A DNA stretch of 64,000 nucleotides from Lingula anatina (Eukaryota; Animalia; Brachiopoda), in assembly GCA_051362555.1 (NCBI GenBank), contig CM120641.1, forward strand, positions 29,332,401-29,396,400, written 5' to 3'. The position numbers and the translations under genes are program-made. The notes below the pieces were generated by a model. It had not been told where the DNA came from and did no database searches. It saw only the letters and a program-made list of their open reading frames with translations. Below are positions 1 through 64,000 of this stretch, in pieces. Position 1 is the stretch's first letter, and every line of letters begins with the position of its first letter.

Positions 1-105
1 ATTCCTTTCCCGCATCAATACAGTGATAGTAAACATGAACAAACAGCGGCTATCTTTATCAGTAGGTTTTTAATTATACCCTTTATTTTATCCTATGACA
101 CTGGC

Positions 106-278
106 CAGGCCCGTAGCCAGCAATTTCAAAAGGGGGGTTCTTTTTTAGAAAAAGTGGACCTTTTCCCATAAAAACTTCATGTACCTAGACCAAATTTTAC
201 CCAGAGTGGACCTTTTCCCAGCAAAACGGGCGGTATTTTCGAAACCCCCCCCCCCCCCCCCCCCAGGCTACGGGCCTG
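106..278. mobile_element. Small non-autonomous DNA element (MITE) with 13-bp TIRs and apparent 5-bp TSD
   Basis: TIRs caggcccgtagcc (106-118) and ggctacgggcctg (266-278); ctggc directly flanks both ends (101-105, 279-283). Confidence 0.8.
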
Positions 279-781
279 CTGGCAGAAACCCATTTGGCAA
301 ATGATTATTACTTACCTACAACTAGACGTAACATACCTTTCACATAGAAAAAAATATTGATAAGAAATAAAAGTGGCATTAGATCTAAAATATTCACATT
401 AAATACCTATAAATTGTAAATTGTATAAATCTGAATGGTAGGGAATAGGAAATCACCCAAAGTCTCTGTTTCATGTTTTCTTCATCGCATAAGTACAACG
501 TTCTATTGACAACAGACAGGCGGCAGTGGAAATATAGTAGTCGTACTCAGAATTTGATGATAACTGTTTTAAGGTATATTTTAATGGCATTTTCTAACCT
601 TCGGCAGACATAATAAAGTAAACAAATGGATGAAAACAACATTAAACTTATTTCAACTACAACTATAACCTCTTTAAATGATTTGGGGCAAAACATTTTG
701 CAGGAGGCCTAATTAACTAAACAAAACAAGTGACATAAAACGGATTATCACGTTGTTAACGACGATTTTGCCGTACTATAA

Positions 782-1013
782 CAGGGGCGGAACCAGGATT
801 ATTTGAAGGGGTGAACGGTTGCGAAGCCGACCCCCCCCCCCCAACCTCCCTTGGCGTGGGGTTTGTGACCCGATGAAGATCCCCAAAACTTTTGGTTTTT
901 TTAGAGGGCGAACGGTGCCATTTTCTACGGTTTAGAGTGATAATTCAGCTAGTCAAAATTCTAATTAAATTAGTCAAAATTCTGACACCCCCCCCCCCTC
1001 TAAATCCGCCACT
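782..1013. mobile_element. hAT-like MITE remnant
   Basis: Termini caggggcgga and tccgccacta with G/C tracts; internal tcagctagtcaaaattctaa recurs inverted near 36330-36350, downstream of cagtggcgga at ~36169. No clear TSD. Confidence 0.5.
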
Positions 1014-1254
1014 ATACAATGTATAAAGAATTCGTCATGTCACATTCAAAGATAGTAGATTGTATCCGTGGATTTTGTAATAATCATATTACCGCGGACC
1101 ACATTTTTTCTTCTAATGTTTAATAATCTTTTCTTTTGCTTTACATTTGAGTTAGGAGAACGGTTTAATGAAAACATATTACGAATGGTGCAATTTGTAA
1201 GATAAGTATTTGTCTAAAACGAATACCATAATCGTTCATATCTTTATATTGCAG

Positions 1255-4200
1255 ACTGGAAAGTTTCAAACAAAAAAATCAGGTGGCAGCAACGAACTGA
1301 TACTTCATTTGGACGCCTAGAGTTTGATGGGGTGCCCTTTATGACCTATAGTGAACTCATCCTGGATTGTCGCCACGGGCCTGACAGGAATAAAGCCCTT
1401 AAGGCGAAACTAGCTGCCGCTAAAGCTAAAAAGGTTGCTAAAATATATAAGTTATAGGTCTTTAATTTTGTTAACATTGGTGTTAGAGCCTTGTCTGATA
1501 TTCATGAGGGATATGATTTGTTGTATGGAAGGGGGGGGAACAAATGACAAAATCGTACTAGTACTAATTTTCGTTTTCAGATAAACGATCAGGAGTCGGA
1601 TTTTGTTTATTCAAAACACCAAAACTTCGAAGTAACAGTGAAGTTTAGTTGCCACGCGCAAATACGACTGCTGGAAGTAGTTAAATTTCCAGAGTACAAG
1701 GTAATTGTCTTCTTTTTCTGGAAGTTATATATTTTTGTGCGTGTGTGAAACTCCCTCGGTCATGATGTAGAATTGTAATCAATTGTTTTAAATGCCCATG
1801 TTATTTATAGAAGATAAACAAACATTGGTAATTTTACCGTTATGTAATATTGCCTCGAAATTGACAAAAAATCTGTTTTGTGCACCGCCATCACAAACAT
1901 TATGCAAAGAAAAATGTGTTACTAATTATTTTTTAACTTACAATAATGATTTATAAGACAAATTTTGACATACAGCTCAAATTAAGACGCCAGCTCTATT
2001 TGATTATCATTTTGTTATTGAATTTATATAATTTGTGGCTAAATAGAATTATTTTTCTCATCCTTGCATTTTCAAAGTGTGAACCTGAGCTGTTACACAT
2101 TTAAATACATTATTACCGGTACCCTTTTTTGTGCAATATTATTTTCTGCTTATTTTTCTAAACTTGTCGTTTCAATTTTTACCATAGATTGAGGTTGATT
2201 CCAAGAATGCTCGGAGAAATCAATCCACAAAACTGAGAAATGATATAATGAATGGAAAGGACGTTGTCGCAGAAAAGCGTATATACGTCTACCTTCCAGA
2301 TGAAACAGAGCATACAAACCATCCAGTTGGAAAGGTTAGATCAAATCTGAGTGTTTATCATTAGAAGATATACTATAACACGGTATTGTTTTTTTTCACA
2401 TCTGCAATTGACAACAGACGGCTAATTGACTAATTTGATTGAAGTAGTATAATAAGCATTTTTGTACCACTACTGGCGCTTCAAACAATTGGACAATTGC
2501 ACTTGCATTTCGCATTAAGGCTTGCATGTATTTTCCTGCGGTTCGAATGATTGAGGATATTAAGAAAAACAGCGATCAGTTCATCTTCCATTGGTAGTTG
2601 CATAAAATACAGCTATATATATTAGCAATATCTATTTTGGCGGTGGCGTCAGTAATACAAACATTTATTATTTATTAATATTTTAGGACGCTGGCTTTCA
2701 TCAACAGCTCGATCATAGGGTGATAGAGCATATCCAACACTTGGTTGCGGAAGGAGTGACAGACCCCCAGGAAATGAGACGTCACATAGAAATATATGTC
2801 AAGGGTTATCCCTTTCAGCTGGATGGAGAGCAGCGACCAGATAGATCGAATAGGAGGTTTTATCCATCTATCGTAGACATCCGAGGCCACATGTATCGTG
2901 CGCTCGTAAAACTTCGCTTTTCCAAGATAGATCAGGAGAACTTTCGAAGAATCGTGGAATCCTGGAAAGACAATTCTGATGACAGCTTCTTTTTTCGCCC
3001 CTACAAAAAAAGGTTAGACATCGATTTCGAGACAGCAAACATCACAGATGACACTTTCACCGACGACATAACTATCAACCAGAAGACTTCGGAAGAAAGA
3101 CTTCTGTTCGTTCACCAAACACAATGGCAAAAAAGACTTTTATCGACTTACGGGAATGAACTATTCTTATTGGATGCCACGTACCGTGTGACAAAATATT
3201 CTTTGCCATTGTTCTTCTTAGTTGTGCGTACCAATGTAGACTACCAGGTAGTTGCGTCATTTGTGATACAGGACGAAACCACAGAAGCTATTTCAGAAGC
3301 TCTAGCCATGGTCAAGTCTTGGAATCCTAGTTGGCAGCCCAAAAACGCCATGACAGACAACTGCGACGAGGAAATAAAGGCAATCGAATCCGTGCTTCCA
3401 GGTACGTTTTTTTTTTCTCGACTTGTTTTGTTTCATTTATTACGCTTACCTATGACATCTCTGTTGATTCATGTGTGGGGCAAATAATGCTGGCAAGGAA
3501 ACCTACCAGAAAAGAGAAAACGAGGGAGGCCGGGAAAAAAATATATGCTATCAAGGAGGATATGCAAGATTTGGGAGTGGGGGAGGCAATGCGTGGGACC
3601 GGTTTAAAAGGAACGGAAGTCCGCTAGGAACCGTGGTCCATTTCCCTTAAATTTTTACAGGTGACATTCGGCCCATATACTAACCCCAATACTCCAACTA
3701 CCCTAACCTGTACTAATCGCATAGGACTCCGGACTTCCATACCAAGGACAACCGTCCCCGTCACAACGATGTGGGTGGAGACGTTAAACCGCTGCGGTGA
3801 CCCCTGAGAAGGAACAGGGTCGAATGATAAAGACGAAGAAAGAATATTACATTTGTATTGATTCAATTTTTAAGCATTATAACAGTATCTTATTTTAACT
3901 GACGTGACAAATTTGATGAATTCAATTAAATAAGCATTTTCCATTTTCAGGATGTAGCGTGCTGCTTTGTGATTTCCATCGTGAACAAGCGTGGCTAAGG
4001 TGGCTTAGAAAATCATCAAACGGCATGTCTGAAAAAAGAGCAGAGATCTTAGCCCGATTCAGGAAAATTGCACAAGCTTTAACCGAAGTCGAATACCACG
4101 CTGCAGTTGCAGACCTTAAGAGAAGTCGTGTCTGGCAGGACGACAAGAGCAAGAAGCTAAGGCAGTGGTTTGAAGGAACCTGGCTTAAAGTTCATAAGGT

Positions 4201-7104
4201 GAACAGATATAGGGAAGGACTGCAGGCAACGCACAGTTTAAACTGTTTTGTAATTTTACAGATGCCAAAGATATCTGGATACAAATTTTAATGAATTTGA
4301 GCTCTCAAACTTTCTACGCAATGCACGCATTTAAGCTATTCTGTGTTTATAATAAAGAAAATGTTACTTTTTACAGAGATGGGTAAAGGCTTTCCGTGCA
4401 CACAGACTGCTTTCCTTTGTTAACACAAACAACGGTGTAGAAAGGCAGAATAGGACGTTCAAATATAATTATCTTAGGCAGTGCAGCCGTAACAGCCTCA
4501 GCACCATGGTGAAGGTCCTTGTGGAACGTTTTCTGCCAGACAGATACAAAGAAGGGTGAGCTAATTTGTAAGACTGTAATTTTAAAGATCACTCTGTACT
4601 TTAACTGAGAGTATGCCTCTTTAAAACAACTTTTACAGGTATGTGATCCAATGTATTTTGACGTATTTTATTACAATTTGATATAACAGGGCTACTGGGA
4701 AGATCGTATGAAACTAATTAAGAGATGTTGTCAAAACTGAAAGTTCTCTTTTTTGTTGAAAATTACCATTTAAAATCGTGGGTAAAAATAGATTTATTGT
4801 ACCACCAGCGTTAGCGCTGGCGGTACACATGGTTTCGGTCCCGTCCGGTTCGTTCCGCCGGCTCCGCCGGCTCCGCAGCCATATTACCGTTACCGCTTCT
4901 CCTCCTAGACGGTAAGGGCCCCCGTACCCATCTCTTGGATTTAGGTCACCTATAATCTCAACTCGTTCCACGTAAAATTTGGGCTTTGTCGGTATTGGGG
5001 TCTGGGTGTGGCACTCATTGCAATGCACCCTTGTCCAAAGATGGCAAAATTAAATGCTAATTATCTACCCTACGGAAGGGGTTATGGGGAAAATTTCTAC
5101 AGACGGCTTTCCAAAAGTCATATGTGTAGATTTCAAATATGCCCTTGGATTTGACCTTTGACCTTTACTTCAAGGTCAAACGGGCCAAAATTTTCAAAAA
5201 AATAAATTTTTTTACGAAAAAAAATTTTTTTGCCCTGTTATTCAGACACCACACAGACTTAACCAATAATATTATTGGAAAGTGTTACCCTTCAGGTCAT
5301 CTTTCATCTCCCTGAATTTGGGGTCAATCGGTGCATTTTCACGGGAGTAGCGGCCATAAGATGCCGAAACTGAAAACTGTCTCTAATTCGGGAACCGTTA
5401 ATGCTAGAGACCCATTCTTTTTTGCATTTTGTAGAGCATGTAAAGCCCAACACTGAGGGTGGCCTCCGTTTTTTTGTATTCCAAACGGTTTTCGAGTTAC
5501 ACTATCAGAAAGTACATATTGGTGGTGAAAGCAAAATGTGCAGTACGGTATAGTCAGGTGGCTAAGTCCAAATTTTATCCAGAATTGTGCAATAGATGAT
5601 AAAAGCATGAAACTTTCCACGATGAATGACCATTGGGTGTTCGTCTATTTTGGATCAGGGGGTTGACAAACACCCAATGGTCATTCATCGTGGAAAATTT
5701 CATGCTTTTATCATCTTTTGCACAATTCTGGATAAAATTTGGACTTAGCCGCCTGACTACTTTTCACCATGAACTAAACTTTGCATATTTTGCTTCCCTT
5801 TTTTCTCCAAAACTGGCAGAGATAGGTCCATAGTTACTATTGAACTTGAATAGGAAGTCATACACTGGCAATCTAAATGTAACCTTGAAATTGACCTTTG
5901 ACCTACTTTTCACCATGAACTGAACTTTGCAAATTTTGCTTCCCTTTTATCTATAAATCTGGCAGAGATAGGTCCAAAGTTACTATTGAACTTGAATAGG
6001 AAGTCATACACTGGCAATCTAAATGTGACCTTGAAATTGACCTTTGACCTACTTTTCACCATGAACTGAACTTTGCAAATTTTGCTGCCCTTTTATCTCC
6101 AAAACTGGCAGAGATAGGTCCATAGTTACTATTGAACCTGAATAGGAAGTCATACACTGGCAATCTTACTGTGAAATTGACCTTTCACCTACCTTTTGAT
6201 GAACTTTTGATATATTTTTTTGCATATTTTGAAAATTCTTGTTGATTGCATTTTTACAGCTTGTCAATCAAAAGACTGGTGGCTGTGTCCCTTATTTTGT
6301 GTATGTGGGGGTCTATACGAATGCGCTTGCTCCAGCTGGTGGTACAATATTCGGAGGCGGTATCGCCTCTCTGATCCTCTAATTCCAAATTTGTTATGTG
6401 GGGTTCATGTCGAAAAGTGGGTCAAAGGTCAATTTCAAGATCACAGTTAGATTTTCAATATATGACTGCCTATTTAAGTTCAATAATAACTATGGCCTTA
6501 TCTCTGCCAGTTTTGGAGATAAAAAGGACTTAAATGTTGCAATGGTGAAAAGTAGGTAAAAGGTCAATTCGAAGGTCACATTTATTTTGAATTGCTTAAT
6601 CAATGTTCTAAACCGTACCAAATAACAACATTCACCCTCTAAACTACCAAAATTTTTCCCGGCCCTTCAGCCAGCCCCAACTCCCAATACTTTTAATGTA
6701 AATCATTTTGATATGTTATAACATTATGATTTTCATACTGTATAATAGAATGTGCAAAAGCTACTGATAAGTACAGTAAGTTGCATATAAAACTGTTAAT
6801 CAAAATTTTCAAAGAGATTCACCAGGTGTAACTTATTCATATTTCAGAACCCAACTAGATAAGATATCCCTCTTCCCACATGGCCATAAAACGTACACTA
6901 ACATCTGGACAAAACGACATTTTCTAAATAGCGTCAGATTTCTTAATCAAAAATGTCTGAATCTTCTTCCATTTCTGTTCTGGCCCCTACCACTCTCTCC
7001 TGATGGCCTATTGCCCCCCCCCCCAATAATTACCTTTCACCCATGCCCTGTCTCTCACTCCCCTCTAATGCCCCTCATGTCCTCGTCACTGTCTTTTCCT
7101 TGAA

Positions 7105-7143
<39 letters not shown>

Positions 7144-10100
7144 CAAATTTCAAAGGTGAGCATATAATGCCTAGGCGAATTTCCACCTTTATTTATACTG
7201 TATCAATATTTAACCCTCAAGGCCATGAAATAAAGATGTTTAAAAAAAATTACCAGGTCCAATGTATGATTCTGCATTATTTACATGTCTTAAAAATATG
7301 TCAATTTTTACTTCTGACTGATATAAATGTAATCAAAGATATCATTCATTTTTCAGATACATAAAAAAGAACAATACCTATGCTGGATATTATAGGAAGT
7401 ATGATGCCACAGTTCCCTCTTATCTACAGAATCGCCCAGAGTTTTTTACTAAACATTGTATGGGAAGAATAGCCAGTGCATCCTATCTTGAGGACAGGGA
7501 AGAAGCCATTTTTGTGGTTGGTCCTGGCAAGTATCAAATACAAAGTGAGACCAAACATGGATATTGGCACACTTTCACCTTTGGAACTGGAGAGGTTGCA
7601 CCATCTTGTACTTGCCAGGACTGGCAATTAAATGGCTTGCCATGCAAGCATTTGTTTGGTTTATTATGTTTCAAAGGTGAGAGCTGGGACCAGCTACCAG
7701 CCAACTACAGGAACTCCCCGTTTTTTACTATAGATGAAGAGGTCCTGTTTAAATCGACAAAGATCACACCAAATAACACAGATCCGGGTAACTATGAAGT
7801 GCATGTAAATGTGCCATCTTCTAATTTGCCAGAAATCCCAACACCAATGTTCCCCAAACAAACAGAACTTTCCCAGTGCCATGATCTTTTAGCACAAATT
7901 AAGTCAAAAACCTATTTAGTTACAGATGGTGAAGCCATCCGCCACACAAATGAAAAGTTGAAAACAATCCTTCAGAAGTTACAGGAGTCAATTTCAAATG
8001 AAAGTGGGGTTGATTTACGGCCCAGTCCTGCCAAAAAGCGACGACTGCAACTCAAGAAAAAGCCAGGCACAAAACCTGAAGCCAAAGAATGTGTTCAGTC
8101 ACATTTACCTATTAGACCAGGGAAAAGATGCGTACAGTCAGGAAGAGTCGGGCATAAAGCGGAGATGATGAAAAGACAAAATGGGATAAACTTGGCTCTT
8201 TCAGGAGACACAGTTGAATGCCATGTTGTCCAAGAGGAACAAGTGTTGGACAACTTCAACTGTCAGGAGCCAATTGTGTTAACCTCCAGTGCCGTGCTTT
8301 CTAGCAGGAAAGCCCCAAAAGCTAAATCATCTATGCCTACCAGCTCTGTTGTCCAATCCAACCACAGAAGCACCACTGTTCACTCTACCAAATCCAATAT
8401 TGTAACTCCCTCTTTTAAGAAAAACACCATCTTTGAGGAAAGTATCAAACCCTCTGTCATTTACAAAGACTCCAACATGGAGTCAACCAACATAACTCTG
8501 GGAAAATATAAATCCCACCACATAACATACGATAGCATTTCATCTATAAATGGGATGCTTACTGATGAAGTAAGTACAGTTTTGTTGCACAGGTAAAATA
8601 TAAAATCTTATCAATATCTAATGTGAAAATGAGCTACATAGTCTTAAATAATGCCTTGCAGAAGTTGCCTTATTTCTAATAGTACATACTCAACTTAAAA
8701 TGAGATACATAACATGCTTTATGTTTTAGGTAATTGACAGTTATCTTGATCTTATCAGTTGCAGAAGTGCCATTGGTAAGAAGGTAAGAGTTCTAACAAA
8801 TTACAATATAAGATGACAAAATTAATTGTCACATGCGAAATCACCAATGACATTTGGCTAGAATTGATAAATATAAAATAATCATAAAAGTAATAATAAC
8901 AACCATCATTGTTATTACTATTGTTAAAAAAAATTTTATTAAGGAAAAAAAACTTCTCATTTTTACCAGAAAACAGATTTTTCTGTTTTCCCTTACATAC
9001 CAATAGTAAATAAATCCGTTTCGATATTCAGAGTTAGTCCAAGTTTTTTAAAGCTTGTCTCTATCTTAAGACATTATGACAAAGGCTAGTCATCTATGGA
9101 GGTTGCGTAATTCGATGAAAAGCACAGATTCCAGATTTATTTGTGATAAATAACATTTTAGTGGAAAAATAGAGTTTATTATATTTCTGTGATTGATTAA
9201 AATCTATTTATTATTAAGCATAAATCTCATACAAAGAGTAGTTATCTCTTTAAGCTCTAAATGTCACATAAAAATTGTAAAAAAGAATTTATTGTATATA
9301 TCAGTCTTTGTATATCATAGCATTATGCATGATAGGATAATGCATATTATGAATTTTACAGCTGCCAAGATGTTTCCCACATTTTAAAAAATGATTCTTT
9401 TTACAGGTATTCCATATGAGCCTTCATATAATGTCAAGGATTATTTATGACGGAGACATGAATTACTTTTCTAAGGTTAGCCATATGCACTTTGTTCAAA
9501 TGTGATTGCACTGTCTCTTGTGGTTGATGTTGTAAATTAAAACTCAAATAATATGATGAAAACATTGGATTTTATTTTAACCACCTTTAAATTTACTAGA
9601 ACTTTTGAAAATCCATTAATACATATGTAAAAGTTATTAAAAGTTTACCTTCTGTATTTATGTTAAAAAAGAACATTTTTCTCAATACTTTTTTAATTTC
9701 CATAAAAATATAGGTATGGTGGCATGCCGTTAGTAATAATTTCCTATCCAAAATTCAATTAATAGATTAATTTGAATGAAATTTCACTTGCTTCTATTTT
9801 AATTTTTTTTTCTTTGGTTGTGGTATAGAGAGACCTCCAAGTATATGATGTGATTGTAGGAGTGTGTATCAGAAGAGGACACTACTCTGTCTTGGTAAAT
9901 ATTCAACCCGGTATCAGGATAATTCCCCCCCAGGACAATTCCTCCTGACGATTCCCCCCCCCCCCCCCCCCCAAAGAATGACTATTTATAAATAAATATA
10001 AAAGTAAAGAGTTTTAAGTTCAAATCTTTTCATTCATTTTCTGAATATTTCTTAGTGTGATGATGCAACTCAAGGATATATAATATTAATGGAATTAAAC

Positions 10101-12017
10101 ATGTTATTTTCATGGAGTACAAGTACATAAAATTTTTGAGGCAGAAGTACAGAACATTTTATTAAAGATATTTTATTAAAAGTATATCTCCAGGTAAAGG
10201 AGGGGAAAACAGATGTTCTAACTCATCAAGGTAACCCTTTGATGAATTAACTGTTACTTTTAATTGCTTTATTACTCCCCCCTTGATTGAGTAAATCTTG
10301 AATCAAGGTGCATCTCAAGGGGGAGGTTGGGTAAACAGATATTTTCACTTATCCAGGTATCCCTTTGACTTTTTGTCACTTTCAATTGCTTGACCACTAC
10401 CCACCATCCACCACACTAAAAATATTCATAAAACCTGTTCATCTGTTTTTCCCACCTTTACCTGAAGGATAGGTGGTTATACTTCAATTACATTTAATAA
10501 ATCTTCCTGTACTTGTACTCAATGAAAAGGGAATTTGTTGTAAATTTTTGAGAGGGAATCGTGGGGGGTGGGGGGGGTGGGGGTGGGGGGGATTGTCTGG
10601 GGGGGATTGTCCTAGAATCATTCAACCCTTATATGGGACTCTCTTAGATTGAAATTTTGGATTAAGGTTGTTTTTACAAATATAGGTGGTTATACTAGAA
10701 ATGCTTGACATTAAGCAATTACAAATCTATTATATGTCTAATTATCATGTTTTACAAAGAAAATAGTACATGTATTTGTGTATTTAATGACTGGAGCTTT
10801 TTTTCACTTGTGTCTATAGTATTATGAAAAGAAGGAAGGTGCCAGTAAATTCACGTTTTTTAATTCACTGGGAGAGACAAGACAGGAAAAAGAAGTCATC
10901 ACAAGAAACTGGGGGTAGTTGAATATTAATGGTCCAATATTAATTCAGTCTCCTCATGTAAAAAAATAATAATATGTATGTTGTTTAGTATTAATAATAA
11001 ATTATGTTAATTATGTGTGCAAGGTTTAGACAATTCAATATTATGCTTGGTTAAGAGGTATATTTTTTCTTGTAATGTATTTTCAGCAACTTCTCAAGAA
11101 TGAAAGACATCACGTGTCAGTATGTGACCATTGACCACGACAAACAACAAGATGGATACACTTGTGGTCTTTGGTGCATTCATGTGAGTTAGGTGACCTA
11201 CGAAGCGCACATTTTAATATAAGTTCTAAACTTGTACACCTGTGAAGAGTTCCCAAGTTAAACATTATAGGGCAAAAAAAAAAATTATTACTGAACTCCC
11301 CAGCAAGGTTAAGCACTGTTTTGAACAACAAAATTGACTTTGTATAGACATATTTGTGTACATACATAAAATATTGTGGGATTTTCCTTTCTTTTTTCTT
11401 AGTATATTAAATAGTAATTTTGTTATCATTATTAATTTTTATTCAGGCAGTGGAGCACCTATTGAAATATGGCCTAAGCAAAACCCCAAGGATCTCCCAG
11501 CCGGACTTTTTAGCACTCAGACTAAATGTAGCCACACTGATTTTAAGAAATATTGGTATGAGTATGGAATATTACTTATTAATTATAATGAGAATTATGA
11601 TATTAATTTACTAGTTAGAGTTGGATGTTACATATAAAATACTAAAAATTTAATTCTAAGAAAGAGGTAATGGGCATCAATATATTTTATTTATTTTAAA
11701 GACATGAATTACTATTTAAATTTATGGATTTAGTTGGCAAATTCATTAAATTGCTTAAAAGTTGACAAAGCCTAAAGAAAGCCTTTTAGTATCTCACAGT
11801 TTTTGATATTAAAATTCCTGAACTCTTGTACATGTAGCTTTCGAAATAGATGGGGTCACGTTTTCCTGTCTGTTTGGAAATGTCACCACGTCACCTATGG
11901 TTTGATGATTAATACTAATAACTAACAATAACTTTTTCTTGATTTTCAGTAGTTGCAGACAAGAGGCAATTCAAAGTAATGCCTGTTGGGCAGAAGATTA
12001 AATTAACTTTTGAATAG
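1255..12017 (+). CDS. Mutator-like (MULE) DDE transposase with CaRF/ALS2CR8-like N-terminus, SWIM zinc finger and C-terminal Ulp1/C48-like cysteine protease; 14 exons, ~1,120 aa, start exon unresolved
   Basis: Exons 1255-1433, 1581-1700, 2188-2334, 2687-3401, 3951-4198, 4377-4555, 7357-8569, 8730-8783, 9407-9475, 9829-9894, 10820-10914, 11087-11183, 11447-11555, 11950-12017 all join in frame at GT-AG. Motifs: FDGVPF..CRHG, KFSCHA..KFPEYK, HTNH (CaRF-like); LLDATY, MTDNC, CDFH, TNNGVERQN (MULE D-D-CxxH-E); CTCQDWQLNGLPCKH (SWIM); LTDEVIDSYL, GHYSV, FNSLG, QQDGYTCG (Ulp1-like). Confidence 0.85.
4793..6385 (+). mobile_element. HINE/DINE-1-like non-autonomous Helentron in an intron of the transposase gene
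   Basis: Sub-terminal IRs ttgtaccaccagc (4797-4809) and gctggtggtacaa (6335-6347); 5' stem-loop gtaccaccagcg..cgctggcggtac; low-complexity GC tract after it; three 146-bp tandem repeats (~5760-6195); 3' hairpin gaggcg-gtat-cgcctc (6354-6369); homologous copy at 23518-24290. Confidence 0.7.
5551..5759. repeat. Long inverted repeat (~95-bp arms) nested in the HINE-like element
   Basis: tagtcaggtggctaagtccaaattttatccagaattgtgc... is mirrored by ...gcacaattctggataaaatttggacttagccgcctgacta. Confidence 0.85.
9910..10619. mobile_element. MULE-type MITE with 9-bp TSD
   Basis: attcaaccc at 9901-9909 and 10620-10628 flanks imperfect TIRs ggtatcaggataattccccccc / gggggattgtcctagaatc. Confidence 0.75.
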
Positions 12018-12019
12018 TG

Positions 12020-12418
12020 CAACACTTGTGACAGTTTTTGTTATGTACAGACACAGATTGGTTAATTTTTCTGGAAGTTATGCAGTTTCCTTTTGTGAAG
12101 TAAAATTGTTTACATATTGACATTTTCAAGGTGTGACTTTGAACTTCCATGGGCCTGAAGGCCTCTGCAGGACACATTTTCTAAATATCCATACTACTTT
12201 TATTATATTAAAAATTGATGGTCATGATACTGTTAAGCATTATGTAATATTGCATCAAAAGTGAAGAAAACCCTATTTGGGCACTGCCACAGTAGTGACC
12301 ATTAAAAAGAAAACCATGTCCTTTACACATCTCAAACTTACAGAAATGTAACATAGGACTAAAATACAGCTTCAATTTTAAAACCAAGCATATTGGTTAT
12401 TTGTTGTGGAGGTTATAC

Positions 12419-12454
<36 letters not shown>

Positions 12455-12935
12455 AAAATTAAATTTTTGACATATTGGCATTTTCATTGTGGGACTTAGA
12501 ACTCCAACAGGCATAAAAATTGCATCAAAATTGTCAAAAAACCTACTACGTGCACTGCCACCACAAATGTTATTAAAGAAAAACTGTGTTATTATTTTGT
12601 AACTTAGAAGAATGGATTGACATGCAGGTCAAATTGGAAAAACATCTTGATAGGATTATCATCATTTATTTATTTTGGAAAAACATTTTGATTGGGTTAT
12701 TATTTTTTTTCTTGAATGTATGAAATTTTCATTTCTTGAATGTATGAAATTTTCATTTAGTATTTCTGCCATTTTCTGATAATGAACTTGAACTTTTATG
12801 GGCTTGAAGCCTTATGTTAGTTACACATTTGACTTATATTCATTCTACCTGTTTTGTACAATTGAAATATGATATTGACAATTATAATATATTTTTGCTT
12901 CAGAATTGACAGTTAGCTATTTTGTGCATCATTTT
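12020..12935 (+). repeat. Degenerate tandem repeats of roughly 300 bp downstream of the transposase stop, with a homolog in intron 1701-2187
   Basis: The motif ttgcatcaaaa..gaca/gaag..gtgcactgcca recurs near 12250, 12520 and 12895, and at ~1840-1900. Confidence 0.55.
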
Positions 12936-14635
12936 TTTTATCATATATCATTTTATTTATTTCTACCCAAGACAACAAATAATTTATAGTGTTTCCCCCA
13001 TCTCGTAAGAGATTATCAGAGGTTAGTCATCTGTGAAGGTCGAGCACTTAATCCATATTATTATACATGTATATATATAAGAACTAGTAAGTATGTGTAC
13101 ATAAGCAAAAATGGAGAATTATTTAAACTCCCTTATATAAACTGCATCTTTTTCTTTCTTTATTTTTTTTAACTACTTTTTCTGTGCTTCACATGGTTCT
13201 GCTAAAAGTACTGTAAGGTTTGTGTGAATAAATATACTTCAAGTGTTTTGGTACTACAGTTTTGTACTTTCTGCTATTATTTAGTTACCAACGACATTGC
13301 TTAAAAGCGAGCATGTATGTGCAAAACTCTCGACTCAATCTTTCAAAGGTTTAAGCTCGGTGGATTATACATGTACAGCACTTAAAACAGTACACAGTGA
13401 ACAATTATTCACTTATAAAACTTCAAGTTACAGGCTCTTAATATGAATAATTAATTATGTAGCTTAAATATGTTTACTTACATATTGCATTTTTGCTTTC
13501 TTCTTATTTTTATTACTTTTAATTTGATTCAAATTTACTTCAGAATCATTTTAATTATCATTTATTACTTGAATTAAATGGCCAATATATAGATCATGAT
13601 ATACCATCCAACACAAAGGTCTGCAAACAGCAGTTTTATCAGACATAAATCAATCAAATCCCTGATTTTAATTAAACAACTTTAGTCTTAAGAGACTGCT
13701 AGGTAGCTAATACTTAAAAGAGACAAAAGAGCATGTACATTTTAAAAGTAGTGAATTTAGTATCTGAGCATACCACTACATTTTTGCTTTGAACATTTGT
13801 CTTGGTAATAATGGATCATATTATTATGATGTGGATTGCTTTGCCTATTAACATATGTGGGGATAAATATAATTAATTAACTGCATGCACAAGTATGTAG
13901 GTGTAGTACATTTATAAATGTATGGACCCTCCAGGCCCAAGGTCCCATAAACATAAATTGTGGCAGTGCCACAGCTATGTGAATTTGGTTTTAAATTTAT
14001 CTTTTAAATACTATAAAAATAACTTGATATTTTAAAGCATTAAATCCTAATCATAGTTCCTTTTTTTCAAGATAATTTTGACTCATACTAGAATATTTCC
14101 TATTTGTCTGTGATCAAATACATACACACAAAGTGCTTAACATTAGTAATTTTATTCAGTTATACTGTATATATAAATCTATGCTAAAATGTCTCAGAAA
14201 ATTAAATATTAATCGAAAGGGAAACATGAATAAGAAATTAATATATAAAATATTACTGATAACAAGAAAATCCTTAAGTTAGATATGTAAAACAAAGTGC
14301 TGATATATACTATTATTTATACTTATAGGCCAATTTTTTTAAAATAAACTCCACACCCAAGCATCCTGATATAAGGATTTGTGAATAAAAGTCCATTATT
14401 ACAATAGAACAAAACCAAATACATAATTTTGCACTTTAATGAATGCAGAAGATTAAGTTGATTAAGTTGCTAGAGTTTTCCATTTTTATGCAATCTATGC
14501 CAAAGTCTTTTTTAACAGTGTTTATAAAACAATTATAATATTTTTCGTCATCTCACTTGCCAAATACCACCCAGGCCCAGAAGTTCACTGGCCGATTCTA
14601 AAAAAAAATAATAATAATTATTATAATAATAATTA

Positions 14636-14666
<31 letters not shown>

Positions 14667-15206
14667 AAATAATAAACAACAACAATAATAATAAAAAACA
14701 AATAAATAACTTATAGAATTAAATATATAAATAAATAAATAAAAACACTTAAACTTATTGAGGTTAAACGGGCTAAATATTACAAATAAATCAAAAACAT
14801 GGGATTTTGAAAAGGTAATTATAAATAAAGGCAACATTCTGTCTGAACATTTATAAAACATTAATTTTAAAATAATCAATTGAAAATGCTTGTAAATAAT
14901 TAACAAACCTGCTACCTCTAACGCTGCTGCTTCAACATATTTGATGTCCGATCTCTTAAAACGACATACGTCATCATTTTGTGAGTGTGAATACAGCGCA
15001 CCAAGTGGTATGAAAAATAACTAGTTTTCACACGAAGCCCTCTATTGGCAAAATCCCCTAGCCCATCTTAGAATATTACTTCCATCTTAGAATATTACTT
15101 CCGACCTTATCGAGTCAATAAGAATGTGCGCATGCCTATTCCTCACTGTAAACCTAATTTATTCTGATCAGTCTAGATGCAAACGGAATATAGGCCAAGA
15201 AGAAAA

Positions 15207-18200
15207 ATGGAGGGTCTGCCACGTCAATTCATGCCAATTTTATTTCAATTGTTTGGCCTAGTTTTTCTTTGTGGTAAGTCAGCACCCATATATATTATCT
15301 GTAACTTAATGTATGGAGTATTTCAGTTCAAACCTTTTCATTTGTCTTTGAATTCAAGTATTTTCATATAAATTAGTGACAGTTGACGCCTACAGTCAGT
15401 GTGCGCATGTCCTACTCTATATACACTATGCGTGAACACTCAATATTTTATTTGATACAAAATTAGAAAAATCCGAGATGAATATGAAAAGTAAGTTATT
15501 TCGACTTGTGCATCATCTTCTGTTGGTTGTTATTTTGTGCTAAATTTCCTTTCGTAAGTATTCTACTTCACAAAATTGCCATTATTTTTTACTTCCGGTT
15601 TCGTGTTCCATTGAAATTCTTAGTCATAGCAAGGAGGTTAAAGAGAGAAAATTCCTTGGTTGCATAAAGCACTTTTAATTCGTCGTCATAGGCATTTTGC
15701 CTATATAAACCCTATTGGCCAAGTGAATGGCTTTTCAACCGTTATTAAGAGCAAAGAAATACGTGCCTGCACTTGGAATAAATTTCAAATGCCTTTTATT
15801 ATTTATTTATATTTTGTTTTTATTTTATTTCACTATTATTATTGTTATTTTTCCAAGTTGCGCTACATGCATTTAAAGTTGATGTTTTAACCATTCATCA
15901 AAAAGTACAGTGTTTTTGAACATTTCGTCCTAGCCATGTTCAGTATTATAAACATCTTGTAACCACCAAACCCTAAAATCGCTATACAATGGACAGTCTA
16001 ATAAAAAGTGCTCTTAACACTCCTCTACTCTCAATTTAAAGCTTGAACAAATCATCTTATCCTAGACTTGCCACAATATCCCTCTTCAACAATTTCAAGT
16101 TGATTCTGCAAATCAAAAATGCATTAAACTTATAAATAGTGAGCTTTATCAAATAGCCTACTGTTATGTAAGAGACCTTGCTTAAAGTAAGCCTTGATGA
16201 CTAAGACTGGGTTCCCGTGTCTAGATTGATCCATCTGGAGCGGTCTAACTCCCTGGGGAGTCTCATTAAATTGCAATCAACTAAACCGACTTAAATGTCT
16301 GTCATGTCTACCGAATCAGCTAGGGTAAAGATAATTACCCCCTTACAGCTTTACGAGCGTGACAGACATTTAAGCCGTTTGGTTGATAGCAATTTATTGA
16401 GACTATCGAGTAAGACCGCTCTAGATGGATCGATCTAGGCATGGGAACCCAGCACAACAAAGAAACAGTTTCTCTGAAATGTTGCTAATCTTCTCATCAA
16501 TGCCAGGCCACACCTAACTCAAATTCGTTGAGATATTAGATATTGAATGATATAGGTTTTCAATATTATTTTTTGAAAAAAAACCCTGCCTTCTTTTTTC
16601 AGTCTTGCTACATGTATAAAAGTTTTTTCCGGGAATTATGGAATACTGCAATTTGCACGTTATTTACTGCTTAACCCTTACTTGTATACAGGCCAATTTC
16701 GCTTAAAATCACAAAATGAACGCATTACAACAAATTTTCAATATGTTTTATCGGGGCTGATATCGCCAAGACTCCCTATAAATAACTGTATATATGACTG
16801 AGACCTCATATAAGTGAAAATGAATGAAAATTAACTAAACTAACTTTGCGTCTGTATTTTGTCCTTTGGCATTGTTTTTTGTCTTTAATACTTAGTTATG
16901 TCTTCTTCGTTATGAAAAGCACCGAAAGGTTTTACATTTATATTGACTTATTTTAGCATATTTATATTACTTATTGACACTGAAGTAAATGAACACAAAT
17001 CTATTCTGATTTTTAAAGGGTTAGTTGGAGGTGACCAATTCAGATGTCCTCTATTTAGTCCGCAACTATATTGCCCACCGGCCGACCAACCACTGTACAC
17101 ACACTGCTGTTCGGGTGGCTGCTGCATGGGCCGCGGAGAACACACATGTGACGGTATGCAATAATATTCAACACGCAAAGAAGAAAAATAAAAAGGACAA
17201 AAAAGCATTAGATTTAATACGAATGAAACAGTGTACACTTTACGACTTTCAGCTGGGCCTTACGACCAAGTAACAGGGGTCTATATCATCCTGAGGTTCT
17301 CCCATGGAGACATAAGAAACGTGATGTAAATTTAAGTCAGAAACATTTTTATACAGGTAAAAAAAACGCAACTTGCTTCATTTACTACTATACCGCTCAC
17401 CCTAAAAGACTGTCAAATTTACATGTGTAAATTATTAAAGGAATTTTGGTGTTTACCTCAAATTCAAATAGCGAAAATATGTGGTTTTTTCAGACAGCGG
17501 AGATGCGGGACGATATTGCCCACAACCTAACGACTCTGCCGATAAAACAGTTTGTTGCACTGTCACAGTAAATGGTATTTCCCAGCCAGGGTGTTGTTCG
17601 CTTTTCCTTGGACTGGCGTAAGTAAACATATATGTACCAGTGCCCCTCGTATGTGTGCATTTTATTAACATTTTTATCAACATGGTAAAAATAAATGCAA
17701 CGCAACATGACATATCATACAGGCCTTCTTTCGCTTTGCACAATCCTTTACGTTTCACAAGAAAGAACGACATTCGTAGAAGGTTGACGACGTCAGAAGA
17801 TAATGATAAGATATCTGAAGATAGTGGGCCTTAAACCTTGGCCCCCGAAGTGGGGACTCAAACAGCTGCTGTTCCATTATTTTGACGAGTACAAACGATT
17901 ACAATATCAAGCATACATATCATGATATCACTTATCATTGTGTGCATCAAACAACATTTTATTTTTGTGTATCAGTAAACATACCATGGACATCATGTAA
18001 ACAATATCACGAAGCTACCACGTTGGCATAGACTTGTACAAAAGCTGAAGGCGTTAGTTGTGCCAGCGTCTGCATGACCAATGGATTCATGTTAATTCAT
18101 CGTATAGATCTTGATGAAAATAGAAGTATATATATTGATGCACCTTTGAATGTACAACTGTAAATAAATGTACAATTATTAGATAATCCCCGAAGAAGGC

Positions 18201-18260
18201 CCAGGGGCCGAAAGCTAGGATTGTATCTTACAACTGTAATGTAGATCTTCAAAGGTGCAG

Positions 18261-18324
<64 letters not shown>

Positions 18325-18533
18325 TTCTATCATGACCATGGAAACGCCTACTGTTCTAATAAAATTTTCTATCTCTCTTTTTTAGTACCTGGGCTATAGT
18401 TCTGATTGTTGTTGGCGTCGTGGTCCTTATTGCCCTGTGTGTGACTTGCTGCTGTTGCTGCTGCGGCGTCTGTGCCAGATCGGGAGGCGATAAAACCGTT
18501 CTCATAACTGGGAATTCTCGTATATACACTTAG
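15207..18533 (+). CDS. Shisa-like single-pass Cys-rich membrane protein, 4 exons
   Basis: Exons 15207-15273, 17019-17153, 17494-17617, 18386-18533 are in frame. Signal peptide MEGLPRQFMPILFQLFGLVFLC; two C..YCP..CC..CC modules; TM WAIVLIVVGVVVLIALCVT followed by CCCCCC; stop TAG. Confidence 0.8.
16202..16452. mobile_element. Near-palindromic MITE; second partial copy at ~35480-35700
   Basis: ctgggttcccgtgtctagattgatccatctggagcggtct mirrored by agaccgctctagatggatcgatctaggcatgggaacccag; the same internal blocks occur at 35480-35700. Confidence 0.75.
18264..18321. repeat. (TA)n microsatellite inside a dispersed repeat also present near 36455-36520 and 39170-39210
   Basis: Direct reading; flank ggattcatgttaattca..gtatagatctt..aaaatagaagtatatata is shared with ~36455. 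Confidence 0.8.
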
Positions 18534-20104
18534 AATTGAAAACACTGAGATGACATTTTTAATTTTTCTACCAGATGGAGTTAAAGGGCGGTTTGAAAAT
18601 AAGAACTGAAAAAGAACCTTTCAAGAAAATTTCCAGTTAAAGTTTTTTAAGTATAAAATTGTTATGTAAATTACCCTTTAATGTCTTAACTATGATTTTT
18701 ACATCTTGTCTTATGTTTTGCTTTAACACTAAAGTATTCTGAGGTTTAAGGATTTTAAAATTTTATAATATAAATTATTAATATCATTAAAGGAGGCTGT
18801 GGAGATATCAATATTCCGAAGCAAGTAAGTATTGGTAAAAAGCAATACTTACGAATTGTATCCGTTAAATTTGAAACTTTGAAGATTCAACGCATAAGGG
18901 ACAATTCAACAAACTATCTCTAACTGTCGTTATCGGTCTTTCAAATGACCGAATCAACTTTGGTCGACTGGATTAAGATGGAATTAGTTAAACCTAGAAG
19001 GGTTGAATATGCAATTAGCTGGAGTTGGCCATTCCGAATAACCACTAGTCTGGGTTGAGACTTTTATATCAGTTTTTACGAATTGATTATTGCCGCAGAG
19101 TAATGTGTCAAAAAGGCGTTCCTCGTGTGTGCAGTCGTTTTAGACATTTTTTTCATATTTAATCTAATTATAATTGTACAGAAGAAATGTCATTTAAGCC
19201 CAGCCAATAATGCGATATTCACTGTAATCTACATTAGGGCTTATACTTGATTGTTAGTAAAGAGCACCGTTTTATACAAATAAATGTAAATAAACCTTAC
19301 TGACTTTGATAAATTTAGTCGTTAATTGTTATGTACAATGCCCGTGAACTTAATACATGTCGTTATGCAATACGTATGTTAAATCGCTAGTAGGGGGCTA
19401 ATTATGTGGATTTATTCCTTCTAGCCTAAATTTTTAGACCAAATTTTTGTGCACTTTGACGCAAGAAGAATCGTTAGTAGTGTAATATAATTAAATATTG
19501 CGCCTGATTGTCATAAGAGAGACATGCCAAATTTTTCAGACCATTACTTTATTCCATTTATGCGAAGTTGACTGCTATGATTGAAGTATATCTGGGTCAA
19601 TGCTAGATCCATGAAATTGATAACTTTATAAAGGCGTTGAAAATCACTCCTCCTCCTCAAAAAAAATAAAAATAAAAATAAAAATAAAAAAAATCGACGA
19701 ATTTTAAAATAATCTTTGTAAAGGAGAAACGTTTTTCCTACAATTTCCCGTGATTAGGTCTATTTCACAAGTGCAACACTGGTGGATCCAGGGCTACTCT
19801 CAGTAGGCCTACCCCCCTCCCCTCCTACACCCACCCCAATGATTAACCTCCAGTAGGCCTACTGACTGTAGGTCCACTGCGTGGTGACAGGTTCGATGAT
19901 TGTATTCAACAGTCGGTCATTAAATCAAGATCAATCAACAGTCTGAATGAAATCGGATGTCAATCTGATAATAGATTAATTCAGATAAACTTTGGAAAAG
20001 TGTACGTAAAGTTATCAGAATTGTGTGCTTTCGTCCAGTGGCACAACGTCATCTGTGACGCACTAAGATTGATGATCGATGACATTTCGAAATACATATG
20101 AATC

Positions 20105-20146
<42 letters not shown>

Positions 20147-20905
20147 AGTAGTCTGTGACAAAAGACCTTTTGATCACCATCGGTGCTTTTGTAGGCCCCT
20201 ATATGGTTTGTTGATTCCTCATAACATTTGGCCCTATGTAATAACGGTAGACCTATTTGTTTTCCACTTTTTATTTGATTAGCCTTATACATCCCCTCTC
20301 TGAGACTTAGTTGATTTTATTACATAGGCTACCTAGGAATCAGTATGCATTTCCTCTCTGTAGTTTGGACAACTGCAACTGATATAAAATATAAACTTCA
20401 AAACCAAAAAACTGAAAATGCATGATTTGTTCGTCATTGGGTAATAGGCCTACTAAACCAACCCCCTTCTTATCTGTCACTAGGGCCTATTTAGTCCTTA
20501 GAAATCAATCAGATAATGACATTCTCTAGTTTTAATTCATGGTTAGTCCCCCGCTTAATTGGAGTTTTCTGGTAATGTGACAAAACGCTCAGGCCAATGC
20601 AAATTCATAGTTTTTTAAATAAGTTTTTTTAATAATTCTCCCTTTTCTTTCCATTTGTTCTTTAATTTTTTTAAATCAGACACAATGTATAGGCCTAATT
20701 GCTAATCCTGGATAGCAATGCAGGGTGCCACGTAGGTTGTAGGCCTAGGTCTAAATCATGTAGAAGAGGAAGAAATTGGAGACGAAAGGACGCAGGCCGC
20801 TGCCATCAATTTTCATGTGATTAAAATTACATCTTTCTTTTAGGTTATTTTAGTGTCTGCATGTAGTGTATCATATCAACAAATTAGGCCTACACCTGAA
20901 CACTA

Positions 20906-21034
20906 CCCTCTACCAGGGCGACAGATTGATTTTTCACAGATAGGGCCTATGTCCCTAGATAAATAGACAGTCATTTTGGTCTGATGCCCCAGCAAAAAAA
21001 TTTCCACAATAATAACTGCGGCCCTGGTAGAGGG
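20906..21034. mobile_element. Tiny MITE with 14-bp TIRs, TA-flanked
   Basis: ta|ccctctaccagggc ... gccctggtagaggg|ta. Confidence 0.65.
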
Positions 21035-22607
21035 TACTTGAACACCATCTATCACACTATCCATCACAATTTTAAGGCGGTTTAATAAATGAAGAATAAA
21101 TAGGCCTATATATCAGTTCTCGTAAGTAGTTGTTCGAAGGCCTTCGAGATACCGTTGCTCCATAATATTGTGAGTTGAAATATACTGTAGCACGGTCAAC
21201 GAACTTGTCCAGTGTGCATGTTATTACTTCAACCGGTGTTGGGCGTACAGGTGTACATGCGCCTTATGCGCGACCCAGTTAGCGTGAGTCTCTTCCAAAG
21301 TAAACGAGACCTCCGCGAGATTTCATAATCCTGAGAGGCCAAGGTCATTCGTTACAGTTGCAGACGCAACTTTATGTGTGTTTTGCACCACGTGAACGAT
21401 TCTCACAGATTCACTTTTAATACTGTTTTGAAAGCTTTCATGAAAAACCTTCGCCACATTCAGACTTGGAAGCAAAGCACTGGCCCTTAACATACATTTC
21501 ATAATAGGTGAGTCGTACCGAAGGATCATCTGTACCCCTACTAGTACTACAGTACGTAACGTACATGTGCAGTGTACAGTGCTAGCCAGTAGGATGTACA
21601 TGTTGTTTGTAACAATAACAATGTAATGACGTTAGTACGTTCGGGAACTATTATTACATGTATGTTCTGTATGTTCTGCTTGCTTGTGTAATGCTGAGGT
21701 ATTAAATTTTATACTGTACTTAATTGATTTATCCATATCCTCGAGATTGGTTAAAGAATTTAGTGGGGATATTTAATAAAAGTAATCCAGGGGGCACATG
21801 TAAAAATATGTATTTTACGTTTCTCTTTCTAATAGCTTGTTATATAATACTCAGCCTGTCACTTGCTTGTCATAATAAGTTTAGTAACTCCTTACTTTAA
21901 CTCTGAATCATGCTTGGCTGTTCTTAACTTAACCAGTACATTGTACCCCAGTACTTTACATACTTTACATCCATCTTAGTTTAGTCACATATGTACATGT
22001 ATTTGTCTGTATGTATTATTTTTGTACATGTACAAACTTAAATTTGGTTTAATTTATCCCCCTGTCACGGCTTATTTTTCAACCCCACAACTTCTAGTTT
22101 CGTATAGTTTGTGCTTAGGTCAATATCATGTATATATCTGTATTTTATATTTCAATTTCCATACTATTCAATGGTATAGGTAACCATTGTACACTGCTGT
22201 CTAGTTAATTTTTATTTACTTTCTTAATATTATAACTTCTCAGTACTTGTACCTGGTATCTCACAATCTAACTCTACTTAAAGCTAAACTTCATATGCAT
22301 TTGAAAATTTTCCAAAGTACTCTCTTTGTCCACATAACTTGCAAAGCTACTTGTACCTTTCCCTATTCAGACTTAAAAAAAAACTTAAAAATAATAGTAC
22401 CTAATGTCAGTAATGTCAATAATTAAAAAATGTCAGTATTTCGTTACTCACTTACCTCCCCTTCCTATAGTCTTCAGAGGTTTTCTGACAGATTTTTTAA
22501 AATCATAATTGTTACCTACAAATGTGTGTATTGAGTATTAGCCTATATTATTTTTTGTACTGTTTTAGTTTTCATTTTAATCCAGGTTTACAAGCAGAGC
22601 AGCAAAT

Positions 22608-22910
22608 ATGTGGCCTGTTATTTGGGCTGCGGTACGCACCTATGCTCCATACGTGATGATGCCTGTTGCCATTACTATTGGATTTATTGGATACAATGCT
22701 GAAACACTGATTCGAGGGACAAAAATGCAAGACTGGAAAAAGAAAAGTATCAGTGAAGAAAGAGAAGAAAGGCAACTGGCGGAAGCAGAAAAAAAGGCTT
22801 CTAAGATTGTCTCCCTACATGATCCTAGTGCTGGCATTATGCCAAAAACAGTTTTAGATAAAAACAAAGCCCGTTCTGAGGTTGGAGGGTCTTTACAGAA
22901 ATCTTCATGA
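22608..22910 (+). CDS. SMIM12: Small integral membrane protein 12 homolog
   Basis: [56 protein letters not shown] closely matches the remembered SMIM12 sequence ([48 protein letters not shown]). Splice acceptor just upstream (~22586); AATAAA at ~23240. Confidence 0.93.
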   Translation: [100 protein letters not shown]

Positions 22911-23517
22911 TGGCACAATGATAAATATAAGTACATTTAAAAGAATTATCTGTTACAAAATTTGACATAATTTTTCTGAAGGATGTCATCAGAAACATTG
23001 GAATTATTTTCCAACACAAGACTTGTTACAATATTCTGCATTCTGTTTGAAATTTTTTCAGAAGGATGTCATCATGAACACTTGGATTATTTTCCAACAT
23101 TAGACTTGTTACAATATTCTGCGAGAAATATTTTAATTCCACACTGATGATGTCATTGACTGTTCTTTGTACATATTGATTCCATGAAAACCATGAGACA
23201 TCACTGTACAAGTATGTAGTAAATTCAGCAAATACTAATAAATAAAAAGTTATGTAGACAACATTTTTATGATAAAGATTGTTTGGCTGGTGTCGGAAGT
23301 AAGCATTTATGTAGAAAAATTAATTTAAGAGAAGTTACATTAGTTGGGTCACCATGAAATATAAATGTGGACAGTTATAATAAGATGAACAAAATGTTAT
23401 TATTGAAACAGCTGTTAAAATAAAATATGCAAAATATTTATTGTAATTTCTTTAACAATTTTTTATAAAATTGGTTTTTATATGTTGAAAGATGTCTTTA
23501 TTTCTAATATTTCTTTC

Positions 23518-24290
23518 AACTAGAGGATCAGAGAGGCAATACCTCCTCCAGGTTTTGTACCACCAGCTGGAGTAAGCGCATTCGTATGGAAAACAAGCTC
23601 TACAAAATGCAGTGAACAAGAGTTCTCAATTTTTTTTTGTAGGAAATAACATTTTATTACAAAATCATGGGGAAAAGTAAAAGGTCAAATGCAAGGTTGC
23701 ACTAAGATTGTGAATATAGGACTTCCCATCCAAGAGATTTTCAATTTTGACATTTAATGGCTGCTTCTCCCGTAATAATGCACCGATTGACCCTAAAGTT
23801 ACGAAGATGAAAGATGAAAGATGACCCTAAATGTATGACATACCTATAATATTATAGGTCTAAGTGTAGTTTCTGAAAATTGGCACAAATAATTTTTTTT
23901 TATATTATTTTTTTTTTTTATATTATAATTTTTTTTTATATTATAGTAAAGGTCAAAGGTCATATCCAAGAGCATATTTAAGATCTCCACGTGTCTTTTG
24001 GTCAGCCACTTTATTAATTTTTTTCCAAAGTTACTTCCGTTTTGGAGGTATTTAGCATTTAATTTTGCAAATTCCGGACAAGGGCGCATTGTCACAACCG
24101 CCACACCTAGACCGGTGAACCGGCAAAGCCCAAAATTTACGTGGATAGAGTTGGCATTATATATGACCTAAATCCCAAGAGATGAGTAGCCTACGGAGGG
24201 TCTTGGGGGAGAAGCAGTAACGGTGACATGGCGGACGAGACGGATCGGACCAATACCATGAGTATCGCCAGCGCCGCGATACACATGGTA
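23518..24290 (-). mobile_element. Second, shorter copy of the HINE-like element in opposite orientation
   Basis: agaggatcagagaggcaatacctcc..ttgtaccaccagctggagtaagcgcattcgtat is the reverse complement of 6315-6380; gcccaaaatttacgtgga and agaagcagtaacgg match the 4880-4985 region. Confidence 0.75.
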
Positions 24291-25239
24291 TATTCCTCCC
24301 ATCCTTAATTTACAGTAGCAGTTCTGGTCTTGGTGCAAGTGTCTAAGGACGACTTTTTTTTATTTACTTATATATTTTAAAATATATTTTATTTATTTTT
24401 ATTTTTGCAAGTTTAGCACGTGCCTCGAATTAGAGCAGGACGGGCAAAAACTAGTGATGGTAACTACTGTTTCTTTTTGAAGTTCAGATATCGGCCGTTG
24501 CTTTATTATTATTATTATTTCATTATTATTTTGATTATCAGCATTGCATCCTTCTCGGTGCAATCGATGTAAATTCTTTTGAAGTGATACAAAGCACTTA
24601 CGGGAAAATCGTTTTATCTCGAGAACACACATCACTCAATGGGTTTAGAACATTTGACAAAAACATTTTTGGAAAACAATAGAAGACAGAGAAGTCTGGA
24701 TGTCTTTCTATCAGTAGAAAATCATTATGCAGAGAATGTGCAGACACGTTAAAAGGTTACCATGATATCAGAAATATATTAACAGTTGCAGTTACACTGT
24801 AAGTCCGCTAACTATATCTTGCACAATCCGTGCAGTGGATTCACGTTATGCTCCTTATTTCCCCGGAGATTCGGGGCACTGAAAAACTACACTGTGGATG
24901 TGTACCTTGTTTGTTTTAATCGTTAGGTGAGACAAAGTTACAGCCTAGTACAGAGGAAATGATCTTTTGATGCAATGCTTCATACTTTGTTATATTTTCG
25001 CTCCTTTAAAAACAAACTCAGCACCGTCGGTTGACACACTCGCTTCATCAGTACGCTAACGCAACAACCGCAATCATTTTCTGCCTAAGAGCTCCTTTCC
25101 TCATTCATTTCGCTCCTACAACAGAAGATACTCCTGTGTATGTAGTTGGGTACATATTCCTTCTCAGCTCTACTGAATTTTCACTAATGGCATTCCCCTC
25201 GCTGCTGGAAACGATCACCATTGCAAGGTCAGGCCGATG

Positions 25240-26028
25240 TCAACGTGTGACGTCAAAATTGTCAACTAGGCCAAATATGCCTGCAAAAACACCCATTGTC
25301 ATGGCGATACAGCATAATCCGTATGAATAATGAAGTTCTTGAAAGTAGTAGTCCGGGAAGTTGACTCCAAATGACACAACGCCAACGACCAGCAATAGAT
25401 CTGAAACATATGAAAAGAAGTGTTTCGCATTTAGTGTTTTTAAATGAAAAAAGGACTTTTTTGTGAGATTTTTTCATTCCATCCATCGACATCGGTGGTC
25501 TGTACTAAGCCCAAACTTTGTTGCCATAGCTGGTGTGGGTGGGCCTACAGAATGAAACCTACGGCAAACCTCTATTGCTACATTGCACACTTATTGCCAC
25601 TGAAAACTGAAAATTCGGTTATAATTAAACGCGATTTCACATTTATCAAAATGAAAATTTGAGGCCCATTTACGGAAACCGTATTGTAGTACCTAGCTCA
25701 GGTTTAATACTGCCATTGAGGCCATTTTAATAGCTGCTCTTGTGTGGGTGAAAATCGGGAAACAGAAAAAAAGAAAGCATTTTACCACAAAATGCTAATA
25801 CATGTCACATGCTGAACTTTTGGCTTTTGCTCAAACAATGGGGCTTTGGATAAACATAATCAGAGAATGGAAAACATATATATTATCACTTCAGAAAAAA
25901 ATATGTAATGAAAATACGCTCTTAAGTTTATATCCATAGATTATCAGAATTATACGTAATGAAATTATATATGTAATGAAAATACTCTCTTAAGTTTATA
26001 TCCATAGATTATCAGAATTATAGTTTTC

Positions 26029-26060
<32 letters not shown>

Positions 26061-28255
26061 GAATGTTATACCTAGAGTGATAAACCTGTTAATTTTTAAA
26101 CCTAACACATCTAGTGTTTTAATATTAAAATGAAACGCCAACGCAGCGTTTGGTTGTGTAGCCTATGTTATCTTAAACGCTGTTTTCGAAGCTCTACGAA
26201 TCCAGCCCCTGAACACCTAAAGCAATAATCAAAGTTTAAAACCACCTTGTAATAAGCTCCAGGGATAAACAGTTTACATGGATTTTTAAGCTTCCCTGAA
26301 TATATTTGAGTCATTTAAACACATTTTCGTCGTTTCAAATTGCCATAAAGTTTATTTCAACAGCATGAATAAACAGCGTCACTCTCAGCTCAAACACACC
26401 CTTGATGCGAGCTGGTGTTCTGTGTTGATATTAAAAAGTACTCGAATGTCTCTCAATCGAACCATGCAAAACTTATTTAATCTATTACGTTTTATTGTAC
26501 AGAATTTTAATCAGAAACTGTACATAACATGCCTTCTTACCTCCAGCAAAACACAAGGATATCCACAATGCTTTCGACATTTTATTTTTGAAAGCTTCCA
26601 CAAACATGCGCAGAATAAGAATCAGTAGGGAAATGACCATGGCGGCTGACCCGAGTGCCACTGTCCACTGCGTTGCCCAAAAATAACCTGGAATAGTGCG
26701 GATATTAAGCTTTTTTAATAGCCCTAATTGCTCATAAGCTTGTTTCCATTAAGACCCAGACCGGTTTGTGTCTAAATTTCTCCAATATTTGGTGTTGATT
26801 GGACCAAGTGCAGTAAAACTGCTTGTCAGAAGCACTAGGAGTAAAGGTTGAATACCTCTCGTTTAAACCTGCCAAAACTTGCCTTTACGTTACGGTGTCG
26901 ACAAGGTTATGTATCTGAAACGTATAGAATTAAGTGCAAAGTCACAAAAAAGATATCACTTGCTTGCAAATCATCAATCATCCTTTCTTCTGAATGATGC
27001 CCTTTAAATGGAATTAAACGTAATTACCATTCAGTATCCACATACCCCCCCCCCCACCCCAAGGATCTTCACGAATAAAAAAGTGTAATATTTGATGCAT
27101 TTTGATTGAAGAATCTAATTTGTGGCATTTTCGCGAAAGGTTAGATTGAAAACGTGAACTGCCCTTTAGTAAATAGAATCCTTCCGAGAACATAAAAAAA
27201 CTAGAAATGGTTTGACATTTTAGGTTGCTCATCTCGGTTAAGTTAGGAATATCATACCGTGTGTTTTGACAGACAAATTCCGGCTAAATTTTGTGAAGAT
27301 TTAGTGTAGACCCATTCGCAGTAGACAGTGCGTTTCATGCAAACTTGGGACATTGAAAGGAAATAACACATTATTCACCCTTCACCTCCACCCCATCCCA
27401 CTCCACCCCACCCCACCCCATCTATATCATGTATATTCAAATTGTTGGCAAATGCTCGGCTGCCGTCTGCAGTGAAAATTTGATCTGAAAAATGCACGAA
27501 AAAGGAAGAAACTGTGGGTTAACAAGCTCTACTGAAAGGGATATCCGTAGTAAGATGATATAGGCGAACACGGTAAAATAAAGCTAATGTTACAATTTCC
27601 ACAAATTTGCACTGTTTTCGAGCATAGAAAGATATGATAAAAAGATCATCAGCCAACAGCAGAAACGCAATTAGAATGAGCTTGGGAGGATTATTTAACA
27701 CACATTTGAAGAGTTCTTTCAATTATAACAAACGAAATACATGCAATGAGCAATATGCACCACGTCATTACGTCAAGTTGAAATGTTGGACTTCAGCTTC
27801 CAAGTACATTAATTATATTTATTCGGATAGTGTTTATAAAACAAAAATAGAACTGTCTGCCACTTTATCCTCCATGCAGAATACACAGGGTACATATTTG
27901 CCAATTCGGCCTGGAGAAACAATCCCTCTATCTTCCTACAAATATCTTACGTGCTTCTATATATTAAACCGATTTATGGTTTGTTTTGCGCATAATCATA
28001 AAAACAGCTTCAGAATGCTTTGTTTATCAATCGACAAAACAGAGGGCGTGTGGTGCAAAGAGGAATTTTTCCCATATAGTCTCTCATAGTAACGCTAACT
28101 TCTCGTGGCAATAATGTAAAATAGTCGAATAGTAGTTCAATCATTTAGAGTCCATTTCGATATTCTAATGAGGTGAAGTAATTTCATGGCTCTATGCATA
28201 CATTATACCAAACGCATGCGCTAGGGTCCATGTTTTACTGTTGTTTTAATGGGCC

Positions 28256-28304
<49 letters not shown>

Positions 28305-28606
28305 TGTTAAAATTCAGCCAGGTTCTATGAAATAACGCATTGTCTTCCCGCTTTCAAATTCCTATAACAGGTAAACTAAACCCATGTACTCTTACCTGCC
28401 TGGACCTCACTCCAAGGACGGTTACCATTATAAAAACAGTCGCTCTTCGTATTCTTGATTCCAGTGTAGTCGCAATACTCCCACAGACCTTGCCACCGCT
28501 CTATCTTACCCGTAACCTTGCCCCATCCTATTGTAGCCACCGCAATAACATTTAAAAGGTTGCTTAAAACAAGAAATATAAGAGCAGACTTCAGGAGAAA
28601 CGACAT
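25240..28606 (-). CDS. PMP22/EMP/claudin-superfamily four-TM protein, 3 exons, ~172 aa
   Basis: Exons 28606-28396, 26687-26541, 25400-25240 are in frame. W..GLWEYC..C signature in the first loop; four hydrophobic segments; YSYGL before TM4; ends DNFDVTR*. Confidence 0.88.
28258..28301. repeat. (TG)n microsatellite
   Basis: Direct reading. Confidence 0.95.
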
Positions 28607-29778
28607 ATTGATGGGCGCTCTGCTTAAGCTCTTAATTGAAATCGTGCCGAGGCCAGGTAGCGAAAGCACTTCAGGTAAAACAGTCTCCTCTGTTTCTCTG
28701 TTTATTTTGTGAAGTATATTGAAGCCTCCTCGTAAAAGGAACACATCCTTTAACGATCTCCAAATGTCCAATCTCTTAATGCTCTTGCACTCTCGTGTCA
28801 TGTTCATGGTTCGACCCAATAACTTGAACTTTGATAAACTTGCGTCAAGGTAATATACACTAAGGTATGCAGGCGGTGAAAGTTCCAGAGGGAGAGTATG
28901 CCTCTTAACGCTGTGCTGGGACTGTTAACCTGCTTAACTGATGTACTTTGGTGGCTAGCAATTATGTGGATTTCTGTTTTTTTTAATCCATTAATCTTGG
29001 TATCTCCTTCATTGGATTAACCATTGGATTAATAGAAATTATAAAAAGTTATCTTTGCCAGATTAATTAAACTGGCACCAAAAAGAGAACGTTTCATTAA
29101 CTGTTGGCCCTATCGCTTTCCAACAGAAACATCTGGCGTGAGTTTCTGGTCTATCACTTCACTCTACTTGGCTACGCCTTTTAATGCCTCATTACATTAA
29201 AAAGACGGAAATATGTGCTAGGTTTATCGAGCAAATGGTAGAGTTTAAAATCTGAAGGAGGTGTGCTTGGACTCATCCAGTAAATAATACTGACTCAAAA
29301 ACGTAAAAAGTAGGACAGGGCGAATCTCAACATTAGAAAGGCATTGTAACTATGATTAAAGCTACTCTTAAAATTAATTGTTCGCATTAATGGATTACAT
29401 TAAATAGGCAGCTTACAACGTAACGTTTGCCCGAACATCAGATTTTATTCATTTATTATTATTATGCCTACAAATTTCAAAACCTACGATGCTCTAAATT
29501 ATTTACAAAATGTTTCAGTTCGAAGTAATTGAGTTTTGTGTAGCTTGCTTGTTGTAGTGAAAATAGCAGGAAGAAAATGAAGGTAACTGCTTAACATATA
29601 TACAGAAATAAGTTATCGATTTAAAAGATCCCGTGTCTTCATTCACCAAAAATTAATACTAGTTCAGATACACTGTGATTTCATGCACAAGCTTTCATTA
29701 GCCGAGCAATTTACTCTCCGAATTTGGTTGTTGCAGTTACATAATGGCCATATGCCATAAAAGTATAGTACATTTTGT

Positions 29779-32417
29779 CTATTTGGATTTCCAAAACTGG
29801 AGTTTGCTCTTCATGGTCCTCTTAGACTGGGAAGGCTTAATTTCTTCCTCAACCTTTGCTGGGGGCTTTTCCTGTATTTCTGCACATGCGCCATCTGTTG
29901 GGAACTTAACCGACACAGTGTTGCCCTGCAAACCAATCTGCTCCACGCCATTCCCAGAGAAGGTAGAGGTTAAATGGGCATGGCCATTACTTGAGTAGGC
30001 TAAATCAGCTTCGAGACGAGTATCCTGAGCAATATTTTGATCGTCTGGAATTGAACGCCCATCAATTTTCAGCAGGGAGACCAACTGGTTAAGTTCTGCA
30101 ATTCTCGTCTGCATCAGGGTTTTCTCTTTTTCTAATTCATACACTTGAAGTTCGAAGGTACTCATCTGAAATTTTAAAAAAAGTAGAAGTAGAAATATAA
30201 TATTCAAACCGACGGAATGAGTGGCAACTGTTTGGTTCATTAACAAGATGCATCAAAGTAAATTGGGAAAGGTATATACATTGAAGGGCTGTTCTGATTG
30301 CCGTAAATATAAAACTAACCTGTTGTTGGAGTTGATACTTTTCCTTTCGGGACAATATGTTGAACTCTTGCTTTTCAAGGAAACTGATTAAACGATCAGG
30401 ACTTTTCTCTAGATGATAAAAAAAAAAAAAAATGGACAAATATTTTAAAAGTTACAGAATATAAGTAACCTTGTAAGCAGCAAATATGGCTGAGTGAAAA
30501 AATTGACCATTTCTGGTGTAGACTTACTGTTTTGCAGAAAATCATTAAAAAATGCCAAGTTTAAAAGTGGCCATTGAGACAACACAGTGGAAAAAATATA
30601 GCAAAGTTTTCAAGAATCCATATCTAGTTTGCATTCTAATTGAGTAATTAGCATATACATGTATTGCATGAAAAAATATTCGTACACCAACAACTAACCT
30701 TTCATTTTCTGAAGAACTAAGCTTTGTTCCCGGGTGACTTGATTAAGTTCTTCTAGTGAATTTTTCTGCAGGTTTGCGGTGTTTTTCGCCAATGCAGCCA
30801 TCTCCTCCTTTATAAGATTAATTCACGATCAGAATAAGAATTGCTTAACTTATAACATATATCGAATACATGTATTTTCAACAATTTTCATGTCTTCTGA
30901 AAACCATTTGTCTTTCTCAAGTACAAGATGCAGTGATTAAATGTTTTAAATCTACATGTAAAAAATATTTTCGTGTCTTACTCGACTATAGAGTAATTAT
31001 CACCTTTCCCCCTTTTCCTTTTATTCTAAATGAGACCTTTCACCAAGAACATGAACCTACAAGTACAAGAATAGAAAATTACTTTTGCTTTTATCAGTTC
31101 CTTGGAGAAGTTATCTAAATCTCGATCTCGCATAGCTAGGGCCAGTGTTAACTCCTTATTCCTCCTCTTTAGATCTTCTCTCTCCCGAGCCTCCGCTATT
31201 TCTTTTTTGTCTTTTTCTATTAGTATTTCATTTAACGCGGCAATGGTCATCTCCTGTTGGGCTGTTTTTTCACTCTTAAAACTTAATTCTTTAGTCAGAC
31301 GTTCTGTAAAAAGAACAGATCTCACTAGTTGTGGGCTTTTCATTTCCCAGGTATATAGTTTGTATCAACGTATTTCTTTAAGTAGTATGTATGAATATAA
31401 ATTTTATCAAAAAACTGTGCACCTACTCTTTAAACAAACATTAACTTAACTGTCCAATTGAATTGAAAATCAGTAAAAGTGGCCAACCATACCGAGTTCT
31501 ACTTCTAGGTCTGCAACTTTTGCCAATGCAACCAACTTTTCCTCTTGCAGGGAAGCATTCCGACGGCGCAGCGTTTTTATCTGTTCAACTTTACCTTTAA
31601 AGTCTTTTGTGATTAGTGCTGTGGATGGAAAATCAGAGTGATAAATGTTATCTTAATCCTTTTTATTGTTACTTTAATATTAATTTCAATACGTTTATCT
31701 TGTAAAATTCTGGCTAGGACAAATGTAAGTAATTTCTTATCATCATTTCCACAAGTATGCAAAGAGTGGAATTTTCCCAACCCCCTCCTCTCCCCCTTCA
31801 GAGACTACAATGCGAAAAGCTAAAAGTGGTGACCTTTGACAGCATTTAGATCATTTTAAATATTTTTCAAAAGCGTCCATCAGGTATCAGCCTTCCCCCT
31901 CCCCCATGCGTACGGTTTGTAGAAAATGATGATAATAATAGATAACTCCGAGATCATTTGGTAAATGATTATCAGATTGTAATGAGTACTAAAGACAAAA
32001 CGTTCCATCATGGTGTTATTTCTATATTGATATAAGAAGGTAAACTCACTCATGTTTTTCTCAGACTCCGTTACATGAATTGTCAACGACTCAATCCTAT
32101 CCTCCAAGGCTTGCATAACTCGACCACTGCTGTTGGCTGCCTTCATGTTGACTTCCATAGTGAGCACGGTTTGACGAAGACAATCTTTCAGGGTGAGGAA
32201 TGCTTCTTTTGAGAAACATATTTGTGGATCAGTTTGAAGGGCTATTTCACCTTTTTTCACCTTATGTCTTTTGAATAATCCTAATAATAAAGAATAACAC
32301 AACCGATCTTATACATTCTGACAAGTGGGAGTTATTTATATTAAACCGTAGAAATTACATTGAATTTCAACATTAATAATCACTGTCGAGTAAAAATGAA
32401 AATAACTCACCCATCAT
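29779..32417 (-). CDS. Uncharacterised coiled-coil protein, 7 exons
   Basis: Micro first exon ATGATGG|gt (32417-32411), then ~32280-32050, ~31618-31493, ~31303-31083, ~30807-30699, ~30408-30320, 30165-29779 with compatible phases. Heptad-rich K/E/L/Q sequence (MMGLFKRHK...KSKLQFWKSK*). Confidence 0.75.
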
Positions 32418-34006
32418 TGAAGTTTACCAAGCTGTACATATCAATATGCTAATGAACATATTTGGTTGACATGAAAATGACGTCATATCATTTATGACGT
32501 AACAGTGTTAACGTCGCCAAAAAGTCATTACGCTCTAGACGTCGAACCAAATGCTTACAACTAAATAGTCTATTCCACGCATCCACGGGCGTGACGGGAA
32601 TGTGACGGGAGTAAGCCCCCCCCCCCCCCCCCCTTCATGCAACCAACCCTGTTCATTGTTCCTTTTACATTGTCGTTCGCTGGTTCATACCCCGCGTTTC
32701 TCTACAGCGAAACAGTTAACATGGTCTGCAACATTTCGGGGAGAGATAGGTGAAATATAGATTCTGCCAAGATGTCTGCAAAGTTTTAAGCCGCAAATCT
32801 GAAGAAGTTGATTAATTTTTAGCCCGTTAAAAAGTTTTTAATATGCTCTGCTTTAAAGTGGTTCCAAGAGTCACAAATATTTTTCCGGCATCTTCATAAT
32901 TTTGTCTTGCGTGCTTCCCCCAAAAACCGTCCTTACCTAAAAAATCGATAATCGCATGGGATTTTTATACAGGCAATTGACCTACTTTGGTCCAGCCCAG
33001 TTATCGGCGCTATTTAACAATTTTATGACTTAGGCGTGAAAACGTGATTCATGTCTATGATATGAAAGTTATTTATATTGATTTGATTAATAAACAGTGT
33101 GTGTCGATCAAACCTTTCAAAGATTTTTAGCGCAGGGTGACATTGCTTTTTAAGGAAAATTGAATATGTGCTCACAACTCAAAAGTAAGGAAGCAAATGC
33201 ATTTTTCTCTTATATGCAAATTAGATTGCACTGAGTTATAAACTGGACAGAAAGGATGTTCATCTCCAGAACGAGGTCGGTGCAACATAATCTAAATGAC
33301 GCTGCAAACGAAGTTGTCAGCGGGAGGACTGTCAGACATTAGTATTTAGGAAGATTTCAAAGAAATACAAAAAAGTTTTTAAATCAATGGAAATATGAAA
33401 AAGTTATCATTAGTGGTGCATATATTTTCTCTTTTAGATTTAAGAGCACAAAACTAAAGATGATTTGATTTTGTGCTATTAAAATCTATTGAAAAAAATG
33501 CTAAATAAACCAAAGAAAATGTCTGATCAATTTTTTTTAATTACTTGTACATTCACAAATGTAGACAAATGAAATCCGGTGAAACATGCATGTGTTTGCA
33601 CTGGCGATAACCCAGCCAACTGATGTCCAATTTCAAGGCTCATTTTCGGCATAATTCTCCCTCAAAACAAGCTCTCCAAGAATATTATTTCAAATAAAAG
33701 ACTTAAAGTATGAAATCATAGCCTTCATTATATTTGAGAAATACTGCTCATGAACTAATTAGAAAGTGTGCATTAATTTAATAAGGTTTGTTCTTTGCAA
33801 TTCTACCCTCCTCCGCCGCCACTCGCCTTCTACTGCTACCATTCAAACAAACCGCTCTCAATACTCAGTGTGTAGTGTGCGTCAAAAGTTTAAACTTAAT
33901 AAAAATATTTACATTTGTAAATATACGGTAATAACATAGTGTAGACAACACTTTTAAAATCTGGGAGAACAAAAATAATACAGATAGGAACCAGCTCAAA
34001 ACATGT

Positions 34007-34077
34007 TGCATCGGCCGGGAAGCGCACCAGGACCACCCGGGCGGCAGGCGATCATTCTACCACTGAACCACCGATGC
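34007..34077 (-). pseudogene. tRNA-Gly(GCC) pseudogene
   Basis: gcatcggtggttcagtggtagaatgatcgcctgccgcccgggtggtcctggtgcgcttcccggccgatgca matches canonical invertebrate tRNA-Gly(GCC) with several substitutions; B box GGTTCGA is changed to GGTGCGC; T4 lies downstream. Confidence 0.85.
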
Positions 34078-34471
34078 GAACTTTGCTCAAAGAAATTAGG
34101 CCATCCGTTGGACCTCCCTCATCCCTTTCAAACAACGACGTTTTCAAACTTAGTTCAAAGCCTGGGTCTAGTTGGGCAACTAAACAAACACAAACATACA
34201 CAATATTTTTTAAAACTGAGTAACCAATATGCCTTTTCTTTAAAACACCAATTTACATCTTTATTTCTGTGGGACGCAGCGATTAACATAATCACAGTAT
34301 AAATAAACGTATGTAGGTCTAGCTCTGCCGCTCACAGATGAGCGTGATGAATGCAGTAACCGTTAAGCCTCCTTTACACTTGACGGGGCAGATCTAGAGA
34401 TATTTTCTGACAGACTTCCAAATTATCTTTGTTGGCTCATCCTCCACTGCCCGATCCCTACCCTCGCACGC

Positions 34472-34503
<32 letters not shown>

Positions 34504-36634
34504 GCACGCACACACACACATATAATAAGGATTGCGAACACTTTATTAGGGGCTGTTTCAAATCTTTAATTTCTTCTTTTATATCACTGCTCATTTTGGG
34601 TTTTCCTCAACCATGTTTTCTTGTTTTTTTCTCGGAAGTAATGCCTGGGCATGCGCATGCTTAAAGATACCCTGAGAGAGATCTTTTTCGTGAATGTTCG
34701 CGGCCGTGTTTGAACTGAATTGTTTTAAATATCGATCCCAAAGCCATTCAAGAATACGAATAACATTACCTCATGCAATAAAGGAGAGATATTGAAAAAA
34801 TATTAGAGCCTATCAAGAATCTTACAGGTCGATCGCGAGTTACCTATCATTATTACCTTGCTTGGGAAGTGCGAGGATGCGTAAGAAACAAGTTTTAACA
34901 ATTAAAATTGTTTACGAGCTCTAGCGTTCCACTTCTGAACAAGTGCCAGGCATTTTAAATGCAATTAGTAAGCTTGCCAACTGATGATAGTTAACTTGGA
35001 AGACTGACAGCTTTTGATATGATTTAAATCACTCGAAGCGACTATAGTTTCATGGCATCTACATGCACATGTACATGGACTGTCACCGAAGTGTCATAGT
35101 GGTGATATCACGGCCAAATTTCATTAAAAAAACTTCTACATTTAAATCTTATTATGTTAATATTAGGTTAAAAATATTCAGATGTCTCGGTCATAATGAT
35201 ATTAAATGAAACTGTAAATGTACTTTATTCATTGGAAAGAACTGTAACCAAGTTTTAAAGGATGTTTTCAGTTATAATAGGATTTGATAACTTTATTTAC
35301 AGCTTCATCTCCTAGTTGAAGTTTAAATCAGTCTCAGTTTAATAAATGTTAAAGGTCTCTAGTAATATGTCTTAATTCTGTTAATTGGCTTCAATGGCTC
35401 TGACTTTCTTAAGGAATCAATGTATTGGATTTATGTGTTTCTCTCTATGTTTAAGTATATATAAGGGACCATTTCCACAGATATCTCCCTGGGGATTCTC
35501 ACTAAACTGCTATCAACTCAACCGGCTTAAATGTCTGTCACGCCTAGTAGAGCTGTTAGGGGGTGATTATCTTTACCCCCTAGCTGATTCGGTAGGCGTG
35601 ACAGACATTTAAGCCGGTTAGTTGATAGCAATTTAGTGAGAATCCCCAGGTAATTAGACCGATCCATATGGATCGATCTAGGTATGGGAACCCAGTCTTA
35701 GAAGAACTTTGTATTGTCTTTAGAGATTGGAGATCTGACATCAGAGAAAGTTTGGTCAGTCGAACCAATAGTTAGATAATCCGTGCTGTCTTAGGAGACC
35801 CCATATCTCTCAGCCAGAGAAATAAACGTAGAGATCAGTCAGTTTGTAGTTGGAAAACATATCATTGCTGTTGTGTTACCTGCTGGAGAAGTAACTCAGA
35901 CCAAGGTCCGCTGTGTTACGAGTAAGAAAGTCACGGAAGACCGTCACAAACAAAGCAACAAGAGCGTCAACGAAATCTTGAAAAATATTGACCGTCTTCT
36001 GATGGAAAAAATTAGATGCCCGTTAATGTAAACTTGAAAATTTCTGACCGTCTTCCGGAAGACCCAGAAGGTGGCCTCCTTCTGCCCCTGTATTCAACCA
36101 GGGAATTATATCGTAGACTATGATATAATTCCCTGATTCAACTACCAAAAACGTGGCACACCTACCGCATTTATGTACAATGCTACAAGGGTACCCATAG
36201 ATTAAATTTTACTATGACATTACGATTACAGTGGCGGATTTGGATTGGGGTCAGGTTCCTGACCCCCCCCCCTTCCCCTCGGTTTCTGAAAAAAAATTAG
36301 ACTATTATTAGACTATTATTCTCCTCTTGAAATTAGAATTTTGACTAGCTGATTTACAGTACTATACCGTACATGTAAGTGTTGGCCCACAAAACAAAGG
36401 CAACCAATGAAAATAGAATAAATAAATATTTATACGCTTCATGGTAACCTATGAGGATTCATGTTAATTCACCGTATAGATCTTAAGTAAAATAGAAGTA
36501 TATATAGACATATATATTGAGCAGCCACAAACCGGTATTGTTTTCTGATTTCATTGTTTGTTCTCTGTTGTCGCGACTATGTGGTTGCGTGCGACGTTGT
36601 ATATGTGCGCACGCTTGTTATTACGTCGCTCATT

Positions 36635-39023
36635 CAGAGCGCTGAAGTTAGTGTCTAGTTTCTAGTTTCCAGTTTCGTTTTTCAAAAACGAACCTGGCAA
36701 CCAGAAACTAGTTTCGTTTTTCAAAAACGATTCTGGCAACCAGAAACTAGTGTCGTTTTTCAAAAACGATTCTGGCAACCAGAAATTAGTTTCGTTTTTC
36801 AAAAAACGATTCTGGCATCCAGAAACTAGTGTCGTTTTTCAAAATCGATTCTGAGAAGCCAGAATCGTTTTTGCGGAGAGAAACAGGGGTGGGCAGAGGG
36901 AGAGGCAACCAGCGGTTAGCGTGTACCGCGATTAGGTAACCCTCACCGCGAAAGCTGGGCAGGGTTTTACGGTCTCTCCTCGACGTGCGCTGAGACCGAG
37001 ACGGTCGCCGAATATTGCCTACGGGGTATGGGCAACTCTCATCGCAGAAGCTTGACAGGGTGTTTACAGTGTTACGGTCTTTCCTCGCCGCACTGGGAGG
37101 CCGAGTTGACCGCTGCTACCAGTCACAGGCAGCCTGCACAGTGGAAGCCGGGAATGGAGTTTAAGTGGGGGTGGGGATGGGGGTGGGGAATAAGGGTGAG
37201 GTTGAAGAGGGGCAAGGGGCCCCCGGGGCCTCCCTTCGTAGTATGAGATATAATTTTTAATTTTATTGAATTTTTCAAAAACGATTCTGATGCCCAGAGA
37301 CCAGTGTCGTTTTTCGAAAAACGATTCTGGCAGCCAGAAACTAGTGTCGTTTTTCAAAAACGATTCTGAGAAGCCAGAATCGTTTTTGCGGAGAGAAACA
37401 GGGGTGGACGGAGGGAGAAGCAAGCAGCGGGCCGCGACTAGGTCACCCTCACCACGAAAGCTGGGCAGGGTCTTACGGTCTCTCCTCGATTTGCGCTGAG
37501 ATCAAGACGGTCGCCGATTATTGCCTACAGCGTACAGGTAGCCTTCACCGAGGAAGCTGTGCTGAATATAAAGCCTCTCTCGCTCGTGTGGCCGCTGATC
37601 TGCATCAGCGCGCACAGGCAGCTTTCACCGCGTAGGTATTCAGGGAGTTACGTTTATTTATTTATTTATTTATTTATTCATTTATTTATTTAATTTTTTT
37701 ATTATTTTTTTGTCGCCGTGCTGTGAGGACTAGATGACCGGCCGCCTTCACAGGCCGCCTTCACAGCGTAAGCCGCGGCCGTGAATGATGGGCGGATGAG
37801 AGGAAGAAGGGGGAAGGGCCCTCAGGCAGAGTTTTTTTTTTTTTTTTTTTGAAAACGATTCCGAGGAGCCAGAAACCCGGCTTACGCTGTGAAGGCGGCC
37901 TGTGAAGGCGGCCGGTCATCTGGTCCTCACCGCACGGCGAGAAAAAAAAAGCATAACTCCCTGGATACCTACGCGGTGAAAGCTGCCTGTGCGGCGCTGA
38001 TGCAGATCAGCGGCCACACGAGCGAGACAGGCGTTATATTCAGCACAGCTTTCTCGGTGAAGGCTACCTGTACGCTGTAGGCAATAATCGGCGACCGTCT
38101 CGGTCTCAGCGCAAAGGAGGAGAGACCGTAAGACCCTACCCAGCTTTCGCGGTGAGGGTGACCTAGTCGCGGTATACGCTCGCCGCTGCTTGCTTCTCCC
38201 TCTGCCCACCCCTGTTTCTCTCCGCTAAAACATTTCTGGCTCCTCAGAATCGTTTTTGAAAAACGACACTAGTTTCTGTTTGCCAGAATCGTTTTTTGAA
38301 AAATTCAATAAAATTAAAAATTATACTTCAAACTACGAAGGGAGGCCCCGGGGGCCCCTTTCCCCTTTCCCCTTTCCCCTCTTCAACCACACCCTTCTTC
38401 CCCCACCCCCACCCCCACCCCCACATAAACTCCATTCCCGGCTTCCACTGTGCAGGCTGCCTGTGACTTGTAGCGGCGGTCAACTCGGTCTCCCAGCGCG
38501 GCGAGGAAAGACCGTAACACTGTAAACGCCCTGTCAAGCTTCTGCGAAGAGAGTTGCCCGTACCCCGTAGGCAACCGTCTCGGTCTCAGCGCACGTCGAG
38601 GAGAGACCGTAAAACCCTGCCCGGCTTTCGTGGTGAGGGTTACCTAATCGCAGTACACGCTAACCGCTGGTTGCGTCTCCCTCTGCCCACCCCTGTTTCT
38701 CTCCGCAAAAACGATTCTGGCTTCTCAGAATCGTTTTTGAAAAACGACACTAGTTTCTGGTTGTCAAAATCGTTTTTCAAAAAACGGCACTGGTTTCTGG
38801 CTGCCAGAATCGTTTTTTGAAAAACGAAACTAGTTTCTGGTTGCCAGGTTCGTTTTTGAAAAACGACACTAGTTTCTGGTTGCCAGGTTCGTTTTTGAAA
38901 AACGACACTAGTTTCTGGTTGCCAGGTTCGTTTTTGAAAAACGACACTAGTTTCTGGTTGCCAGGTTCGTTCTTGAAAAACGAAACTGGAAACTAGAAAC
39001 TAGACACTAACTTCAGCGCTCTG
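36635..39023. mobile_element. 2.39-kb foldback element with ~1.1-kb inverted arms and ~32-bp subterminal tandem repeats, non-coding
   Basis: cagagcgctgaagttagtgtctagtttctag at 36635 is mirrored at 39023; the arms are homologous throughout; repeats tcgtttttcaaaaacgattctggcaaccagaaactag; ctcatt duplicated on both sides. Confidence 0.9.
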
Positions 39024-41200
39024 CTCATTCTTTTTTGTTACGTTAAAATGATACATACGTTACCGATACATACGTTACCATAAAGCGTGTAAATATTTAT
39101 TTATTCTATTTTCATTGGTTGCCTTTCGTTTTGTGGGCCAACACTTATGTCTCGGTATGTATCGGTAACGTATGTAGATCTTCAAAGATGCATCAATATA
39201 TATATACTTCTATGGTAACGTATGTATCGGTAACGTATGTATCATTTTAACGTAACAAAGAAGAATGAGCGCCGTGAAAACATGCGTGCGCACATATACA
39301 ACGTCGCACGTACAAAGTCGTGACAACAGAGAACAATCAATGAATATAGAAAACAACATGTTCATATTTTTGGTCAAGTATGTATCGGTAACGTATGTAT
39401 CATATGAACAGTTTTCACAGAAGGCAAGAGATCATTTTTGTCCCGTTTTCTTTTATTGTAATGTAACATTAAGACATAGGCCTACATGTACCAAATGGCA
39501 TCGTTCGCCCTCTAATATACCAAAAATTTTAGGCCCCTTCAGCGGCCCCGAACTTTATCTCATGAAATGTGTACAATATATTTAATATCAAACAACAGAT
39601 ACGGGCTCATTGCAGCTTTAATAATATATTCCTTATTTCTAACACATTGGCCATTAGTGCCTGACGCTGTTCCCCTCGTCCATTAGATCGCTGTGCCAAA
39701 CACCACGAAATTCATCGGTTAAATAACTTAAGCTTATTTTTTACATCTATAGATGTAACGAAACGTAGGGTCCGGTATAACAGAGAGTCCGGGGACACTC
39801 TATATTAAGATTATTCAGGGTCCGGAGGGAGATACTGGTCAAGCGGTTACCGGCAACCGACTTGCTTCTCGGGACCGTGCTACGCCCCGGCTGCTTTTAA
39901 GAAGCTCGTGGGCCTCTCGCCAGGGCAGCCACTGAATCGCCTTCGCCTCACAGTGAGAGAGACTTCTGCTTCGCCACGGATAGTCTTGCTCGAGCCTTGC
40001 CCGAGTGTCCGAGCTCCACTGCTCTCCACATATGTATAGTGCCGGCATTTGACTATTCGCTCGCAGCGACCAGATAAAAGTCGAGACGGCCAGGCGTAAA
40101 CCGCATTTTTTATGGCACCGTAACGAGAAGGCAGTTTTGATAAACGTTCAAGGGGCTTCGAAGCGCCTCGGCAGTGGAGGGCAGACCGGGTATTGAGTTT
40201 AACGGTCTTTGCCTGGCCTCCTGCCGGTGAATGGCAACTTGTACAGGTATGTCCCGGCTGAGGATCGAACCCGCGCCCTACCGCACCGGAGGCGAGCACT
40301 CTACCGCTTAAGCCATCCGCCCAGAGACCGCGGCGAGGAGGCAGTCCTGATCGTCGTTCAAGGATCGCCCCAAGCCGCCGTGAACGGCAGACACCTCGTA
40401 CTTTTCGGGGCCCGTAGGCGGAGGACCCCAGAATCGAACGCGGGCCGTCACCTCCTTGGGAGGGCGGCCTCAGCTCTACAGACATGCTGGTCAAGCGGTT
40501 ACCGGCAACCGACTTGCTTCTCGGGACCGTGCTACGCCCGGGCTGCTTTTAAGAAGCTCGGGGGCCTCTCGACCGGGTTGAGCCAAGGGGCACGGAGAGC
40601 CCTCCTCCCTTCGTCGACCGACAGGGAGTTCCCACCGACTTCATTTTTACCGTCAAGGGTCGGTAACGGTGTCGCGCCCCAAGCCGCCGTGAACGGCAGA
40701 CACCTTTTCGGGGCCTGTAGGCGGAGGACCCCAGAATCGAACGCAGACCGTCACCTCCTTGCGAGGGCGGCCTCAGCTCTACGGACATGCTGGTCAAGCG
40801 GTTACCGGCAACCGACTTCCTTCTCGGGACCGTGCTACGCCCCGGCCGCTTTTAAGAAGCTCGTGGGCCTCTCGCCCGGGTAGCCACTGAATCGCCTTCG
40901 CCTCACAGTGAGAGAGACTTCTGCTTCGCCACGGACAGTCTTGCTCGAGCCTTGCCCGAGTGTCCGAGCTCCACTGCTCTCCACATATGTATAGTGCCGG
41001 CATTTGACTATTCGCTCGCAGCGACCAGATAAAAGTCGAGACGGCCAGGCGTAAACCTCATTTTTTATGGCACCGTAACGAGAAGGCAGTTTTGATAAAC
41101 GTTCAAGGGGCTTCGAAGCGCCTCGGCAGTGGAGGGCAGACCGGGTATTGAGTTTAACGGTCTTTGCCTGGCCTCCTGCCGGTGAATGGCAACTTGTACA

Positions 41201-41277
41201 GGTATGTCCCGGCTGAGGATCGAACCCGCGCCCTACCGCACCGGAGGCGAGCACTCTACCGCTTAAGCCATCCGCCC
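41201..41277 (-). ncRNA. tRNA-derived (SINE2-type) Pol III head, one per array unit; not a functional tRNA
   Basis: A box tggcttaagcgg and B box ggttcgatcc at tRNA spacing; anticodon-like loop ctccggt (CCG); acceptor and T stems do not pair; followed by gggacatacc as in invertebrate tRNA-SINE heads. Confidence 0.75.
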
Positions 41278-41603
41278 AGAGACCGCGGCGAGGAGGCAGT
41301 CCTGATCGTCGTTCAAGGGACACCGCCCTAGAGGCCTGATTGGGCTTAACGGTCTCTGCCCGGGTTTCCGATGAACGGCGACTTGCCTCGAACCGCATTT
41401 TATAACGCTTCGGTAATTTGAACCGTATTTTTTTTTTTGTTTTCCGATCATGAGCCGTATTTTTAATGCGTGGCCTGATTTTCTTACCAGACTAGTGCGT
41501 GAACCGTATTTTTTCACGAATTTTTTACGAGAATAATAATAAAAAAATGATAAAGAAAAGCGGTCTTTCAAGACCAGGTTGCGTACAGTGGACATATTTC
41601 CTT

Positions 41604-41665
41604 AAGGCAGACATTTGAAAGATACGTCGCCGGCTCGAGGCCACGCGATCAGCCCAAAGGTATCC
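41604..41665 (-). pseudogene. Internal 18S rRNA fragment (end of the V2 region), fused to the 5' fragment in each unit
   Basis: ggatacctttgggctgatcgcgtggcctcgagccggcgacgtatctttcaaatgtctgcctta versus metazoan 18S ggataactttgggctgatcgca.ggcctcg.gccggcgacgtatctttcaaatgtctgccctatc (recalled consensus). Confidence 0.9.
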
Positions 41666-41669
41666 CGGG

Positions 41670-41721
41670 TATTGCTTAATCTTTGGACAAGCATATGACT
41701 ACTGGCAGAATCGACCAGATA
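41670..41721 (-). pseudogene. 18S rRNA 5'-end fragment (~52 nt), repeated in each array unit
   Basis: Minus strand tatctggtcgattctgccagtagtcatatgcttgtccaaagattaagcaatac versus the conserved 18S start tacctggttgatcctgccagtagtcatatgcttgtctcaaagattaagccatgc. Confidence 0.93.
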
Positions 41722-44700
41722 GCTAGTCGGTCTTTCGGAGCACGCCGGGCACTCGGGCCTCGTCGCTGCGACAGCTATACTTTTTTTTTTTTTATTTTTA
41801 CCCGACGCCCGGGGGACCAGGCCAGTCGGGTTGAGCCAAGGGGCACGGAGAGCCCTCCTCCCTCCGTCGACCGACAGGGAATTCCCACCGACTTCATTTT
41901 TACCGTCAAGGGTCGGTAACGGTGTCGAGCCCCAAGCCGCCGTGAACGGCAGACACCTTTTCGAGGCCTGTAGGCGGAGGACCCCAGAATTGAACGCGGG
42001 CCGTCACCTCCTTGGGAGGGCGGCCTCAGCTCTACAGACATGCTGGTCAAGCGGTTACCGGCAACCGACTTGCTTCTCGGGACCGTGCTACGCCCGGGCT
42101 GCTTTTAAGAAGCTCGGGGGCCTCTCGACCGGGTTCAGCCAAGGGGCACGGAGAGCCCTCCTCCCTTCGTCGACCGACAGGGAGTTCCCACCGACTTCAT
42201 TTTTACCGTCAAGGGTCGGTAACGGTGTCGCGCCCCAAGCCGCCGTGAACGGCAGACACCTCGTACTTTTCGGGGCCCGTAGGCGGAGGACCCCAGAATC
42301 GAACGCGGGCCGTCACCTCCTTGGGAGGGCGCCCTCAGCTCTACAGACATGCTGGTCAAGCGGTTACCGGCAACCGACTTGCTTCTCGGGACCGTGCTAC
42401 GCCCGGGCTGCTTTTAAGAAGCTCGGGGGCCTCTCGACCGGGTTCAGCCAAGGGGCACGGAGAGCCCTCCTCCCTTCGTCGACCGACAGGGAGTTCCCAC
42501 CGACTTCATTTTTACCGTCAAGGGTCGGTAACGGTGTCGCGCCCCAAGCCGCCGTGAACGGCAGACACCTTTTCGGGGCCTGTAGGCGGAGGACCCCAGA
42601 ATCGAACGCGGACCGTCACCTCCTTGCGAGGGCGGCCTCAGCTCTACGGACATGCTGGTCAAGCGGTTACCGGCAACCGACTTCCTTCTCGGGACTGTGC
42701 TACGCCCCGGCCGCTTTTAAGAAGCTCGTGGGCCTCTCGCCCAGGTAGCCACTGAATCGCCTTCGCCTCACAGTGAGAGAGACTTCTGCTTCGCCACGGA
42801 CAGTCTTGCTCGAGCCTTGCCCGAGTGTCCGAGCTCCACTGCTCTCCACATATGTATAGTGCCGGCATTTGACTATTCGCTCGCAGCGACCAGATAAAAG
42901 TCGAGACGGCCAGGCGTAAACCGCATTTTTTATGGCACCGTAACGAGAAGGCAGTTTTGATAAACGTTCAAGGGGCTTCGAAGCGCCTCGGCAGTGGAGG
43001 GCAGACCGGGTATTGAGTTTAACGGTCTTTGCCTGGCCTCCTGCCGGTGAATGGCAACTTGTACAGGTATGTCCCGGCTGAGGATCGAACCCGCGCCCTA
43101 CCGCACCGGAGGCGTGCACTCTACCGCTTAAGCCATCCGCCCAGAGACCGCGGCGAGGAGGCAGTCCTGATCGTCGTTCAAGGGACACCGCCCTAGAGGC
43201 CTGATTGGGCTTAACGGTCTCTGCCCGGGTTTCCGATGAACGGCGACTTGCCTCGAACCGCATTTTATAACGCTTCGGTAATTTGAACCGTATTTTTTTT
43301 TTGTTTTCCGATCATGAGCCGTATTTTTAATGCGTGGACTGATTTTCTTACCAGACTAGTGCGTGAACCGTATTTTTTCACGAATTTTTTACGATAATAA
43401 TAATAAAAAAATGATAAAGAAAAGCGGTCTTTCAAGACCAGGTTGCGTACAGTGGACATATTTCCTTAAGGCAGACATTTGAAAGATACGTCGCCGGCTC
43501 GAGGCCACGCGATCAGCCCAAAGGTATCCCGGGTATTGCTTAATCTTTGGACAAGCATATGACTACTGGCAGAATCGACCAGATAGCTAGTCGGTCTTTC
43601 GGAGCACGCCGGGCACTCGGGCCTCGTCGCTGCGACAGCTATACTTTTTTTTTTTTTTTTTTACCCGACGCCCGGGGGACCAGGCCAGTCGGGTTGAGCC
43701 AAGGGGCACGGAGAGCCCTCCTCCCTCCGTCGACCGACAGGGAATTCCCACCGACTTCATTTTTACCGTCAAGGGTCGGTAACGGTGTCGAGCCCCAAGC
43801 CGCCGTGAACGGCAGACACCTTTTCGGGGCCTGTAGGCGGAGGACCCCAGAATTGAACGCGGGCCGTCACCTCCTTGGGAGGGCGGCCTCAGCTCTACAG
43901 ACATGCTGGTCAAGCGGTTACCGGCAACCGACTTGCTTCTCGGGACCGTGCTACGCCCGGGCTGCTTTTAAGAAGCTCGGGGGCCTCTCGACCGGGTTCA
44001 GCCAAGGGGCACGGAGAGCCCTCCTCCCTTCGTCGACCGACAGGGAGTTCCCACCGACTTCATTTTTACCGTCAAGGGTCGGTAACGGTGTCGCGCCCCA
44101 AGCCGCCGTGAACGGCAGACACCTCGTACTTTTCGGGGCCCGTAGGCGGAGGACCCCAGAATCGAACGCGGGCCGTCACCTCCTTGGGAGGGCGCCCTCA
44201 GCTCTACAGACATGCTGGTCAAGCGGTTACCGGCAACCGACTTGCTTCTCGGGACCGTGCTACGCCCGGGCTGCTTTTAAGAAGCTCGGGGGCCTCTCAA
44301 CCGGGTTGAACCAAGGGGCACGGAGAGCCCTCCTCCCTTCGTCGACCGACAGGGAGTTCCCACCGACTTCATTTTTACCGTCAAGGGTCGGTAACGGTGT
44401 CGCGCCTCAAGCCGCCGTGAACGGCAGACACCTTTTCGGGGCCTGTAGGCGGAGGACCCCAGAATCGAACGCGGACCGTCACCTCCTTGCGAGGGCGGCC
44501 TCAGCTCTACGGACATGCTGGTCAAGCGGTTACCGGCAACCGACTTCCTTCTCGGGACCGTGCAACGCCCCGGCTGCTTTTAAGAAGCTCGTGGGCCTCT
44601 CGCCCGGGCAGCCACTGAATCGCCTTCGCCTCACAGTGAGAGAGACTTCTGCTTCGCCACGGACAGTCTTGCTCGAGCCTTGCCCGAGTGTCCGAGCTCC

Positions 44701-47700
44701 ACTGCTCTCCACATATGTATAGTGCCGGCATTTGACTGTTCGCTCGCAGCGACCAGATAAAAGTCGAGACGGCCAGGCGTAAACCGCATTTTTTATGGCA
44801 CCGTAACGAGAAGGCAGTTTTGATAAACGTTCAAGGGGCTTCGAAGCGCCTCGGCAGTGGAGGGCAGACCGGGTATTGAGTTTAACGGTCTTTGCCTGGC
44901 CTCCTGCCGGTGAATGGCAACTTGTACAGGTATGTCCCGGCTGAGGATCGAACCCGCGCCCTACCGCACCGGAGGCGAGCACTCTACCGCTTAAGCCATC
45001 CGCCCAGAGACCGCGGCGAGGAGGCAGTCCTGATCGTCGTTCAAGGGACACCGCCCTAGAGGCCTGATTGGGCTTAACGGTCTCTGCCCGGGTTTCCGAT
45101 GAACGGCGACTTGCCTCGAACCGCATTTTATAACGCTTCGGTAATTTGAACCGTATTTTTTTTTTTGTTTTCCGATCATGAGCCGTATTTTTAATGCGTG
45201 GCCTGATTTTCTTACCAGACTAGTGCGTGAACCGTATTTTTTCACGAATTTTTTACGAGAATAATAATAAAAAAATGATAAAGAAAAGCGGTCTTTCAAG
45301 ACCAGGTTGCGTACAGTGGACATATTTCCTTAAGGCAGACATTTGAAAGATACGTCGCCGGCTCGAGGCCACGCGATCAGCCCAAAGGTATCCCGGGTAT
45401 TGCTTAATCTTTGGACAAGCATATGACTACTGGCAGAATCGACCAGATAGCTAGTCGGTCTTTCGGAGCACGCCGGGCACTCGGGCCTCGTCGCTGCGAC
45501 AGCTATACTTTTTTTTTTTTTATTTTTACCCGACGCCCGGGGGACCAGGCCAGTCGGGTTGAGCCAAGGGGCACGGAGAGCCCTCCTCCCTCCGTCGACC
45601 GACAGGGAATTCCCACCGACTTCATTTTTACCGTCAAGGGTCGGTAACGGTGTCGAGCCCCAAGCCGCCGTGAACGGCAGACACCTTTTCGGGGCCTGTA
45701 GGCGGAGGACCCCAGAATTGAACGCGGGCCGTCACCTCCTTGGGAGGGCGGCCTCAGCTCTACAGACATGCTGGTCAAGCGGTTACCGGCAACCGACTTG
45801 CTTCTCGGGACCGTGCTACGCCCGGGCTGCTTTTAAGAAGCTCGGGGGCCTCTCGACCGGGTTGAGCCAAGGGGCACGGAGAGCCCTCCTCCCTTCGTCG
45901 ACCGACAGGGAGTTCCCACCGACTTCATTTTTACCGTCAAGGGTCGGTAACGGTGTCGCGCCCCAAGCCGCCGTGAACGGCAGACACCTCGTACTTTTCG
46001 GGGCCCGTAGGCGGAGGACCCCAGAATCGAACGCGGGCCGTCACCTCCTTGGGAGGGCGCCCTCAGCTCTACAGACATGCTGGTCAAGCGGTTACCGGCA
46101 ACCGACTTGCTTCTCGGGACCGTGCTACGCCCGGGCTGCTTTTAAGAAGCTCGGGGGCCTCTCGACCGGGTTCAGCCAAGGGGCACGGAGAGCCCTCCTC
46201 CCTTCGTCGACCGACAGGGAGTTCCCACCGACTTCATTTTTAACGTCAAGGGTCGGTAACGGTGTCGCGCCCCAAGCCGCCGTGAACGGCAGACACCTCG
46301 TACTTTTCGGGGCCCGTAGGCGGAGGACCCCAGAATCGAACGCGGGCCGTCACCTCCTTGGGAGGGCGGCCTCAGCTCTATAGACATGCTGGTCAAGCGG
46401 TTACCGGCAACCGACTTGCTTCTCGGGACCGTGCTACGCCCGGGCTGCTTTTAAGAAGCTCGGGGGCCTCTCGACCGGGTTGAGCCAAGGGGCACGGAGA
46501 GCCCTCCTCCCTTCGTCGACCGACAGGGAGTTCCCACCGACTTCATTTTTACCGTCAAGGGTCGGTAACGGTGTCGCGCCCCAAGCCGCCGGGAACGGCA
46601 GACACCTCGTACGTTTCGGGGCCCGTTGGCGGAGGACCCCAGAATCGAACGCGGACCGTCACCTCCTTGCGAGGGCGGCCTCAGCTCTACGGACATGCTG
46701 GTCAAGCGGTTACCGGCAACCGACTTGCTTCTCGGGACCGTGCTACGCCCCGGCTGCTTTTAAGAAGCTCGTGGGCCTCTCGCCCGGGCAGCCACTGAAT
46801 CGCCTTCGCCTCACGGTGAGAGAGACTTCTGCTTCGCCACGGATAGTCTTGCTCAAGCCTTGCCCGAGTGTCCGAGCTCCACTGCTCTCCACATATGTAT
46901 AGTGCCGGCATTTGACTATTCGCTCGCAGCGACCAGATAAAAGTCGAGACGGCCAGGCGTAAACCGCATTTTTTATGGCACCGTAACGAGAAGGCAGTTT
47001 TGATAAACGTTCAAGGGGCTTCGAAGCGCCTCGGCAGTGGAGGGCAGACCGGGTATTGAGTTTAACGGTCTTTGCCTGGCCTCCTGTCGGTGAATGGCAA
47101 CTTTTACAGGTATGTCCCGGCTGAGGATCGAACCCGCGCCCTACCGCACCGGAGGCGAGCACTCTACCGCTTAAGCCATCCGCCCAGAGACCGCGGCGAG
47201 GAGGCAGTCCTGATCGTCGTTCAAGGGACACCGCCCTAGAGGCCTGATTGGGCTTAACGGTCTCTGCCCGGGTTTCCGATGAACGGCGACTTGCCTCGAA
47301 CCGCATTTTATAACGCTTCGGTAATTTGAACCGTATTTTTTTTTTTGTTTTCCGATCATGAGCCGTATTTTTAATGCGTGGCCTGATTTTCTTACCAGAC
47401 TAGTGCGTGAACCGTATTTTTTCACGAATTTTTTACGAGAATAATAATAAAAAAATGATAAAGAAAAGCGGTCTTTCAAGACCAGGTTGCGTACAGTGGA
47501 CATATTTCCTTAAGGCAGACATTTGAAAGATACGTCGCCGGCTCGAGGCCACGCGATCAGCCCAAAGGTATCCCGGGTATTGCTTAATCTTTGGACAAGC
47601 ATATGACTACTGGCAGAATCGACCAGATAGCTAGTCGGTCTTTCGGAGCACGCCGGGCACTCGGGCCTCGTCGCTGCGACAGCTATACATTTTTTTTTTA

Positions 47701-50700
47701 TTTTTACCCGACGCCCGGGGGACCAGGCCAGTCGGGTTGAGCCAAGGGGCACGGAGAGCCCTCCTCCCTCCGTCGACCGACAGGGAATTCCCACCGACTT
47801 CATTTTTACCGTCAAGGGTCGGTAACGGTGTCGAGCCCCAAGCCGCCGTGAACGGCAGACACCTTTTCGGGGCCTGTAGGCGGAGGACCCCAGAATTGAA
47901 CGCGGGCCGTCACCTCCTTGGGAGGGCGGCCTCAGCTCTACAGACATGCTGGTCAAGCGGTTACCGGCAACCGACTTGCTTCTCGGGACCGTGCTACGCC
48001 CGGGCTGCTTTTAAGAAGCTCGGGGGCCTCTCGACCGGGTTCAGCCAAGGGGCACGGAGAGCCCTCCTCCCTTCGTCGACCGACAGGGAGTTCCCACCGA
48101 CTTCATTTTTACCGTCAAGGGTCGGTAACGGTGTCGCGCCCCAAGCCGCCGTGAACGGCAGACACCTCGTACTTTTCGGGGCCCGTAGGCGGAGGACCCC
48201 AGAATCGAACGCGGGCCGTCACCTCCTTGGGAGGGCGCCCTCAGCTCTACAGACATGCTGGTCAAGCGGTTACCGGCAACCGACTTGCTTCTCGGGACCG
48301 TGCTACGCCCGGGCTGCTTTTAAGAAGCTCGGGGGCCTCTCGACCGGGTTGAGCCAAGGGGCACGGAGAGCCCTCCTCCCTTCGTCGACCGACAGGGAGT
48401 TCCCACCGACTTCATTTTTACCGTCAAGGGTCGGTAACGGTGTCGCGCCCCAAGCCGCCGTGAACGGCAGACACCTTTTCGGGGCCTGTAGGCGGAGGAC
48501 CCCAGAATCGAACGCGGACCGTCACCTCCTTGCGAGGGCGGCCTCAGCTCTACGGACATGCTGGTCAAGCGGTTACCGGCAACCGACTTGCTTCTCGGGA
48601 CCGTGCTACGCCCCGGCTGCTTTTAAGAAGCTCGTGGGCCTCTCGCCCGGGCAGCCACTGAATCGCCTTCGCCTCACGGTGAGAGAGACTTCTGCTTCGC
48701 CACGGATAGTCTTGCTCAAGCCTTGCCCGAGTGTCCGAGCTCCACTGCTCTCCACATATGTATAGTGCCGGCATTTGACTATTCGCTCGCAGCGACCAGA
48801 TAAAAGTCGAGACGGCCAGGCGTAAACCGCATTTTTTATGGCACCGTAACGAGAAGGCAGTTTTGATAAACGTTCAAGGGGCTTCGAAGCGCCTCGGCAG
48901 TGGAGGGCAGACCGGGTATTGAGTTTAACGGTCTTTGCCTGGCCTCCTGTCGGTGAATGGCAACTTTTACAGGTATGTCCCGGCTGAGGATCGAACCCGC
49001 GCCCTACCGCACCGGAGGCGAGCACTCTACCGCTTAAGCCATCCGCCCAGAGACCGCGGCGAGGAGGCAGTCCTGATCGTCGTTCAAGGGACACCGCCCT
49101 AGAGGCCTGATTGGGCTTAACGGTCTCTGCCCGGGTTTCCGATGAACGGCGACTTGCCTCGAACCGCATTTTATAACGCTTCGGTAATTTGAACCGTATT
49201 TTTTTTTTTGTTTTCCGATCATGAGCCGTATTTTTAATGCGTGGCCTGATTTTCTTACCAGACTAGTGCGTGAACCGTATTTTTTCACGAATTTTTTACG
49301 AGAATAATAATAAAAAAATGATAAAGAAAAGCGGTCTTTCAAGACCAGGTTGCGTACAGTGGACATATTTCCTTAAGGCAGACATTTGAAAGATACGTCG
49401 CCGGCTCGAGGCCACGCGATCAGCCCAAAGGTATCCCGGGTATTGCTTAATCTTTGGACAAGCATATGACTACTGGCAGAATCGACCAGATAGCTAGTCG
49501 GTCTTTCGGAGCACGCCGGGCACTCGGGCCTCGTCGCTGCGACAGCTATACTTTTTTTTTTTTTATTTTTACCCGACGCCCGGGGGACCAGGCCAGTCGG
49601 GTTGAGCCAAGGGGCACGGAGAGCCCTCCTCCCTCCGTCGACCGACAGGGAATTCCCACCGACTTCATTTTTACCGTCAAGGGTCGGTAACGGTGTCGAG
49701 CCCCAAGCCGCCGTGAACGGCAGACACCTTTTCGAGGCCTGTAGGCGGAGGACCCCAGAATTGAACGCGGGCCGTCACCTCCTTGGGAGGGCGGCCTCAG
49801 CTCTACAGACATGCTGGTCAAGCGGTTACCGGCAACCGACTTGCTTCTCGGGACCGTGCTACGCCCGGGCTGCTTTTAAGAAGCTCGGGGGCCTCTCGAC
49901 CGGGTTCAGCCAAGGGGCACGGAGAGCCCTCCTCCCTTCGTCGACCGACAGGGAGTTCCCACCGACTTCATTTTTACCGTCAAGGGTCGGTAACGGTGTC
50001 GCGCCCCAAGCCGCCGTGAACGGCAGACACCTCGTACTTTTCGGGGCCCGTAGGCGGAGGACCCCAGAATCGAACGCGGGCCGTCACCTCCTTGGGAGGG
50101 CGCCCTCAGCTCTACAGACATGCTGGTCAAGCGGTTACCGGCAACCGACTTGCTTCTCGGGACCGTGCTACGCCCGGGCTGCTTTTAAGAAGCTCGGGGG
50201 CCTCTCGACCGGGTTCAGCCAAGGGGCACGGAGAGCCCTCCTCCCTTCGTCGACCGACAGGGAGTTCCCACCGACTTCATTTTTACCGTCAAGGGTCGGT
50301 AACGGTGTCGCGCCCCAAGCCGCCGTGAACGGCAGACACCTTTTCGGGGCCTGTAGGCGGAGGACCCCAGAATCGAACGCGGACCGTCACCTCCTTGCGA
50401 GGGCGGCCTCAGCTCTACGGACATGCTGGTCAAGCGGTTACCGGCAACCGACTTCCTTCTCGGGACTGTGCTACGCCCCGGCCGCTTTTAAGAAGCTCGT
50501 GGGCCTCTCGCCCAGGTAGCCACTGAATCGCCTTCGCCTCACAGTGAGAGAGACTTCTGCTTCGCCACGGACAGTCTTGCTCGAGCCTTGCCCGAGTGTC
50601 CGAGCTCCACTGCTCTCCACATATGTATAGTGCCGGCATTTGACTATTCGCTCGCAGCGACCAGATAAAAGTCGAGACGGCCAGGCGTAAACCGCATTTT

Positions 50701-53700
50701 TTATGGCACCGTAACGAGAAGGCAGTTTTGATAAACGTTCAAGGGGCTTCGAAGCGCCTCGGCAGTGGAGGGCAGACCGGGTATTGAGTTTAACGGTCTT
50801 TGCCTGGCCTCCTGCCGGTGAATGGCAACTTGTACAGGTATGTCCCGGCTGAGGATCGAACCCGCGCCCTACCGCACCGGAGGCGTGCACTCTACCGCTT
50901 AAGCCATCCGCCCAGAGACCGCGGCGAGGAGGCAGTCCTGATCGTCGTTCAAGGGACACCGCCCTAGAGGCCTGATTGGGCTTAACGGTCTCTGCCCGGG
51001 TTTCCGATGAACGGCGACTTGCCTCGAACCGCATTTTATAACGCTTCGGTAATTTGAACCGTATTTTTTTTTTGTTTTCCGATCATGAGCCGTATTTTTA
51101 ATGCGTGGACTGATTTTCTTACCAGACTAGTGCGTGAACCGTATTTTTTCACGAATTTTTTACGATAATAATAATAAAAAAATGATAAAGAAAAGCGGTC
51201 TTTCAAGACCAGGTTGCGTACAGTGGACATATTTCCTTAAGGCAGACATTTGAAAGATACGTCGCCGGCTCGAGGCCACGCGATCAGCCCAAAGGTATCC
51301 CGGGTATTGCTTAATCTTTGGACAAGCATATGACTACTGGCAGAATCGACCAGATAGCTAGTCGGTCTTTCGGAGCACGCCGGGCACTCGGGCCTCGTCG
51401 CTGCGACAGCTATACTTTTTTTTTTTTTTTTTTACCCGACGCCCGGGGGACCAGGCCAGTCGGGTTGAGCCAAGGGGCACGGAGAGCCCTCCTCCCTCCG
51501 TCGACCGACAGGGAATTCCCACCGACTTCATTTTTACCGTCAAGGGTCGGTAACGGTGTCGAGCCCCAAGCCGCCGTGAACGGCAGACACCTTTTCGGGG
51601 CCTGTAGGCGGAGGACCCCAGAATTGAACGCGGGCCGTCACCTCCTTGGGAGGGCGGCCTCAGCTCTACAGACATGCTGGTCAAGCGGTTACCGGCAACC
51701 GACTTGCTTCTCGGGACCGTGCTACGCCCGGGCTGCTTTTAAGAAGCTCGGGGGCCTCTCGACCGGGTTCAGCCAAGGGGCACGGAGAGCCCTCCTCCCT
51801 TCGTCGACCGACAGGGAGTTCCCACCGACTTCATTTTTACCGTCAAGGGTCGGTAACGGTGTCGCGCCCCAAGCCGCCGTGAACGGCAGACACCTCGTAC
51901 TTTTCGGGGCCCGTAGGCGGAGGACCCCAGAATCGAACGCGGGCCGTCACCTCCTTGGGAGGGCGCCCTCAGCTCTACAGACATGCTGGTCAAGCGGTTA
52001 CCGGCAACCGACTTGCTTCTCGGGACCGTGCTACGCCCGGGCTGCTTTTAAGAAGCTCGGGGGCCTCTCAACCGGGTTGAACCAAGGGGCACGGAGAGCC
52101 CTCCTCCCTTCGTCGACCGACAGGGAGTTCCCACCGACTTCATTTTTACCGTCAAGGGTCGGTAACGGTGTCGCGCCTCAAGCCGCCGTGAACGGCAGAC
52201 ACCTTTTCGGGGCCTGTAGGCGGAGGACCCCAGAATCGAACGCGGACCGTCACCTCCTTGCGAGGGCGGCCTCAGCTCTACGGACATGCTGGTCAAGCGG
52301 TTACCGGCAACCGACTTCCTTCTCGGGACCGTGCAACGCCCCGGCTGCTTTTAAGAAGCTCGTGGGCCTCTCGCCCGGGCAGCCACTGAATCGCCTTCGC
52401 CTCACAGTGAGAGAGACTTCTGCTTCGCCACGGACAGTCTTGCTCGAGCCTTGCCCGAGTGTCCGAGCTCCACTGCTCTCCACATATGTATAGTGCCGGC
52501 ATTTGACTGTTCGCTCGCAGCGACCAGATAAAAGTCGAGACGGCCAGGCGTAAACCGCATTTTTTATGGCACCGTAACGAGAAGGCAGTTTTGATAAACG
52601 TTCAAGGGGCTTCGAAGCGCCTCGGCAGTGGAGGGCAGACCGGGTATTGAGTTTAACGGTCTTTGCCTGGCCTCCTGCCGGTGAATGGCAACTTGTACAG
52701 GTATGTCCCGGCTGAGGATCGAACCCGCGCCCTACCGCACCGGAGGCGAGCACTCTACCGCTTAAGCCATCCGCCCAGAGACCGCGGCGAGGAGGCAGTC
52801 CTGATCGTCGTTCAAGGGACACCGCCCTAGAGGCCTGATTGGGCTTAACGGTCTCTGCCCGGGTTTCCGATGAACGGCGACTTGCCTCGAACCGCATTTT
52901 ATAACGCTTCGGTAATTTGAACCGTATTTTTTTTTTTGTTTTCCGATCATGAGCCGTATTTTTAATGCGTGGCCTGATTTTCTTACCAGACTAGTGCGTG
53001 AACCGTATTTTTTCACGAATTTTTTACGAGAATAATAATAAAAAAATGATAAAGAAAAGCGGTCTTTCAAGACCAGGTTGCGTACAGTGGACATATTTCC
53101 TTAAGGCAGACATTTGAAAGATACGTCGCCGGCTCGAGGCCACGCGATCAGCCCAAAGGTATCCCGGGTATTGCTTAATCTTTGGACAAGCATATGACTA
53201 CTGGCAGAATCGACCAGATAGCTAGTCGGTCTTTCGGAGCACGCCGGGCACTCGGGCCTCGTCGCTGCGACAGCTATACTTTTTTTTTTTTTATTTTTAC
53301 CCGACGCCCGGGGGACCAGGCCAGTCGGGTTGAGCCAAGGGGCACGGAGAGCCCTCCTCCCTCCGTCGACCGACAGGGAATTCCCACCGACTTCATTTTT
53401 ACCGTCAAGGGTCGGTAACGGTGTCGAGCCCCAAGCCGCCGTGAACGGCAGACACCTTTTCGGGGCCTGTAGGCGGAGGACCCCAGAATTGAACGCGGGC
53501 CGTCACCTCCTTGGGAGGGCGGCCTCAGCTCTACAGACATGCTGGTCAAGCGGTTACCGGCAACCGACTTGCTTCTCGGGACCGTGCTACGCCCGGGCTG
53601 CTTTTAAGAAGCTCGGGGGCCTCTCGACCGGGTTGAGCCAAGGGGCACGGAGAGCCCTCCTCCCTTCGTCGACCGACAGGGAGTTCCCACCGACTTCATT

Positions 53701-56700
53701 TTTACCGTCAAGGGTCGGTAACGGTGTCGCGCCCCAAGCCGCCGTGAACGGCAGACACCTCGTACTTTTCGGGGCCCGTAGGCGGAGGACCCCAGAATCG
53801 AACGCGGGCCGTCACCTCCTTGGGAGGGCGCCCTCAGCTCTACAGACATGCTGGTCAAGCGGTTACCGGCAACCGACTTGCTTCTCGGGACCGTGCTACG
53901 CCCGGGCTGCTTTTAAGAAGCTCGGGGGCCTCTCGACCGGGTTCAGCCAAGGGGCACGGAGAGCCCTCCTCCCTTCGTCGACCGACAGGGAGTTCCCACC
54001 GACTTCATTTTTAACGTCAAGGGTCGGTAACGGTGTCGCGCCCCAAGCCGCCGTGAACGGCAGACACCTCGTACTTTTCGGGGCCCGTAGGCGGAGGACC
54101 CCAGAATCGAACGCGGGCCGTCACCTCCTTGGGAGGGCGGCCTCAGCTCTATAGACATGCTGGTCAAGCGGTTACCGGCAACCGACTTGCTTCTCGGGAC
54201 CGTGCTACGCCCGGGCTGCTTTTAAGAAGCTCGGGGGCCTCTCGACCGGGTTGAGCCAAGGGGCACGGAGAGCCCTCCTCCCTTCGTCGACCGACAGGGA
54301 GTTCCCACCGACTTCATTTTTACCGTCAAGGGTCGGTAACGGTGTCGCGCCCCAAGCCGCCGGGAACGGCAGACACCTCGTACGTTTCGGGGCCCGTTGG
54401 CGGAGGACCCCAGAATCGAACGCGGACCGTCACCTCCTTGCGAGGGCGGCCTCAGCTCTACGGACATGCTGGTCAAGCGGTTACCGGCAACCGACTTGCT
54501 TCTCGGGACCGTGCTACGCCCCGGCTGCTTTTAAGAAGCTCGTGGGCCTCTCGCCCGGGCAGCCACTGAATCGCCTTCGCCTCACGGTGAGAGAGACTTC
54601 TGCTTCGCCACGGATAGTCTTGCTCAAGCCTTGCCCGAGTGTCCGAGCTCCACTGCTCTCCACATATGTATAGTGCCGGCATTTGACTATTCGCTCGCAG
54701 CGACCAGATAAAAGTCGAGACGGCCAGGCGTAAACCGCATTTTTTATGGCACCGTAACGAGAAGGCAGTTTTGATAAACGTTCAAGGGGCTTCGAAGCGC
54801 CTCGGCAGTGGAGGGCAGACCGGGTATTGAGTTTAACGGTCTTTGCCTGGCCTCCTGTCGGTGAATGGCAACTTTTACAGGTATGTCCCGGCTGAGGATC
54901 GAACCCGCGCCCTACCGCACCGGAGGCGAGCACTCTACCGCTTAAGCCATCCGCCCAGAGACCGCGGCGAGGAGGCAGTCCTGATCGTCGTTCAAGGGAC
55001 ACCGCCCTAGAGGCCTGATTGGGCTTAACGGTCTCTGCCCGGGTTTCCGATGAACGGCGACTTGCCTCGAACCGCATTTTATAACGCTTCGGTAATTTGA
55101 ACCGTATTTTTTTTTTTGTTTTCCGATCATGAGCCGTATTTTTAATGCGTGGCCTGATTTTCTTACCAGACTAGTGCGTGAACCGTATTTTTTCACGAAT
55201 TTTTTACGAGAATAATAATAAAAAAATGATAAAGAAAAGCGGTCTTTCAAGACCAGGTTGCGTACAGTGGACATATTTCCTTAAGGCAGACATTTGAAAG
55301 ATACGTCGCCGGCTCGAGGCCACGCGATCAGCCCAAAGGTATCCCGGGTATTGCTTAATCTTTGGACAAGCATATGACTACTGGCAGAATCGACCAGATA
55401 GCTAGTCGGTCTTTCGGAGCACGCCGGGCACTCGGGCCTCGTCGCTGCGACAGCTATACATTTTTTTTTTATTTTTACCCGACGCCCGGGGGACCAGGCC
55501 AGTCGGGTTGAGCCAAGGGGCACGGAGAGCCCTCCTCCCTCCGTCGACCGACAGGGAATTCCCACCGACTTCATTTTTACCGTCAAGGGTCGGTAACGGT
55601 GTCGAGCCCCAAGCCGCCGTGAACGGCAGACACCTTTTCGGGGCCTGTAGGCGGAGGACCCCAGAATTGAACGCGGGCCGTCACCTCCTTGGGAGGGCGG
55701 CCTCAGCTCTACAGACATGCTGGTCAAGCGGTTACCGGCAACCGACTTGCTTCTCGGGACCGTGCTACGCCCGGGCTGCTTTTAAGAAGCTCGGGGGCCT
55801 CTCGACCGGGTTCAGCCAAGGGGCACGGAGAGCCCTCCTCCCTTCGTCGACCGACAGGGAGTTCCCACCGACTTCATTTTTACCGTCAAGGGTCGGTAAC
55901 GGTGTCGCGCCCCAAGCCGCCGTGAACGGCAGACACCTCGTACTTTTCGGGGCCCGTAGGCGGAGGACCCCAGAATCGAACGCGGGCCGTCACCTCCTTG
56001 GGAGGGCGCCCTCAGCTCTACAGACATGCTGGTCAAGCGGTTACCGGCAACCGACTTGCTTCTCGGGACCGTGCTACGCCCGGGCTGCTTTTAAGAAGCT
56101 CGGGGGCCTCTCGACCGGGTTGAGCCAAGGGGCACGGAGAGCCCTCCTCCCTTCGTCGACCGACAGGGAGTTCCCACCGACTTCATTTTTACCGTCAAGG
56201 GTCGGTAACGGTGTCGCGCCCCAAGCCGCCGTGAACGGCAGACACCTTTTCGGGGCCTGTAGGCGGAGGACCCCAGAATCGAACGCGGACCGTCACCTCC
56301 TTGCGAGGGCGGCCTCAGCTCTACGGACATGCTGGTCAAGCGGTTACCGGCAACCGACTTGCTTCTCGGGACCGTGCTACGCCCCGGCTGCTTTTAAGAA
56401 GCTCGTGGGCCTCTCGCCCGGGCAGCCACTGAATCGCCTTCGCCTCACGGTGAGAGAGACTTCTGCTTCGCCACGGATAGTCTTGCTCAAGCCTTGCCCG
56501 AGTGTCCGAGCTCCACTGCTCTCCACATATGTATAGTGCCGGCATTTGACTATTCGCTCGCAGCGACCAGATAAAAGTCGAGACGGCCAGGCGTAAACCG
56601 CATTTTTTATGGCACCGTAACGAGAAGGCAGTTTTGATAAACGTTCAAGGGGCTTCGAAGCGCCTCGGCAGTGGAGGGCAGACCGGGTATTGAGTTTAAC

Positions 56701-59700
56701 GGTCTTTGCCTGGCCTCCTGTCGGTGAATGGCAACTTTTACAGGTATGTCCCGGCTGAGGATCGAACCCGCGCCCTACCGCACCGGAGGCGAGCACTCTA
56801 CCGCTTAAGCCATCCGCCCAGAGACCGCGGCGAGGAGGCAGTCCTGATCGTCGTTCAAGGGACACCGCCCTAGAGGCCTGATTGGGCTTAACGGTCTCTG
56901 CCCGGGTTTCCGATGAACGGCGACTTGCCTCGAACCGCATTTTATAACGCTTCGGTAATTTGAACCGTATTTTTTTTTTGTTTTCCGATCATGAGCCGTA
57001 TTTTTAATGCGTGGCCTGATTTTCTTACCAGACTAGTGCGTGAACCGTATTTTTTCACGAATTTTTTACGAGAATAATAATAAAAAAATGATAAAGAAAA
57101 GCGGTCTTTCAAGACCAGGTTGCGTACAGTGGACATATTTCCTTAAGGCAGACATTTGAAAGATACGTCGCCGGCTCGAGGCCACGCGATCAGCCCAAAG
57201 GTATCCCGGGTATTGCTTAATCTTTGGACAAGCATATGACTACTGGCAGAATCGACCAGATAGCTAGTCGGTCTTTCGGAGCACGCCGGGCACTCGGGCC
57301 TCGTCGCTGCGACAGCTATACATTTTTTTTTTATTTTTACCCGACGCCCGGGGGACCAGGCCAGTCGGGTTGAGCCAAGGGGCACGGAGAGCCCTCCTCC
57401 CTCCGTCGACCGACAGGGAATTCCCACCGACTTCATTTTTACCGTCAAGGGTCGGTAACGGTGTCGAGCCCCAAGCCGCCGTGAACGGCAGACACCTTTT
57501 CGGGGCCTGTAGGCGGAGGACCCCAGAATTGAACGCGGGCCGTCACCTCCTTGGGAGGGCGGCCTCAGCTCTACAGACATGCTGGTCAAGCGGTTACCGG
57601 CAACCGACTTGCTTCTCGGGACCGTGCTACGCCCGGGCTGCTTTTAAGAAGCTCGGGGGCCTCTCGACCGGGTTCAGCCAAGGGGCACGGAGAGCCCTCC
57701 TCCCTTCGTCGACCGACAGGGAGTTCCCACCGACTTCATTTTTACCGTCAAGGGTCGGTAACGGTGTCGCGCCCCAAGCCGCCGTGAACGGCAGACACCT
57801 CGTACTTTTCGGGGCCCGTAGGCGGAGGACCCCAGAATCGAACGCGGGCCGTCACCTCCTTGGGAGGGCGCCCTCAGCTCTACAGACATGCTGGTCAAGC
57901 GGTTACCGGCAACCGACTTGCTTCTCGGGACCGTGCTACGCCCGGGCTGCTTTTAAGAAGCTCGGGGGCCTCTCGACCGGGTTGAGCCAAGGGGCACGGA
58001 GAGCCCTCCTCCCTTCGTCGACCGACAGGGAGTTCCCACCGACTTCATTTTTACCGTCAAGGGTCGGTAACGGTGTCGCGCCCCAAGCCGCCGTGAACGG
58101 CAGACACCTTTTCGGGGCCTGTAGGCGGAGGACCCCAGAATCGAACGCGGACCGTCACCTCCTTGCGAGGGCGGCCTCAGCTCTACGGACATGCTGGTCA
58201 AGCGGTTACCGGCAACCGACTTGCTTCTCGGGACCGTGCTACGCCCGGGCTGCTTTTAAGAAGCTCGTGGGCCTCTCGCCCCGGCAGCCACTGAATCGCC
58301 TTCGCCTCACAGTGAGAGAGACTTCTGCTTCGCCACGGATAGTCTTGCTCGAGCCTTGCCCGAGTGTCCGAGCTCCACTGCTCTCCACATATGTATAGTG
58401 CCGGCATTTGAGTATTCGCTCGCAGCGACCAGATAAAAGTCGAGACGGCCAGGCGTAAACCGCATTTTTTTATGGCACCGTAACGAGAAGGCAGTTTTGA
58501 TAAACGTTCAAGGGGCTTCGAAGCGCCTCGGCAGTGGAGGGCCGACCGGGTATTGAGTTTAACGGTCTTTGCCTGGCCTCCTGTCGGTGAATGGCAACTT
58601 TTACAGGTATGTCCCGGCTGAGGATCGAACCCGTGCCCTACCGCACCGGAGACGAGCACTCTACCGCTTAAGCCATCCGCCCAGAGACCGCGGCGAGGAG
58701 GCAGTCCTGATCGTCGTTCAAGGGACATCGCCCTAGAGGCCCGATTGGGCTTAACGGTCTCTGCCCGGGTCTCCGGTAAACGGCGACTTGCACGAACCGC
58801 ATTTTATAACGCTTCGGTAATTTGAACCGTATTTCTTTTTTGTTTTCCGATCATGAGCCGTATTTTTAATGCGTGGCCTGATTTTCTTACCAGACTAGTG
58901 CGTGAACCGTATTTTTTCACGAAATTTTTACGAGAATAGTAATAAAAAAATGATAAAGAAAAGCGGTCTTTCAAGACCAGGTTGCGTGCAGTGGACATAT
59001 TTCCTTAAGGCAGACATTTGAAAGATACGTTGCCGGCTCGAGGCCACGCGATCAGCCCAAAGGTATCCCGGGTATTGCTTAATCTTTGGTCAAGCATATG
59101 ACTACTGGCAGAATCGACCAGTTGGCTAGTCGGTCTTTCGGAGCACGCCGGGCACTCGGGCCTCGTCGCTGCGACAGCTATACTTTTTTTTTTTTTTTAC
59201 CCGACGCCCGGGGGACCAGGCCAGTCGGGTTGAGCCAAGGGGCACGGAGAGCCCTCCTCCCTCCGTCGACCGACAGGGAGTTCCCACCAACTTCACCGTC
59301 AAGGGTCGGTAAGGGTGCCGCGCCCCAAGCCGCCGTGAACGGCAGACACCTCGTATCTTCAAGGGACCATAGGCGGTGGACCCCAGAATCGAACGCTGAC
59401 AGTCACCTCCTTGCGAGGGCGGCCTCAGCTCTACAGACATGCTGGTCAAGCGGTTACCGGCAACCGACTTGCTTCTCGGGACCGTGCTACGCCCGGGCTG
59501 CTTTTAAGAAGCTCGGGGGCCTCTCGACCGGGTTGAGCCAAGGGGCACGGAGAGCCCTCCTCCCTTCGTCGACCGACAGGGAGTTCCCACCGACTTCATT
59601 TTTACCGTCAAGGGTCGGTAAGGGTGTCGCGCCCCAAGCCGACGTGAACGGCAGACACCTCGTACTTTTCGGGGCCCGTAGGCGGAGGACCCCAGAATCG

Positions 59701-62700
59701 AACGCGGGCCTTCACCTCCTTTGGAGGGCGGCCTCAGCTCTACGGACATGCTGGTCAAGCGGTTACCGGCAACCGACTAGCTTCTCGGGACCGTGCTACG
59801 CCCGGGCTGCTTTTAAGAAGCTCGGGGGCCTCTCGACCGGGTTGAGCCAAGGGGCACGGAGAGCCCTCCTCCCTTCGTCGACCGACAGGGAGTTCCCGCC
59901 GACTTCATTTTTACCGTCAAGGGTCGGTAAGGGTGTCGCGCCCCAAGCCGCCGTGAACGGCAGACACCTCGTACTTTTCGGGGCCCGTAGGCGGAGGACC
60001 CCAGAATCGAACGCGGGCCTTCACCTCCTTTGGAGGGCGGCCTCAGCTCTACGGACATGCTGGTCAAGCGGTTACCGGCAACCGACTAGCTTCTCGGGAC
60101 CGTGCTACGCCCGGGCTGCTTTTAAGAAGCTCGGGGGCCTCTCGACCGGGTTGAGCCAAGGGGCACGGAGAGCCCTCCTCCCTTCGTCGACCGACAGGGA
60201 GTTCCCACCGACTTCATTTTTACCGTCAAGGGTCGGTAAGGGTGTCGCGCCCCAAGCCGCCGTGAACGGCAGACACCTCGTACTTTTCGGGGCCCGTAGG
60301 CGGAGGACCCCAGATTCGAACGCGGACCGTCACCTCCTTGCGAGGGAGGCCTCAGCTCTACGGACATGCTGGTCAAGCGGTTACCGTCAACCGACTTGCT
60401 TCTCGGGACCGTGCTACGCCCGGGCTGCTTTTAAGAAGCTCGTGGGCCTCTCGCCCCGGCAGCCACTGAATCGCCTTCGCCTCACAGTGAGAGAGACTAC
60501 TGCTTCGCCACGGATAGTCTTGCTCGAGCCTTGCCCGAGTGTCCGAGCTCCACTGCTCTCCACATATGTATAGTGCCGGCATTTGACTATTCGCTCGCAG
60601 CGACCAGATAAAAGTCGAGACGGCCAGGCGTAAACCGCATTTTTTTTATGGCACCGTAACGAGAAGGCAGTTTTGATAAACGTTCAAGGGGCTTCGAAGC
60701 GCCTCGGCAGTGGAGGGCCGACCGGGTATTGAGTTTAACGGTCTTTGCCTGGCCTCCTGTCGGTGAATGGCAACTTTTACAGGTATGTCCCGGCTGAGGA
60801 TCGAACCCGTGCCCTACCGCACCGGAGACGAGCACTCTACCGCTTAAGCCATCCGCCCAGAGACCGCGGCGAGGAGGCAGTCCTGATCGTCGTTCAAGGG
60901 ACATCGCCCTAGAGGCCCGATTGGGCTTAACGGTCTCTGCCCGGGTCTCCGGTGAACGGCGACTTGCACGAACCGCATTTTATAACGCTTCGGTAATTTG
61001 AACCGTATTTCTTTTTTGTTTTCCGATCATGAGCCGTATTTTTAATGCGTGGCCTGATTTTCTTACCAGACTAGTGCGTGAACCGTATTTTTTCACGAAA
61101 TTTTTACGAGAATAGTAATAAAAAAATGATAAAGAAAAGCGGTCTTTCAAGACCAGGTTGCGTGCAGTGGACATATTTCCTTAAGGCAGACATTTGAAAG
61201 ATACGTTGCCGGCTCGAGGCCACGCGATCAGCCCAAAGGTATCCCGGGTATTGCTTAATCTTTGGTCAAGCATATGACTACTGGCAGAATCGACCAGATA
61301 GCTAGTCGGTCTTTCGGAGCACGCCGGGCACTCGGGCCTCGTCGCTGCGACAGCTATACTTTTTTTTTTTTTTTTACCCGACGCCCGGGGGACCAGGCCA
61401 GTCGGGTTGAGCCAAGGGGCACGGAGAGCCCTCCTCCCTCCGTCGACCGACAGGGAGTTCCCACCAACTTCACCGTCAAGGGTCGGTAAGGGTGCCGCGC
61501 CCCAAGCCGCCGTGAACGGCAGACACCTCGTATCTTCAAGGGACCATAGGCGGTGGACCCCAGAATCGAACGCTGACAGTCACCTCCTTGCGAGGGCGGC
61601 CTCAGCTCTACAGACATGCTGGTCAAGCGGTTACCGGCAACCGACTTGCTTCTCGGGACCGTGCTACGCCCGGGCTGCTTTTAAGAAGCTCGGGGGCCTC
61701 TCGACCGGGTTGAGCCAAGGGGCACGGAGAGCCCTCCTCCCTTCGTCGACCGACATGGAGTTCCCGCCGACTTCATTTTTACCGTCAAGGGTCGGTAAGG
61801 GTGTCGCGCCCCAAGCCGCCGTGAACGGCAGACACCTCGTACTTTTCGGGGCCCGTAGGCGGAGGACCCCAGATTTGAAAGCGGACCGTCACCTCCTTGC
61901 GAGGGAGGCCTCAGCTCTACGGACATACTGGTCAAGCGGTTACCGGCAACCGACTTGCTTCTCGGGACCGTGCTACGCCCGGGCTGCTTTTAAGAAGCTC
62001 GGGGGCCTCTCGACCGGGTTGAGCCAAGGGGCACGGAGAGCCCTCCTCCCTTCGTCGACCGACAGGGAGTTCCCACCGACTTCATTTTTACCGTCAAGGG
62101 TCGGTAAGGGTGTCGCGCCCCAAGCCGCCGTGAACGGCAGACACCTCGTACTTTTCGGGGCCCGTAGGCGGAGGACCCCAGATTCGAACGCGGACCGTCA
62201 CCTCCTTGCGAGGGAGGCCTCAGCTCTACGGACATGCTGGTCAAGCGGTTACCGGCAACCGACTTGCTTCTCGGGACCGTGCTACGCCCGGGCTGCTTTT
62301 AAGAAGCTCGTGGGCCTCTCGCCCCGGCAGCCACTGAATCGCCTTCGCCTCACAGTGAGAGAGACTTCTGCTTCGCCACGGATAGTCTTGCTCGAGCCTT
62401 GCCCGAGTGTCCGAGCTCCACTGCTCTCCACATATGTATAGTGCCGGCATTTGACTATTCGCTCGCAGCGACCAGATAAAAGTCGAGACGGCCAGGCGTA
62501 AACCGCATTTTTTTATGGCACCGTAACGAGAAGGCAGTTTTGATAAACGTTCAAGGGGCTTCGAAGCGCCTCGGCAGTGGAGGGCCGACCGGGTATTGAG
62601 TTTAACGGTCTTTGCCTGGCCTCCTGTCGGTGAATGGCAACTTTTACAGGTATGTCCCGGCTGAGGATCGAACCCGTGCCCTACCGCACCGGAGACGAGC

Positions 62701-63124
62701 ACTCTACCGCTTAAGCCATCCGCCCAGAGACCGCGGCGAGGAGGCAGTCCTGATCGTCGTTCAAGGGACATCGCCCTAGAGGCCTGATTGGGCTTAACGG
62801 TCTCTGCCCGGGTCTCCGGTGAACGGCGACTTGCACGAACCGCATTTTATAACGCTTCGGTAATTTGAACCGTATTTTTTTTTTTTTTTTTTTTGTTTTC
62901 CGATCATGAGCCGTATTTTTAATGCGTGGCCTGATTTTCTTACCAGACTAGTGCGTGAACCGTATTTTTTCACGAAATTTTTACGAGAATAGTAATAAAA
63001 AAATGATAAAGAAAAGCGGTCTTTCAAGACCAGGTTGCGTGCAGTGGACATATTTCCTTAAGGCAGACATTTGAAAGATACGTCGCCGGCTCGAGGCCAC
63101 GCGATCAGCCCAAAGGTATCCCGG

Positions 63125-64000
63125 TGTAACATGAAAATCTGACTCCCATGAAAATCTGACTCCCCCAGTCAGATTTTCATAATGAAATTCTGACTCCCCC
63201 CATGAAAATTTGACTCCCCCTCCACATAACTTCATAAATCTTATTTTATTTGAGTATATGACTGTGATCTTGTAGTATGTAAAATGGAGGATTCATTGGC
63301 ACTTTTTTTTAGTTTGCGGGTTAATATTTTCATGAAAAAACTAGTAAATTAAAAATGTGCACTTAACCGCCCATTGTCTCCCCTATGAAAAAGCTATTTA
63401 TATATGATATTGGATGATCATTTCTACATCTTTCCTTTAAATTAACTTTATGAAGATTATGTTGGAAATATTTGAGTTTGATGGTAAACTATTGGGTGAA
63501 AAAACTAAATAAACAAGAAAAATAGAAAATTAAAAATGTGCATTTTATCACCCAATAACTCCCCTATGAAAAAGCTATCTATTAAATATTTGATGATCAT
63601 TTCAACACCTTTCCTTAACTTTTACTTTATGAAGATTTTATTGGATATATTTGAAAGTTTGATGGTAAAATATTGGGTGAAAAAACAAAACAAATAAAAA
63701 ATAAATAAAAAAAAAACATGAAAAATAAGAAAATTAAAAACGTGCATTTTATCATCCAATAACTCCCTATGAAAAAGCTATCTATTTAATATCTGATGAT
63801 CATTTCAACACCTTTCCTTTTAAGACACTTTATGAAAACTATATTGGTATATTGGAAATATTAAAAGTTTGATGATAAAATAGTGAGTGAAATAATGAAA
63901 AAGAAATCATGAAAATCTTCATTTTTATACTCATGAGATTTGGACTCCCATGAAGAAAAAGACCTATTTTATATTCAGTCACCATACCAATGTTTTCCAC
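63125..64000. mobile_element. AT-rich repetitive element starting ccgg|tgtaacatgaaaatctgactccc, with short terminal subrepeats and ~180-200-bp internal tandem repeats; runs off the window
   Basis: Abrupt switch from array sequence after ccgg (63121-63124); catgaaaatctgactccc repeated several times; ctccc(c)tatgaaaaagctat at ~63380, ~63560, ~63763. Confidence 0.65.

Follow-up and report, generated by a model that had tools for sequence, protein, structure and literature searches.

We identified in a 64,000-nucleotide stretch of the Lingula anatina genome (hereafter the window) a 23-kb head-to-tail array of about 12 near-identical copies, and this array is likely to be a displaced fragment of the front end of 45S rDNA that decayed, was multiplied by unequal exchange within a single locus and is probably functionless. 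The whole array spans 39835..63124 on the minus strand, as delimited by self-BLAST and read contigs (left edge at 39828 by the former and at 39835 by the latter), and it consists of 11 complete units of 1.86 to 2.18 kb each plus partial ends. Its GC content is about 0.58 versus 0.29 to 0.47 in the left flank, and its CpG observed/expected ratio is 1.09. The start motif and the tRNA-like head each occur 13 times, the internal 18S piece 12 times and the 18S 5′ piece 11 times, all of them recurring in the order that the original prediction had given for a tandem array.

Start-to-start spacing is 1862 to 1868 bp in eight units and 2175 to 2180 bp in three, and a unit of 1863 bp from start motif to start motif (42862..44724, minus strand) was taken as representative. 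At the left end of the array (39835..40996, minus strand) there is one deletion-bearing unit, 955 bp from start to start, whose internal deletion has brought a subrepeat and module B together at 40363/40366, and then the truncated last unit. The units are also arranged in a four-unit higher-order repeat of 7771 bp (40366..60150, no strand assigned), whose offset copies share 8002 identical bases. Unit cores differ from each other by 0 to 24 letters per 940 bp (0 to 2.5% apart), and the two right-end units show 17 to 24 differences per 940 bp from the remaining ones. Open reading frames of 176 to 491 codons run across the GC-rich subrepeats but are absent from some units, and we took them as chance. 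A claim that the units are rich in hairpins found no support beyond GC content, as the folding z-scores of 11 segments, from −1.74 to +1.14, were unremarkable.

The original prediction derived the unit from the host rDNA spacer and 5′ETS and called for its non-18S parts to be compared with host rDNA. In favor of the prediction, most of these parts match read contigs at a depth of at least 200 times that of the unique flank (deep contigs), which we infer to be working rDNA. The homologues cover the start region, the promoter-proximal part, the subrepeats, the leader and modules A and B, with 7 to 14% substitutions (9/133, 26/304, 12/101, 7/79, 19/139 and 12/127). Relative to the flank, the depth of deep contigs is at least 202 in run X1 and 302 to 377 in run X3, and that of array-type contigs is 12.5 to 14.7 and 13.8 to 19.9, respectively. 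The array copies are more alike to each other (0 to 24 differences in 940 bp) than to deep contigs, and of 37 checked sites that distinguish the array from rDNA, 26 are fixed in every array copy, indicating that divergence preceded amplification, as had been proposed. RNA reads carrying deep-contig letters are oriented like the 18S reads, and their cover is confined to the start-to-18S span. Because of the deep matches, and because this RNA in the 18S sense stops at the start, the unit likely represents proximal spacer, Pol I promoter, whole 5′ETS and two decayed 18S stubs.

The deep contigs could belong instead to a large related satellite elsewhere, of which the array would be a small outlier. 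Among the contigs listed, none runs from the leader through the full 18S or joins it to a long 18S stretch, the longest relevant piece entering the 18S by 8 nt, as a satellite would predict. However, the deep-letter RNA is co-oriented with 18S and extends from the start motif up to the 18S start, depth climbs continuously from the leader into the 18S 5′ end in both X1 and X4, and a depth of 300 to 380 times the flank is compatible with rDNA copy numbers. We regard a related satellite as highly improbable.

The likely Pol I start, together with the first 115 nt of the 5′ETS, lies at 44602..44724 (minus strand) in the representative unit, as assigned via the equivalent copy at 42739-42861, which differs from deep contigs in 9 of 133 letters. 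RNA cover stops between 42828 and 42852, i.e., 10 to 30 nt inside that copy, and this supports the candidate start of the original prediction. Two bases at 42853 are absent from deep contigs. Since the start site in run X20, which bears the same species label, has the array version at a depth of 768, this difference may be ancestral rather than damage; most of the unit has no cover in X20, and such blanks denote absence of cover only. Upstream of the start is the promoter-proximal spacer (42862..42935, minus strand), of which 44 nt (42892-42935) are skipped by deep contigs.

Downstream of the start, three GC-rich 5′ETS subrepeats of 303 to 309 bp each lie at 43681..44601 (minus strand) and have both deep homologues and RNA reads. 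Each unit contains three of them, or four in 3 units, in agreement with the number predicted, and their variants are position specific. A hairpin, an A tract and a leader of about 60 nt follow (43586..43680, minus strand), matched by an X4 contig at 43578-43881 with a depth of 549. Pairing of this leader with the start of the 5′ETS is possible, the predicted duplex having a free energy of −48.1 kcal/mol (13 of 500 shuffles were as good).

The leader abuts an 18S rRNA 5′ stub (43535..43585, minus strand) aligned to positions 1 to 52 of the Rfam SSU model. It scores only 15.7 bits (E of 0.2), carries four substitutions and one deletion relative to the upper-case consensus letters and is altered at universal 18S letters. 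The internal 18S stub of 60 nt (43470..43529, minus strand) has no Rfam match but is covered by 125 and 286 real 18S reads, which continue past its two ends (43470 and 43529) into sequence unrelated to the array; one fixed difference from host 18S reads was listed, at 43508. With E values of up to 1 admitted, a whole-window Rfam search gave no hit inside the array. Since each unit contains only about 110 nt of 18S and Rfam searches of the array gave no match to 5.8S or 28S, mature rRNA cannot be made from it; the complete 18S-5.8S-28S coding span is missing, and the array does not qualify as a functional 45S rDNA unit.

Next to the internal stub is a hairpin with a T-rich segment (43353..43469, minus strand), at depths of 1714 to 1779 in X1 and 29 to 43 in X4. 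These are array-level depths, and no deep contig matched with at least 80% identity under a filter that can drop records, so the proposed retention of rDNA terminators was not borne out. The AT-rich spacer with a repeated motif (43243..43352, minus strand) matches deep contigs at 43315-43352, and its remaining 72 nt (43243-43314) are skipped by them. Two spacer subrepeats complete the unit, namely module B (43146..43242, minus strand), which is 73 to 81% like module A, and module A (42936..43064, minus strand), whose deep homologue has a 14-nt gap. An HDV-like ribozyme in module B was considered and rejected. The HDV-like fold is a nested double pseudoknot with P1, P1.1, P3 and P2; a P1/P3/P1.1 pattern occurs here (20 of 1000 shuffles) but the best P2 is 2 bp, no ribozyme in the array was matched by Rfam, and a read-contig variant of module B with a loose end at 40322 also disrupts the ribozyme-like loop motif.

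Between the two modules lies a degenerate tRNA-like element (43074..43142, minus strand) with an A box at 43135, a B box at 43091 and a broken T arm; the first T4 downstream of it is at 42899. The Rfam hit to the corresponding head in the next unit (44937-45005) scores 17.3 bits, under the gathering cut-off of 29, and ARAGORN called no tRNA. The A-box/B-box pair is intact in all 13 copies, and shuffling produced such a pair in 2 of 2000 trials; the units are too young (0 to 2.5% apart), however, for intact boxes to show selection. Judging from the read contigs, the 5′ half of the element probably sits in the host rDNA spacer as well, and the element was probably inherited from that spacer rather than added later.

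The element could otherwise be the head of a dispersed tRNA-derived SINE inserted between the spacer modules after displacement, in which case the monomer would be a chimera made by Pol III-driven retroposition. Such an insertion would account for the array-level depth (14.6) in X4 over 43033-43158, for the array-level depth of the B-box half in four runs (e.g., 1653 in X1 and 377 in X3 at 40274) and for the depth of about 1500 in X20 on the A-box part without module B. Blanks in X4 are unreliable, though, because this run also misses the deep 18S match. Moreover, the X3 depth at 40319 is 8208, approximately one deep contig (7770) plus the array (377), the X3 loose end at 40322 runs on into the module-B variant, deep cover in X5 extends up to 40241, and no SINE body, 3′ tail, target-site duplication or dispersed full copy was seen in the window by eye or by BLAST. 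We consider a SINE chimera very unlikely. An 18-bp match to the 3′ end of the head at 4627-4644, a candidate SINE copy, was rejected on inspection. Thus, in the proposal of an rDNA unit stripped of its coding sequence with the regulatory spacer kept, the origin from spacer and 5′ETS and the candidate start are supported, while the terminators and the tRNA-derived cassette as a separate add-on are not.

The array was found in DNA runs of three studies (2015 to 2025) at about 13 to 20 times the depth of the unique flank. This estimate of copy number, which the original prediction had asked for, makes the array look like one small locus and does not bear out the large family that the word macrosatellite would imply. 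Its flanks are repeat-rich and non-rDNA, with ordinary genes nearby. We give next to no credence to a partial assembly artefact, chiefly in the 7771-bp block duplication, or to a misplaced array. The 8002 identical bases would fit one, as would the array-flank junctions, including the left one, that are unbridged among the contigs listed, and the presence in X5 of the unit at a depth of about 600 without the window's flank letters at 39674-39706. Yet the array/flank depth ratios of 12.5 to 19.9 are no lower than the word multiplicity in the window (7 to 11.7), and X1 and X3, from different studies, both contain the exact flank (0 differences in 213 to 214 bp) along with array-type contigs.

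A displaced rDNA fragment might still be transcribed, as the promoter, the A and B boxes and the ETS end-pairing are all still present in the units. In RNA reads, array letters were found in 0 of 48 at 43782, 0 of 38 at 43853, 0 of 33 at 43968, 0 of 18 in the start region and 1 of 411 at 43508 in the internal 18S stub, and 2 of 147 and 2 of 383 reads were at least 99% alike to the array. The reads examined amount to about 6% of two runs, of which one was poly(A) selected, and the animals sampled may lack the array; the power of these counts is low, with P(0/51) of 0.04 to 0.18 at a copy share of 3 to 6% and equal activity per copy. RNA depth over 42865-43452 was at most 0.71 in both runs. The run index named no RNA run containing the array, a blank to which we give no weight.

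It is unlikely, in our judgment, that the array is an active natural cluster of rDNA minigenes. Were it so, Pol I would start in each unit and yield a short-lived 5′ETS-18S-stub RNA, Pol III would transcribe about 245 nt, from the tRNA-like element as far as the T4 at 42899, and the array would bind Pol I and early pre-rRNA processing factors as a polymorphic decoy or small pseudo-NOR, with the host spacer itself harboring a tRNA-like Pol III element about 230 to 290 bp upstream of the start. Each unit does retain the entire stretch, including the start site, over which the deep homologue is transcribed, and the 13 intact box pairs, the possible ETS end-pairing, the recurrence of the array in three studies over 2015 to 2025 and the CpG ratio of 1.09 point the same way. 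Opposed to this are the ETS reads without array letters (0 of 48 at the best site), the RNA depth of at most 0.71, the 13 to 20 copies versus some hundreds of rDNA units, a promoter region that differs by 44 nt and 2 nt, units too young for box conservation to mean selection, and the lack of most of the unit in X20. The functions originally suggested (selfish mini-rDNA, pseudo-NOR or Pol I factor sink, and source of rRNA-complementary RNA) are likewise unsupported, with no array-type RNA seen in these low-powered counts and 13 to 20 copies set against some hundreds; for a pseudo-NOR, 23 kb at a depth ratio of 13 to 20 compares with a megabase scale. The array is probably without function at present, a recently amplified and largely silent relic.

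For this relic, we propose four steps. The piece first copied out would have begun about 500 bp ahead of the Pol I start and run through the 5′ETS into the early 18S; the homology is observed, and the identity of the deep contigs is presumed. The 18S between the stubs was lost, with the deletion join at 43530-43534, substitutions were fixed before amplification, and a 117-bp segment unlike present rDNA was either gained or kept. The piece was then multiplied to 12 to 13 units, the latest event being duplication of a four-unit block; this pattern is seen in the repeats, and unequal crossing-over is the probable mechanism, since it would leave the greatest divergence or truncation in the end units, where both are indeed seen. 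Lastly, the array would make little or no stable RNA, a step on which the RNA counts bear weakly.

Several known systems resemble the array in part, as far as the accessible portions of the reports go. Tomato satellites derived from the rDNA spacer (Jo et al. 2009, PMC2679016), in which one short spacer subrepeat has ended up in many copies, are likewise tandem outside canonical rDNA, devoid of rRNA coding sequence and homogenized in their subrepeats, whereas each unit here keeps the promoter region, the whole 5′ETS and two 18S stubs in about 13 copies. The 240 copies of a variant IGS at Drosophila centromere 3 (Chang et al. 2019, PMC6516634) are also an animal spacer variant duplicated off the rDNA, of single origin and amid mobile elements; they are short, lack ETS and 18S, and are centromeric and CENP-A bound, and no hint of a centromere was found for the Lingula array. 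Displaced human rDNA pseudogenes (PMC5381670) and Bembidion rDNA-like repeats (10.1101/2020.01.03.894527) illustrate that fragments leave the cluster, diverge and can multiply, but the accessible text describes the former as degraded near-full units, in contrast to a young, homogeneous 5′ regulatory end beside genes, and the latter as thousands of copies of ITS/28S parts, in contrast to a small array of that end. Pseudo-NORs, which are synthetic megabase-scale arrays of UBF sites without promoters, and neo-NORs with full coding units (McStay 2016, PMC4973289) similarly place rDNA regulatory sequence outside the NOR; the present array is natural, 23 kb long and has a promoter region without a coding unit. 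SINE28 and the 5S-headed SINE3 (PMC10946416) also combine an rRNA fragment with a Pol III-type element but are dispersed retroposons as presented there; the array copies are tandem, with the tRNA-like element upstream of the Pol I start and the 18S stubs either over 1 kb downstream of that element or, in the next unit, upstream of it. Four further sources (PMC3036644, 10.1101/690198, 10.1101/2023.02.20.529178 and PMC12054243) provide background and, in their accessible parts, no direct counterpart. In the literature searched, the main text of mostly open-access papers, we found no report of natural tandem promoter-ETS-18S-stub arrays or of any animal whose proximal spacer holds a tRNA-like element.

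The array is thus best read as a variant of known rDNA-derived satellites, differing from the described spacer satellites in having the promoter region, the full leader and the 18S start in every unit, and in what each unit keeps it resembles a laboratory-made Pol I minigene. As a relic, it would be a frozen earlier version of the species' rDNA spacer and 5′ETS. From roughly 6 to 7 changes in the 110 nt of 18S stubs, we infer a drift of about 5% in the array itself; the spacer difference of 7 to 14% exceeds this value and would measure the turnover of working rDNA by concerted evolution. If the array were active after all, the titration of Pol I factors could be tested on it in nature, and the minigene reading would mean that an animal rDNA promoter natively includes a Pol III element. 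A more useful lead may be the tRNA-like A/B-box element that the host spacer probably carries shortly before the Pol I start. In practice, the array is a source of spurious 18S variants as well.

Self-BLAST of the window revealed a single array on the minus strand, running from ~39835 to 63124, with a GC content of 0.58 versus 0.29 to 0.47 in the background. Exact searches located 13 start motifs, 13 tRNA-like heads, 12 internal 18S pieces, and 11 18S 5′ pieces in the within-unit order given by the original prediction, and the two analyses confirmed its description of the array as a whole. Units with three subrepeats are 1,862 to 1,868 bp long and those with four are 2,175 to 2,180 bp, and a deleted unit of 955 bp lies at the left end. 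Outside the subrepeats, 940-bp cores were compared across 11 units: nine differed among themselves at 0 to 10 positions, versus 17 to 24 between these and the two right-end units. Subrepeat variants are specific to their position within the unit, and a four-unit block of 7,771 bp is duplicated in the array (8,002 identical bases). The 18S 5′ piece (43535 to 43585 in a representative unit) corresponds to Rfam SSU positions 1 to 52 (15.7 bits; E value, 0.2), departing from the consensus at five upper-case positions, in one case through a deletion. Folding predictions indicated a possible duplex between the two ends of the array 5′ETS (−48.1 kcal/mol; equalled by 13 of 500 shuffles), segment folding being otherwise ordinary for the composition. 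Part of module B (43146 to 43222) shows some elements of an HDV-ribozyme-like pattern: P1, the P3 loop, and P1.1 are present (20 of 1,000 shuffles), and P2 is lacking.

The array was then compared with contigs of 5 of 12 sequencing runs and RNA reads of 2 of 9. Between 0.24 and 0.65 of the unit words were present in nine DNA runs from three studies under one species label, and the words were almost lacking in three other listed runs (DNA or unknown type). The unique flank (39578 to 39791) was found without difference in DNA runs X1 (depth, 116.7) and X3 (25.7). Array-type contigs reached 12.5 to 14.7 times the flank depth in X1, possibly the assembly's own source, and 13.8 to 19.9 times in X3, contig depth not being a copy number; word multiplicity in the window is 7 to 11.7. 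These ratios fit a single locus of roughly 12 to 20 units, not a large family or over-assembly. No contig among those listed bridges the left junction. In run X5, the unit is present but the window's flank letters are not, and most of the unit is missing from X20. The 18S deletion join coincides with the right array edge, and no target-site duplication is visible at the array, whose flanks are repeat-rich on both sides. On the right (63125 to 63910), 17-bp direct/inverted repeats start at the array edge and are followed by a diverged 181-bp tandem repeat.

At 80% likeness, far deeper contigs matched the start region, subrepeats, leader, 18S start, modules A (42936 to 43064) and B (43146 to 43242), and part of the AT-rich spacer. 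Their depths were ~24,000 each in X1, where the values appear to be capped (at least 202 times the flank), 7,770 to 9,689 in X3 (302 to 377 times), and 281 to 806 in X4, versus 14.6 to 17 for array-type contigs in the last. The array differs from them by 7 to 14% substitutions plus gaps, and they lack 2 bases at 42853, 44 at 42892 to 42935, and 72 at 43243 to 43314. The start-site difference need not be damage, since X20 contigs at depth 768 share the array's form. A retained terminator, proposed for the segment at 43353 to 43469, was not supported, depth there being array-level only at this likeness. No contig was shown with the leader plus a long 18S stretch. Deep contigs also hold a second, shortened start region fused to a subrepeat (seen at 42831 to 42879 and at 39943 to 40011; depth, 525 in X4 and 7,770 in X3), as expected for spacer-promoter duplicates of host rDNA. 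At 39858 to 40100, X20, under the same species label, matched the deep rDNA letters over ~50 bp only and carried array-type start-region letters at depth 160 to 770; the run may come from a cryptic species, or from a population that has diverged, in which a related relic is present. Other X1 and X4 contigs share the 18S stretch at 43467 to 43529 with different flanks or a variant of the neighbouring sequence, which suggests that further pieces of 18S, or a divergent copy of it, lie elsewhere.

RNA reads from both runs carry deep-contig letters in the orientation of real 18S reads. They cover 43579 to 43989 and 42739 to somewhere in 42828 to 42852, 15 reads of RNA run X11 connect a subrepeat to the start region, and 42865 to 43452 is practically empty (depth, ≤0.71). 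This is the pattern of a 5′ETS starting at the candidate start motif, as had been proposed, and from it we infer that the deep contigs are working rDNA. Such deep, transcribed homologues support the predicted origin of the array from host rDNA. Three insertion variants among the reads at 43820 suggest that the host ETS has diverged subrepeats of its own. At fixed sites, the array letter was found in 0/48 (43782), 0/38 (43853), 0/33 (43968), 0/18 (start region), and 1/411 (43508) reads; at 43811 it was seen in 7/39 X11 reads, yet it is common to a deep X4 contig. With the array at 3 to 6% of copies, the probability of 0 of 51 is 0.04 to 0.18; the sample was ~6% of each run, short Pol III products are undersampled, and donors may lack the array. 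An abundant stable array transcript is excluded in the sampled RNA runs, and low activity is still compatible with the data. Function of the array is unsupported on this low-power test, and we regard its units as improbable active minigenes. By the criteria applied, the array is not a working rDNA unit, and its size disqualifies it as a pseudo-NOR.

The tRNA-like element (43074 to 43142) scores 17.3 bits and has a broken T arm; A and B boxes occur in 13/13 copies (2 of 2,000 shuffles). It is similar to a degenerate tRNA at 34007 to 34077 (minus strand; Rfam, 37.7 bits; no ARAGORN call), which we take to resemble tRNA-Gly(GCC). X4 gave no deep match over the element and also misses the 18S stub. 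At the left copy, X3 depth is 8,208 at 40319, near the sum of deep contig and array (7,770 + 377), and bin means are consistent with a deep contig over ~40278 to 40323. A loose end at 40322, tabulated without depth, runs on into a module-B variant, and deep cover in X5 extends to 40241. By this depth arithmetic, together with the loose end and the X5 cover, the host spacer probably includes the 5′ half of the element. The B-box half had no deep match in any run examined and is thus either altered in present rDNA or missing from it. The working host spacer probably has a tRNA-like element that precedes the Pol I start by ~230 to 290 bp, an arrangement for which our literature search found no description.

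Of 40 listed difference rows, 37 were mapped to all copies (three array-level rows were excluded and none added), and 26 of the 37 are fixed across every copy. This bears out the prediction that divergence preceded amplification: the monomer diverged first and was amplified in tandem later. Array growth likely proceeded by unequal exchange, to which the subrepeat position variants, the four-unit block, and the diverged or truncated ends point, going by established satellite evolution. The array belongs with known rDNA spacer satellites, displaced pseudogenes, and mobilised rDNA-like repeats, exemplified by tomato spacer satellites (PMC2679016), Drosophila centromeric IGS (PMC6516634), displaced rDNA pseudogenes (PMC5381670), and rDNA-like repeats mobilised in beetles (10.1101/2020.01.03.894527). 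No natural promoter-ETS-18S-stub array was found in the open-licence literature searched.

Genes near the array include a single-exon SMIM12/UPF0767 gene (22608 to 22910, plus strand) and a MULE-type transposon, with MULE/SWIM transposase exons at 2687 to 8596 (plus strand; Pfam PF10551, PF21056, PF15299, and PF04434). Exon-like ORFs at 28376 to 32308 (minus strand), of which one contains transmembrane-like stretches and several resemble coiled coils, had no Pfam match at an E value of 0.01; the nearest stops ~7.5 kb short of the array and shares its orientation. A long, near-perfect inverted repeat (35498 to 35651), which scored as mir-2756 below the cutoff, is likely a MITE. A 2.3-kb foldback element (36671 to 38999) has inverted arms of 1.1 kb at 83% identity and tandem repeats of 39 to 40 bp at its ends.
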